Origin: a virus
Lineage: Duplodnaviria > Caudoviricetes
IMG/VR virus record: IMGVR_UViG_3300020365_000026
Coordinates: 1 to 48,623 of that record
DNA length: 48,623 nt
Reading direction: 5' to 3' (one strand)
Of the stretch, positions 1-48,623 are shown piece by piece. The notes under the pieces are model-generated. The model worked only from the letters and a program-made list of their open reading frames with translations, was not told the origin of the DNA and did not search any database. Position 1 is the first letter of the stretch. Each line of letters starts with the position of its first letter. Made by a program: the position numbers and the translations under genes.

Positions 1-17
1 TAAACTAAAACATACAT

Positions 18-410
18 TTATTCTAATTCACCTCGCTCTCGCATTTTTGCACGGATTTTTGTAGCACTAATATCATGTACTTCTTTTCCCAAGTCATGTT
101 CAGTAAATGTATAACCTACTCCACGACCCCAACTAATATTAACTATATTAGGCACTTTCATTATGATATATTCTTTTGAATATGTAAAGCCTTGGTTTTT
201 AAGTGCATCACAAATAGGCGTTCTAACATCATGGAAGTCCCAAGGATTATCTGTATTGCCCATTCCAGCATCAGCACCTTGTACATCTCTTACCATAATG
301 CATACCTGCCCATGCTCTGCTTGAATACGTTTGAACAATTCAGTATGTCCATCGTGCCAAGGTTGCCAACGCCCAAGCATTTGTGCAGTTGGTTTTTTCC
401 AATTAAACAT
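18..410 (-). CDS. HIGH-motif nucleotidyltransferase (cytidylyltransferase-like; possibly a minimal sulfate adenylyltransferase)
   Basis: GRWQPWHDGH (HxGH) near the N-terminus and ISATKIR (KMSKS-equivalent) at the C-terminus. ATG at 410 overlaps the end of the upstream kinase and is preferred over TTG at 422. Confidence 0.75.
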   Translation of the reverse strand: MFNWKKPTAQMLGRWQPWHDGHTELFKRIQAEHGQVCIMVRDVQGADAGMGNTDNPWDFHDVRTPICDALKNQGFTYSKEYIIMKVPNIVNISWGRGVGYTFTEHDLGKEVHDISATKIRAKMRERGELE

Positions 411-894
411 TTTCTTCCTCAAGTCTGTAAGCTACATAACCAATTGGTGTTGTATTTTGTTTTTTCATATAACGTTCAATAATAGGAACAAGTTGTGTAT
501 GTGTATCTTCAAACCATTTAGCAACATGATAATCTATGTCGTGTCTCTCAGGTGGTTCAAACATACGATTTGTATCTTCAAACCTTCCTTCTGGTATTGT
601 ATCCATCCATACAGTAAAGTCAGGTGCAAATTGTTCTCTTGCTTCTTTGGTAGGACAAACAAAATCTGCTACGGCAATTTTGCCTGCTTTTACAATGCCA
701 TCAGCTAGATGTCGCATACGATTTGCTTGTTTAATTCTACCTTCAAGACTAAAGTCCCATTTACTCATATCATGCCCTTCATACTGTTTGCGTACTTCGT
801 CTGCATTGATATGAACACCTCCTAATAGTTTTGCAAGTGGCTCAGCCAGCGTAGTCTTGCCACTACCAGGTAGTCCAAATATTAATATTTTCAT
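403..894 (-). CDS. cysC: adenylylsulfate (APS) kinase-like P-loop kinase
   Basis: GLPGSGKTT Walker A, NADEVR, DFSLEGR, DFVCP and FEPP motifs typical of APS kinases; GGAG RBS at 903-906. Confidence 0.75.
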   Translation of the reverse strand: MKILIFGLPGSGKTTLAEPLAKLLGGVHINADEVRKQYEGHDMSKWDFSLEGRIKQANRMRHLADGIVKAGKIAVADFVCPTKEAREQFAPDFTVWMDTIPEGRFEDTNRMFEPPERHDIDYHVAKWFEDTHTQLVPIIERYMKKQNTTPIGYVAYRLEEENV

Positions 895-921
895 TGATGT
901 TTCTCCGTTAAGTACATACTT

Positions 922-937
922 AATAAATATATTTATG
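922..937. promoter_or_regulatory. back-to-back T4-type late promoters (AATAAATA on + at 922-929; CATAAATA on - at 930-937)
   Basis: 14-bp perfect palindrome ATAAATATATTTAT at 923-936 between the divergent kinase and HAD genes; each half matches TATAAATA at 7 of 8 positions. Confidence 0.6.
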
Positions 938-1252
938 ATTTATTATATTGACATTGACGGCACTATTTGTGAAGATATTCCTATAAAAGGAAAAACTGAA
1001 GCACAATATAGACAGCAAATGCCTTACAAAGATAGAATTGATGTAATTAATAAACTTTATGATGATGGACATGAAATACACTATTGGACTGCCAGAGGTG
1101 CTACTAGAGGCATAGACTGGACAGACCTTACCAGAGAACAACTTGAGGAATGGGGTTGCAAGTATCACCAACTGCACATGGGCAAACCAAACTTTGATGT
1201 TTATGTTTGTGATAAAAGTTTTAACAGCGAACATTGGTTTACTCAAAATTAG
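935..1252 (+). CDS. small HAD-family phosphatase (capsule-biosynthesis phosphatase-like)
   Basis: DIDGT motif I, WTARG motif II and GKP..DVYVCDK motifs III/IV. Start reassigned to ATG 935 (MIYYIDIDGT) because the 857 start overlaps the divergent kinase. Confidence 0.8.
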   Translation: MIYYIDIDGTICEDIPIKGKTEAQYRQQMPYKDRIDVINKLYDDGHEIHYWTARGATRGIDWTDLTREQLEEWGCKYHQLHMGKPNFDVYVCDKSFNSEHWFTQN

Positions 1253-1730
1253 TGTGTACAAATTCTTCTTGTGGAAGTAAACTTATAATTCTTTCAAATA
1301 TATAAATGAATCCAACTTCATAATAACTCTTCATTAAACCTTTGGATTCTGGTTGTGGATATGCTACAACTGTTTCACACTCTTGGCATATTTGTCCTTG
1401 TGGATTGAATGTTATTGCCATAGTTTTACATTTTGCACGTTTGGCAACCAATGTATATGCAAGACTGCTTACAGTAGATCCACTGGCTGTTACAAATACT
1501 GCTAGGTCTTGTTGATCTATTTCTGGTATTAATAGGTCTTCACTGTGTGCTACGTCATATCCCAACTGGCTTAGACGTTGCATAAACATTTTAGTTGCAA
1601 GTCCTACACGCCCTTTAGCAATGAATACTATGCGTCTTGCACGTTTAATACTTGTTATTATAGTTGATTCATTTCGAGCATCTTGTAGTGCAGATACATA
1701 ACCAATCCATGTTTTATCGAATTCATTCAT
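1239..1730 (-). CDS. SIS-domain sugar-phosphate isomerase (6-phospho-3-hexuloisomerase-like)
   Basis: RIVFIAKGRVGL..KMFMQRL, DLAVFVTASGST, AKRAKCKTMAIT and C-terminal HTNFE (HxNLE in PHI/HxlB). Start ATG 1730 is coupled to the upstream stop. Confidence 0.75.
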   Translation of the reverse strand: MNEFDKTWIGYVSALQDARNESTIITSIKRARRIVFIAKGRVGLATKMFMQRLSQLGYDVAHSEDLLIPEIDQQDLAVFVTASGSTVSSLAYTLVAKRAKCKTMAITFNPQGQICQECETVVAYPQPESKGLMKSYYEVGFIYIFERIISLLPQEEFVHTNFE

Positions 1731-3114
1731 ATTTTTTAAGTTGCTCGATGCCCAATAAAAATAAAAATTTATTAAGGTCTTTGTCAACATTCAGAGGACT
1801 CATGCTGAGCCAAATACAACCAACACCCAATTCTATTTTGCGTTTGTGCTGATGATAAATTGGCGACAGCTGGAATTGATTCAAACGAATACTGTCCTCT
1901 TCGCTCGGCGATATTTTAATTATATAACCATTTGCATCTTGTGTCAAGTGATAATTTTCCAAATTAATATTGTGTAATCTCAAGCTGTGATAAAACTTGC
2001 ATATATCGTAAAATATGTCATTGACAACTCCTGGTCTATGGTCTATATAATGTATTTGATCTTCACCTACTATTATGTTGTCTACTACTAGATCACCATG
2101 ACATGCACCTACAAGACCTGTGCTAACCAAGTCCCAATCTATGTTCTCTACTGTTCTTGTGCAATCAATTTGTTGTCCATTTACTTGTACAGTGCCACTG
2201 AACTCAGGAAACTGTTGCACTATTTGATCAAAACGTTCCCATGTTTTGTCTTGCCATAAACTTCTATTTGTACATGCTATGTTGTTGTGTACGCTGAAAC
2301 GCCAAGTGTCTTGAAGATTACGAAATACACGTTCAAATTCGCCATTCATTGGATTGACTTTGCCATTTACTTTTGTATAACTTAGTCCGTGTTTAGTATG
2401 TTCAATTGGTTGTGGGTGCGGATAATTGTTGTTGGGTTGTATGTCAGGCTTGTTTACAAATAGTTTTACTATTCTATCATTTACACTGTATATTTCTTGT
2501 TGTGTTTTATCCAATACACTGAAGCTGGCATCCTGTTGTACTGTGCGATAACTTTCTACATTGCCTACATCAAACCAATCTACCAGTGCTTTGCTTTGTA
2601 AACTGTCCAATTGCTGTAGCAATATTAAATCATTTCTACTGATATCTGTAGACTGAAGTATATCATAATACTCCTGGCTGTCCTTAATAAAACTAATTCC
2701 GCTGTACACAACATCTTCACTGGTGTCGTAATATTGTTTATTATCAGGTGTACAAGTAAACCAAGTGTTTGTGTCTACTGTATCAACTATTGTACTCCAG
2801 TTGTCGCAAGCATTGTAGTACAATGGTTCATCAAATACATGACTGGGTATTTGCTTAAAGCTGGCAATTTGACTGCTATTCCAGTTTTCTATTTCTATAA
2901 ATTCTACATTTTTGCGATTGCTGTGTTGTATATACTCTTGTATATACTCAGCTTCATAACCAAGTGTAATATAAATTTTATCTATATCCGCAAAACTGTT
3001 GATAATATGATCTATTACTGCACAATCGCCTATGCGTATTAGTGCTTTGTGAAATTTTGTATATCCAACACTTCTTGTGCCAGGACCACTGCAAGGTATT
3101 AGGAGATTAGGCAT
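1723..3114 (-). CDS. sugar-phosphate nucleotidyltransferase fused to an APH/choline-kinase-like domain
   Basis: N-terminal LLIPCSGPGTRS...HKALIRIG (GxGTR..PK-like) and WFDVGN; C-terminal HGDLVVDNI..YID..YDICKFYHS phosphotransferase motifs. Confidence 0.75.
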   Translation of the reverse strand: MPNLLIPCSGPGTRSVGYTKFHKALIRIGDCAVIDHIINSFADIDKIYITLGYEAEYIQEYIQHSNRKNVEFIEIENWNSSQIASFKQIPSHVFDEPLYYNACDNWSTIVDTVDTNTWFTCTPDNKQYYDTSEDVVYSGISFIKDSQEYYDILQSTDISRNDLILLQQLDSLQSKALVDWFDVGNVESYRTVQQDASFSVLDKTQQEIYSVNDRIVKLFVNKPDIQPNNNYPHPQPIEHTKHGLSYTKVNGKVNPMNGEFERVFRNLQDTWRFSVHNNIACTNRSLWQDKTWERFDQIVQQFPEFSGTVQVNGQQIDCTRTVENIDWDLVSTGLVGACHGDLVVDNIIVGEDQIHYIDHRPGVVNDIFYDICKFYHSLRLHNINLENYHLTQDANGYIIKISPSEEDSIRLNQFQLSPIYHQHKRKIELGVGCIWLSMSPLNVDKDLNKFLFLLGIEQLKKYE

Positions 3115-3707
3115 GCAATATTAGCCTCATAGTTGTCATTGAATAACACTTTGCTTCCTGCTACCAATGTTATATTTGGATTATCTTTGTGTTCAAGCAC
3201 TGTACTGATCTTCACACCGCCATCTATTGTAACTGGTCTTTGTGTGTCTGACAGTGTAGAAAGGTCATAAAAACTATCTTGTACTTTTATTCCAGGATTA
3301 TATGCCATTAATAAAAATTCATCTACATTTAATCTATCGCAAATTCTATCAATTTGTGCTATTGTATGATAAGGCTTAAACGCTAGATGCAGTCTTTTAT
3401 CTCTGCTTAAAAAGTCAATGCACTGTTGCTCACTGTGAAAACTTTCGTAGTGTGCAAATATTTTATTTGCTTTTGTTTTTAGTATTGCGTCCCAGGCGGG
3501 ATTGTTACAGGCTATCATTGCATGTACATCAATGTGTTGTGCATAATCTATTTCATCTATAGCTTCAGGATGCACACCCAAACGTGGAACAAAGTGTCCG
3601 TCCATACAGTCCATGTGTACGCTCATGTTGTATTTTTCTTTTAGTCGTGTATAACTTTGATAGATATTGTAAGGTCTATCACAAATATAGCTTAAACTGA
3701 GTTGCAT
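3099..3707 (-). CDS. ribulose-phosphate 3-epimerase family protein (divergent)
   Basis: HMDCMDGHFVP, DVHAM, LLMAYNPG, IDGGV and VAGS motifs. Confidence 0.8.
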   Translation of the reverse strand: MQLSLSYICDRPYNIYQSYTRLKEKYNMSVHMDCMDGHFVPRLGVHPEAIDEIDYAQHIDVHAMIACNNPAWDAILKTKANKIFAHYESFHSEQQCIDFLSRDKRLHLAFKPYHTIAQIDRICDRLNVDEFLLMAYNPGIKVQDSFYDLSTLSDTQRPVTIDGGVKISTVLEHKDNPNITLVAGSKVLFNDNYEANIACLIS

Positions 3708-4426
3708 GTAAAATCCTCTATTATGTTGTCTTTGATGACAACTCCTGTTTTAATACCTTTTTTAAAATTTAATCTTTCTTCTTCCAAGTATAACGTTTCA
3801 CTGTATGCTCTAAGATCTTCATAGTTTTTGATGACTTCATGTTTGGGAGGACTTACTTCTGTATGACTTTTAAAGGTGATTAATACATTTGGGTCAGTCC
3901 AGCACAGTCCTATATTAACCCAATCTTGTTTAACATCTCTTGTAAGTGTATCATAATTAATCCATTTGTCCACTTTGAGATTGTAAATGTTATTTTTTAA
4001 TTTGAACGTTTCCCAATAAAAGCCTCTCCAGTAGTTTCTAAATTCATGCTCGCCGATGTAAATTGGATTTATGTCTTGTTCACCTGCATACCATTGATTC
4101 TTATGCCTACTCACACACATGCTTGCTGTTAATTCAAATATATTTTGTCGCCAACATACTATGGTATAGTCAACTGCACTGTTGAAATCATCTAGTAGTC
4201 CCATTTCTTTCATATCAACCAAATGAACTGTGTGATTTTTAATAACACATCTGGGTGTGTTTATAAATTCTTGCAAATGTTTGTGAAAGAATCTATTGTC
4301 TCTAAAATTACTGTTATAGGGTTCATTACCAAATTCAATATCTTGGTTGGTTGCATAGTATTGTCGAATCACGTTGAATAGGTATGTAGTTCCGCTCCGT
4401 GGTTGCCCAAGCAGATGTATTCTCAT
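3692..4426 (-). CDS. PAPS-dependent sulfotransferase family protein
   Basis: GQPRSGTTYL 5'-PSB loop, NEP, KNH, and RQN....AS 3'-PB-like motif; INYDTL. Confidence 0.7.
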   Translation of the reverse strand: MRIHLLGQPRSGTTYLFNVIRQYYATNQDIEFGNEPYNSNFRDNRFFHKHLQEFINTPRCVIKNHTVHLVDMKEMGLLDDFNSAVDYTIVCWRQNIFELTASMCVSRHKNQWYAGEQDINPIYIGEHEFRNYWRGFYWETFKLKNNIYNLKVDKWINYDTLTRDVKQDWVNIGLCWTDPNVLITFKSHTEVSPPKHEVIKNYEDLRAYSETLYLEEERLNFKKGIKTGVVIKDNIIEDFTCNSV

Positions 4427-5649
4427 AGCCAGCCCTCGTATTCCGGAATAATGTCTACAATACGTTGTTTCCTAATAGGATCATATGTACGAACTCTTGT
4501 TTTAAATTCTTCCCAATCTCTGCCTGGACTACCCAAGTCGTTGGTTTTTAAATGAGTAAGTATACCATCCCATGTTTTTTCGTGCATCAACTGTTCCCAA
4601 TGAGGTTGCCATTCTGTGTCTATTTTGTGTAAAAGTTTTTGTTTTAATTCAGCAGGCATATTGGTTACACATGCTCCGCCATCATAAACAATATTCAACC
4701 AAAGTTTGACTTCACCTTTGAATTCACGTTCATAATATTCAAAGCTACGCATTAGATCCCAAATACTATAGTTGCTAATACTGTAACTGATTTTAGGTCT
4801 AAATCCATGATCCCAAACAAAACGTTTGAGTGTGTCTTCAAACACATTCCATTTTCCTGGATACCTTGCATATTCAAAACAAGACTCTATACCATCAGCA
4901 CTGAATAAAAAATGCACCAATTTAAAATGAGGCCAAATGTTTTCTATTGCATGTTTAGGATAAACACTGCCATTTGTTGCATAGTTTAAAATAATATTTT
5001 GTGCATATCCTCTTTCAATTATCTTTTCTAAAAATTTAAATTGCTGTTTGATTAAAAAAGGTTCTCCTCCATATAAATCAATTTGATCAATGTGAGGTAA
5101 TATTGTTTCTAGTTGTTGCCAATATTCTTCATTTTCGTACCATTTAAAATTTGTATTTTGTTTGTTACTAAAGAAGTCTTTATAACCTGCTTGTCGCATG
5201 TCATCTACCCAACGACTGCTACTCCAAACATTACAAATTCTACAAGCAAGATTACAGAGGTTGCCCAGCTTTAGGTCTAAGTATCTATGTGTAAATCTAT
5301 TTTGCTCTATCATTAACCCTTGATTAGCATACTTTAGATTTTCTCTCATGCGTCTTGTTACATTACCATCTGCTTCTTCAATATAACATTCTTCACAGCC
5401 TCTAACAGGTTTATCCTCAAGTGCCGCTTGACGCATTGCACGAGCATCTTCACTGTCAACTATGTCTTGAATATTGTGTGTTGCCGCGTTAAAAGGTACA
5501 CCGTTTTCGTCTTTGTAAACAGTTCTACTTACACAACATGGTGCGACATGCCCAAACGATTTGATTTCATAATGTAGGAAAGGTAAAGCACAAAAATGTT
5601 TTGTTTTTAGCTTTCGTCCATCATTTGATAGAGTATAATCTTTTTTCAT
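4423..5649 (-). CDS. radical SAM protein with N-terminal twitch-type domain (rSAM-10)
   Basis: CALPF..PCC..CEEC N-terminal Cys set, CNLACRIC, GGEP. Confidence 0.9.
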   Translation of the reverse strand: MKKDYTLSNDGRKLKTKHFCALPFLHYEIKSFGHVAPCCVSRTVYKDENGVPFNAATHNIQDIVDSEDARAMRQAALEDKPVRGCEECYIEEADGNVTRRMRENLKYANQGLMIEQNRFTHRYLDLKLGNLCNLACRICNVWSSSRWVDDMRQAGYKDFFSNKQNTNFKWYENEEYWQQLETILPHIDQIDLYGGEPFLIKQQFKFLEKIIERGYAQNIILNYATNGSVYPKHAIENIWPHFKLVHFLFSADGIESCFEYARYPGKWNVFEDTLKRFVWDHGFRPKISYSISNYSIWDLMRSFEYYEREFKGEVKLWLNIVYDGGACVTNMPAELKQKLLHKIDTEWQPHWEQLMHEKTWDGILTHLKTNDLGSPGRDWEEFKTRVRTYDPIRKQRIVDIIPEYEGWL

Positions 5650-5692
5650 GTTAGAAGAGTTTCAAAACCTTGTTTCTCTACTAGGTATTATT

Positions 5693-5893
5693 TTACTTTG
5701 CTCTTGCTAGTACTTCCACACGAACCCTTGTTGCAACTAATTCTGCATCTGAGGTCCAATTGTCTTCGCCGTAAGCATTTCTCATGCTCTTCCAGACTTC
5801 TAATACACTAGCATCTGAGGAGTCTTTTCCTGCTCTGCTTAGGGCTTCCCAGATTACTTCATTTAGAGTTTTATCATTTTCGATACTTGCCAT
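5693..5893 (-). CDS. 66-aa hypothetical protein with dedicated promoter and RBS
   Basis: AAAGGAG RBS at 5901-5907, late promoter motif at 5919-5926; fills the gap between coupled genes. Confidence 0.75.
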   Translation of the reverse strand: MASIENDKTLNEVIWEALSRAGKDSSDASVLEVWKSMRNAYGEDNWTSDAELVATRVRVEVLARAK

Positions 5894-5918
5894 TTTAGTT
5901 CTCCTTTATAATATAGTG

Positions 5919-5926
5919 TATTTATG
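5919..5926 (-). promoter_or_regulatory. T4-type late promoter CATAAATA
   Basis: tatttatg on + strand, overlapping the stop of the 341-aa gene and upstream of a strong RBS. Confidence 0.6.
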
Positions 5927-6947
5927 GAGATACTAATTGTTTTTTACGCTCGTTATACCAATCTAACCAACTGTATTTCCAGGTTTTGCTTGCTAGTTGC
6001 ATATTGTTTTCATCATATAATGCAATGCCACATATATCATCATAGTTCCACAGTTCCAACATTGTTTCAATATTGTCTTCTGGCAAGTCGCTTGCCCTTC
6101 TGTTTAGATCTCCTAGGAAACACCAACCCAAGCTGAGTGTTTTATCTTTTATATCAATTTGCTTTTCCATACACCATTTTTTAAAATCGTCCCAATTTTC
6201 ACCAGGATGTCCGTGATTAAGGTTTACATCAAACTCTCCACTCAAATAACGAATACCACTGATATTACTGTTATAGATATCCTCATCTTCGTCATGCCAG
6301 GCTTCTCTGTGTGTTTTACCAGTCTGTGCATAGTGCATTCTTATTGCACCAAATGGTTGATGAATCATTTCAAAATGATCATAGTCTCCATCAGCTTCAA
6401 TTAAATCATGTCTTACAATAGGTTCCATGCATATAACAACACTGCTTGAACTTTTGTTATCTTCATATGCTTCAAGTCCTCTTAATTGACTTTCTATTTC
6501 ATGACACAACCAATTGAAATTGTTAACACTGAATTGATGTGACTTATCGAACTGATCCCAATATTCGCTGACGTTCCAAATCTGTCCTATTAGTATTTCA
6601 AAATGATGATGTATTTTGTTTAATTGATCTTGGTCAACTGTGTCTGCATCAAAATGTAAATCAATATTATAGTCTATTTTATTTTTCTTACAGTATTTGT
6701 TAACCTTGTCAATATGGAAGTTAAGTTCTTCACACATAAAAGGAATTGTACGTTCAATTTTAGTTTTAGGATATACCCAACCATGTAACATAAATTGCTT
6801 TTCTATTCTTGCATCTGTATCTAAGTAATCTTTTTGTAATGCTGATGCCCATTTCTGCGCCAGCGGAATATCTCTTATATCCCAAACAACATTTTTTGTT
6901 GTTTCATTATCTGTGTTTCTAAATGTAATTTCTAATTGCTTGTACAT
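5922..6947 (-). CDS. hypothetical protein, paralog of the adjacent gene (His/Glu motifs)
   Basis: 341-aa ORF coupled by TAATG at 6947; LNKIHHHFE, LCHEIE and HYAQTGKT motifs. Confidence 0.75.
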   Translation of the reverse strand: MYKQLEITFRNTDNETTKNVVWDIRDIPLAQKWASALQKDYLDTDARIEKQFMLHGWVYPKTKIERTIPFMCEELNFHIDKVNKYCKKNKIDYNIDLHFDADTVDQDQLNKIHHHFEILIGQIWNVSEYWDQFDKSHQFSVNNFNWLCHEIESQLRGLEAYEDNKSSSSVVICMEPIVRHDLIEADGDYDHFEMIHQPFGAIRMHYAQTGKTHREAWHDEDEDIYNSNISGIRYLSGEFDVNLNHGHPGENWDDFKKWCMEKQIDIKDKTLSLGWCFLGDLNRRASDLPEDNIETMLELWNYDDICGIALYDENNMQLASKTWKYSWLDWYNERKKQLVSP

Positions 6948-7789
6948 TATTCCTCCAACTCTACTTCTATCTTGTCAAAAGGTTTGATTTGATAAGCATA
7001 TGGATCAACCAGGGTACCAATTTCTATTTGTCCCCATTGACGTGGATCTATATGATCAACACCTTGTGCATGTTGTTCACACCAATTGCAATACTTTTCC
7101 CAATCCCAAGTTGAATTAAAGTATGGCAACATTATTTCATTCGTAATGTGTGCTTTTGGGTTACTTTGTTTACGCTCCGCGGCTTGCACATCGTTGGCTT
7201 CGTACATGTGCCATAATGTTTTACCAATTTCGCTGTATCCTAGATACAGTTTACGCTTTCTATATCCAGGCTTAAAAAGTTCCATGTGTTCTTCTCTGAT
7301 AGGAATTTTTTGAAAAGGCTCCATTCTAAATCCTAACCAGCTACCATCATATCCAACTCTATCATTTTCTATGTTGTGTATGTTATCATTGAACTTACTA
7401 ATCAACGGCCCAAGCCATCTGTTTTCTGTGTCGCTTATTTTATTTTGATCAATGAGTATTTCATATTCTTCGACATAATTGTGCAAATAATTTAGTGTAT
7501 CTTGATTCCATCCGTCGAGTATACACTCAGGATCTATCTTTCCAATGGTATCATTGTAAATGTCTGTTTCTAGTAATTTTTTTGCTTGCTGATATAGTTC
7601 ACAATATTTGTCTATAGTTTCACTTTTGGTAAAACACATACTACTACTGTATACCGGAACATCACTGCCAGCTTTAACAGCCTTAACAAAATCTTCAACT
7701 GCCGCATTGTTGTCATAAAGATTATAGTAAAGACTATTGTTTTGATATTCTTTCCAAAAGAAATTGATTTTAAATCGATATTTTATCAT
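6947..7789 (-). CDS. hypothetical protein, paralog of the adjacent gene (His/Glu motifs)
   Basis: LNYLHNYVE, NIHNIE and GYSEIGKT motifs; start moved to ATG 7789 to minimise overlap with the upstream rSAM. Confidence 0.7.
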   Translation of the reverse strand: MIKYRFKINFFWKEYQNNSLYYNLYDNNAAVEDFVKAVKAGSDVPVYSSSMCFTKSETIDKYCELYQQAKKLLETDIYNDTIGKIDPECILDGWNQDTLNYLHNYVEEYEILIDQNKISDTENRWLGPLISKFNDNIHNIENDRVGYDGSWLGFRMEPFQKIPIREEHMELFKPGYRKRKLYLGYSEIGKTLWHMYEANDVQAAERKQSNPKAHITNEIMLPYFNSTWDWEKYCNWCEQHAQGVDHIDPRQWGQIEIGTLVDPYAYQIKPFDKIEVELEE

Positions 7790-8939
7790 GTCCAGGTCCT
7801 GCTTTTGTATGAATAAGTCTATCCATTGGACTGTCGTGTCCGCATATTTTAGCACAATACATGCACTTTCCTTGTGCATATGTAGTCATGGTCCATGACT
7901 TCATTATTGTAGAGTCTAGATAATTCATTATATTCTCAAATTTGTTTTTTGTCAAGTAAAGTTTTTCAGTGTCCCAAATGCCTTGTAGTTGTTTTTTTGC
8001 ATCATCTTGTCTACCACTAGCCCATAGTTCACCTATGTAACAACAAGGCATGACCAATCCATCACATTGTATCATAATTTCACTGCCTGTTTTTTTCAAA
8101 CTTTTGCATTTTATATTGTGATCTTCATATTGAACAAAATGATGATTACTGACATATTCCTTCCATTGGTCAGGAGGATTGCCCACATATGCAATAGGAT
8201 CTTCAGTGTTTCTTTCCATACCCACAGGTGCATTCACGTACTGTAAATCATCTGCCGCTTCTATATAATACTCCAACTTACCTTGTGCATCATATACACC
8301 TCGCTTTTGTATTTTGTTGTCCCATACCAATCCATCAGGACTTTTAATACGAACACTTTTAAAACCCATGTCCTGTGCTCGTTGTTTTACTTCTTCAATC
8401 TGATGTTCATTGTGTTTAAAAACTAAGAAGTCCCAATATGCTATGCCTCCTGCTTTAATAAATGCAGTTGCATTACGCATGAGTTTATTCCAATCTACAT
8501 TTCTTCTATACAATTCATTTGTATCTTCCAGTCCGTCAATACTGAACCACATATAATGCTTGGGATCTGTACTTAATGCTTTTCCTGCTCGTGTCCAAAC
8601 TTCTTCACTGCGTAGTCCACCATTACTGTGTGTTACAAGTTGTTTGTTTGCAGGAAGATTTTCAGCACAATATTCTAATATTTCCACAATATCTTTGGCG
8701 GCAAAAGGGTCTCCTTGATTACCACACAACATAATTCTATCTGTTTTTTCCAGTACATCAAGAGGAAACCATTTTTTAAATTTGTCAAATGAAATACTTG
8801 TTGGTGTCAATCCAGGTCTGGTTATTCTGCTACCAGCCCAATAGCGTGGACAAATAGGACAAGCCGCATTACAAACATTGCTCAATTCTACATGAAACTG
8901 ATATTGGTTGTATGCAGGTTTACTCCAACTAAAACTCAA
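7770..8939 (-). CDS. radical SAM protein with C-terminal SPASM/twitch domain (rSAM-9)
   Basis: CNAACPIC, CGNQGDP in place of GGEP, FSIDG, C-terminal C..DGLVMPCC..CMYCAKIC; TTG start overlapping the upstream TGA. Confidence 0.9.
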   Translation of the reverse strand: MSFSWSKPAYNQYQFHVELSNVCNAACPICPRYWAGSRITRPGLTPTSISFDKFKKWFPLDVLEKTDRIMLCGNQGDPFAAKDIVEILEYCAENLPANKQLVTHSNGGLRSEEVWTRAGKALSTDPKHYMWFSIDGLEDTNELYRRNVDWNKLMRNATAFIKAGGIAYWDFLVFKHNEHQIEEVKQRAQDMGFKSVRIKSPDGLVWDNKIQKRGVYDAQGKLEYYIEAADDLQYVNAPVGMERNTEDPIAYVGNPPDQWKEYVSNHHFVQYEDHNIKCKSLKKTGSEIMIQCDGLVMPCCYIGELWASGRQDDAKKQLQGIWDTEKLYLTKNKFENIMNYLDSTIMKSWTMTTYAQGKCMYCAKICGHDSPMDRLIHTKAGPGHDKISI

Positions 8940-10150
8940 AACAAAAACTCCAATTTTGGAAATACACTAGCACAGTCTTCTCGCCTAGTATTGTCAAGTG
9001 CCTTGGTGAAGTGTACAAAAGTATCTCTTGCTTGCTCATAATCTATGTCGTTATGATATCTGCCTATTAGATCATCCAGCATGTATTCTGGTAATAATAC
9101 ATCAATATTATCTAACTTACGCTTTCGCATATCACTTGGTATAATGTAGGCTGTCTGATAATCAGGACTGTGTACATGATTATAATAATGATACAAATCT
9201 ATATGGTTGTCCTGTAACCATTTCCAAAGTTCTTCAGCATACATGAAATTGTATACATTTATAGTTTGACATATAAGAAGTTTTATTCTAGGATAGCGTT
9301 CTTGGAACAAACGTATATTCTTTATGCTGAGTTCCCAATCAGCAGGATTTCTTATGTAAGCATTTCTTTGGTCAACATCATCTAAACTAAGATTGAATCT
9401 AACGTTTTTAAATTCACTTAGTATTTCTAATCCTGGTTTTATCTTTTCTAAATCATAATTTAAATTTGTGTGATAGCCAATGTTTATATCAGTTTTACCT
9501 TGGTCTAGTAAACCTTGTAAAAATTTAAAGTGACGAGGGATTAAAAATGGCTCACCTCCACTTATGTGTAGTTCTCTTAAATCACCAGTGTGTGCTAGTA
9601 TGTCTTGATAAAACTCATCACTGTCTACCCAATCAAAACTGTAGCGATCTTCTGCTCTAATTTTATCATAGTTGCTGGCAAGTGGTAGTTTATCTTTTAG
9701 TAGATCATATTCTTTTATCCACTTGGTACTGCTTTCTGCATTGCAACTTCTACAACGTAAGTTACAGTGATTGCCTAGCCTCAGTTCGATACTACGCAAA
9801 TTAGGTGTAATGGTTCCATCTTCAGCAGTTACTTTGGACCAATCATCTTTCCATATACTGTCTCTGATGCGTTTACTACGACCTCCACCATCTTCAATTT
9901 TTTTACAGCCCATACAACTGTCTGGTATTTTTCCAGCCAGCATCTCTCTGCGTATTCTACGATAATTGTCACTGTTTACAATTTGTTCAATGCTGTGATT
10001 TTTTACACCAAGTATATTTTTTTCGCCACGAGCATCGATATTATATCCATGTCCAGCCGCTTTTTTGTGTTCAGCTTCACAGCAAACACTTGTGCTTCCG
10101 TGTGGAAAAATACTAAAATGTACCCAAGGTAAATCACATAGGAATTGCAT
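8936..10150 (-). CDS. radical SAM protein with N-terminal twitch-type domain (rSAM-8)
   Basis: CDLPWVH..VCC..CMGC, CNLRCRSC, GGEP. Confidence 0.9.
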   Translation of the reverse strand: MQFLCDLPWVHFSIFPHGSTSVCCEAEHKKAAGHGYNIDARGEKNILGVKNHSIEQIVNSDNYRRIRREMLAGKIPDSCMGCKKIEDGGGRSKRIRDSIWKDDWSKVTAEDGTITPNLRSIELRLGNHCNLRCRSCNAESSTKWIKEYDLLKDKLPLASNYDKIRAEDRYSFDWVDSDEFYQDILAHTGDLRELHISGGEPFLIPRHFKFLQGLLDQGKTDINIGYHTNLNYDLEKIKPGLEILSEFKNVRFNLSLDDVDQRNAYIRNPADWELSIKNIRLFQERYPRIKLLICQTINVYNFMYAEELWKWLQDNHIDLYHYYNHVHSPDYQTAYIIPSDMRKRKLDNIDVLLPEYMLDDLIGRYHNDIDYEQARDTFVHFTKALDNTRREDCASVFPKLEFLF

Positions 10151-11366
10151 TGTACCAATCCTTTAATTTTGGAAACACGGTTCTAAAATCTTCGTTTCTT
10201 ATTTTATCTAAGCGTATTTGTTTTATTTTAAACTGCTTTCTTAATTCTAATACATCTTCGCAATTACTCATATCTTGCATGTAATCAATAACTGTTTTGA
10301 AACTTGGTTCAACAACTTCTCTGAGATATGGTTCAAGTGTATTTAAATAACTTTCAAAACTATCTTTTACTTGCTGTTTAAGATCATCATCCAATATTTT
10401 TATTGTGTGACTTCTAGGAGTTTGCAACAGATTATGCAGTAGTATTTGATAAGGCTTAATGCCTAATTCATCGAGTCTAGTATACAAGTCTGGTATTGTT
10501 AAAACATTCATTGCTTGTGTCGTGCATTCTATTAGAATTTTTACTTTGCTGTCTTTGAGACTTTTGAGATTATTTTCTATTTCTACCCAGCGAGTTCCTT
10601 TGCGTATATATTCTGCTCTTGAATCAATATCATCAATACTTGCATTTATTTGAACGGAATCAAAAAACTTCCACATGTCAATTAAGTCATATTTTTTATA
10701 GTGCAATTTCAACAAATTTGTATTGTATCTAATCTTTACATCGTGTCTATTGTGTGCTATTAGTTGTTCAAGTATGTAGTAATGCTCATCCATTATAAGA
10801 GGCTCACCTCCTGCAAAATAACAGTACTCAACATCATGTATTTTATCTTTTACCCATTGCTCAAGATCAATTTTACTTTTGTCCTGAGCATTTATAACTC
10901 TACTTTCTAAATTGAACTTTCTATTTTGAATCTTTGCAAGTTCTATTTCATCGTCATACCATTGACTGCTAAATGTGTGTCCACACATCCTACATTTCAT
11001 ATTACAGAGATTACTGAATCTGAAGTCCCAATACTTGAAATTGAAATTGTTAACACTGCCATCACTGTTTGTATTTGCTAATAAGTCCTGTATATTTTGT
11101 TTAAAGTGTTGGTTGTGATGTTGACGCATACTGGTTACACCATGTTTTTCTCTTTCAAAACATTTTGCACAACTTTTAGGTTCTTGATTGTTTAAAAACT
11201 TTAGCCTAAGGTCTTTAAAGTTTTTGTTGTTGACTATTTCATCTGGACTACCTTCAGACAGATGTCCCATTGGTTCATCGCCTATACAACAATGTAAAAC
11301 ATCACCCGATGAATTAAAATGTAAGTGTAACCAGGGCAGTACACAAAATGTTTTACTAGCGGTCAT
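10134..11366 (-). CDS. radical SAM protein with N-terminal twitch-type domain (rSAM-7)
   Basis: CVLPWLH..HCC..CAKC, CNMKCRMC, AGGEP. Confidence 0.9.
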   Translation of the reverse strand: MTASKTFCVLPWLHLHFNSSGDVLHCCIGDEPMGHLSEGSPDEIVNNKNFKDLRLKFLNNQEPKSCAKCFEREKHGVTSMRQHHNQHFKQNIQDLLANTNSDGSVNNFNFKYWDFRFSNLCNMKCRMCGHTFSSQWYDDEIELAKIQNRKFNLESRVINAQDKSKIDLEQWVKDKIHDVEYCYFAGGEPLIMDEHYYILEQLIAHNRHDVKIRYNTNLLKLHYKKYDLIDMWKFFDSVQINASIDDIDSRAEYIRKGTRWVEIENNLKSLKDSKVKILIECTTQAMNVLTIPDLYTRLDELGIKPYQILLHNLLQTPRSHTIKILDDDLKQQVKDSFESYLNTLEPYLREVVEPSFKTVIDYMQDMSNCEDVLELRKQFKIKQIRLDKIRNEDFRTVFPKLKDWYNAIPM

Positions 11367-12652
11367 TGTTTGGTTCTTCGATATTCTTGCTTTGCCTCTT
11401 GGTAAAAATTTTCTAACTCTGGAAATACTTGTGGAAAACTTTCTTCTCTGTGATTGTCCAATAAACTTGTAACTTCATAGAATTTTGCTCTTAGTTTAGA
11501 TTTTGTCCATTTGTCCATATCCTTGTCCAAGACCATATATTCGATAATACTGTTGTACTTGCTTCTTAAATCATCTTTTTGATCCTTAGGTACAGTAGCA
11601 AGATGTTGATCAAATTTTTGTTTGATTTCTTCTTTATCACTGTCAAGTAGTAGGTTAACATGATACCACTGTGGATTAGTTAATACATTGTTCAGGTGTA
11701 TGTGTTGCATTTGCAAACCTTTACTGAACAACCAGTCTACAAACTCAGGTGTGGTTTTAACATTAAACAAATTTATTGTAGGACTTATACTAAACATAAC
11801 GTTTTGTTCTGCTTTAGCCTGCATAATTCTATCTACATTTTGCTCAATTGTTTTCCAAACTGTACCTTTACGAATGTACTCTCCTCGAGAATCCATAGCA
11901 TCTAAACTTGCAAGTACATTTACATGCTCAAAGTTTTTCCATAGTTCAATGTTGTCCCATTTTTTAAATTTCAGTTTGAGTAAATTTGTATTGTATCTTA
12001 TTCTTACATCAAAGCGTTTCTTTTCAATTAGTTTTTCTAGGATATAATAGTGTTCATCCATTATAAGTGGTTCGCCGCCAGCAAAGTATACCTCTTCTAC
12101 ATGATCAATATGATTTTCCAACAAGTCATAAAGGTTTTCTTTGCTTACATCTCTTGTGTTTACAACACCGCCAGGTGCTGATTCGCTAGATGATCCATAT
12201 ACAGCTAGTTCATCTGCATTCCAAAGACTGCTTAGATGTCCGCCACACATACGGCATTTCATGTTGCACAAATTACTAAATCTAAAGTCCCAATAGTGTA
12301 ACTTTACATCATCTACATGTCCTTCTTCTGTTGTTTTGTTTTCTATGTCTGCAATATGATGATTGAACTGACGATTAGCATTTTGCCTAAAACTTGTAAT
12401 GCCCATGTTTTCTTGTTCATAGCATTTAACACAGCTTTCAGGAAATTTTCCTTCTAGTAAATCTTTTCTAAGTTCTCGCATATAGTCATTGTTGAATACT
12501 TCTTCAAGCGTATTATTTTTAAGATCACCAATAACATTTCTGTAGTCAGTAATACAACATTGAAACACACTACCGTTGGGCCAAGTATTTAGATGTATCC
12601 AAGGAATAATACAAAAACTTTTGCTTGGTTCTTTGTTAGGTTGTTGCTTCAT
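11363..12652 (-). CDS. radical SAM protein with N-terminal twitch-type domain (rSAM-6)
   Basis: CIIPWIH..QCC..CVKC, CNMKCRMC, AGGEP. Confidence 0.9.
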   Translation of the reverse strand: MKQQPNKEPSKSFCIIPWIHLNTWPNGSVFQCCITDYRNVIGDLKNNTLEEVFNNDYMRELRKDLLEGKFPESCVKCYEQENMGITSFRQNANRQFNHHIADIENKTTEEGHVDDVKLHYWDFRFSNLCNMKCRMCGGHLSSLWNADELAVYGSSSESAPGGVVNTRDVSKENLYDLLENHIDHVEEVYFAGGEPLIMDEHYYILEKLIEKKRFDVRIRYNTNLLKLKFKKWDNIELWKNFEHVNVLASLDAMDSRGEYIRKGTVWKTIEQNVDRIMQAKAEQNVMFSISPTINLFNVKTTPEFVDWLFSKGLQMQHIHLNNVLTNPQWYHVNLLLDSDKEEIKQKFDQHLATVPKDQKDDLRSKYNSIIEYMVLDKDMDKWTKSKLRAKFYEVTSLLDNHREESFPQVFPELENFYQEAKQEYRRTKQ

Positions 12653-13991
12653 TCATTTCCTCCCACCATTTAGTAAATCCTGCATTGTCTATTGTTTTTA
12701 CAATATCAATATCTCTGCGTTTGGTATAACTGCTAAAGAATTTAACAAAGTCTGCTTGTTTATCTTCTACTGTATCTGTATCTTCTATTGCTCTATTAAT
12801 TTTTTGAAGATATGTGATTAATCTTTGTATATGTGCTTTCTCACTATCTGTTAAGAAACTTCCAAATGCTTCTAACCATTCTGTTAGATGTGCTATTCGT
12901 TCTTGTTTAATATACTCTGGTAACAGGGTAACACTTTGAAAACTAGGAAAACGCAATATGTTTAATGTCATATGAAACAATGCTTTGTTGCTAAATTCTC
13001 TTTTAAGATCAATCATATCATCTAAAAAGTCAGTGATACTAAACAACGTAAGGTTGCTTATTGTCATCATAATACTAATATGTCTATAGTTGCCTTCTTT
13101 AGCAAAACGCACAAGGTTACGTTTCCATGTGTTATATTTAAATCCATGTCGTATTAGTTCTGCATGTTTGCCCGCTGTTTCACAACTAGTATACAAATCA
13201 AATGTTTGAAACTTTTTGCTTGCATCAATCAGTTTATCCATCATTTTATCTTCAAGTATAAGATTACTGTTTATTGCAAAGTTAAACTTTTCACCTTCGC
13301 ATTTATCTACCAGCTTCCAAAAGTGAGGACTACGAGTAGGTTCACCACCAGTTACTCTTAACTCTTGTAAATCTTCTTTGAGACCATCATCAAACCATTT
13401 AAAGAATGCTTTGGTAAACAAGTTGCCATCATGTCCTTTGAGACCAAAGCTATGAGCATGATCTCCGTCATTCTGATATGCTCCGCCACCTGCTGTTTTC
13501 ATGCCTTCATATATACCATTTGTTTTTATGTCATTGGCCCAAGTAGTACTGAACTCAGGATTACAGTAACTACAACTTAGATTGCACAGATTGTCAAAAC
13601 TAATTTCAAGTGTCTTAGGATTAACATCTTCATCCCAACCAATATTTTTGATTGCTTCTATTTCTTCTGGAGTATAAATGCTACTTTTGAAAACTCTGTC
13701 GCTCATTGCGTCAGGGTCTGCATCTTCTACAGCCCAACAGTATGTGCATTCTTCAGGGCGTTTACCTTCGAGCATTTCTTTTCTACGTTGCTTTTTAAAC
13801 TCTGTGTTGTGTATTGCTTTGTGATTTTTAAATACTTCTCTTGGTGGAATATAATGTGCTTCTGGATGATGACAACTAGCAGTTCTGCCATTGCTTAACC
13901 ATATAGTACTATTATACCACTTAGCCGCACAAAATCCACAACCTACTTTGTTTACTTGATCTTTAACTTTTTGTAGTTCTTTATGTTTCAT
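12636..13991 (-). CDS. radical SAM protein with N-terminal twitch-type domain, SCHHP subtype (rSAM-5)
   Basis: CAAKW..SCHHP..CTYCW, CNLSCSYC, TGGEP. Confidence 0.9.
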   Translation of the reverse strand: MKHKELQKVKDQVNKVGCGFCAAKWYNSTIWLSNGRTASCHHPEAHYIPPREVFKNHKAIHNTEFKKQRRKEMLEGKRPEECTYCWAVEDADPDAMSDRVFKSSIYTPEEIEAIKNIGWDEDVNPKTLEISFDNLCNLSCSYCNPEFSTTWANDIKTNGIYEGMKTAGGGAYQNDGDHAHSFGLKGHDGNLFTKAFFKWFDDGLKEDLQELRVTGGEPTRSPHFWKLVDKCEGEKFNFAINSNLILEDKMMDKLIDASKKFQTFDLYTSCETAGKHAELIRHGFKYNTWKRNLVRFAKEGNYRHISIMMTISNLTLFSITDFLDDMIDLKREFSNKALFHMTLNILRFPSFQSVTLLPEYIKQERIAHLTEWLEAFGSFLTDSEKAHIQRLITYLQKINRAIEDTDTVEDKQADFVKFFSSYTKRRDIDIVKTIDNAGFTKWWEEMNEATT

Positions 13992-15400
13992 GACTCACCT
14001 TGATAATCATATGTTTTACAAATTTTGTAATACGTTTCTAGCTCTGGGAATGTTTTTGCAAAGTTTGTATTTCTTCTAATATCATACTCGTCTACATATT
14101 TCCAAAAATCACTGCGGTTCATATCTAATGTACCTATGCTATCATCATTCATAAATGCCAACAATCTTTCCAATTGGTTTATTTCTTCTAACCATAAAAA
14201 TCCTGTATCCTTTGTATTGCCGACTTGATAACTTTCTGCAAAAGTTATAATATCTTTTTCCACTATTGCTTTGGTTTCATCATCTAAATTACATATAGCT
14301 AGGAAATTTGGATAACGAAGAAAGTTAGACATACAAGGCAAAACGTTTCCATCGTCTTTGTGTTTAATATACTTAGCTCTTAATTTTATCACGTCTTTTA
14401 GAAAGTGATGATATGATCCAACGCTCAATATGTTGACTGTGGTCATAAATGCAAAAACTAGTTTAAATTCTCCGTACAATTCACTTAATACCCAATCGCA
14501 GTTTTTATACCATCTATCATAATCTAAACCAAAACGTGCATACTCAGCCGCCGCTCCTGTACTTTCTCCGCTTGTAAATATTTGTAGTTCTTTGATATTT
14601 GGTCCAATCTCTTTTGCAAGTGCAATGAATCTTTCTAATAATTTAGGTTCTACATCTAAGTTTGTGTTTATAGCAAGCACTAAATCATCTCTTGGATTAT
14701 CTTTAATTGCTTCCAGCACTTGCCAACAATCTTTACTCATCAATGGTTCGCCGCCTGTAAGTCTTAATGTGTGTAAGTTAGGATATAGTTCAGGCCACCA
14801 TTTCCAAAATGCATCAACATAAGGATTAGGATCTTTTTTAGGAATAGGCATTCTACCCATGTCCTTCTGTGCTTCTAAATTATTGTGTTTAAAATGTGTT
14901 GGATATTCTCCATACTGATTAATTTCTTCCATCCATTTACTGCTGAGATCAGGACTACAATATGCACACTTTAGATTACATACATTGCTGAAACTTATTT
15001 CCAAATAACTGGGTTCTATATCAGTATCAGCACCTTTTTCCATAACATCATATATGTGTGGCATTGCCCAGCTGGTTTGACTTTTGTAAGTTCTGTCACT
15101 AAAGAACTTGTCTCCTTGATCTTCTACTCTCCAACAGTAATCGCATTCTTTTGGTCTTTCGCCAGCAAGCATCTGTCTCATACGTTCTTTTTTATGTTGG
15201 GTATTGTGTAGTGCTTTAGGATTTTTCAATACTTCTTCAACAGGTATCTTGTGTGTAGGAGGATGGTGACAACTGTGATTCATTCCATTTTGCAAATACA
15301 ATGTATGTTGCAACCATTTGGCTAAACAAAAACTAGGACTTATACTGTTGAGCAAGTCTCTTGTTTCGTTTAGTTCATCTTCTAATTGTTTTCTACCCAT
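13988..15400 (-). CDS. radical SAM protein with N-terminal twitch-type domain, SCHHP subtype (rSAM-4)
   Basis: CLAKW..SCHHP..CDYCW, CNLKCAYC, TGGEP. Confidence 0.9.
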   Translation of the reverse strand: MGRKQLEDELNETRDLLNSISPSFCLAKWLQHTLYLQNGMNHSCHHPPTHKIPVEEVLKNPKALHNTQHKKERMRQMLAGERPKECDYCWRVEDQGDKFFSDRTYKSQTSWAMPHIYDVMEKGADTDIEPSYLEISFSNVCNLKCAYCSPDLSSKWMEEINQYGEYPTHFKHNNLEAQKDMGRMPIPKKDPNPYVDAFWKWWPELYPNLHTLRLTGGEPLMSKDCWQVLEAIKDNPRDDLVLAINTNLDVEPKLLERFIALAKEIGPNIKELQIFTSGESTGAAAEYARFGLDYDRWYKNCDWVLSELYGEFKLVFAFMTTVNILSVGSYHHFLKDVIKLRAKYIKHKDDGNVLPCMSNFLRYPNFLAICNLDDETKAIVEKDIITFAESYQVGNTKDTGFLWLEEINQLERLLAFMNDDSIGTLDMNRSDFWKYVDEYDIRRNTNFAKTFPELETYYKICKTYDYQGES

Positions 15401-16262
15401 CTTTTTCCATCCATTGTTTAATTTGCTCGTAAAAGTAACGATTATGTTTTTGGTCCAAGTGATTTGGATACATCATTCTAGGTTTCAGTCTTCCTTGCTT
15501 GTGCGGTAAAGTCAATACCTTTTTATAAAGTATGTTAGGCATATCACCTTGTTCTGCCATTTTGTGTAGCATAAGATCCGGTCTAAACTCCATGTTAGTA
15601 AACTTGTGTCCTTTATGCCAGCCTTGTTTACTTCCATCATAATTACCAACTGGTATGCAAATGAACTTTTTAAAAAATCCAGCATAATGATCTAATGCAC
15701 CCAAGAACAACTTTACCCTGTTTTGATATTCAGGTGTTTCCATATAATCCATTACAAAAGTTTTTGCAAACTCATGATATTGTTCCCAACTTACTGGCAA
15801 ATTACGATTTGTATTTGCTTGACCTATCACATGATCATATTCTTTTTTAGAATAAGCATGATATGAAAAACTCCATTGATGATCCACTTTATAACCAGTC
15901 AATGGTACACGATTAATCATGTCAGCTAAAATAAAAATTACACTTATATTTTTGTAATCGTTTACTTGTATATCTTCATCTGTTTTATTAGTAAGACGTA
16001 AAAAACAAGTGTCACCGCTAATACCACATTGTGCATAATTTTCTACATCATATTCTTTGGATAGCCAATAAGCCCATCCTTCATATGTAAGACAATCCCT
16101 TTTATATTTAGAATTATTATTTTCTATAAATGCTGATGTATGTTCGTATTGATTTACATCTATCTTTTGCTTTATAAAAGCTGTTAAAGGCCAATCCTTA
16201 AATTCCATATAATTTGTTTTTATGTCAGCATGACTATCTCCGAAGATCCACAGTTTTTGCAT
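15393..16262 (-). CDS. SGNH/GDSL-like hydrolase or acyltransferase
   Basis: N-terminal LWIFGDSH block I, ENYAQCGIS block II-like, C-terminal PNHL candidate catalytic His. Confidence 0.55.
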   Translation of the reverse strand: MQKLWIFGDSHADIKTNYMEFKDWPLTAFIKQKIDVNQYEHTSAFIENNNSKYKRDCLTYEGWAYWLSKEYDVENYAQCGISGDTCFLRLTNKTDEDIQVNDYKNISVIFILADMINRVPLTGYKVDHQWSFSYHAYSKKEYDHVIGQANTNRNLPVSWEQYHEFAKTFVMDYMETPEYQNRVKLFLGALDHYAGFFKKFICIPVGNYDGSKQGWHKGHKFTNMEFRPDLMLHKMAEQGDMPNILYKKVLTLPHKQGRLKPRMMYPNHLDQKHNRYFYEQIKQWMEKDG

Positions 16263-16573
16263 TAATCTTCCTCAACATCAACTGCACAGTTTTTCCAACA
16301 AATAGGATGTGCTTTTTCCTGGTCATTCATTAACATTTTAAAAAATTCTTTCCATTGTTTACTATACAATATTTCTTCAATAGAATCAACATTTTTTATG
16401 TTTAGTTCTTCATCCCACAAATTAGCATAGTTTTCTTGTTTGAGAGGCATATGATCTAACCAACAACAAGGCATCATAAATCCAGCACTTGTAAAATTAG
16501 GAAAGTTTCCTAAATCCTTGGCTTTGCTAAAATCAAATCTATGAGGCATACATTGTGGTTTAAGTTTCTTCAT
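16262..16573 (-). CDS. stand-alone SPASM/twitch Fe-S binding domain protein
   Basis: PQC..SAGFMMPCCWLD..SIEEIL..CWKNC; own GAGGAGG RBS at 16581-16587. Confidence 0.75.
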   Translation of the reverse strand: MKKLKPQCMPHRFDFSKAKDLGNFPNFTSAGFMMPCCWLDHMPLKQENYANLWDEELNIKNVDSIEEILYSKQWKEFFKMLMNDQEKAHPICWKNCAVDVEED

Positions 16574-17352
16574 ACTTTGACCTCCTCAGTGTGTTCTTCG
16601 CCTTGATCATATCTAATAAATTCTCTTGTGCTTTGTATATTTGTACTGTATAGATTTTCATCATCTGGCGGATCTAAAGGACCATTGTCGTATCCAAACC
16701 TACCGCTTTTTACAGTCAAGAATCTTATTTTGTGTTGCTTTGCCAACTGTTTGGCTTGTTCGATTTCATGTTGATTGTATTTGAAAGGTATGAACTGCCA
16801 TGTAACAAGACTGTTTTTTGGATTTAAATTTTGTTTACAGTATGTCATAGCATACCAACTTTCATCAAATTTTTGATTCTTTCTGTGCAATGCAGTCTTT
16901 TGATCAATGCCATCTATGCCAAAAATCATTTCTGTAAAATATTTCTTGCTGTTGCAAATATCAACTAACTGGTGCCACCATTCTTGTTTTTTGTGGCTAC
17001 CGTTGGTATGTATTTGTACACGTTCTGTAGTTGTATCTCCTAGTGCATCAAGTATTTCTAAAAACTGTGGATTGTAAATTGGATCACTTATATTACCGCA
17101 AAACATTTGTGTTTTAAATGTGTTGCCTAATCTTACAGCGTCTTGTATTGTTAGATCTCCATAAGCGTTTTGATAATCTTTGACTTGATCCATTCCCCAA
17201 TCTAAAATTGTCCTGCTACAAAATGCACAAGCTAACATGCATCTATGTGTAGCATCAATGTTTACTTTGTAGTTTAGCAACCATTTTACATAGTCGTCAT
17301 ACAATTCATCAAATTCATTGTCAGTTAGAGCTTGCTTTCCAAATGTTATCAT
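16570..17352 (-). CDS. radical SAM core protein lacking an auxiliary domain (rSAM-3)
   Basis: CMLACAFC, CGNISDP, HTNGS, FGIDG, WQFIPFKYNQH; same type as the N-terminal part of 7770-8939. Confidence 0.88.
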   Translation of the reverse strand: MITFGKQALTDNEFDELYDDYVKWLLNYKVNIDATHRCMLACAFCSRTILDWGMDQVKDYQNAYGDLTIQDAVRLGNTFKTQMFCGNISDPIYNPQFLEILDALGDTTTERVQIHTNGSHKKQEWWHQLVDICNSKKYFTEMIFGIDGIDQKTALHRKNQKFDESWYAMTYCKQNLNPKNSLVTWQFIPFKYNQHEIEQAKQLAKQHKIRFLTVKSGRFGYDNGPLDPPDDENLYSTNIQSTREFIRYDQGEEHTEEVKV

Positions 17353-18323
17353 GGCATAAACTCTCTATAATCAGTGCCATGTATTTGATCTAACAAAGTC
17401 ATTTGTTCAATAAACTTCTTGCGTAACCGAGGTTCATCTAATGCTTCAGGCTTCATCCAACTTGGACTGTATACAGGCTGATTGAAAACACAGTGGATAT
17501 CGTGTTGTTTGAAGAAATCTCTTATATCATCTAATAGATGATTGTTAAGTGCTTGTGGTGTGCATAAAATATAAATCTGTTCTATATTTTTCTTCATGTC
17601 TAAAATGTTGGGCCAAACTTGCTCCCAGTCTGCATTTTGTCTAAGATAGTTGAACAGAGGTCCAACACCGTCCGCACTTATTGTCACTGTTGTTGCTTTA
17701 AACTTGCGAAACTTTTCGTAGTATGCACTTAGATCCCAAGTGCCATTTGTTGTCAGTGCGAGGTTAATATTTTTTGCAAGATCTTTTTCAATCAAGTAAT
17801 CTATTATTTTCCTTACTTGTGGAATCATAATAGGTTCACCGCCTGTGAACTTTATTTCCATTGCATCATGTAATTCTGTGGTCAGGTCTTTTACTTCCTT
17901 GTGCCATTTCTTTCTATTTTGTTTTCCGTAATGAACACCTAGAGGCATATCAGGATTTTCTTTAACAATTTTTTCCCAAGTACTGCTACTGTGACCTCCA
18001 CATATCCTACAAGCAAGATTACATGTATTATTGATTTTTAGATCCCAAAATAATATCCCATCAGAATCTTCATAACCTTCTAATTTTTTATTATATGTTG
18101 TTCTATAGCTAGAGCCATCTCGTTCTTCAACAGTTTTACACCCATGACATCTATCAACCCAGCCGTGCTTACTTTGTTCATACATCTCCATATGTTTGCT
18201 ACGCCAATCATCTTCAAGAGAGTACTTTGGATATCCGTTACCTTTGTCCATTACACAACAAGGATATACACTGCCGTCTGGATCAATTGTTAGTCCATGT
18301 TTAAATAATTTGCAGTAACTCAT
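17349..18323 (-). CDS. radical SAM protein with N-terminal twitch-type domain (rSAM-2)
   Basis: YCKLF..PCC..CHGC, CNLACRIC, TGGEP; ATG 18323 forms an ATGA overlap with the upstream stop. Confidence 0.9.
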   Translation of the reverse strand: MSYCKLFKHGLTIDPDGSVYPCCVMDKGNGYPKYSLEDDWRSKHMEMYEQSKHGWVDRCHGCKTVEERDGSSYRTTYNKKLEGYEDSDGILFWDLKINNTCNLACRICGGHSSSTWEKIVKENPDMPLGVHYGKQNRKKWHKEVKDLTTELHDAMEIKFTGGEPIMIPQVRKIIDYLIEKDLAKNINLALTTNGTWDLSAYYEKFRKFKATTVTISADGVGPLFNYLRQNADWEQVWPNILDMKKNIEQIYILCTPQALNNHLLDDIRDFFKQHDIHCVFNQPVYSPSWMKPEALDEPRLRKKFIEQMTLLDQIHGTDYREFMP

Positions 18324-19444
18324 AAATCTAACACCTTGCAAAGTTCTGGCAAGTAATCTTGTATATCCAATTTTCTAAAATCGTTGGTGTATTTGATTGC
18401 ATCAAGAAAGTAATTAAAATTTTGTTCATTATATTCTGCATTTTTAAAATAGCTTTGTATACTTTTTGTATGCTGTCCAAAAGACAAACTGTTTAATATC
18501 CAATCCATGTGTTTAGTTTTAGTAGCATTGCTTATTACACTGTAATTGTAATGCGGTGGAAATATTGCATATGTATAACCAATTTGATTGTTCTCAAATC
18601 CATGTACATCAGTAAAATATTTCCAAACTTCGTTGGCATACATTATATTTAACACACTCATAGTAGCATGGTTTTTCAAAGATACATTAGGTCTACTTTT
18701 CCAATACGCTATAGTTTCTTCAACTTGATCCCATACGCCTAGTGTTCTTATATACTCAAACTTTTTACCTATCGCATCAATACTAAAACTTATCATGATA
18801 CTTTTAAACTGGTCGAACATTTTTTCAATATTAGGGTCTATTGTTTTGGTGCCATTGGTGCTATAAAAAAGTGTAATCTTACTAGGATCAGCTTCTCGAC
18901 AAACTCTTTCTAAAAATTCTAAATGCTCTGTTTCGTAAAAAGGTTCACCTCCAAGCACTTCTATGTATTGTAGTTTGTCTAGTGGTACATTAATTTTGTT
19001 TGAAAAATTTTTGATCTTAGCTTTATCATAAACACCAGGAAAATTATCTGTTTGTTTAAGTATGTATTGATGTTCCTTAAACCATCCAGTGCTACTATGT
19101 GCGCCACAAGTTCTACATGCTAAATTACACTTGTTTCCACTAAAAAGTGAAAGCTGTGTGAGCACTCCGTCTGGTTGTGAATCTAAATTAACATCAGCAT
19201 GTATTCTTTTACTTTTTTTACCGTTTGCTTCGTCTTGCCAGCATTTTTCACATGCACTATGTTCTTCACCATTGGCAAGTGCATGTCTGACTTCTTTTAT
19301 AAATGCTGAATTTAAATATCCTTTAACAGTACCAGGACGAGGGAATTTGTCCCAACCATTTTTAATAAAACAACAAGCACCCTTTGATCTTTGATCATAA
19401 CCATTTGAGGCTAGCTTGCAAGTTTTAGTCTGCGATGGTATCAT
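18320..19444 (-). CDS. radical SAM protein with N-terminal twitch-type domain (rSAM-1)
   Basis: TCKL..ACC..CEKCW, CNLACRTC, LGGEP. Confidence 0.9.
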   Translation of the reverse strand: MIPSQTKTCKLASNGYDQRSKGACCFIKNGWDKFPRPGTVKGYLNSAFIKEVRHALANGEEHSACEKCWQDEANGKKSKRIHADVNLDSQPDGVLTQLSLFSGNKCNLACRTCGAHSSTGWFKEHQYILKQTDNFPGVYDKAKIKNFSNKINVPLDKLQYIEVLGGEPFYETEHLEFLERVCREADPSKITLFYSTNGTKTIDPNIEKMFDQFKSIMISFSIDAIGKKFEYIRTLGVWDQVEETIAYWKSRPNVSLKNHATMSVLNIMYANEVWKYFTDVHGFENNQIGYTYAIFPPHYNYSVISNATKTKHMDWILNSLSFGQHTKSIQSYFKNAEYNEQNFNYFLDAIKYTNDFRKLDIQDYLPELCKVLDL

Positions 19445-20405
19445 CCACTTCGCCCTCTCTGACCATTGCTCCTAGTCTATGAGGATTTTTGTAAACTCTT
19501 TTAAAAAATCTACTGCCAGTCCAATCTAAATCACTTATCTCTAAATCTAGTTTTCCTCTGAGGTCTTCTCCTAGTTCTACAGTTTTAGCTTTAAGTTTAT
19601 TCCAATCCCATGTGACTCCAGTATTTACGCACAGTTGATCACCGCCTTCAAATTCAGGGAATAGTTCATCTCTAAAAAAGTTGCTGAGCCAATCAAAGTC
19701 TCTTACATTACGCCAGTCCCATTTGCGTCTTTCTACATTTGTCATGTGACAGCCAAGTCTTGCTCCGTAGATTGCCCACAAACCATTTGTAGCATCTTCT
19801 CCTATACTCATCCATACCAACAATCTTCTATAGTTGTCCTGATGAATACGTTTAAGGTCTTTAGGATCAACAACATCTCCTCCTTCTAAACCCATCTTGA
19901 CGCCTTCACGGAAACCTGCTCTCCATGCCTGTAGAGGACTACCATTGTTCATTACATCACAATAGACATTGTTCATTTGAACATATCTTATACTCCAACA
20001 AAAATCAACTTGATTTGCTTTATCACTTTCAGGAGCCGCTTCATGTGTACGCATTCTGTTGACAACATCCACGGGCCAACATTTTATTCCACCATTTCCA
20101 TATACCAAACCATTGACTGCATTTTTGCCTGCCCAACTTATCACATCTGTTTCTCTAATTCTATTCATGTCTAATTCAACATTGAAAAAATCATCTCTTA
20201 CAATGTTATCTGCATCAATAGTAATAAATCTATCAGTATCGCTCATTGCCGCCGCGGCTTTATGTGCGGCATCACTGCCCCATACTCCGTGACTGCGTTT
20301 TGCCCAAGGGCATTTATCTAATAGATCTGCATAGTTTTGTTCTGCATTTGGTTCATCGTAACTAATGTATACAATGTCAAATTCGTTGATGGGTACTTTT
20401 GTCAT
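19425..20405 (-). CDS. GT-A fold glycosyltransferase-like protein
   Basis: DIVYISYDE first strand, AHKAAA helix, FITIDADN (DxD), YGNGG and QAWRAGFREG motifs. Confidence 0.65.
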   Translation of the reverse strand: MTKVPINEFDIVYISYDEPNAEQNYADLLDKCPWAKRSHGVWGSDAAHKAAAAMSDTDRFITIDADNIVRDDFFNVELDMNRIRETDVISWAGKNAVNGLVYGNGGIKCWPVDVVNRMRTHEAAPESDKANQVDFCWSIRYVQMNNVYCDVMNNGSPLQAWRAGFREGVKMGLEGGDVVDPKDLKRIHQDNYRRLLVWMSIGEDATNGLWAIYGARLGCHMTNVERRKWDWRNVRDFDWLSNFFRDELFPEFEGGDQLCVNTGVTWDWNKLKAKTVELGEDLRGKLDLEISDLDWTGSRFFKRVYKNPHRLGAMVREGEVDDTIAD

Positions 20406-21403
20406 TGTGATTGCTCCGTGGTTGCATAGTCAAAGGTTAAATTTGCGCCGTCTTTGCATAAAAATCCGCAAGTAAGTAAATCAATATCAGTATTAATTTC
20501 TATTGTTTCTTGCCATCCTATCTCTTTAAGTGGGAGATTCAGCATTCCTACTAATCTATTAGGATTACGCGGTTCTGTCAAATATATTCCTATATCTTTA
20601 TATATCTTCTCGTCTTGTGGGTTGTTAAAATTGCTTTTTATGAATTGTTTGTCATCAATTTGTTTGATAGTAAAGTCACAAGCAATATCGTTGTTAACTG
20701 GTGTTGGTACACAAAAATTACGTCTTTTGGTATATCTAGTAGTATATTCAACTCCAGTAAAGTTTACTCTACGTTGCAATCTATAACTACTAAAAATTTT
20801 CCTAGTCATTATTGATATCTCAGTTAGATTACACAACCTTCTAAGAGGTGTTAAGTCATATATCAAATATCCCTCGTCGATTAATTCAGCAGGATCAATT
20901 GTTATTGTTTTGATTAGAAAGTTAGGATCATTGTTTTTTATTAGATATAGGTTAATAGGATCGTATGCTCCTGATTCAGGATTAACACTTACATTTCTAA
21001 AGAAACGTTTGCCTGTCATTCTATACAATGTATCTTGACTAAAGTTTACTTCCATCTTCCATTGATTATTGTACAAGAATATATTAACATCTGCTTGTGT
21101 TTTGCTTATAGGCACAATACTAAGTTTGTTTTCAGCTTCTTTGATCCTAATTACTGCTGATTTCTCAACAAGTTTAAGTTCACCATTGATGTCTACAATA
21201 GCATATTTTTTTGGGTCAACAAAGCCCATTAGCATTTGCCTTGCATCATCACTGTCTGTAATTAGATGCGGATGATGTATGAAATCTTTTTCTTTGTTGG
21301 TTACCGTGACGATATCACCTGTGTCTACATCATAGTAAACATACCATTTATGACTAGGCTTTTCTTTTTGTAGTTCTCTAAGTAACTTTGGTTCTGAAGA
21401 CAT
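20402..21403 (-). CDS. hypothetical protein with an internally duplicated domain
   Basis: 333-aa coupled ORF; INLYLIKNNDPNFLIKTITID resembles IGIYLTEPRNPNRLVGMLNLP. Confidence 0.7.
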   Translation of the reverse strand: MSSEPKLLRELQKEKPSHKWYVYYDVDTGDIVTVTNKEKDFIHHPHLITDSDDARQMLMGFVDPKKYAIVDINGELKLVEKSAVIRIKEAENKLSIVPISKTQADVNIFLYNNQWKMEVNFSQDTLYRMTGKRFFRNVSVNPESGAYDPINLYLIKNNDPNFLIKTITIDPAELIDEGYLIYDLTPLRRLCNLTEISIMTRKIFSSYRLQRRVNFTGVEYTTRYTKRRNFCVPTPVNNDIACDFTIKQIDDKQFIKSNFNNPQDEKIYKDIGIYLTEPRNPNRLVGMLNLPLKEIGWQETIEINTDIDLLTCGFLCKDGANLTFDYATTEQSQ

Positions 21404-22259
21404 CCAACACTTCGTCTGTTAAAAATAACTCATCACTATAGTGAATAATTCCACCACCGATTACGCTGTTTTCTATTTGTACTCTACCTGCATCTGTAAC
21501 CCAATAATTCAATGAATCAGTCCAATTTTGAGGTATCTCATCTGGATTTAAAAATACTCCATGACTGTTTAAATGTAAATCATACAAATTGTTTAATCTC
21601 GTAGAGACTTGTATTTCCATATCTAAAAAATGGGTAACTACATTGGCTAAGATATTTTTGTTAAAAGTTTCTGGTTTTTTATCTGTAAACAAATGTGAAT
21701 AAACATCTCTCCAATTTTGAAAAACTGGATCAGCCATTTTAAACCATTGTTCTGCTAGTACACTATTTTTATGAAAATAAATTAGGTTATTAAAAAGTTT
21801 TGGCAATCTGTACTGCACTTCAAATTCAAATCTCTTTGAATAATCTATTCTAAGATTTCTATAATTCATTGCGTCTGAAGGAATACTTATGTCACCATTT
21901 GATAATATATCCCATAATGTATCAACATCTACATTTGAGAATATCGTATCATAGTCAACGTAGATTGTTTCTTCATAAGGTGTACAATGATAAATCTGCC
22001 ACAAATTCATTCCATGAAATCCATCTTTGTGAGCACTGTTTCCATGAGGTAATTCTACTATATAATCAAATGCATGTTCATAGTAACTTTGCACATTTCC
22101 AGTTTTATCTTTATCAACTATCAATGTAACACTAGCATTAGGATCACATGATTTAATACTACAAGCCAAACCATAACAATATCTAATATTATCTTGGTCA
22201 GTATTGATACCTAGCGTAACAAATCCTCTTTTTGGATATTCTTTAGATTGCTTGGACAA
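21378..22259 (-). CDS. GT-A fold glycosyltransferase (GT8-like)
   Basis: RGFVTLG, LACSIK, TPYEETIYVDYD (DxD) and IIHY; start uncertain (TTG 22259 behind an AAGGA, or 22274). Confidence 0.65.
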   Translation of the reverse strand: MSKQSKEYPKRGFVTLGINTDQDNIRYCYGLACSIKSCDPNASVTLIVDKDKTGNVQSYYEHAFDYIVELPHGNSAHKDGFHGMNLWQIYHCTPYEETIYVDYDTIFSNVDVDTLWDILSNGDISIPSDAMNYRNLRIDYSKRFEFEVQYRLPKLFNNLIYFHKNSVLAEQWFKMADPVFQNWRDVYSHLFTDKKPETFNKNILANVVTHFLDMEIQVSTRLNNLYDLHLNSHGVFLNPDEIPQNWTDSLNYWVTDAGRVQIENSVIGGGIIHYSDELFLTDEVLDVFRTKVT

Positions 22260-23160
22260 TTTCCGTTCCTTCAAATTCTTTTATAAGTTCGGCATAATTT
22301 CTATCTAATGCACGTTTGTTCATTAAATGTAGGTTATCATTTGTGTGTTTACACAAAATATTCTTCCACTTTTCTGCTCTGTTGTGCTTGAGAAAAACTA
22401 GTTCACCAATACCATTTACTTTTGTAAGATCATCTTGTTGATCCATATTTAAAAGTGGTGTTCCTAAAAAGTCATGTACAAAGTTGTCATTGTTCATTCC
22501 GTTTAACATATGACTTGCAATACTAACACAAAAGTCTGTTCTAAACAATGCTTTTGGATATTGGTATAACAAGCTGTAGTATTCCCAATTATCTTTTACG
22601 TGAGCCCAAATATCAAAAAACAGTTTGCTTTCTTCACTGCGATCAAAATAGACTACTGTACTCCACCAATGATTTATACCAGCATTATTAAGTGTAACTT
22701 CATTTAGATATGGTATATCGCCGCCTAAATATTCAGCGTATCTATGCATACCTATAGATATATCTGTATCAAACAGATACTCATAAAAATTATTACAGAT
22801 TAAAAAATCTGTGTCAATTAACAATGTTTTTTCATATGGTGTAAGATTAAAAATTTGATGTTTATTACTATTATAAAATGGAGCATTAAATTCAGTCCAA
22901 GGACTGTCCATATGCCTTCTTGGATTCATTTCATGCTCTACATTATCAATAACAATATTGTCTATAGCACGGTTCAATAGTTTTTCATCAACTGATTGTT
23001 CTATCCAACCTTGTGTGCCTTCATCTGTAATCAATGTTACAGGAATTTGTTTCATATGATTCTTTGCATATAAAGCCGCAATAATACTAAATTTAGTATA
23101 ATCCAGCTGTTCGTTATTGTAAACGAACATGCAAATGCCGTTACCTTTTTTCTCAGACAT
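22243..23160 (-). CDS. GT-A fold glycosyltransferase (GT8-like)
   Basis: TPYEKTLLIDTD (DxD), WSTVVYF, FRTDFCVSIA, HLMNK; paralogous to the downstream gene. Confidence 0.7.
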   Translation of the reverse strand: MSEKKGNGICMFVYNNEQLDYTKFSIIAALYAKNHMKQIPVTLITDEGTQGWIEQSVDEKLLNRAIDNIVIDNVEHEMNPRRHMDSPWTEFNAPFYNSNKHQIFNLTPYEKTLLIDTDFLICNNFYEYLFDTDISIGMHRYAEYLGGDIPYLNEVTLNNAGINHWWSTVVYFDRSEESKLFFDIWAHVKDNWEYYSLLYQYPKALFRTDFCVSIASHMLNGMNNDNFVHDFLGTPLLNMDQQDDLTKVNGIGELVFLKHNRAEKWKNILCKHTNDNLHLMNKRALDRNYAELIKEFEGTEIVQAI

Positions 23161-23163
23161 AAA

Positions 23164-23511
23164 TCACCAATCCATCAAACTTTTGATGTTTCTCGACTTT
23201 TTAATTTTGTCTGATTGAACTTTGTATTCATTCATTGATTCGTTGTAAGCACTAAGCAGTGTATCTAAAAAATCCTTTAGGTCATCAATTACTATTGGAT
23301 TTTCTTTGGAATCAATAATTACGCTTTCTTTTTTATCACAATCGATTAGTGCTTTTACAAAACTTATAGTTTGTGAGTCTGCAAAAAACACACCCTTATT
23401 GTAATGTACAGTTTGTAAAACACGAATACGTTGTTTAAGTGTACGTTGTTGATTGCCTAATGTTATTCGATAATTCGCAAAGTCTAGTGCTTTTTCGAGT
23501 CTCTCGTCCAT
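23164..23511 (-). CDS. hypothetical protein, possibly tail-fibre-assembly chaperone-like
   Basis: AGGAG RBS at 23521-23525; 115 aa, mostly helical; first gene after the tail proteins. Confidence 0.65.
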   Translation of the reverse strand: MDERLEKALDFANYRITLGNQQRTLKQRIRVLQTVHYNKGVFFADSQTISFVKALIDCDKKESVIIDSKENPIVIDDLKDFLDTLLSAYNESMNEYKVQSDKIKKSRNIKSLMDW

Positions 23512-23538
23512 ACTGAGTTTCTCCTATAATTATGTACT

Positions 23539-23568
23539 ACTATAACTTATTTATGTGTGGGTTGTCAA
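23539..23568 (-). promoter_or_regulatory. sigma70-like promoter (TTGACA-N18-TATAGT) with a late promoter CATAAATA (23548-23555) nested in the spacer
   Basis: tgtcaa at 23563-23568, actata at 23539-23544 and tatttatg at 23548-23555 on the + strand, in the intergenic gap heading the GT/rSAM cluster. Confidence 0.55.
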
Positions 23569-23575
23569 CAGTTTT

Positions 23576-24802
23576 TTAACTATCATTTGGACTTGTAAAG
23601 TCGTCTATAATACTGAATGTTGGTGCTGGTGTTACGTCAAAGCTGGTTGTACCTATTGTAAGTGTATCAGGCATTAGATAGCTTATTGTTGGTGTAATGC
23701 TTCCGTCAATGAAGTTTGCATGACTTGTATCATCTAAAACCATCTTAAATTGTACACCTGCTCCGTTGTCTGTGTATTTTCCGTATAGTCTAAACTTCAA
23801 TGATTGATAGGTTGAATACAAGCTATAAGCACTTACATAAATGCCACTGTATCCGTAACCGTATCCATATCCATATCCGTAACCGCTTTTTTTGGCTGGA
23901 TCAGCCCAGTCTGGGTAATTACCTTTTCCTGTGATATAGCCGTATAATTGTTGTCCATATCCGTAACCATAGCCATATCCGTAACCATAGCCATAACCAT
24001 AACCATATCCGTAGCCTCCACCACGTTTACCAAGTGTTACTCCGCTTGAAGTAAACAGCAATCCTTCGTCAGCACTTCCGGCGTCACTGCCGTCTCCGTA
24101 GTATTCAGTCAAATCATAAAAACCTTTTCCTTCGCTGGTACCACTTGTTGTTGCCGCACTTTGAAATACATTGTCAAAAGTAAAATTTAAGACACCCATT
24201 TCGTTAATAACATCACTCCAGTTGTAGTAACCTGCTGTGCTACCACCGGTCATGTTTAAGCTAGCTCTTAGCTGTCCGCCTCCGTTGAAAAAATATCTTG
24301 CATCATTATATGAATTCCATAACCACTTATGTTCACCATTGAGTTGGTAATCCCATACTGTGGTTCTGCCATATCCTGCACTATTAGCCACAAACGCACT
24401 GGCATTAGTTGGGTCTACAGTTGCATGAGTATTATTTTGAAGTATATTATCAAATTTGGATCTTACTAGGTTAAGATCTTCTGCTCTAATAGGTGTGCCT
24501 GCGGCTATGGTTGTTCTATTTGCTGGTACAATAAACACAAGTACATGATCATTCACTGTGGTATGGTCAATACTAATATTTGCTCTTGTTACTAGTTCTT
24601 GTAATCTTTCTGCTGTAATTATTACGCCATTGGCAATATTATCATCAACATTGATTGCACCCCAACCAAATTTATGAGTAGCACCTCTGTTAACATCTGT
24701 TACAAGAGCTGTTGGATATTTGTCTCCAAAAACCTTGTTCACATCAAATGCTACTAGATTAAAATCAGTATTAAGTACTAGATCCCCAATGGACTGCGCC
24801 AT
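23576..24802 (-). CDS. tail/baseplate-associated structural protein with Gly-Tyr repeat insertion
   Basis: Abuts the fibre gene; ARYFFNGGGQLR-type motif of phage tail proteins; Gly/Thr/Asn-rich; (GY)10 and (GY)6 tracts. Confidence 0.7.
   Translation of the reverse strand: MAQSIGDLVLNTDFNLVAFDVNKVFGDKYPTALVTDVNRGATHKFGWGAINVDDNIANGVIITAERLQELVTRANISIDHTTVNDHVLVFIVPANRTTIAAGTPIRAEDLNLVRSKFDNILQNNTHATVDPTNASAFVANSAGYGRTTVWDYQLNGEHKWLWNSYNDARYFFNGGGQLRASLNMTGGSTAGYYNWSDVINEMGVLNFTFDNVFQSAATTSGTSEGKGFYDLTEYYGDGSDAGSADEGLLFTSSGVTLGKRGGGYGYGYGYGYGYGYGYGYGYGQQLYGYITGKGNYPDWADPAKKSGYGYGYGYGYGYSGIYVSAYSLYSTYQSLKFRLYGKYTDNGAGVQFKMVLDDTSHANFIDGSITPTISYLMPDTLTIGTTSFDVTPAPTFSIIDDFTSPNDS
23849..23884 (-). 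repeat. (Gly-Tyr)6 coding repeat
   Basis: Six GGN-TAY units with mixed codons. Confidence 0.95.
23957..24016 (-). repeat. (Gly-Tyr)10 coding repeat
   Basis: Ten GGN-TAY units using GGA/GGT/GGC and TAT/TAC; includes a duplicated 18-nt unit tccgtaaccatagccata. Confidence 0.95.
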
Positions 24803-25717
24803 TTACTTTGCCCCCACAACTACTTCTATTGTTCCGGCATCGTCTGTATCTTTCGATTCTAATGCTCTTCCTATAACTGCATAACACTGTTCAGCTGGTG
24901 TGGCTATTGCCATTGCATGTCCTGGTGTATTGCTTGAAACTATTCTTTGTCCTTTGACAACTTTACCAATTACTTTGCAAGGTACTCTACCTGCTAGTGC
25001 TACAAACGGATGTGTAGCATCTGTACCAGCCGCGGCATTCATTTCAAATCCTGGACTAGTACTTACTATACCAAATACATCACTGTCATGTGCTTGCATT
25101 GTTTGTGTAATTTCGTGTGTCCCACCTAATCTTACTACTGTGCCCGCTTCATATTCTTCATCTGCGGCATAACGTTCTGCAAGGTCGGCATATTCTGCAC
25201 TTGTGGCAATACCTCTAAATTTGTAATGTGTGGTATTGTTCATTGTGATACCAGCTTGTATAGTTGGAAACTGTGTGCTAAGTTGTGTTACTCCATCTTC
25301 AAGTTTTTCATCTGCATGAGGTGTCCAAGCTGTAGTGTCATCTGTTGTGATTGTTACAATATTGTTATCTACAATCATTTCTATTGTTTTATGATAATTA
25401 CCACCTGTGTCTTTTCTGTTTCTAAATTCAATTTTCGTTGTGCCTGCACCACTTAAAATAACACTCCATACACCGTTATCGTAAATTTTAAGTTGGCTGT
25501 TTGCTGTATCGTACCACAGCATACCTTCTGTTGGATTACTTGGAGCATTTGCATTAGCAAAATTTTCCATTATGTGTAACATGTTTTCGTTTAGTATTTC
25601 GCCAAAGCGTGTATAGTTTTTACCAATCAATCCAATACTTGTACTGGTATCAATTGTTCCATCGTTAACAACTATTGCTGTTTTACTGCTTTGACTATAA
25701 TCTATTGTGTATGGCAT
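24803..25717 (-). CDS. short tail fibre-like protein with C-terminal intramolecular chaperone/autocleavage domain
   Basis: N-terminal GKNY..FGE..NENMLHIMENFA..P.NP.EG.LWYD anchor; C-terminal YADLAERY..YEAGTVV..VALAGRVPCKV..IGRALE. Confidence 0.75.
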   Translation of the reverse strand: MPYTIDYSQSSKTAIVVNDGTIDTSTSIGLIGKNYTRFGEILNENMLHIMENFANANAPSNPTEGMLWYDTANSQLKIYDNGVWSVILSGAGTTKIEFRNRKDTGGNYHKTIEMIVDNNIVTITTDDTTAWTPHADEKLEDGVTQLSTQFPTIQAGITMNNTTHYKFRGIATSAEYADLAERYAADEEYEAGTVVRLGGTHEITQTMQAHDSDVFGIVSTSPGFEMNAAAGTDATHPFVALAGRVPCKVIGKVVKGQRIVSSNTPGHAMAIATPAEQCYAVIGRALESKDTDDAGTIEVVVGAK

Positions 25718-25730
25718 TATCTTTTCCTCA

Positions 25731-26345
25731 TTATAAGTCTGCGAAACTTGATCTAATTCTTAGTGTATAAATTACTTGTATTTTTCTGTTTGCACTTTTT
25801 TGTACAGGATGGAAAACAACATGTGTTAACAAATCGTTGTTACCACTGTAAATTGCTAGTTCATCAAATACATATGTGCCGTTCATATTGGTTGCAGTGT
25901 CATCTGCATCTTCACCTGTGACACTGTCAAAATCCAATGTACATGTTGTTATGACATCACTGAAAGTGTTTGGACTGGTATGATTTATTTCTGTACCGTT
26001 AAGAGCACTTCCGCTTACTGATTCGTCAACTGCCTGACTAAATGTTTGATTATACAAAGCACCGCTGGCACTGTTGGTGTTTGTTGCTTTGTATGTTACT
26101 GTTCCTAATCCGTCAATGGTTGTTCCGCCATTTCCAAATCTCATTGTAGCAATATGATGGTTACCTGAGTTGCCAGCTTCGTTTGCAAGCAAACTAGCTA
26201 TAGCAATACTCATATTTTCGTAGTTGATAGCATTTCTTCTACGAACTAATACTTCACCTGATTCAGGATCCCATATTTTAATATGCCCTTCAATTCCTAT
26301 TAATGATGTTTCGTTGATCTTATCTAAACTCATCGCTCTTTCCAT
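25731..26345 (-). CDS. baseplate/tail-collar-like structural protein
   Basis: IEGHIKIWD, FGNGG, FDELAIYS..LLTHVVFHPVQKSANR; position in the tail module. Confidence 0.65.
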   Translation of the reverse strand: MERAMSLDKINETSLIGIEGHIKIWDPESGEVLVRRRNAINYENMSIAIASLLANEAGNSGNHHIATMRFGNGGTTIDGLGTVTYKATNTNSASGALYNQTFSQAVDESVSGSALNGTEINHTSPNTFSDVITTCTLDFDSVTGEDADDTATNMNGTYVFDELAIYSGNNDLLTHVVFHPVQKSANRKIQVIYTLRIRSSFADL

Positions 26346-26351
26346 TTAATG

Positions 26352-26359
26352 TATTTATA
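26352..26359 (-). promoter_or_regulatory. T4-type late promoter TATAAATA
   Basis: Exact consensus overlapping the stop codon of the giant gene, 6 nt before ATG 26345. Confidence 0.7.
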
Positions 26360-29300
26360 TCGTTCCTTTGCCTGCATTTCTAATGAATCTATGTTCAGGC
26401 GTTTGTGGTACTGCAACATGCTCTGTTAAGCTCATTCCACTGTCGTTGTATGCTAATCTCAGTCCATCTCCATAATGTGAAAACTTATCCACTGTTGGAA
26501 TGTTAGTAGTTGGACCAGTATTGATTACTCTATCTCCACTTGTATGTGCTTTTGCACTGGTTCCCATTGTTCCTCTTGTACAGAACAACAGAGTGTTGTT
26601 GTCGATAGCTTGATATTCTATTCTCTCACACCCTATATAAATTACTCCAGGTACTGCTGAAAGTGTATTTGGATTATCTAATCCTGTTGCATTAGCAACG
26701 ACTATTGTAGTATCAGTTGCATTTATGTCTGTGAATAATGTTGTACATTGAGCGTCAACAATAACATTGCTTGACTGTATATCCATTGGTTGAAACTGCA
26801 TCATTCTAAATGATCTTGTATGTCCGCTATCTAAGGTCGGAGTAAGCATTGTTTGTACTGCAATACTAATATTTTCAGTAAAATCTGTTGGCACAAGTTC
26901 TTCACCCCAACCTTCACATACAGGTTGTACAAACACATTTCCGTTATAATCATCAGTTATATCAGCTTGTTGTGTAGTAAATGTACTTTCATCTATGTTA
27001 CCTACTACAGTAGTAAAACCGCCTCCGAACAATTCTAAGTCACATGCCCAATCTCTTGTGCTATGATCCTCATATTTCATAGTGATTACATTGTTTCTTT
27101 CAATATCTTCAATTTCTATATCTGTAGCATCACCATGGGTATTGCTTTCCATACTACTGAGTAATTTGGTATGGAATGGTTTAATGTCATTGACAAATTC
27201 TTCAACTGTATCAATACTATAATTCTGATATTTTGGTTTGTTTATCAACAATGGTCTTTTTACCCCTAGATGTGTGTAAGTGGTTTTAAATGCAAAATCA
27301 TCTGCTGTATTTTGTAAAATTGCTGAGAACAGTAACTTGAACCAAAGCTGGTTATATTTTACATGATGTGTACCTACAAAAATTTCTGTTCTTAGTAGAT
27401 CCATTAGTCTAGCAATAGTATTATCGCTACATGCATCAAATGGATTTACATCAAAACCAATGGCATCAAATCCGTTTCCAAACTTTGCCTGATTCCACAT
27501 TTCTTCACTTAGCTGTACCGTTGCTTTTTCTTTGTATACAAGTTTATCTTCTCCATTGATAAAGTAATACATTTCTGCTCTGTCAATATCTGCTCCTGGG
27601 CTAGATGATTTGATCAGTACATAACTACCTTCTGCTGGCTCTCCAGCATCAATGTAATCTTGTTTTGTTGTGTAAACAACGTCAGCAACAGTATTTGGAT
27701 TAAATCGATAGGTTACATTACCATTATTATCTTTCTCAATCAAATGCCAATCAACTAGGTTTACATAATCTTTTATTCTATAGGTTACTGTTCCTTCTAC
27801 AAAAGTGCTGGTGAATGCATTTTCCCAATTATTGATTTCGTCAATAACATTTACTTCACTTAACAATGAGTTTACAGTATAAACAAAGTTTTGTCTAGCT
27901 TCTTTTAAATCTCTGTATAAACTTTGTCTTGGACGTATCTGATGTCCGTATCTATTGAACTTGTGTAGCTTGAGATCTGGCACAGGTTGTCCCCTCCAAA
28001 TACGGATATCATCAATCTGTGTACCTTCAATGAAGCTGTAGTCATATATTCTACGCCAATGAGACATATCTGTGTCTGTGCTAGGAGGATTATTAATTTG
28101 ATTGTCAACCAAATTAATGTAATAATTTGCACCATCTTTCACAACTGCATCTTTATCATAAAACGTTGTGTTGTTCCAAGTAGTAAATGTTTTGTCTACA
28201 CTAAATCTATTGAATCCTGCCAAACTGTCTCGTACTTTTATATGCAAGTATTCTGGTATTGTAACATTTGGATCTTTCTCTGCTAGCATTAACCAATCTT
28301 GCATAGGAAGTGCAAGTCCAACTGATTTTTGATTTACTTGAGCTACTGTGTCAGCATTTACATAATTTGCAATATTAGTAAGCAATAAACTATCTGATCC
28401 AGCTTGAGCGGCCCAACTTACATTAAATCCTGTTGGATTTAACAATATCTGACTCAATTGAAATACATTATAATTACTGTTTCTTACACTGTTAATTTTG
28501 TTTTTTACCCAAAAGTAATATACTGTTTCTGTTTGTTTACTTGCAGTGTTGTAATAATCTTCCTGTGTCCAATTATAAACAATTTGTCCGTTGATTGTAA
28601 TACTAAATGCTTCTCCACTTGCTTGTTTTCCGTCAACTATAGTTTTTTGTGTAACAAGATTTATCCACTCTTCAGGAAGCACAGGGCTTGCTGTCCATTC
28701 GTAAATGTCAATACTAGCACCATCAAACAAACGCCCCCAGTTATTTTGCTGGTAATCAATACTGCTTTGTTCATAATCTAAATAAACTGCGGTACTGGTG
28801 TTCCACCATCTTGTACCCAAGTATTCCCTACCCCAAGCCTCAATGTTAGTAAGACCACCATCTAAGTTGTTGAAGTTGTAATTGGCAATGTCATTAGTTG
28901 TTTTGAAATCAATCTCTCTATCAACAAATCCAAATATTATTCCTTTTGCAGGGTCATAGGTTTCTAGCTGTGTAATTGTACTTTGTTTTTCAGCATCATA
29001 AAGTTTTATATGTTCTAAGAGATCATTTCTTGCTTGTACATTTCCGTCTCTTACTTTGACCCAACTGCCAATATTACCGTTAGCATCACTGAAACTACCG
29101 TCCCATTTATAAACTGCACTTACACCAGTACCGTCATCATCTACGAAAGTAAAAATTGGTCTACCGGTTAAATTTTGTCTTATTCCACTGAAATTGTATT
29201 TGTAAACATTGTTTATCTTTTGCTGGCGATCTGATTCCATTTCTATGTAGCTGGAAAATCTTACTTTTCTCAATGGATAGATATTACCTGTGTTACCATT

Positions 29301-32300
29301 GATTTCAATAAACTCGTCTATGTAAAATTTGTCAGGTCTGTCAGGACTTACTCTAACTACTTTGTGTATTCCGTCTATGTTTGGAACACTATTGCTACCT
29401 CTTATAAGAATATAATCACCAACTATCAAATTATGTGCTTGCACATCACCAGGTTGTCTACTGACTTTTATTTCTGCCTCATCAGCACTTTCAATACCAC
29501 CGCAAATATCATATGTATACATTCCAAAGTCCATGCTTTGATATACCTGATAACCTAGGTTGTAGTTGCCAAATTCACTGTCATCTGCTACCCATATACT
29601 AAAGATATTTGGATCGTTTTGATCTTCAATGAACACAGGATTTCCATTGGCATCTAGTATTGCATTGAATATTGCACTTGTTGTACTCTGCGTTGCGTTG
29701 TATGTTTGAGCTGTTAATCCTATGGTAGAATTCGCTGTACCAGATCCAATTACAAGTGTACTATTTGTGCTGGTAATTCTAACTTTGTTGTTTGCGTTAA
29801 CGGCACTAACACCGCTGATATTTGCTGTGTTAATTTGTTCTACTATATCAGTAATATTAAGTCCAATATTAGTTTGATTTGTTGTTGTAGTTGCTGGTAT
29901 TAATCCGCTAGGCAATCCTGTGCTAGCATTTGATGTACCTGCACCAATGAATAAGTTTGCTTTAGTACTGTTGATTTGTAGTACATTTGAATTATTGTCT
30001 CCTGCTTGAGCACTTATACCGCTTATTCCTGAATTGTTGATTTGCTGTATTACTTGCGTTTGTGTTAAGTTAGGTGTTGTCACTGTGGTGTTAGCACTTG
30101 CTTGTATTGTTTCAGTGGCTGTGCTAAATCCAACGTTAGTGTTTTCACTGCCTACACTAATACTTAAACTAAATGGATTAGCAGGTGTATTAGTTGTTTT
30201 GGTAAGTTTTAACCTGTTACCACTTGCACTTGCTGTAACATTGCTAATACTAGCGTCATTGATTTCCTGTACAATAGCGTTTAAATCATAAGTTTTAAAC
30301 TGTGTGCCACTTGCTACTTTGACTACAGTATTACCTGTAAATGCTGTGGATTGACCTGCGGCACTTTTCAAATAAGTTGCAATATCGGCTGTGTATGCTC
30401 CAGTATTTAAAGCATTCTGTGACGCTGAAATATCAGCAGGAGCAACTACTTGTGATCCATTTGCTACGTTTGTACCTATGTAATTTGTTGCTCTAATATT
30501 GTTAATTGCGATTAAGTCTTGGTCTAGTAAGAATTGTGCGGCTTGTTGAGTGGCGCCTCCTGCTTGTACAAGATTAACTAAATGAGCAATGTTTAATCCC
30601 GCATTGTTTGTGTAGTACGTTGTTATCCAGGTTCCCCATGCCGCGGCACTGTTAGCCGCAATGTAGTCTGTTCTCAATCCTTCAATTCTTTGAATTCGTG
30701 TAGCCGCTGTAGTGGCTATTGATGATTGATTTTGTATCCAACTAGAGTTAAAAGCATTTTCATATGCTGTTTGTGCCGTAATGTTGGTTGTAGTTGCATT
30801 GGTATCGTTGAAGTTTACAGTTGTACCATCAATAATTAATGTAGCAGTATTACTTCCTGTAATTGATGGATTAGTAACAGTACCTAATTTTGTAATATCG
30901 TTGTATACTGTTGAAGCAACACTATTTGTAAATGTAATTGTAGTTGTGATACCGCTGGATTCACCAAGTATTAATGTTGAACCGTGAGGCACAACATTGC
31001 TGTTTTTGATGTCTTGTGTACCACTTACTTTAATAGTATTTCTAGTTGAACTGTTTGCTGTTTTAATTAGTGTAATTGTATTTCCGTCTATGCTTAGTGT
31101 TTGACCACTGCTAGGAATAACCGGAAGTTGATTTGCACCAGTAACTGTAATTGGATCATCAGAGGTTGCGATACCACTACTACCATCTTCATCTAGCATG
31201 GTCCAAGTCTTACCTTGGTACAATACTTTTTCATTAAACTTGTAACTTACATTTGCGTTCCATTGTCCTATGTTCTGCCAATCACCACTGTGATCGTATG
31301 CAATTCTTATTTCTTCAGGAAATTTTGTAAAATCTTCTTTGTTAATAACTCTATAATCAGTTTCAGTTAGCAAAGGTAAACCAGAAGTTGTAAAATCTCC
31401 TGCAAACAATTCGTCACTTGAATCTTTGAATGTGTTTACTGGTCTGGTTTGAAAATTATCTTCTGTGCTATCACTTACTTTAAGTGGACTTTTGTTGTCG
31501 ATGTCAATAACAATGTCACTTAATACGTCAAATTTTTCACCTTTTGTGATTCTCACAGGTTGTGGACTTGTAACAAGCAATTCAGGAGTAATTTGAAATT
31601 CTAGTGTGCTTCTACTAGATGTATCACCGAAGTCAGCTATTCTAACAGCCCATTGCTCTAATAGTTCGGCACTTGCTTCCCCATCAAACAAACTCTGATT
31701 ACGCATAAATGCCGACAATGCATGATCGGTACCTTTGTATTTGTAACTTCCTTTTACAAATTCATACAAGCTATCATCATCTATGTCAAGTTTTGTTCCC
31801 CAACTTGGTTTATTGTAACCTGCATTGAATCTTGCTACATCACTTAGTTGGCTATTGCTTAGTGTGTTTGTTCTGCCTAAGTATTGATCCACTTCTTTAG
31901 CGGTAGTATCATAGTTAGGAAGCACTGTATTGTCATTTACAATGTATCCTGGTGAATACAATTTACCATTCCAATTTCTTGTTCTCGACCCTTGCCAAAC
32001 AATTCTTGTATGACTTTGTCCGATACTTAAATCATGCAATACATCATCAAAATTAGTAATGTTGTCAAATACAAAAATGTGTTGCAACTGCACTTTGTAT
32101 AATCTTATGCCAAATATTTCACTAGTAGTATCATCTTTAACTTGGAATGTAGTTTCACTGTCTGGCTCCATGCTTTTTCTATCAATTATAAGTTCATTAC
32201 TAGATATCTGGTTGCCACTGCGATTACTGATGTTATATACTCCATCATATTTTTTATCGATATTATCAAAGTATCCATCTGTACCATCATTTACTACAAC

Positions 32301-35300
32301 TTTTGAATCATCAGGAATAATAATTAATGTTGTGGTACTTTCTCCTACTGCCCATGTTACAAAATTGCCAGCACTGGTTCTCCATTGTTGTGTGAATCCC
32401 AACTCGTTCAAATAGTAACCATATCCATTAATAAAGTCAAAAACTTCTTGTATTGAATTTAATTCAGTATTATAATCTAATGTACTAGTTTCCTCTTCGA
32501 AAACTTTATATCTAAGCACACTTACATTAGTCACACCACTAAATGATGTTGTTATGCCATCTGTTGCTGTGTTTGGTTTATTATATTTAAAATATGCTAA
32601 ACTATTATCAAAACCGTTAATCGTATATCCGTTTGCAGTCTTATCAATTTTTATACCACCATAAAAATACTCTTTGTCTGGTTTGCTTGTGTATAGTACA
32701 GTTGTGACATTTTCTTCAGGAACAAAAACTCTTCCTTTGTCCTGACTGCTTTCTAAAATAAACTTGTTATTTCTATTAACAAAACCGCCAGCTTTAACAA
32801 TCGCTTGATAACTTAAATTATTCAATCTTGTTTTGAGTGTGTCTGCATCCATACCATAACCAACACCAAAGTTAATTATAGCATTGCTAAGTCCGTTATA
32901 ATAGTGTGTTGCATCTTCAGCCAGTATAGGATCAAGCAATGCTCCACCTGTTGCAATTTCTAACAATGGTCTGTTAAAATATTTTTGACCTTGCTTATGT
33001 ACGCTTGCTCCAACAACTTCGCCATTTTCAATATATGTCTGTATTGCTCCGCCAGTGCCAAAATTATCATTTACTGATACATCAGGAGCACTTGTATATC
33101 CACTGCCGCCTGACAGTACCCTTACACTTTCAATTATTTTTCCAGTTATACTACTACCACTAATATCAATATCTTTCCAACTTATTAGTTTCAATTCATC
33201 AATATCTATTTCTTGTGGGTGATCATAACCAGCAAGATTTTTAATTTGCCTTCTTGCAGTTCTAAAATAGTTATTAAGTACAATCAAAGGTCTTGTTCTT
33301 AAAAATGCAAGTATCATTGCAATTTTACCTTGACTACTTCTGCGCCATTCAGCTTCAACCGGACCCCAATCTCCAAAAACAAAATCTTTGGCTGGTTCAG
33401 TTGGTGTTGGAACCACACCTGCTGTCTCAGGATCATTAAGTGCGCCAAGCAATGTTACAAGTGTTTGATTGTTCCAGTCATAGTTTTTATATGAATAATT
33501 AATATCATATGTTTGATTGCTTGCACCTAAGGCTGGATCACTTGTTTGTCCATATTGTAATGCTAGCAACAATGCTTGTCTTTTTACTGCATCAGTCCAA
33601 CTGTAGTTTGCGTCCCACCAAGTTGGTTTTAAATTGTGTCCTAGCATTTCCCAAGGATGTGTATGTGGTCTATCTGTGTTAAAATAGAAATGATACAGTC
33701 CTCTCCAACCACCAATTTGTGGACCTACACTGCTATAGTTCCAAGTAAATTTGTCTGTTGCATCATAATATGTGTTGCTGTTTAGTTCTGTAATGTTGTT
33801 ATTTGCTTTATATTTGTTGAATTCACTTCTAATTGTTTCATTGACTTGACTCCAAGTATATACTGCTGGTCTGTGTGCATTTGGCATGTATGCATTCTGA
33901 TTTACAGTCAATGTCAAATCACTGCTAAGGTTATTGTAAATTCTATTTTCTAAATCCCAAAGTCCTGCATCAACAGGATCAAATCCTACTTGTTGTCTTT
34001 GAAATAGCTCAGTTCCATTGCGGACATGTACACTGCCATCGTGTCCTATTATTACATTATCTGTTGCTGTACCTGTACTGTTTTGACTATAATCGCTTCT
34101 TATCTCAGGAACAAATTGTTCCATCAATCCTAACTTTACTGCACTAGGAGGTACAAAACTTACACTTGTTCTAGGATACCATCTTATGTGTGCAAAGTTT
34201 TTACCACTGCTTGGGAAAGAATTTGCACCACCTTTGGTAATAGTGATTTTGTTTCCTGTCAATGTGTAATCTTTAAATTTAGTAAGAGCTATCCAACTGT
34301 GATATCCATTGGCGTCTGGAATTTGTATCCAAACTTGTATATGATTAAATGTATCATCATAGTTGTTTACTTCTTCTGGAAGATTAAATGTAGGAGTTTG
34401 ATTTTGAACCCAACTTACGTCTACACTTTTATAATCTCTGTACATTGCCATCTGACTGTTGCCAAAAACACTAGATTTGTTTTTACCTAAATTGAGTGCT
34501 TCCAATGTTTTATCAACAAGATGATAAACTGGTAATGTTTCATCTAAACTTTCATTTAGTTGAACAATTTTACTCTTAAATTTTTCTTTAAACTGTTCAT
34601 AATTTGCACTTGTAAACTGTAGACTGCTAAAAGGATTCGTACTTACATCTACCAATAGTTGATTAAGCAATTCAGTACTGTATGGTTGTTGCCTAATTGT
34701 ACCTCCACTTTCATGTAATTGTACAATATTTCTATAATTGTTTGTACCATGTACTTGTCCATTGAACAAAGGATTTGAAGTCATTTGTTCTGTCAGATGA
34801 TTAATCAAATCACCGTAGCTTACTTTATCAAAATTTATATTTTGTGGATTAAACTTTTGTACATCAGCAACGTCGAATTGACCTTCTCCTGTGGGAGAGT
34901 ATTTTTCATGAGTCATAAAATGGAATTCATACACATCATCTTTTATCAATCCACTTGTAATGCTAATTAGATTTCCTGTATGACTGTAGTTGGTAAAGGT
35001 ATCGCCATTTTTATAAACTTTTACATTTGTTTCATTTGGATTATCACTAAAAAATATTGTGCCAAAGTTTGCTGGATCTGCCGCAAGTCTATACTTGATA
35101 CTTGACACAGTAGGTGTACCTATCTGCAAATCAAATTGATTGCCACTGCCAGCAGTTCTTGTTATACCAGCACCTACTGGAGATCCATTTGTGTTTACAA
35201 ATTCAATTTCTGCTTGTGTAAACATTGTATTGAATGTGTAGGTATTGTTATTGTGTAAAAACAAAGTTGGAAGTTTTCCACCAATTCTGTTCACTTTTCC

Positions 35301-37667
35301 TACTGTAATATCTGTAGTAGGTTGACTGCTTATGCCGAGCAATCCAAATTCTTTGAATACATTAAAACATCTATCTCCAACAAATGCTGAATGCCCAACA
35401 TCAATTACAAGTGGATTAGCTGTGTCTGATACAACTTTTCTAATTTTCTTGTTAACTGGTTGTGCATTTCTAATTTCACTCCACATGTTGAAGTAACGAT
35501 TGTTTGTAAAATTTTTATAGTAGTAATAACCTTTTATCTCTGATTGATTACTTCTACTGCTATCGCTACTTTGTTTTACAAATGTAAATCTTTTATCTAG
35601 TATTTCACAGTGAAAATTTAAACCTGGATTGTTTCCATAGTCAACATATTCCGGATTAAATCCTAGTGCTATATCATAATCATTGTTTTGGTTATGTACA
35701 AAATCAAATAATGTTGCGCCTGCAAAATCACTGTTACTATATTTTGATTCAGTATCAATGGCTATTAAGTCTGTATCATATAGCACCACAGGCATTCCTT
35801 GGCTTCTGTGTTCTTTTTGCCTAGCATATCTCCAACCTGAATTTGTTGTACTGTCTACATATAACTCTGCTCCACTTTTTGGAGCTTCTCTTTCTCCAGC
35901 ACCATATCCGCCAATTGTCTGACTTTGTCCTGAATCAAAAGTGTTGAATCCATTGAGCAATAATATTTTTTCACCGTCATTAAGTTGTATAGCACCATTA
36001 CTGCCATCAAAATTATATCTTTCTGTAAGCGTAATACCCGAGCCTACTCCGCCTACTTCCCATATTTTATTATTGTAAGTTGCATTAGATGATCCAAAGA
36101 AAATTATTAAATCATTATCTTCAAGTTCAACAGGAACAATTTGCTCCCAATATCTATGATTGCTTCCGTGAGTAGGATTATAACTTTCTCCGTGTGCTTC
36201 TACACATTCCCAAAAAGTCACAACAAAGTTTGGAGAAGTTCCCATTGTAACTTTAACTCTTTGGCCTCTTTCGTATCCTGTACCTGCGGTCCATTCATCA
36301 CTAATGCCACTCATTATTACACTATAACTTGTTTTACCAACAATACTTGTGGCTGGATCATCTTTAGATTCTAAATAATGATCTACATTTAATTTAAAGA
36401 AAGTGCCGTTACGATATTTTTCTATACCTTTTTTATATTCAATTATTGGTCTTACAGCTCTATATCTTTCTATAGCATAGATGTTATCTGATGTACCTTG
36501 ATAGATTAAACTGTTTTCTATTGTTTGTTCATGCACCCATAAGTTACTACGGCTCCATGCACTTCTGTCAGGACCATGTCTTTGCTCAACAGTATAATCT
36601 TTTGTGGTCATTCTATGTTCTCTGAGATCAAAAGGTCTTTTGTCGAACGCAAATTCATCTGCATCAAATCCACTAGGCTCTTGGTTGTTGTAAACTGTTA
36701 CATTATTCCAAATTCTTTTGCCTTGTTTACCTTGATATTGTCCAGGTTCAAATTGTTTTGTGAAAACAATACCTTCTGGTTCACCGACGCCATCAACGAT
36801 ATAAACTGCATCATTCTCGTTATTTCCTGAAGAACTGGTTTGATAATAAGCATGTATTTCAATTTCATCAGTTAACGCTGGAGCAGTGCTAAGTGTCACT
36901 ACACCGTTAGTGACTGTAAAATCTGTGTTAATAGTTTTCTTTGTGTTATTCACATACACTAAAAATTTTACAGCGTTGGGCTCTGTACTTGTGAACACTG
37001 TATTACCAGGTACAGTTTGTGTAAATCTATCAACTGTATGTGGACAAAATCTAATTCTCATACCATTTTCTAGTGTAATGCTTCTGCCGTTAAGCATTGT
37101 AGGAGTTGTGTATGTTGTTTCACCTATAATTGTGTCAATGTCAAAGAAACTTGTATATTTTAATTCATTAGGAGGCAGTACGTCCAATACCCAAAAATAT
37201 CTGTGATGATTAATAAACATATCATAATTGATTGGTATATCTAATGTGTAGCCTTTTTCATTGAATAGTTTACTGTGATTGTTTACATTAAGTTCGTTAT
37301 AACGTAAACTGTTAATTAGATCATCATATGCTAATACTTGATCGATACTATTGTCTTGATTCTTGTTGATCATTGCTGGTGCAAATTGAAATGCATCACT
37401 TGGTTTATTCTGTAGTAGATAATCATCTTCAATACTAGGAGTAAACTTGCTGTCACCTATAGTTTCACCTACAAAATTTCTAATAGGTTCTAGATTACCG
37501 GTTGACATTAACTGTTCAAATGTGCTATCAAAAAACTGTTTATTGACTGTGGTTTGCAGAATGTCAGGTAACAAATCCGTTACTCGTCTTGATCCTGTTT
37601 TCTTTACACTTTCTCCAGGACGAGTAATCTTAGGAGCAATATATGGATTAGGTTTACGTTCGCTCAT
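26355..37667 (-). CDS. giant (3770-aa) virion/baseplate structural protein
   Basis: Uninterrupted ORF coupled to the gp6-like gene by TAATG; contains CBM5/12-like W..Y..V motifs, a GGSGYT repeat, a Thr/Asn/Ser-rich insertion and KPFHTK near the C-terminus. Confidence 0.8.
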   Translation of the reverse strand: MSERKPNPYIAPKITRPGESVKKTGSRRVTDLLPDILQTTVNKQFFDSTFEQLMSTGNLEPIRNFVGETIGDSKFTPSIEDDYLLQNKPSDAFQFAPAMINKNQDNSIDQVLAYDDLINSLRYNELNVNNHSKLFNEKGYTLDIPINYDMFINHHRYFWVLDVLPPNELKYTSFFDIDTIIGETTYTTPTMLNGRSITLENGMRIRFCPHTVDRFTQTVPGNTVFTSTEPNAVKFLVYVNNTKKTINTDFTVTNGVVTLSTAPALTDEIEIHAYYQTSSSGNNENDAVYIVDGVGEPEGIVFTKQFEPGQYQGKQGKRIWNNVTVYNNQEPSGFDADEFAFDKRPFDLREHRMTTKDYTVEQRHGPDRSAWSRSNLWVHEQTIENSLIYQGTSDNIYAIERYRAVRPIIEYKKGIEKYRNGTFFKLNVDHYLESKDDPATSIVGKTSYSVIMSGISDEWTAGTGYERGQRVKVTMGTSPNFVVTFWECVEAHGESYNPTHGSNHRYWEQIVPVELEDNDLIIFFGSSNATYNNKIWEVGGVGSGITLTERYNFDGSNGAIQLNDGEKILLLNGFNTFDSGQSQTIGGYGAGEREAPKSGAELYVDSTTNSGWRYARQKEHRSQGMPVVLYDTDLIAIDTESKYSNSDFAGATLFDFVHNQNNDYDIALGFNPEYVDYGNNPGLNFHCEILDKRFTFVKQSSDSSRSNQSEIKGYYYYKNFTNNRYFNMWSEIRNAQPVNKKIRKVVSDTANPLVIDVGHSAFVGDRCFNVFKEFGLLGISSQPTTDITVGKVNRIGGKLPTLFLHNNNTYTFNTMFTQAEIEFVNTNGSPVGAGITRTAGSGNQFDLQIGTPTVSSIKYRLAADPANFGTIFFSDNPNETNVKVYKNGDTFTNYSHTGNLISITSGLIKDDVYEFHFMTHEKYSPTGEGQFDVADVQKFNPQNINFDKVSYGDLINHLTEQMTSNPLFNGQVHGTNNYRNIVQLHESGGTIRQQPYSTELLNQLLVDVSTNPFSSLQFTSANYEQFKEKFKSKIVQLNESLDETLPVYHLVDKTLEALNLGKNKSSVFGNSQMAMYRDYKSVDVSWVQNQTPTFNLPEEVNNYDDTFNHIQVWIQIPDANGYHSWIALTKFKDYTLTGNKITITKGGANSFPSSGKNFAHIRWYPRTSVSFVPPSAVKLGLMEQFVPEIRSDYSQNSTGTATDNVIIGHDGSVHVRNGTELFQRQQVGFDPVDAGLWDLENRIYNNLSSDLTLTVNQNAYMPNAHRPAVYTWSQVNETIRSEFNKYKANNNITELNSNTYYDATDKFTWNYSSVGPQIGGWRGLYHFYFNTDRPHTHPWEMLGHNLKPTWWDANYSWTDAVKRQALLLALQYGQTSDPALGASNQTYDINYSYKNYDWNNQTLVTLLGALNDPETAGVVPTPTEPAKDFVFGDWGPVEAEWRRSSQGKIAMILAFLRTRPLIVLNNYFRTARRQIKNLAGYDHPQEIDIDELKLISWKDIDISGSSITGKIIESVRVLSGGSGYTSAPDVSVNDNFGTGGAIQTYIENGEVVGASVHKQGQKYFNRPLLEIATGGALLDPILAEDATHYYNGLSNAIINFGVGYGMDADTLKTRLNNLSYQAIVKAGGFVNRNNKFILESSQDKGRVFVPEENVTTVLYTSKPDKEYFYGGIKIDKTANGYTINGFDNSLAYFKYNKPNTATDGITTSFSGVTNVSVLRYKVFEEETSTLDYNTELNSIQEVFDFINGYGYYLNELGFTQQWRTSAGNFVTWAVGESTTTLIIIPDDSKVVVNDGTDGYFDNIDKKYDGVYNISNRSGNQISSNELIIDRKSMEPDSETTFQVKDDTTSEIFGIRLYKVQLQHIFVFDNITNFDDVLHDLSIGQSHTRIVWQGSRTRNWNGKLYSPGYIVNDNTVLPNYDTTAKEVDQYLGRTNTLSNSQLSDVARFNAGYNKPSWGTKLDIDDDSLYEFVKGSYKYKGTDHALSAFMRNQSLFDGEASAELLEQWAVRIADFGDTSSRSTLEFQITPELLVTSPQPVRITKGEKFDVLSDIVIDIDNKSPLKVSDSTEDNFQTRPVNTFKDSSDELFAGDFTTSGLPLLTETDYRVINKEDFTKFPEEIRIAYDHSGDWQNIGQWNANVSYKFNEKVLYQGKTWTMLDEDGSSGIATSDDPITVTGANQLPVIPSSGQTLSIDGNTITLIKTANSSTRNTIKVSGTQDIKNSNVVPHGSTLILGESSGITTTITFTNSVASTVYNDITKLGTVTNPSITGSNTATLIIDGTTVNFNDTNATTTNITAQTAYENAFNSSWIQNQSSIATTAATRIQRIEGLRTDYIAANSAAAWGTWITTYYTNNAGLNIAHLVNLVQAGGATQQAAQFLLDQDLIAINNIRATNYIGTNVANGSQVVAPADISASQNALNTGAYTADIATYLKSAAGQSTAFTGNTVVKVASGTQFKTYDLNAIVQEINDASISNVTASASGNRLKLTKTTNTPANPFSLSISVGSENTNVGFSTATETIQASANTTVTTPNLTQTQVIQQINNSGISGISAQAGDNNSNVLQINSTKANLFIGAGTSNASTGLPSGLIPATTTTNQTNIGLNITDIVEQINTANISGVSAVNANNKVRITSTNSTLVIGSGTANSTIGLTAQTYNATQSTTSAIFNAILDANGNPVFIEDQNDPNIFSIWVADDSEFGNYNLGYQVYQSMDFGMYTYDICGGIESADEAEIKVSRQPGDVQAHNLIVGDYILIRGSNSVPNIDGIHKVVRVSPDRPDKFYIDEFIEINGNTGNIYPLRKVRFSSYIEMESDRQQKINNVYKYNFSGIRQNLTGRPIFTFVDDDGTGVSAVYKWDGSFSDANGNIGSWVKVRDGNVQARNDLLEHIKLYDAEKQSTITQLETYDPAKGIIFGFVDREIDFKTTNDIANYNFNNLDGGLTNIEAWGREYLGTRWWNTSTAVYLDYEQSSIDYQQNNWGRLFDGASIDIYEWTASPVLPEEWINLVTQKTIVDGKQASGEAFSITINGQIVYNWTQEDYYNTASKQTETVYYFWVKNKINSVRNSNYNVFQLSQILLNPTGFNVSWAAQAGSDSLLLTNIANYVNADTVAQVNQKSVGLALPMQDWLMLAEKDPNVTIPEYLHIKVRDSLAGFNRFSVDKTFTTWNNTTFYDKDAVVKDGANYYINLVDNQINNPPSTDTDMSHWRRIYDYSFIEGTQIDDIRIWRGQPVPDLKLHKFNRYGHQIRPRQSLYRDLKEARQNFVYTVNSLLSEVNVIDEINNWENAFTSTFVEGTVTYRIKDYVNLVDWHLIEKDNNGNVTYRFNPNTVADVVYTTKQDYIDAGEPAEGSYVLIKSSSPGADIDRAEMYYFINGEDKLVYKEKATVQLSEEMWNQAKFGNGFDAIGFDVNPFDACSDNTIARLMDLLRTEIFVGTHHVKYNQLWFKLLFSAILQNTADDFAFKTTYTHLGVKRPLLINKPKYQNYSIDTVEEFVNDIKPFHTKLLSSMESNTHGDATDIEIEDIERNNVITMKYEDHSTRDWACDLELFGGGFTTVVGNIDESTFTTQQADITDDYNGNVFVQPVCEGWGEELVPTDFTENISIAVQTMLTPTLDSGHTRSFRMMQFQPMDIQSSNVIVDAQCTTLFTDINATDTTIVVANATGLDNPNTLSAVPGVIYIGCERIEYQAIDNNTLLFCTRGTMGTSAKAHTSGDRVINTGPTTNIPTVDKFSHYGDGLRLAYNDSGMSLTEHVAVPQTPEHRFIRNAGKGTI

Positions 37668-40600
37668 TAATAGCCTCCAGAACTAATAGTGTTTTCACCA
37701 ATTGTAGTTAAATTTCCTAAGCTAGTACTTGACACACTGATGTTGTTTGCTTGTACTACAGGCAAAAACAACTCATCGCTACTACTGTTTATTTGAAATA
37801 GTGCAGTACTATTGTCTGGCGTTGCTACACTATCGATAGTAATTTGGCTTATCTCACCAATCATATTGTTGTGTATAAATGCCGCCATTTCAGTAAAATA
37901 AAAATCTTCGCCAAAGTCCCAATTATCAATATTGAAATATGTATCAATCAAATTGATAACTCTCTGTTTTATCTCAGTGTCACTGAGTGATGTATTTGGT
38001 GTCTTGGTTACATTAAATTTTGCTTGTAGTTCACCACTTGCTAAATCTCCAAACAAAATCTTATATTTTACAGGTCTGTAAATCACCTGATCACTGATTG
38101 ATTTTTTAGTGTTCAAACTTTCAAACATATCAGTAAGTTCACTTATTGTAGGAGGGTTAGGTCGTGTTTCTAATCTTGTATCAAACAATGCCCAATTTCT
38201 AAATGTATTGTTATAGCTTTCCAACAATACATAAGTGTCAATGATATTTGTAGTACTTGGATCAATTAAATGATTGATATCAGCAATTCTATTGTATTGT
38301 GTATGAAGACTTCCTACGCCTGTCACTACGCTTGTGCCATCATTTTCATCTTGCACTGTATAAGTGAAACCATCAACTGTTTTTGTTCCAAGTTTGATAG
38401 TTTGTGAACCAACAATTTTTGTAAATGCTTCTGGATTATTTGGATATCCGTCATTATCAGGATCTGCTAAAGTTACTCTTACATTGTGTGGATCCGTGTA
38501 TCCATCTTCATATGTGAAGTACCCATAAGCATTGAATTGATAATCTCTGCCTAATGGATTTGGATCCGACGGGCTAGTAGGATTAATACTTAAAACTTTA
38601 ACATTATCTCTTAAAGGTTTAAGTGTTTCACTGCTAAATGTTTCTGTGAAGTTGAGATTTGTAAATTTAAGTTTTTTAGGACTACCTACTACAAATTGTG
38701 TTTTTCTTACAAGCATTTCCCATTCATTCACACCATAGTTAAGTCTTATTATCCAGCTGTTATCAATACCTGTACTTGATCCGTCACCTTCGTGTTGTCT
38801 ACTCCAGTTACTAACATCATTCAATGCTGTACTGTTTAAAGGCAAATTACTGCTATCAATTAAAATCCATTTTTGACTGCCTGCATTATATCTTAATCCA
38901 AAACCATTTTGATTTTCAATTTTGTTAATAAGATTTGTTCTTGTGGTTTCGTCTAAGTCTGTACTAAGTCTTGGGACTATTCTACTGATTCTTGCTCCGC
39001 TGGCAACCACATCATTTAAAACAATACTTCCTTTTCCTGTATTATCTATACCTGTTGGTTTACCTGCACTGTCATCATCGCCAAGTCCGTCTTTGTAAAG
39101 TCTATCAATTTTTACCCATTGTGTCTTTGCATCTAGTACAGTTGCTCTTGCAGTAGCACCACTGCCACCACCACCGGATATTGTGATATTGGTGCTTTGG
39201 TCATATCCGCTTCCACTATTAGTGATAGCAACTGATGTTACTTCTCCGTTTGCAAAAGTGGCTATAGCTGTTGCACCTGTACCTTTACCAGTAATAGTAA
39301 CCGTAGGAGTGCTAGTATATCCACTACCTCCTGTTGTTACAGTTGCTTGATCTACATAACCCATTTTATAAGGAGCATCAATGAACTCTACCAGTCCATT
39401 AATATCTGCTTTACTGAGTACACTGGTTGTTGTTTGTCCCATGCGTTGTATATTACTGTTAAGTGTAATATAACCACTGCAACTTCCACTTCCTTTTGTA
39501 ATCTGATTCCATCTATATACATTATTAGCAGTACCATCATTATTAAAGAAATTAATGCCATCTGTAGTATTGGTAAAATGTTTGTGTGCATCATATGTAG
39601 TACTGGAATATCCTTGTCTGTTGTAATAAAAATTAAATATTTCAGGATCAGCTAAACGAGGCTTAATATACTTGTCATAAATTTGTGTTCCATTTAATGG
39701 TGTAGGCAAACTTACTACACTTCTTTTTGTACAACCGTTTTCATACATGTAAACATCATCAGCATACTGTGTTGCGTCACTGTAAGTTGCTGTAGGATCA
39801 TATATGTCTCTGAATCTACTGTGACCACTGTGTACTCTGTTTACACTTTTAATTTTTCTAATGTTTTCACTAGCAGTTAGAGGAGCAATAGCATAATCAT
39901 CTGCTGTGACCATTCTGTCTTGTGTAGTAAAGAATCTTGGAGCATTTGCTTTGATGCTAGCAATACTTTCTCTTTCACTTGCATTACTCACTACACTTTT
40001 CAAACTTGCACTGAATCTTGCAGTGTGTGTATTTCCGTTTGCACTGATATATTCAATGTTAAATGAAACTTTGTTGAATCCATCTGGAGTTAGACTGTAT
40101 GTTCTGTTAAGTCCTGTTCTATACCAAACTCTAATAATACCTCTTGGGATATTTCCAAATCTTCCATCACTGAATACAATACTGATTTGATCATCTTCTC
40201 TACTACTAATACTGTAAATATCTCTTATTTTATTTTGTCTTGCATTAAACAATGTGTTGGCGCCAAATAGCCTATCAACTCTTGTCCAACTTTTTTGTAT
40301 TTGTCCAACTTCGTCAATGGTCTGTACCCATACTTCACCATTGGCAACATTATCTGCATTGATGTCAATTGCCATATTTGGCAATCCGTTGTCAATTTGG
40401 AAGTCTTGGAAGTTAAGAGTTCCTTGTTTAAATCCAATAAAAAATCCTGTGTTAGGTGAACCAAAACCACTGTTATCATTTTTATAAAGCAAGTCTGTCA
40501 CAGCATAAGGATCAGGTCGCTTTTCAATTACTGTGTTTGTTGTACTATCAACACTTGCACTGTGAAAACTAAAAGTAGCATTGTTATTGCTTATTTTGTT

Positions 40601-41203
40601 TGTAAATTCTTTGTTTGTTGTATTGTTTGTGCTGTTAGTTCTATAAATGTCGTGTGTTATGCCCCCAATGTTTGCTGTGCTAAAAGGAGATCCAAACTGA
40701 CTGCTAGGTTGCAGAATACTGTTCATAATAGCTAAAAAGTTTTGGTAACTTGCAGGATTTGTAACATCTTCAAACTGTGTTACTACATTTGCTAAACTAT
40801 TTCCTGTAGCATCAAATACTTGCTCATCAGTTTGTACACTATCAATTTTAAGATAACCACTAGCTACAACATTTCTAGTAGGAGTATAACCTAAAAATTC
40901 AGCAATACGCAAGGCGCTGTCTCTACGTTCTGCTGTACTTAAATAATTTTCTCTTTGACCTAAATCTGCTCTAAAAGCTAGGTTGTGTCCTAGAAATGCA
41001 ATTAATTCTATTAGTGCTACAAATTCACTGCTATTAATATAGTCATTAAAGTTTTCTGGATAGTTTGTACTGATATAATCAACCATCGCTGAGCGTATGG
41101 TATCAAAATCATATGCTTTGAGATTTGCTTGTGCAAAACTTTCGTATGCAACTGTAAAATCTTCTGCCGCAAACAAACTACTTTGACGTGCGCCTTGTGC
41201 CAT
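37667..41203 (-). CDS. gp6: baseplate wedge protein, T4 gp6-like
   Basis: YDFDTIR..FNDY..SSEF..LIELIAF..ENYLSTAERRDS..A..LGY.P, FSDGRFG.IP, ESIASIK.NAP..F.TQDRMVTADDY; follows gp25. Confidence 0.85.
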   Translation of the reverse strand: MAQGARQSSLFAAEDFTVAYESFAQANLKAYDFDTIRSAMVDYISTNYPENFNDYINSSEFVALIELIAFLGHNLAFRADLGQRENYLSTAERRDSALRIAEFLGYTPTRNVVASGYLKIDSVQTDEQVFDATGNSLANVVTQFEDVTNPASYQNFLAIMNSILQPSSQFGSPFSTANIGGITHDIYRTNSTNNTTNKEFTNKISNNNATFSFHSASVDSTTNTVIEKRPDPYAVTDLLYKNDNSGFGSPNTGFFIGFKQGTLNFQDFQIDNGLPNMAIDINADNVANGEVWVQTIDEVGQIQKSWTRVDRLFGANTLFNARQNKIRDIYSISSREDDQISIVFSDGRFGNIPRGIIRVWYRTGLNRTYSLTPDGFNKVSFNIEYISANGNTHTARFSASLKSVVSNASERESIASIKANAPRFFTTQDRMVTADDYAIAPLTASENIRKIKSVNRVHSGHSRFRDIYDPTATYSDATQYADDVYMYENGCTKRSVVSLPTPLNGTQIYDKYIKPRLADPEIFNFYYNRQGYSSTTYDAHKHFTNTTDGINFFNNDGTANNVYRWNQITKGSGSCSGYITLNSNIQRMGQTTTSVLSKADINGLVEFIDAPYKMGYVDQATVTTGGSGYTSTPTVTITGKGTGATAIATFANGEVTSVAITNSGSGYDQSTNITISGGGGSGATARATVLDAKTQWVKIDRLYKDGLGDDDSAGKPTGIDNTGKGSIVLNDVVASGARISRIVPRLSTDLDETTRTNLINKIENQNGFGLRYNAGSQKWILIDSSNLPLNSTALNDVSNWSRQHEGDGSSTGIDNSWIIRLNYGVNEWEMLVRKTQFVVGSPKKLKFTNLNFTETFSSETLKPLRDNVKVLSINPTSPSDPNPLGRDYQFNAYGYFTYEDGYTDPHNVRVTLADPDNDGYPNNPEAFTKIVGSQTIKLGTKTVDGFTYTVQDENDGTSVVTGVGSLHTQYNRIADINHLIDPSTTNIIDTYVLLESYNNTFRNWALFDTRLETRPNPPTISELTDMFESLNTKKSISDQVIYRPVKYKILFGDLASGELQAKFNVTKTPNTSLSDTEIKQRVINLIDTYFNIDNWDFGEDFYFTEMAAFIHNNMIGEISQITIDSVATPDNSTALFQINSSSDELFLPVVQANNISVSSTSLGNLTTIGENTISSGGY

Positions 41204-41565
41204 TATTCCTCACCTGTAAATCTTAGAAACAGTTCTTCTGCTGTTCCTGTATCAATATATTCTAGTCTAACCTTCACTTCTAAACTGTGTTCTGTTGGCT
41301 TGCTTAGTAGTGTTTCTAAAACATTCCAACGTGGATCGTTGTTTACAATAGTGCTAACATCATCCAATGCTTGTCTTTCAGTCAAAGCATCAAGTGGTTC
41401 AAATACTAAATCTGGTAATATACTTCCAAATGTAGGATTTCCTACTCTTTCTCCTCGTCTAGTGTAAAAGTGATTCAATAAATCACGTTTTGCAAGCTCT
41501 GAATCAGTAAGAGTTTTGCTACCACTAATGCTGTCTATTGTGCTATATCCGATATAGGTTACCAT
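41203..41565 (-). CDS. gp25: baseplate wedge protein, gp25 family
   Basis: KRDLLNHFYTRRGERVGNPTFGS..LVFEP..DPRW signature. Confidence 0.9.
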   Translation of the reverse strand: MVTYIGYSTIDSISGSKTLTDSELAKRDLLNHFYTRRGERVGNPTFGSILPDLVFEPLDALTERQALDDVSTIVNNDPRWNVLETLLSKPTEHSLEVKVRLEYIDTGTAEELFLRFTGEE

Positions 41566-41570
41566 ACTAT

Positions 41571-41578
41571 TATTTATG
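41571..41578 (-). promoter_or_regulatory. T4-type late promoter CATAAATA
   Basis: tatttatg in the intergenic gap, 5 nt before ATG 41565. Confidence 0.65.
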
Positions 41579-41597
41579 GTAAAATTAAATACTAAGT

Positions 41598-42503
41598 TTA
41601 TATCTTAATTACAGTTTTAACAATATCTCCAGTGTTCATACTTTTGCTTATTGTAAGGGAATTTCCATTAAGAGTGAAGTCATAAAAATGTTGTTGAATA
41701 GCATCATTTATTGTTACTTTTAATTTTTCAATAGGATCCATACTCACTGCACGTTCTAAACTAAACGTATTGTTTCCGTTGAATGTAAATGTTTGTATTA
41801 TCAATGTATCTTCATATGTTTTAGCAATTTGTCTTTGCAAACTTTCGGGTGTTCTAGGAAGGAAATTACCAGTTTCAGCATAATAGCTGAATCTTGCTCT
41901 TCTCAACTGGTCTGTGCTAAGAGTACCCTTTTCATTTAGATCCCGCATTGTAAACACACCTTGTTCACGTTGCCAAGTTCTAGTCTTAGGTTTTCCGTAA
42001 TCTGCAAGTCTTACAATCGTAGCAATTTTTTGACATTGTTGTTTGTTAACACTACTATTAATAATAATATTTGCAATCCTTTCGTAATCACCATTTAGTA
42101 TGCTAGGCAGTAGTTTATATTCTTGTTCTCCAATGCTACAATTCAACAATTTTCCTGTTGCCCAATTGAGCAATATCATACCGTCGTATGCACTACGCGA
42201 TATACTTGTTACTCCATTTGCTATAAGTTGTTTTTTAGCAAGTTGTTCTTGATTGTTATAGTTTTCTTCCCATATATCATATGCTTCTTGTTCAGTCATT
42301 CCAAAATTAAATAAACCTTCACCGTATGCAGTGCCATCCAATCCACTGTAATCGCTAAAAAAATTCAAAGCCACAAGTCTTGCATTTTCACTGCTGGTAA
42401 TTGTGTTGATATCCAGTCTGTCCTGATAATCATCTTCGTTTTTTACAACAAAGTCACTCCAAACTTTTGTTAGTTGTAAAGGTACATCTAAAAATTCTGC
42501 CAT
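41598..42503 (-). CDS. baseplate protein with degenerate phage-lysozyme (GH24-like) domain and C-terminal beta domain
   Basis: GMTEQEAY, SRSAYDGMILLNWATG (cf. QFDALVSFxxNxG) and LNGDY; lies between gp5-like and gp25 genes. Confidence 0.55.
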   Translation of the reverse strand: MAEFLDVPLQLTKVWSDFVVKNEDDYQDRLDINTITSSENARLVALNFFSDYSGLDGTAYGEGLFNFGMTEQEAYDIWEENYNNQEQLAKKQLIANGVTSISRSAYDGMILLNWATGKLLNCSIGEQEYKLLPSILNGDYERIANIIINSSVNKQQCQKIATIVRLADYGKPKTRTWQREQGVFTMRDLNEKGTLSTDQLRRARFSYYAETGNFLPRTPESLQRQIAKTYEDTLIIQTFTFNGNNTFSLERAVSMDPIEKLKVTINDAIQQHFYDFTLNGNSLTISKSMNTGDIVKTVIKI

Positions 42504-43993
42504 TACACTGCACCTTTTCTACTATTAAATTGAGCAGGAAGATTTTGTCCTGCCGAATTATTATTGTTTGGATTTTCGTTAAACGATTCTACATTTTGTT
42601 GACTATTCCTAGGATTACTACCACTTTTTGATTTTACATTGTTTTTGTTTACATTAGGTTGTTGTCTATTTGTAATACTACTCATGTCAATATCTTTTGC
42701 ACTAAATTGTTGATCACTACTGGCTACTTGTGCTAACGGTTCTTGTTCTTCAGCATGTCCACCCCATGGTTCAGTTTCTGGTACCCTACTTGTAATACTT
42801 TGTTTTACACTTTGATTTACGGTGAGATTGTTTACTGTAGGTTTTGTAGCGGCTGTGGCTTCAGGGCCATTTAAATCAATAAGTTGAGCTGTCATTCTTG
42901 TGTAGCCAGCACATTTGATATGTCCGTTTAAATCGCTTGTCAATTTAATATCTTTGTTTGCATGTAAGTTGAATTCTCCCATTGCCATTTCAACATTCAT
43001 ATCACCTTTTCTAGCTTTCATGTTAATTGTATCTGCATCTAGATTGAAGTCCCCACCACAATATAAATTGAAATCTGTTGTAGTGTGCATACTAATATCT
43101 TCTTCTGCATACAAATCAATTTTTCCATCTGCACTCATTTGTATCCAAGTTTTTCCTGTTTGGCTTATTATGTAAATTATACCTGTACTATCATGCATTA
43201 ATACTTGAGCGCCACCAGCACTTGCTAGTCTTACAAGATTACTTTTGCCGCCTTTTCTATCTTTGTCTGGTGTAAGACAAGTTTCACTGTTGGGTAGTGT
43301 GCCATCATCCATTACTAAACTGTGGCCACCTGGTGTATTCATACCCAAAACTTGTGTTGGAGATTCTCTTCTAAAACTACTACTGCTCAAACCTCTAATA
43401 CTATCAAGTCCTAGACCTTGCCCAGCATGTGCTTCTCCATCCATTGTTTTGTCACTGTATTCTTCACTGTTTCTAACTGTTTCTGCTGATGCTCTTGGTC
43501 TTTCATTTTTATCTGTTTGTTTAAAAACACTAGTATCTAGTGTTGGACCAATTGTCTCAGACTGACTGTCGATAAATCCTGCTGGATTATTAGGATAACT
43601 TGCATTTCTAGTTACATCTGGTAAAACACCAATCATTATTCCAGTATCACTGTTGGCAGGAAAGGCAACAAGTATTTGACTGCCTGGTGCAGGCGGATGA
43701 CTGCTAAATCCATATGTATTGGTTGCATTTGCATATTGATAGGAACCTCCATAAGGACTTGCACGTCTTACTCTTTGATATTTGTGCCTATTGGCTTTTG
43801 TATCTGTATCACCTACATAGCCTTCGCCAATAATCTCAACATACATATATCCTTCATATCTGTCATCAACAATGTCGATTACTTTACATATAAAGACACC
43901 AGTATATTTTGCTAATCCGCCAGCTGTTTTTGTGGCATCATGCTGTGCCATTAAACCTGTACCTGAATCATTACTTCCTGAATATCTCGCCAT
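42503..43993 (-). CDS. baseplate central spike/hub protein, gp5/VgrG-like
   Basis: N-terminal OB-fold-type motifs (V.D..D....G, PP.PG..ILVAF), TPGGHSLVMDD, beta-helix-like repeats and IDLNG. Confidence 0.75.
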   Translation of the reverse strand: MARYSGSNDSGTGLMAQHDATKTAGGLAKYTGVFICKVIDIVDDRYEGYMYVEIIGEGYVGDTDTKANRHKYQRVRRASPYGGSYQYANATNTYGFSSHPPAPGSQILVAFPANSDTGIMIGVLPDVTRNASYPNNPAGFIDSQSETIGPTLDTSVFKQTDKNERPRASAETVRNSEEYSDKTMDGEAHAGQGLGLDSIRGLSSSSFRRESPTQVLGMNTPGGHSLVMDDGTLPNSETCLTPDKDRKGGKSNLVRLASAGGAQVLMHDSTGIIYIISQTGKTWIQMSADGKIDLYAEEDISMHTTTDFNLYCGGDFNLDADTINMKARKGDMNVEMAMGEFNLHANKDIKLTSDLNGHIKCAGYTRMTAQLIDLNGPEATAATKPTVNNLTVNQSVKQSITSRVPETEPWGGHAEEQEPLAQVASSDQQFSAKDIDMSSITNRQQPNVNKNNVKSKSGSNPRNSQQNVESFNENPNNNNSAGQNLPAQFNSRKGAV

Positions 43994-43997
43994 TTTA

Positions 43998-46727
43998 TTA
44001 ACCTATCATAATATCCTTTAACCATTGTGGAGCATTTTTTGCTCTAATTCTACCACTGCCATCTGGTCTTCCGCCCCAATAAGGACTACCTCCGGGTGCT
44101 TGTCCAAATTTTGCGGCAATATCTACATGAAATCCATTGTCTCCCATATAGCCGTTGCCAGCACCAATACCTGTTGCTCCTGCGTTTTTGGCTTCTCTTA
44201 GGAAGTTTTGTATCAGAGGAACATCAGCTGGATTGTTTAAACTTAGAGTTCTACCACTCGAATCTTTTAATCTAATATCAGCCGCCGCGCCATTGTCGTG
44301 TCTTGTTGTACCTGTTCTACGTCCACCTGATCCTGAAGCAGGCTGACCACCACTGTATACTTCAACATCTAAGCCGCTTTTTTGTGCCGCTGATGCCAGT
44401 ATACTTTTGAGTTCAGGTTTGATTGCTTGGTTTCGTATTGTGCTAGCAGAACCAATTTGTGATTCTATTACACTAGGGTTGGTAACATTGCCATCAACAA
44501 TACCTTCTTCTATCAGTTCAGGACCAGTTATATCTGGTGATTCACTTCCTGTTTCTCCGTCACCCTCACCTTGGTCTTCTGGAAGTTTGAGCGGCTCTTG
44601 TTTTTTAGTAGGTTCAATGTCAATAACACCTGTGCTTATTTCTTCCCAAACAAGTCCGAGATTGGTGTTGATATCTCTGAAAGCATCAAGGTCCATAGTA
44701 AATTGACCTTCGCTATATCTTGCATTGACACTTATAACTCTGTACAATCCAACGATACCAAAGTTAGATTCTGGTATTTGCATTAGTCCTGTACCTTCGT
44801 CTGGATATGTTGGAAAGTTTAGATTTAAAAAATAGCTTACGCCACCTCGTCCGTAATGAGCTCCAGGGTGACTTGTTCTCCTACGTGGTCTACCTAACCA
44901 GTAAGGATCTCCTTTGATACTAATACGTTGAGAAACCAAGTCTCCTAAGGAATTTAGGTTTAGTTCTACTGCACCCAAATATACTGCACCACTTGTATCA
45001 TCTTGGTCAGGGCCGTTTGTTGCTTTACTATTGATATTGGTTATATCATGTGTTAGTGGGTGTGTTTCATCATCTCCTCTGGCTGTACCAATAAGCTCAG
45101 ATTGTGTCAAGTATCTTCCACCTGTAATTTGATTTACATCACCTTGTCTTAATCTTTCTCTTGCTTCTTCCTCTTCAAGTAAAGGAATAAGCTGATCTTC
45201 CAATGGTCCTCTACTGTCTTCTAGTTTTTTAATTTTTGCTTTGATATCTTTTTCTTGATTATCAAATTCTGTCATCCTGTTGGCAATTCTATCTACACTA
45301 GAGCCTTCAGGTCCTGAAAAATTATTGTTTTGTAAATTTTCTTTAAATGTTTTTCTTTTATTTTGCAGTTCTATTAGATCATCATTCAATGATCGAATTT
45401 CTTTGTTTATGTTCTGTAGTTCAGTAGACTTGATGTTGTAATCGTTATTTGGACTACCAGCACCTGCTTGTGATTGACCAATAAATTTACCAGCACCTTG
45501 ATTGAGTGCTTGTATTTGATAATACGTTTGATTCAAATAAATGTCTAAACTCAATACTTCTGTGTTTTGACCAGTATGATAATAATCAAAGCGTTTTACC
45601 AATGTTTCATTTAGTGCCATGTTTCTTATGCGTTCTTTTTGGATACCTCTGTCAGCTATTACTTTTTCATATGCAATAACGTCGTGATGTAGTTCAGGCA
45701 CTGTTATACGCTGTATGTTTATTGTGAAATCTTTTGCATAATCTCTGGCTATAAAATCATACACTCTATATTTGCAATCAGTTTCAAATGCAAACCAGGC
45801 ACTTAGATCGCTGAATGTTTTTGCTTTTGCTACAGGATCATTTGGATTATCTTTATGAAATCCTCCTTTGTCTGTTGGAAGTTTTCTAAAGTTTTTTGTT
45901 TGATACAATCCTACCAGTATCAAGTCACTTATGCTTGTACCTTTTTTGATATTAAATGTTAACGATCCAGTTCCTGTTATACTCACACTAGTAAGTGGAT
46001 TATCTCCGCTAGCAACATCAAATGCCCAATCTTTCCATTCTTCAGCCCTGTCACCAAAACCAAATGTATACTGATGAGGAAATGTTCTAGCTGTACTGTT
46101 GATTACTTTGCGTTTTTCTTGTTCATTAATCATCTCTTGCAAATTGCTGAGATATTCACCAAATGTTGAACCTGTAACTTGTACGGCTTTGTTCATGTAA
46201 AGATTAAGTTTTTTGAAACTTTCTTGTGTTGTTTCAACTAGATCTGCTCTGTAACCAGTTGCACCTTCGTTGTATTGAAAATCAAGTCCAGTCATTACTG
46301 TAGTCCAATAGTAAGGACTTGTGATATTGTCTACAGGAGTACCGTCCGTTTCATAACCTATAAATCTTAGTTCCAGCAAATAACATGCTTTCAAGTGATT
46401 AGGTATGCCCAAATCTTTGGCGGCTTTGAATATTCTAGTGTACAGTGTTGCGCCTAAAGGTTCGCTCAATGAAAAACTAAAGACATTTGCCAAGGCTTCT
46501 CTGTCTTGCTGTTGTTTGTTAAACGCCATCTTCAGATCGTGTTCAACACTAACAATGTTGATTTCAGATTCAACACCACTTTGTGCTATAATTTTTACTC
46601 TGTTTGTACCAATAATGTCATTGACTTGACCAACATCTTCTGGACGTATCATATACATTGTCCAGTTGTAGGTCCAGTTGTCGAACCTGTTGAGTACATT
46701 ATCTTGATAGAAACTAAATTGCGCCAT
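43998..46727 (-). CDS. baseplate hub-like protein with coiled coil and C-terminal peptidase M15-like domain
   Basis: IKGDPYWL and GLYRVISV..GQFTM.L hub motifs; C-terminal SG..R..RHDNGAAADI..FHVD (Hx6D...HxD zinc motif). Confidence 0.65.
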   Translation of the reverse strand: MAQFSFYQDNVLNRFDNWTYNWTMYMIRPEDVGQVNDIIGTNRVKIIAQSGVESEINIVSVEHDLKMAFNKQQQDREALANVFSFSLSEPLGATLYTRIFKAAKDLGIPNHLKACYLLELRFIGYETDGTPVDNITSPYYWTTVMTGLDFQYNEGATGYRADLVETTQESFKKLNLYMNKAVQVTGSTFGEYLSNLQEMINEQEKRKVINSTARTFPHQYTFGFGDRAEEWKDWAFDVASGDNPLTSVSITGTGSLTFNIKKGTSISDLILVGLYQTKNFRKLPTDKGGFHKDNPNDPVAKAKTFSDLSAWFAFETDCKYRVYDFIARDYAKDFTINIQRITVPELHHDVIAYEKVIADRGIQKERIRNMALNETLVKRFDYYHTGQNTEVLSLDIYLNQTYYQIQALNQGAGKFIGQSQAGAGSPNNDYNIKSTELQNINKEIRSLNDDLIELQNKRKTFKENLQNNNFSGPEGSSVDRIANRMTEFDNQEKDIKAKIKKLEDSRGPLEDQLIPLLEEEEARERLRQGDVNQITGGRYLTQSELIGTARGDDETHPLTHDITNINSKATNGPDQDDTSGAVYLGAVELNLNSLGDLVSQRISIKGDPYWLGRPRRRTSHPGAHYGRGGVSYFLNLNFPTYPDEGTGLMQIPESNFGIVGLYRVISVNARYSEGQFTMDLDAFRDINTNLGLVWEEISTGVIDIEPTKKQEPLKLPEDQGEGDGETGSESPDITGPELIEEGIVDGNVTNPSVIESQIGSASTIRNQAIKPELKSILASAAQKSGLDVEVYSGGQPASGSGGRRTGTTRHDNGAAADIRLKDSSGRTLSLNNPADVPLIQNFLREAKNAGATGIGAGNGYMGDNGFHVDIAAKFGQAPGGSPYWGGRPDGSGRIRAKNAPQWLKDIMIG

Positions 46728-47032
46728 TAGGCAGTCCTTGTGATTCTATAGGTCTTTGGTGCGACTATTTTTGTTCCTGAAATAAAATCCATAATGGGAT
46801 CAACTAGTTTGTCTCTATTATAATGTGCAAATACCCACCAAAGTTTAGCACTACCATACATTTCAAATGCTAGTAAATCTGGTCTTTTGTTAAACTTGGG
46901 TTGCACAATAAGAGTTGTTGTTTCTTCTGACAGACTGTCAGCTGTCAAAGGCGGTTGATATATTTCTAAGTATTTTTTGTTAATAGGAGTTATACCATAA
47001 TTGCTTTGTGTACTGTACTTTGTTCTTGCCAT
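46727..47032 (-). CDS. gp53: baseplate wedge protein, gp53/LysM-like
   Basis: RPDLLAFEMYGSAKLWWVFAHYN..DPI motif. Confidence 0.75.
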   Translation of the reverse strand: MARTKYSTQSNYGITPINKKYLEIYQPPLTADSLSEETTTLIVQPKFNKRPDLLAFEMYGSAKLWWVFAHYNRDKLVDPIMDFISGTKIVAPKTYRITRTA

Positions 47033-47634
47033 TAGATGAATCCTCGCTGATAAGCAGAACCACTTATGAATTCATTTGTAGTAAATTCGTTCTTTTGTTT
47101 ATCTGGGTTGATTTGTACAGCTATGTCAATAAAAATATTCATCATAACTGGTATTTGTGTATCGCCATCAACTAGCTTTAAGTCAACATTTGAATCATAT
47201 GTAGTTGAAAATGTTGTTAACACAACAGGTATATTGTTGAATTGTTGTTGGCCAAATGCACTGAATTCTAACACAGGAGGTGGTGTACCTGCAACTGGAC
47301 TAGTTTGATTTTTTCCAAAAAACATTTTAGAAACGCTTCTTAAAAAGTGTAATACTCCATAGGTATATCTAGCTTCTTCATCTGTAACACTAGCAAACTG
47401 AGCTGTTACCTGTATACTTGGACTTGGAGTATTTCTGTAGGCATTGTATGTATAATTGGTATGTGTTAAATCGTAAGGACTATAACCCACAGACTGTGCA
47501 TAAACAATATCTGGTTGTATAGGAAACATAATTCCTCTGTGTTGTTGTAACACTTGTGCAGGTCCTGTAAGAAAAATACTGGGTGCATTTGGTTTTAAGA
47601 CTAATTTAGCACGGTTTTTAGCTAGCACTGGCAT
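47032..47634 (-). CDS. tail tube initiator / baseplate-tube junction protein
   Basis: FPIQP, HFLRSVSKMFFG, GTPPPVLEFSAFG..FNNIPVVLT motifs; position upstream of gp53. Confidence 0.6.
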   Translation of the reverse strand: MPVLAKNRAKLVLKPNAPSIFLTGPAQVLQQHRGIMFPIQPDIVYAQSVGYSPYDLTHTNYTYNAYRNTPSPSIQVTAQFASVTDEEARYTYGVLHFLRSVSKMFFGKNQTSPVAGTPPPVLEFSAFGQQQFNNIPVVLTTFSTTYDSNVDLKLVDGDTQIPVMMNIFIDIAVQINPDKQKNEFTTNEFISGSAYQRGFI

Positions 47635-48211
47635 TAAGTTTATCCCTTATAAATTCGTATGTTTTGGGCTCAATAGTGCCAAAAAATTCTCTAAAAATCA
47701 TCATCTTTTGATTGTCATTTAGGCTGTCATTCTTCATTGCTGTTCTAAAATCTGTAGCACTCATACCGCCTTCTTGTATGCCCACTTCAAGTATGTAAGC
47801 ACCTTGGTCACTAGGTACCATTTCAGCACCTGGTTCATAATCTCGCAAGAAGCCACCTCTTTTTAACCTACCTGCATCTTTGGCACTGAATACAAGTATA
47901 ACCGCAGTATCATCTGGGTTTTTGCCAGTTAGTTTTACGTCTGGTCTGTATGGTTGTGTCTGCACTATGTTGTTCAAAGGTATGTTAAACATGTCATTCA
48001 TTATCATACGTTTTTCATCAAAGCTAAAAGGATCACGCTCAGGTGTCGCAGTTTTGCTTACTGTAGTAGCGATAAATACGTTAGAGGAACCAAACTGTTC
48101 CACTAGATCCATATAAACCTTATGATGACCTTTGTGCATAGGCTGAAATCTACCACCGTAAAAAACAGCAATATCTTTTGCTATATCTTCTGTCAACTGT
48201 GCATATTTCAT
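47618..48211 (-). CDS. HIGH-motif nucleotidyltransferase (cytidylyltransferase-like)
   Basis: YGGRFQPMHKGH, DPFSFDEK and MSATDFR; AGGAG RBS upstream. Confidence 0.8.
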   Translation of the reverse strand: MKYAQLTEDIAKDIAVFYGGRFQPMHKGHHKVYMDLVEQFGSSNVFIATTVSKTATPERDPFSFDEKRMIMNDMFNIPLNNIVQTQPYRPDVKLTGKNPDDTAVILVFSAKDAGRLKRGGFLRDYEPGAEMVPSDQGAYILEVGIQEGGMSATDFRTAMKNDSLNDNQKMMIFREFFGTIEPKTYEFIRDKLNASAS

Positions 48212-48230
48212 TGGGTGTCTCCTATAGTTG

Positions 48231-48238
48231 TATTTATA
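48231..48238 (-). promoter_or_regulatory. T4-type late promoter TATAAATA heading the tail operon
   Basis: Exact consensus in the intergenic region upstream of the RBS for 48211. Confidence 0.75.
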
Positions 48239-48259
48239 GGATAATTATATGTGTAGTTA

Positions 48260-48288
48260 TTGACATTGCACCAAATATTGTGTATAAT
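48260..48288 (+). promoter_or_regulatory. consensus sigma70 promoter TTGACA-N17-TATAAT
   Basis: TTGACA at 48260-48265, TATAAT at 48283-48288, AT-rich upstream sequence and AAGGA RBS at 48299-48303. Confidence 0.85.
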
Positions 48289-48309
48289 GGAATCAAATAA
48301 GGAATTACA

Positions 48310-48623
48310 ATGAGGAAACAAAATTATTTAAACAACAAGGACATGCTAAAGGAAATACACAAAAGCAAATTGAGCTTTTGTTATGTACTAGACGACGAAT
48401 ATGCAAGATTTGATACAATCGTCGAAGACTTAGAAGATGTTAACAAACCTGAAGTTATTCAAACAGCAAAAGAAAACAGAGCAAGACAATTAAGTACAGA
48501 AGCATACGAAACTGCATATTTAGAATGGTATAATGATCCTAAAAGCAAACAAAGTCAGAAACCAAAACAAATCAATTACAAAATAGATCCAGACACAATA
48601 GACGAACAAAGTCTAGTTTTTAG
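48310..48623 (+). CDS. gp55: late-transcription sigma factor, gp55-like (5' part, truncated by the window edge; not in the ORF track)
   Basis: Open frame MRKQNYLNNKDMLKEIHKSK...; NYLNNKD resembles the (H/N)YVNNK(E/D) N-terminus of T4-like gp55; consistent with the TATAAATA promoters in the window. The C-terminal core is not visible. Confidence 0.6.
   Translation, partial: MRKQNYLNNKDMLKEIHKSKLSFCYVLDDEYARFDTIVEDLEDVNKPEVIQTAKENRARQLSTEAYETAYLEWYNDPKSKQSQKPKQINYKIDPDTIDEQSLVF

Follow-up and report, generated by a model that had tools for sequence, protein, structure and literature searches.

A glycosyltransferase and radical-SAM gene island behind the tail genes of an uncultured marine jumbo phage: a likely glycan pathway

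Gene content and promoters of the island

The 48,623-nt stretch analyzed here (the window) comes from an uncultured marine jumbo phage. Directly behind its baseplate and tail genes lie three GT-A-fold genes, followed by ten intact radical-SAM genes (Table 1). The initial annotation described co-oriented, mostly overlapping genes in a T4-like phage. Between 23160 and 5922, each gene does overlap the next, and the main island genes share the minus strand, but the HAD phosphatase gene lies on the plus strand and splits the kinase and nucleotidyltransferase genes (18-894) from the remaining island; the phage itself is better described as a jumbo myophage of the RsoM2USA/XacN1/Atu_ph07 type. No island protein in the window reaches the hydrophobicity threshold for membrane proteins, and none of 459 downstream proteins has three or more hydrophobic segments (the control, TctA, has 10); the island proteins are all soluble.

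The 408-aa protein previously taken for the last tail gene product does lie in the tail region. Because position is the basis and no family match was found in Pfam, PHROG, or NCBIfam, we infer its virion role; it is a candidate component of the virion and a candidate acceptor of the glycan. In most loci a homologue stands ahead of the core, the Gly-Tyr run varies among relatives, and in RsoM2USA ORF355 the homologue is fused to the N-terminus of its 304-aa neighbor.

Next comes a five-gene core, U115-GTa-GTb-U333-GTc. Three of its genes had been called glycosyltransferase (GT)-like and, though without a match in Pfam, PHROG, or NCBIfam, they have a GT-A fold as judged by profile or predicted model, two of them being GT8-like. 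The GTa model (AF2 pLDDT 93.5) matches glycogenin in Foldseek (E 1e-7) and GlyE with a VIA Z of 15.2 over 225 residues (rmsd 4.2); the GTb profile matches glycogenin (E 1.3e-6), with a Mannosyl_trans3 match in 3 of 47 members. The top GT8-like fold matches, GlyE, Skp1 galactosyltransferase, glycogenin, and LARGE1, all extend protein-linked glycans. For GTc (pLDDT 88.9), Foldseek found ThuS, SunS, and TarP (E 4e-4 to 1e-3), and the best VIA match was B4GALNT1 (Z 10.8), with nucleotidyltransferases close behind. Compared to the PBCV-1 capsid GT (2p6w), GTa has a Z of 11.8 and GTc one of 8.3. U333 gave no informative match; of the 77 intact related loci, 75 have it in their core. U115 (750 clusters at 50% identity) is possibly DUF4376-like and of fiber-chaperone type, a lead from its nearest Pfam-bearing ESM Atlas cluster (score 0.89) that Pfam HMMs did not support.

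All ten annotated radical-SAM enzymes are there. Ten ORFs carry CxxxCxxC and match Pfam Radical_SAM (nine over the cut-off), and all except rS3 and rS9 pass NCBIfam NF033640 (N_Twi_rSAM), at 205-408 bits for a cut-off of 170; these eight have an N-terminal C..C[CH]..CxxC ahead of CxxxCxxC. The eight paralogues share at most 42% identity, and we found no characterized member or pathway for NF033640 in the literature. With pN/pS at 0.00-0.41 across all 44 gene pairs tested, the ten genes are intact, diverged, and under purifying selection. The stand-alone SPASM/twitch ORF, which follows rS3 in loci L001-L003, L077, and L079, is probably its split partner. The best PDB matches of the radical-SAM profile include 8vpo, SkfB, and anSME; the structural matches include viperins and, at a weak level, BtrN and BlsE. 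The rS4 orthologue type adjoins GTc in phages and bacteria, with identities of 45% to RsoM2USA ORF349 and 38-46% to bacterial homologues; rS5 is 46% identical to RsoM2USA ORF202, in one clade.

The annotated epimerase and isomerase have solid matches, and other labels need softening. The NTP-transferase match is weak, and the C-terminal part of that protein, which matches phrog_21938, looks kinase-like when read from sequence only. Both sulfation labels are weak: the putative sulfotransferase has the expected loop and Sulfotransfer_3 matches in five of six homologues, all below threshold (best 2.4e-4), and the APS-kinase-like protein exceeds the Pfam cut-off (35.7 versus 21.1) but fits AAA_33 better and falls far under the NCBIfam ApsK cut-offs. 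The same applies to the SGNH-like protein, whose GDS motif is present but whose HHalign probability to DUF6071-type proteins is 5%. U310 and U341 align with each other (HHalign probability 70%, E 4e-5), and a Pfam domain was found in none of 22 U341 homologues. At the low-coordinate end, membership in one pathway is uncertain: a separate promoter precedes the APS-kinase-like pair, and one relative (G003) has an APS-kinase-like gene away from the island, with thyA and DHFR on either side.

ATAAATA occurs six times on the minus strand of the window (48237, 41577, 26358, 23554, 5925, and 936), each copy 12-43 nt ahead of a start codon, a placement with p of about 1e-8 for a motif picked post hoc (such zones make up 4.8% of the window). 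Late-promoter motifs reported at 23548, 5919, and 922-937 are thus present in this form, but the exact T4 late consensus TATAAATA is absent from all three sites. The plus-strand copy at 923 feeds the HAD phosphatase gene, and a perfect sigma-70 consensus at 7955-7927 lies ahead of U310. Among 54 distinct related upstream regions, 45 have the sigma-70 motif before the operon (background, 1.3%) and 29 the late motif (background, 1.2%), versus 0/64, 0/38, and 3/62 for the sigma-70 motif ahead of tail-region genes. Late expression, as first proposed, is therefore part of the picture, but the operon is not purely late, since its own sigma-70-type promoter is kept more often than the late motif. Taken by itself, this difference in conservation fits a host-surface or a DNA target equally well.

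Table 1. Features of the island, by position in the window
Feature	Position	Strand	Basis or remark
Tail-region protein, 408 aa, (Gly-Tyr)n insertion of variable length	23576-24802	-	Placed by position
Composite operon promoter, sigma-70-type TTGACA-N18-TATAGT	23539-23568	-	Overlaps late-type ATAAATA (23554-23548)
U115, 115-aa core protein	23164-23511	-	Possibly DUF4376-like (tail-fiber chaperone domain)
GTa, GT8-like GT-A glycosyltransferase	22243-23160	-	Invariant D116-x-D118 and H278 in alignment
GTb, GT8-like paralogue of GTa	21378-22274	-	Profile match
U333, core protein	20402-21403	-	184-450 aa in relatives
GTc, small GT-A domain and helical C-terminal domain	19425-20405	-	Invariant D64-x-D66
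rS1, N-twitch radical SAM	18320-19444	-	NF033640, 241 bits
rS2, N-twitch radical SAM	17349-18341	-	NF033640, 205.5 bits; probable ATG start 18320
rS3, radical SAM without own auxiliary domain	16570-17352	-	Pfam Radical_SAM, 29.9 bits
Stand-alone SPASM/twitch-like Fe-S domain, 103 aa	16262-16573	-	Pfam SPASM, E 2e-4
SGNH-like protein, GDS motif	15393-16262	-	Motif only
rS4, N-twitch radical SAM	13988-15400	-	NF033640, 337 bits
rS5, N-twitch radical SAM	12636-13991	-	NF033640, 291 bits
rS6, N-twitch radical SAM	11363-12652	-	NF033640, 408 bits
rS7, N-twitch radical SAM	10134-11366	-	NF033640, 382 bits
rS8, N-twitch radical SAM	8936-10150	-	NF033640, 335 bits
rS9, radical SAM with C-terminal Cys cluster motif	7770-8939	-	Pfam Radical_SAM, 31 bits
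U310	6947-7879	-	Paralogue of U341, common His/Glu motifs
U341	5922-6947	-	Paralogue of U310
66-aa ORF	5693-5893	-	Behind late-type motif 5925-5919
rS10, N-twitch radical SAM	4423-5649	-	NF033640, 300 bits
Probable sulfotransferase, P-x-R-S-G-T-T-Y loop	3692-4426	-	Sulfotransfer_3 below cut-off, homologue alignment
Ribulose-phosphate 3-epimerase-family enzyme	3099-3707	-	Pfam E 9e-20
Sugar-phosphate nucleotidyltransferase-like N-terminus	1723-3114	-	Pfam NTP_transf_3 E 0.0014 (weak)
SIS-domain sugar-phosphate isomerase	1239-1790	-	Pfam SIS 5e-10; HxlB-like 2e-19
Small HAD phosphatase, D-x-D-G-T	935-1252	+	HAD_PNKP E 0.004
Back-to-back late-type motifs	923-936	both	Serve HAD gene (+) and kinase gene (-)
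APS-kinase-like P-loop kinase	403-894	-	Pfam APS_kinase 1e-8, AAA_33 2e-11; phrog_10255 N-terminal half
HIGH-type nucleotidyltransferase	18-422	-	C-terminal half of phrog_10255

Related loci in phages and bacteria

Eighty IMG/VR phage loci were collected with GTc; they are related to one another, and synteny among them thus reflects inheritance as well as function. The core order is intact in 77 (the other three are cut by contig ends), and tail-region genes lie at most three genes upstream of the core in 76 of these 77, so the suspected tie between the GT/radical-SAM array and the tail region holds. Directly after GTc, 52 of 75 loci have a CxxxCxxC gene. Farther downstream is a hypervariable set of nucleotide-sugar and tailoring enzymes, without membrane proteins: UDP-glucose dehydrogenase and a cytidylyltransferase-cupin (13 loci each), NAD epimerases, DegT aminotransferases, hexapeptide acetyltransferase, TylF and FkbM methyltransferases, carbamoyltransferases, and B12 radical-SAM enzymes. 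Non-glycan enzymes occur in this slot too (halogenase, TauD, 2OG oxygenases, nitroreductases, AMP-binding proteins, ThyA, and DHFR), and 70 of 124 representative proteins have no Pfam match. A glycan-building and tailoring pathway linked to the tail region is well supported.

The same core follows the tail tube and sheath genes in one cultured phage, the soil Ralstonia phage RsoM2USA, which was the sole match when 50,697 phage records were searched by tblastn with GTa and GTc. The baseplate wedge protein is shared by 93 phage records, among which GTa, GTc, or U115 was found only in RsoM2USA; the module is therefore dispensable for building this virion type. Virion proteomics of RsoM2USA covered 10 bands only, with no modification reported.

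Bacterial homologues are mostly from Bdellovibrionota, often in glycan loci and in some cases next to flagellin. At 74 cellular rS4 loci, GT neighbors occur at 27 (GT1s at 12) and an ABC-2 permease at 9, versus flagellin at 3; by cluster labels, 37 have no glycan-type neighbor. The commoner bacterial context is a polysaccharide-export locus. In a Bacteriovoracaceae locus (L151), the GTc-rS4 pair has GT2s, a dehydratase, and an aminotransferase around it, with flagellin close by. At loci L130 and L156, the rS4-type enzyme adjoins flagellin genes, and L130 has a tandem radical-SAM fusion flanked by two of them.

A likely glycan pathway and its possible acceptors

It is likely that the island encodes a glycan pathway, given the GT-A folds, the position in 76 of 77 loci, the nucleotide-sugar enzymes of the variable slot, and the bacterial glycan-locus neighbors. 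This much of the initial proposal has gained support; virion proteins as the acceptor are our best single guess, with about an even chance of being right. We imagine, with the same even confidence, that an unusual glycan is built in the cytoplasm of the infected cell and attached to the phage's own particle proteins. Judging from the promoter arrangement, the enzymes would accumulate before and during particle assembly. Rare nucleotide sugars would be supplied by the isomerase, epimerase, nucleotidyltransferase, and HAD phosphatase and, in relatives, by UDP-glucose dehydrogenase, epimerases, and aminotransferases. GTa, GTb, and GTc would prime and extend the glycan on a fiber or other surface protein, with U115 possibly acting as a fiber-chaperone-like adaptor. 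The N-twitch enzymes may oxidize, epimerize, decarboxylate, or deoxygenate single sugars via radical H-abstraction, for which BtrN, NeoN, and BlsE are analogues, and SGNH, sulfo-, carbamoyl-, and methyltransferases may attach substituents. If this reading is true, each phage lineage would bear its own coat. Our literature search found no paper on this island.

One can also envision host surface glycans (O-antigen, capsule, or flagellar/pilin) as the target, edited by the island from the cytoplasmic side through altered nucleotide-sugar pools or lipid-linked units; this would block superinfection or grazing while a long latent period lasts (270 min for RsoM2USA). The sigma-70-type promoter, the ABC-2 exporters and GT1s next to bacterial homologues, and the hypervariable gene content are consistent with this; cyanophage GT clusters have been read this way (Iyer et al. 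2021, PMC7824862, section 3.4.10), and chloroviruses produce host-surface polysaccharides early in infection (PMC4691112). Still, we consider it unlikely: the 459 downstream proteins include no flippase, polymerase, lipid-carrier GT, or membrane acyltransferase, the late motif is retained in 29 of 54 regions, and upstream of the RsoM2USA core the motifs are relaxed late-type TAAATA only. Moreover, marine phages and a soil Ralstonia phage all keep the core behind tail-region genes, though the surface glycans of their hosts probably differ. DNA hypermodification seems improbable. GTs would sugar a hydroxymethyl or other base handle and radical-SAM enzymes tailor it, against restriction and CRISPR; the early-type promoter would suit this, and the dCMP hydroxymethylase of RsoM2USA implies a handle in at least one carrier. 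Virus-encoded GTs reportedly place diverse glycans on DNA, a finding ascribed to Pyle et al. in 2024. However, no island gene forms a base handle, and in RsoM2USA a T4-type beta-glucosyltransferase of its own is already encoded close to the hydroxymethylase, at a distance of about 210 kb from the core. Marine contigs G001-G003 have only canonical ThyA and G004 none (these four are 35-52% complete), a Pfam TGT match was found in none of five records, the core sits with structural rather than replication genes, and the GTc-rS4 pair recurs in bacterial glycan loci.

The radical-SAM array might instead act apart from the GTs, as RiPP-like maturases that would directly cross-link or otherwise alter virion proteins (the Gly-Tyr run in the 408-aa protein, for example) or the 66-aa ORF. 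SPASM/twitch enzymes often act on peptides, in keeping with the PDB matches to 8vpo, SkfB, and anSME, with the fusion between flagellin genes in L130, and with the striking (GY)n insert just upstream of the island. We nevertheless give this little credence, as the run is variable: with three repeats taken as the minimum, it is missing in many array-bearing loci, among them L003, which retains rS1-rS9 orthologues. No conserved precursor peptide was found, and in both phages and bacteria the genes for nucleotide-sugar enzymes are scattered among the radical-SAM genes. It is similarly doubtful that the product is a free small molecule (glycoside, nucleoside analogue, or signal) or a modified host cytoplasmic protein, with tail-gene adjacency marking a recombination hot spot only. 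The halogenase, TauD, AMP-binding proteins, and carbamoyl- and C-methyltransferases of relatives do recall secondary-metabolite clusters, an option raised for a cyanophage cluster (Iyer et al. 2021, PMC7824862), and the structural matches include BlsE and viperins; but there is no exporter, the rigid core keeps one position, and the top GT8-like matches act on protein-linked glycans.

Comparison with known systems

Eight of the ten radical-SAM enzymes are members of the curated model NF033640, here expanded to eight paralogues behind a GT core. Glycosylated mycobacteriophages are small siphophages with a few GTs. These GTs glycosylate capsid and tail-tube proteins (Freeman et al. 2023, cited in PMC12619734 and PMC12582341), and the citing passages of those two papers mention neither a nucleotide-sugar pathway nor a radical-SAM array. 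The marine T4-like TARA_ERS488813_N000010 has 12 radical-SAM genes, interpreted as Fe-S auxiliary metabolic genes (Nishimura et al. 2017, PMC5332604); the word "glycosyl" is absent from the main text of that paper. Cyanophage "LPS biosynthesis" GT clusters of group 2 jumbo phages are variable, like the island, and contain epimerases, cupins, NTases, GTs, carbamoyl- and methyltransferases, and HAD enzymes (Iyer et al. 2021, PMC7824862). In contrast to the island, section 3.4.10 of that work describes no fixed tail-linked core or radical-SAM array, and the putative role given is host-surface modification.

In XacN1, a related jumbo myophage placed in the same clade as RsoM2USA (PMC8504454), at least two of the virion glycoproteins are Schiff-positive (Yoshikawa et al. 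2018, PMC5852040). Other GTs and a carbamoyltransferase occupy the same slot, right after gp25-gp6-large structural protein. These GTs have no HMM match to U115, GTa, GTb, U333, or GTc, and XacN1 has no N-twitch radical-SAM match; its glycoproteins are therefore an analogy rather than a test, and the passages of PMC5852040 considered here draw no experimental link between glycans and enzymes. Mimivirus and chlorovirus clusters belong to eukaryotic giant viruses, with no radical-SAM array described in the passages of PMC4691112 considered here, but they combine virus-encoded GTs with nucleotide-sugar and tailoring enzymes as the island does (Piacente et al. 2015, PMC4691112), and a fiberless Mimivirus mutant has lost its glycosylation cluster.

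The glycosyltransferase-fold core and its place behind the tail genes

The island centers on five genes, U115-GTa-GTb-U333-GTc, which lie behind tail-region genes and ahead of ten radical-SAM (rSAM) genes, rS1 to rS10. The feature is real, widespread, and uncharacterized. The initial annotation had proposed checking whether arrays of glycosyltransferase (GT) and rSAM genes are linked to tail genes in related phages, and such linkage is what we saw. Searching IMG/VR with GTc gave 157 relatives, the best 80 of which were kept as loci; the order U115-GTa-GTb-X-GTc was intact in 77 of these 80, the other 3 being contig ends, and X was U333 in 75. Homologues of either the 408-aa or the 304-aa tail-region protein lay at most three genes upstream of the core in 76 of the 77 intact loci, and the linkage extends to the cultured Ralstonia phage RsoM2USA. 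The 80 loci share ancestry and hence are not 80 independent observations.

GTa has a confident predicted fold (pLDDT 93.5), and its best matches are of the GT8 type: GlyE (Z 15.2), Skp1 galactosyltransferase (14.8), and glycogenin and LARGE1 (14.7). D116 and D118 of its DxD motif and the C-terminal H278 are invariant. The GTb profile matches glycogenin (E 1e-6), with D107 kept at 90% or more. GTa, from its model, and GTb, from its profile, are predicted to be GT8-like, with a GT-A fold, a DxD motif, and a C-terminal His; neither window protein has a Pfam or NCBIfam match, and Mannosyl_trans3 was found in 3 of 47 GTb members. GTc has an invariant DxD and, by its predicted fold (pLDDT 88.9), a probable small GT-A domain. 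Its top Foldseek and VIA matches are GTs (Z 10.8-9.8), followed by IspD/MobA-type nucleotidyltransferases (Z 9.1-9.5), which come within about 1.5 Z units of the best GT matches. Further down some arrays (L068, L071, and L078), GTc paralogues of 397-549 aa carry two extra partial N-terminal repeats.

Clustered at 50% identity, the U115 family forms 750 clusters. Among Pfam-bearing Atlas clusters, DUF4376 comes nearest to it (ESM feature score 0.89, 166 of 256 features), although three U115 members had no HMM match to DUF4376 (PF14301) at E 0.5; that domain is labelled a tail-fiber chaperone in Alteromonas phages V22 and A5 (PMC10579305). PHROG scans of U115 and U333 members returned weak matches only, to mostly unnamed families, and none of the profiles run against PDB sequences (GTa, GTc, U115, U333, sulfotransferase, and 408-aa) gave anything useful.

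The window is a whole 48.6-kb virus record. Baseplate and structural proteins with matches to PHROGs 10646, 10938, 11190, 7145, and 13211 are encoded in its right half. The wedge protein had 93 tblastn matches in 50,697 phage records, including GAP32, CBB, PA5oct, Atu_ph07, and SCTP-2, and from these sequences we take the window to be part of the genome of a jumbo myophage belonging to that group. CheckV gave 35-52% completeness for related contigs of 125-192 kb. The (Gly-Tyr)n runs of the 408-aa protein vary widely in presence and length among 41 homologues.

In the same set of 50,697 records, GTa, GTc, and U115 each match a single one, RsoM2USA. Its ORF354-350 are the core in order (35%, 27%, 27%, weak, and 46% identity), behind tail sheath, tube, and ORF355; downstream of the core lie an rS4 orthologue (45%), a GTc paralogue, and a gene reading like a methyltransferase. 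At a second locus, an rS5 orthologue (46%) lies amid three SGNH-like-reading proteins and a carbamoyltransferase. In the published description, the genes at these loci are hypothetical and 10 virion bands were identified; phage XacN1 is placed in the same clade (PMC8504454). XacN1 has at least two Schiff-positive virion proteins, according to the article text and a supplement legend (PMC5852040). We find GTs and a carbamoyltransferase in the same post-tail slot of XacN1; these GTs did not match the core profiles.

Features with coordinates in the window and in related loci
Feature	Record	Position	Strand	Remark
Second cytidylyltransferase-like gene	window	47618-48211	-	head of structural operon; late motif upstream
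408-aa tail-region protein	window	23576-24802	-	two (Gly-Tyr)n runs inside a variable insertion
Five-gene core	window	23511-19425	-	U115-GTa-GTb-U333-GTc
Ten ORFs with CxxxCxxC	window	4423-19444		rS1 to rS10
Sigma-70 consensus, perfect (12/12)	window	7955-7927	-	inside rS9 3' end, upstream of U310; possible internal promoter
U341 and U310	window	5922-7879	-	distant paralogues
Sulfotransferase (weak label)	window	3692-4426		PAPS-loop motif conserved
Back-to-back late-type motifs	window	923-936		serve divergent HAD (+) and kinase (-) genes
ORF once taken as HAD gene	window	920-1261	-	ruled out; real frame on + strand
T4-like beta-glucosyltransferase	RsoM2USA (L166, MG752970.1)	1890-3020		ORF2
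dCMP hydroxymethylase	RsoM2USA (L166, MG752970.1)	7607-8443		ORF10
SAM synthetase	contig G003 (L087)	3871-4962		outside island
GTP cyclohydrolase I	contig G003 (L087)	11339-12031		outside island
TctA transporter	contig G003 (L086)	9553-11004		outside island
834-aa tandem rSAM fusion	Bdellovibrio sp. MAG (L130)	9989-12493		flagellin gene on either side

The radical-SAM array, its neighbors, and bacterial relatives

All ten rSAM ORFs match Pfam Radical_SAM, nine of them above cut-off. Eight also exceed the curated cut-off of NF033640 (N_Twi_rSAM), at 205-408 bits against 170 (whole-protein score); rS9 (55 bits) and rS3 (no match) fall outside this NCBIfam family. An N-terminal twitch Cys motif, C..C[CH]..CxxC, precedes CxxxCxxC in all eight NF033640 members of the window and in 103 of 134 related phage proteins, as judged by one regular expression. 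The best pair of window rSAM proteins is 42% identical and most pairs 23-32%; they are old paralogues. Between the window and loci L002, L003, and L006, pN/pS was 0.00-0.41 in all 44 gene pairs tested, which argues that the array is not a decaying expansion. From the motifs and the purifying selection, the ten proteins are predicted to bind [4Fe-4S] and to cleave SAM reductively. The rSAM profile has PDB matches to the sugar-acting BlsE and BtrN as well as to peptide maturases, all distant. All gene junctions from 23160 down to 5922 overlap.

Other island genes are labelled with varying assurance. The epimerase and SIS isomerase assignments are firm, while those of the nucleotidyltransferase, sulfotransferase, SGNH, and APS-kinase proteins are weak; for the sulfotransferase, Sulfotransfer_3 scored below cut-off in five of six members, and there was no PDB match. 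The HAD phosphatase gene, earlier read as co-oriented with the cluster, is in fact on the plus strand. The unknown proteins U341 and U310 share helix-borne His/Glu motifs that may point to a helical-bundle enzyme with a di-metal site, and their homologues also adjoin rSAM genes in two Bdellovibrionota loci (L113 and L137).

Downstream of the core, gene content is hypervariable. Among the best 80 of 157 GTc relatives, a CxxxCxxC gene directly follows GTc in 52 of 75 loci, and at least one is present in 52 of the 53 loci with at least 8 kb downstream (range, 0-10). We scanned 124 of 132 cluster representatives from this slot, the remaining 8 having window homologues, and 54 of the 124 had Pfam matches. 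UDP-glucose dehydrogenase and a cytidylyltransferase-cupin protein each occur in 13 loci (same best 80), and the slot also holds NAD epimerases, DegT aminotransferases, an acetyltransferase, TylF, FkbM, and other methyltransferases, carbamoyltransferases, DUF6071/GDSL proteins, and B12 rSAM enzymes. There are also non-glycan enzymes: halogenase, TauD, 2OG oxygenases, nitroreductases, ThyA, and DHFR. The co-oriented island of the marine phage contig G003 spans about 55 kb with 64 called ORFs; NF033640 matches at E 0.001 or better number 17 there and 9, 15, and 10 in related contigs G001, G002, and G004. The SAM synthetase of G003 would fit a heavy SAM demand.

For rS6, no relative was found in GTDB genomes (exact-word scan) or plasmids. 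A closer alignment search with rS4 gave 176 GTDB relatives, and the best 80 yielded 74 loci, 58 of them from Bdellovibrionota lineages by title. Counting neighbors by cluster labels within 10 kb in these 74 loci (best 80 of 176), we found a GT in 27, an ABC-2 permease in 9, a carbamoyltransferase in 7, and flagellin and a pilin-like gene in 3 each; the flagellin link, counted without a formal control, is suggestive only. Another 37 of the 74 loci (best 80 of 176) have no glycan-type labels, and several lie amid housekeeping genes. At L151, a GTc-rS4 pair has four GT2s, a dehydratase, and a PseC-like aminotransferase as neighbors and lies near flagellin. The tandem rSAM fusion at L130 is flanked by two flagellin genes, and a similar rSAM directly follows two flagellins at L156; tandem arrays of 4-8 N-twitch rSAM genes also occur in Bdellovibrionales/Bacteriovoracaceae MAGs (L140, L144, L149, and L118). 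This context supports glycan chemistry for the rSAM family, in polysaccharide and protein-glycan settings alike; it does not decide between acceptors. Three loci are probably phage DNA that was binned wrongly: both L136 and L153 have the phage core together with tail-region genes, and L160 has a GTc-rSAM-GTc block. Their GTDB bins bear the labels Fischerella, Neomarinimicrobiota, and Crocinitomicaceae. In a FastTree of rS4/rS5 (54 phage sequences, 30 bacterial ones picked randomly from 92, and 6 references), phage and bacterial sequences are intermixed and deep support is weak, and thus no donor can be named.

Promoters and expression

The window has six minus-strand ATAAATA sites, each 12-43 nt ahead of a start codon, and three of them precede non-island genes. 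Across the loci, 71 of 130 distinct sites fall between genes, although intergenic sequence makes up only 1.1% of bases. ATAAATA is a genuine late-type motif; sigma factors and gp33 are known from the genomes of group 2 jumbo phages (PMC7824862). The proposal that the island is late expressed stands only in part. A late motif does lie upstream of U115 in 29 of 54 distinct sequences, but it is always accompanied by a sigma-70 motif, and the strict sigma-70 consensus is found there in 45 of the 54 (background, 1.3%). Before three tail-region genes this consensus occurs in 0 of 64, 0 of 38, and 3 of 62 sequences; therefore, the operon appears to be its own transcription unit. Scanned across the whole window, sigma-70 matches are at chance level (91 versus 91.6), and the motif becomes informative only when the U115 position is compared across loci. 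Probably the operon is turned on earlier than the structural genes and, in some of the lineage, stays on late. Upstream of the RsoM2USA core we saw relaxed TAAATA motifs only.

Near-identical contigs from metatranscriptome X1 cover 29 of 30 bins between positions 1 and 20000 and all 30 bins between 18001 and 38000, with a low and fairly uniform depth; metatranscriptomes X2 and X3 have almost nothing. The X1 contigs are mute on timing and strand and may include DNA carry-over, and so do not prove expression.

Candidate acceptors and known systems

Overall, the island likely encodes a glycan pathway. We imagine that island enzymes would supply nucleotide sugars, that the core would prime and extend the glycan, and that the rSAM array would edit it by radical chemistry. 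The acceptor would be virion proteins on the likeliest reading, to which we attach moderate confidence. Gene content, folds, synteny, selection, promoter motifs, and solubility form the directly observed basis.

Phage GT clusters have been read by Iyer et al. as host-surface modifiers (PMC7824862), and the sigma-70-type promoter at U115 keeps alive both this target and DNA. Serotype-conversion systems of the GtrABC, Oac, or Wzy type, however, use a polytopic membrane flippase, transferase, or polymerase, whereas in a simple hydropathy test no protein among 459 distinct downstream ones reaches three hydrophobic segments (21 have one or two). No window island protein reaches the hydrophobicity threshold; the control, TctA, has 10 segments. 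Given this lack of polytopic membrane members, the acceptor is probably met in the cytoplasm, and we consider host-surface glycans an unlikely target.

DNA is a still less probable one. RsoM2USA DNA probably carries glucosyl-hmC, since the phage encodes a T4-like beta-glucosyltransferase and a dCMP hydroxymethylase (annotated by its authors as thymidylate synthase), and such DNA would offer a handle usable by further GTs; these dedicated genes, however, are about 210 kb from the core. T4-type DNA glucosylation relies on a dCMP hydroxymethylase and a glucosyltransferase of GT-B fold, whereas the window island lacks any thymidylate-synthase-family gene and its GTs are predicted to be GT-A. TET/JBP dioxygenases were found in none of five records, in a search where control genomes were silent too and four records were partial. 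Direct peptide modification by the rSAMs, which the peptide maturases among their distant PDB matches might suggest, is also quite improbable: the Gly-Tyr run, considered as a required rSAM substrate, was rejected as a general explanation, being missing from L003 and other array-bearing loci and showing no conservation among them. Nor was a conserved precursor peptide seen among the ORFs of at least 70 aa called in the loci. A free metabolite as product seems equally improbable. Virion modification is the most likely reading, put forward as a candidate that stands about level with its alternatives combined.

A broader picture can be drawn, which as a whole we regard as tentative. A vast, almost uncultured jumbo-phage lineage may coat its particles with lineage-specific, radical-edited glycans, using a dedicated core priming machine with a tail-fiber-chaperone-like adaptor, together with islands that reach 55 kb and 17 rSAM-like genes and are exchanged with glycan loci of predatory Bdellovibrionota. 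Were this so, NF033640 would comprise a large set of radical enzymes that edit sugars by new chemistry, and marine phages would diversify to a major extent through their virion glycans. Virion modification by itself would give a function to an uncharacterized rSAM family common to phages and predatory bacteria, offer many new radical sugar reactions, and make particle glycans a hypervariable trait touching adsorption, grazing, stability, or decoy binding. The question is experimentally accessible: cultured RsoM2USA carries the system in minimal form, and the proteins concerned are small, soluble enzymes.

Virion glycosylation is so far known in a few phages and in giant viruses. Mycobacteriophages are reported to have it (cited in PMC12619734 and PMC12582341), as are XacN1 and giant viruses with glycogene clusters (PMC4691112). 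Nishimura et al. read the 12 rSAM genes of a marine T4-like genome as Fe-S auxiliary genes (PMC5332604). In the literature covered, with subscription papers mostly beyond its scope and the supplements of Iyer 2021 and Nishimura 2017 possibly bearing on the matter, we found no description of a tail-linked GT/rSAM module or of a phage pathway that combines a nucleotide-sugar supply of its own with a large rSAM tailoring array. As in phage virion glycosylation systems of the mycobacteriophage/XacN1 type, the GT genes here are linked to structural genes, and by its predicted function the island is a variant of virus-encoded glycosylation, one unusually reliant on a single rSAM family.
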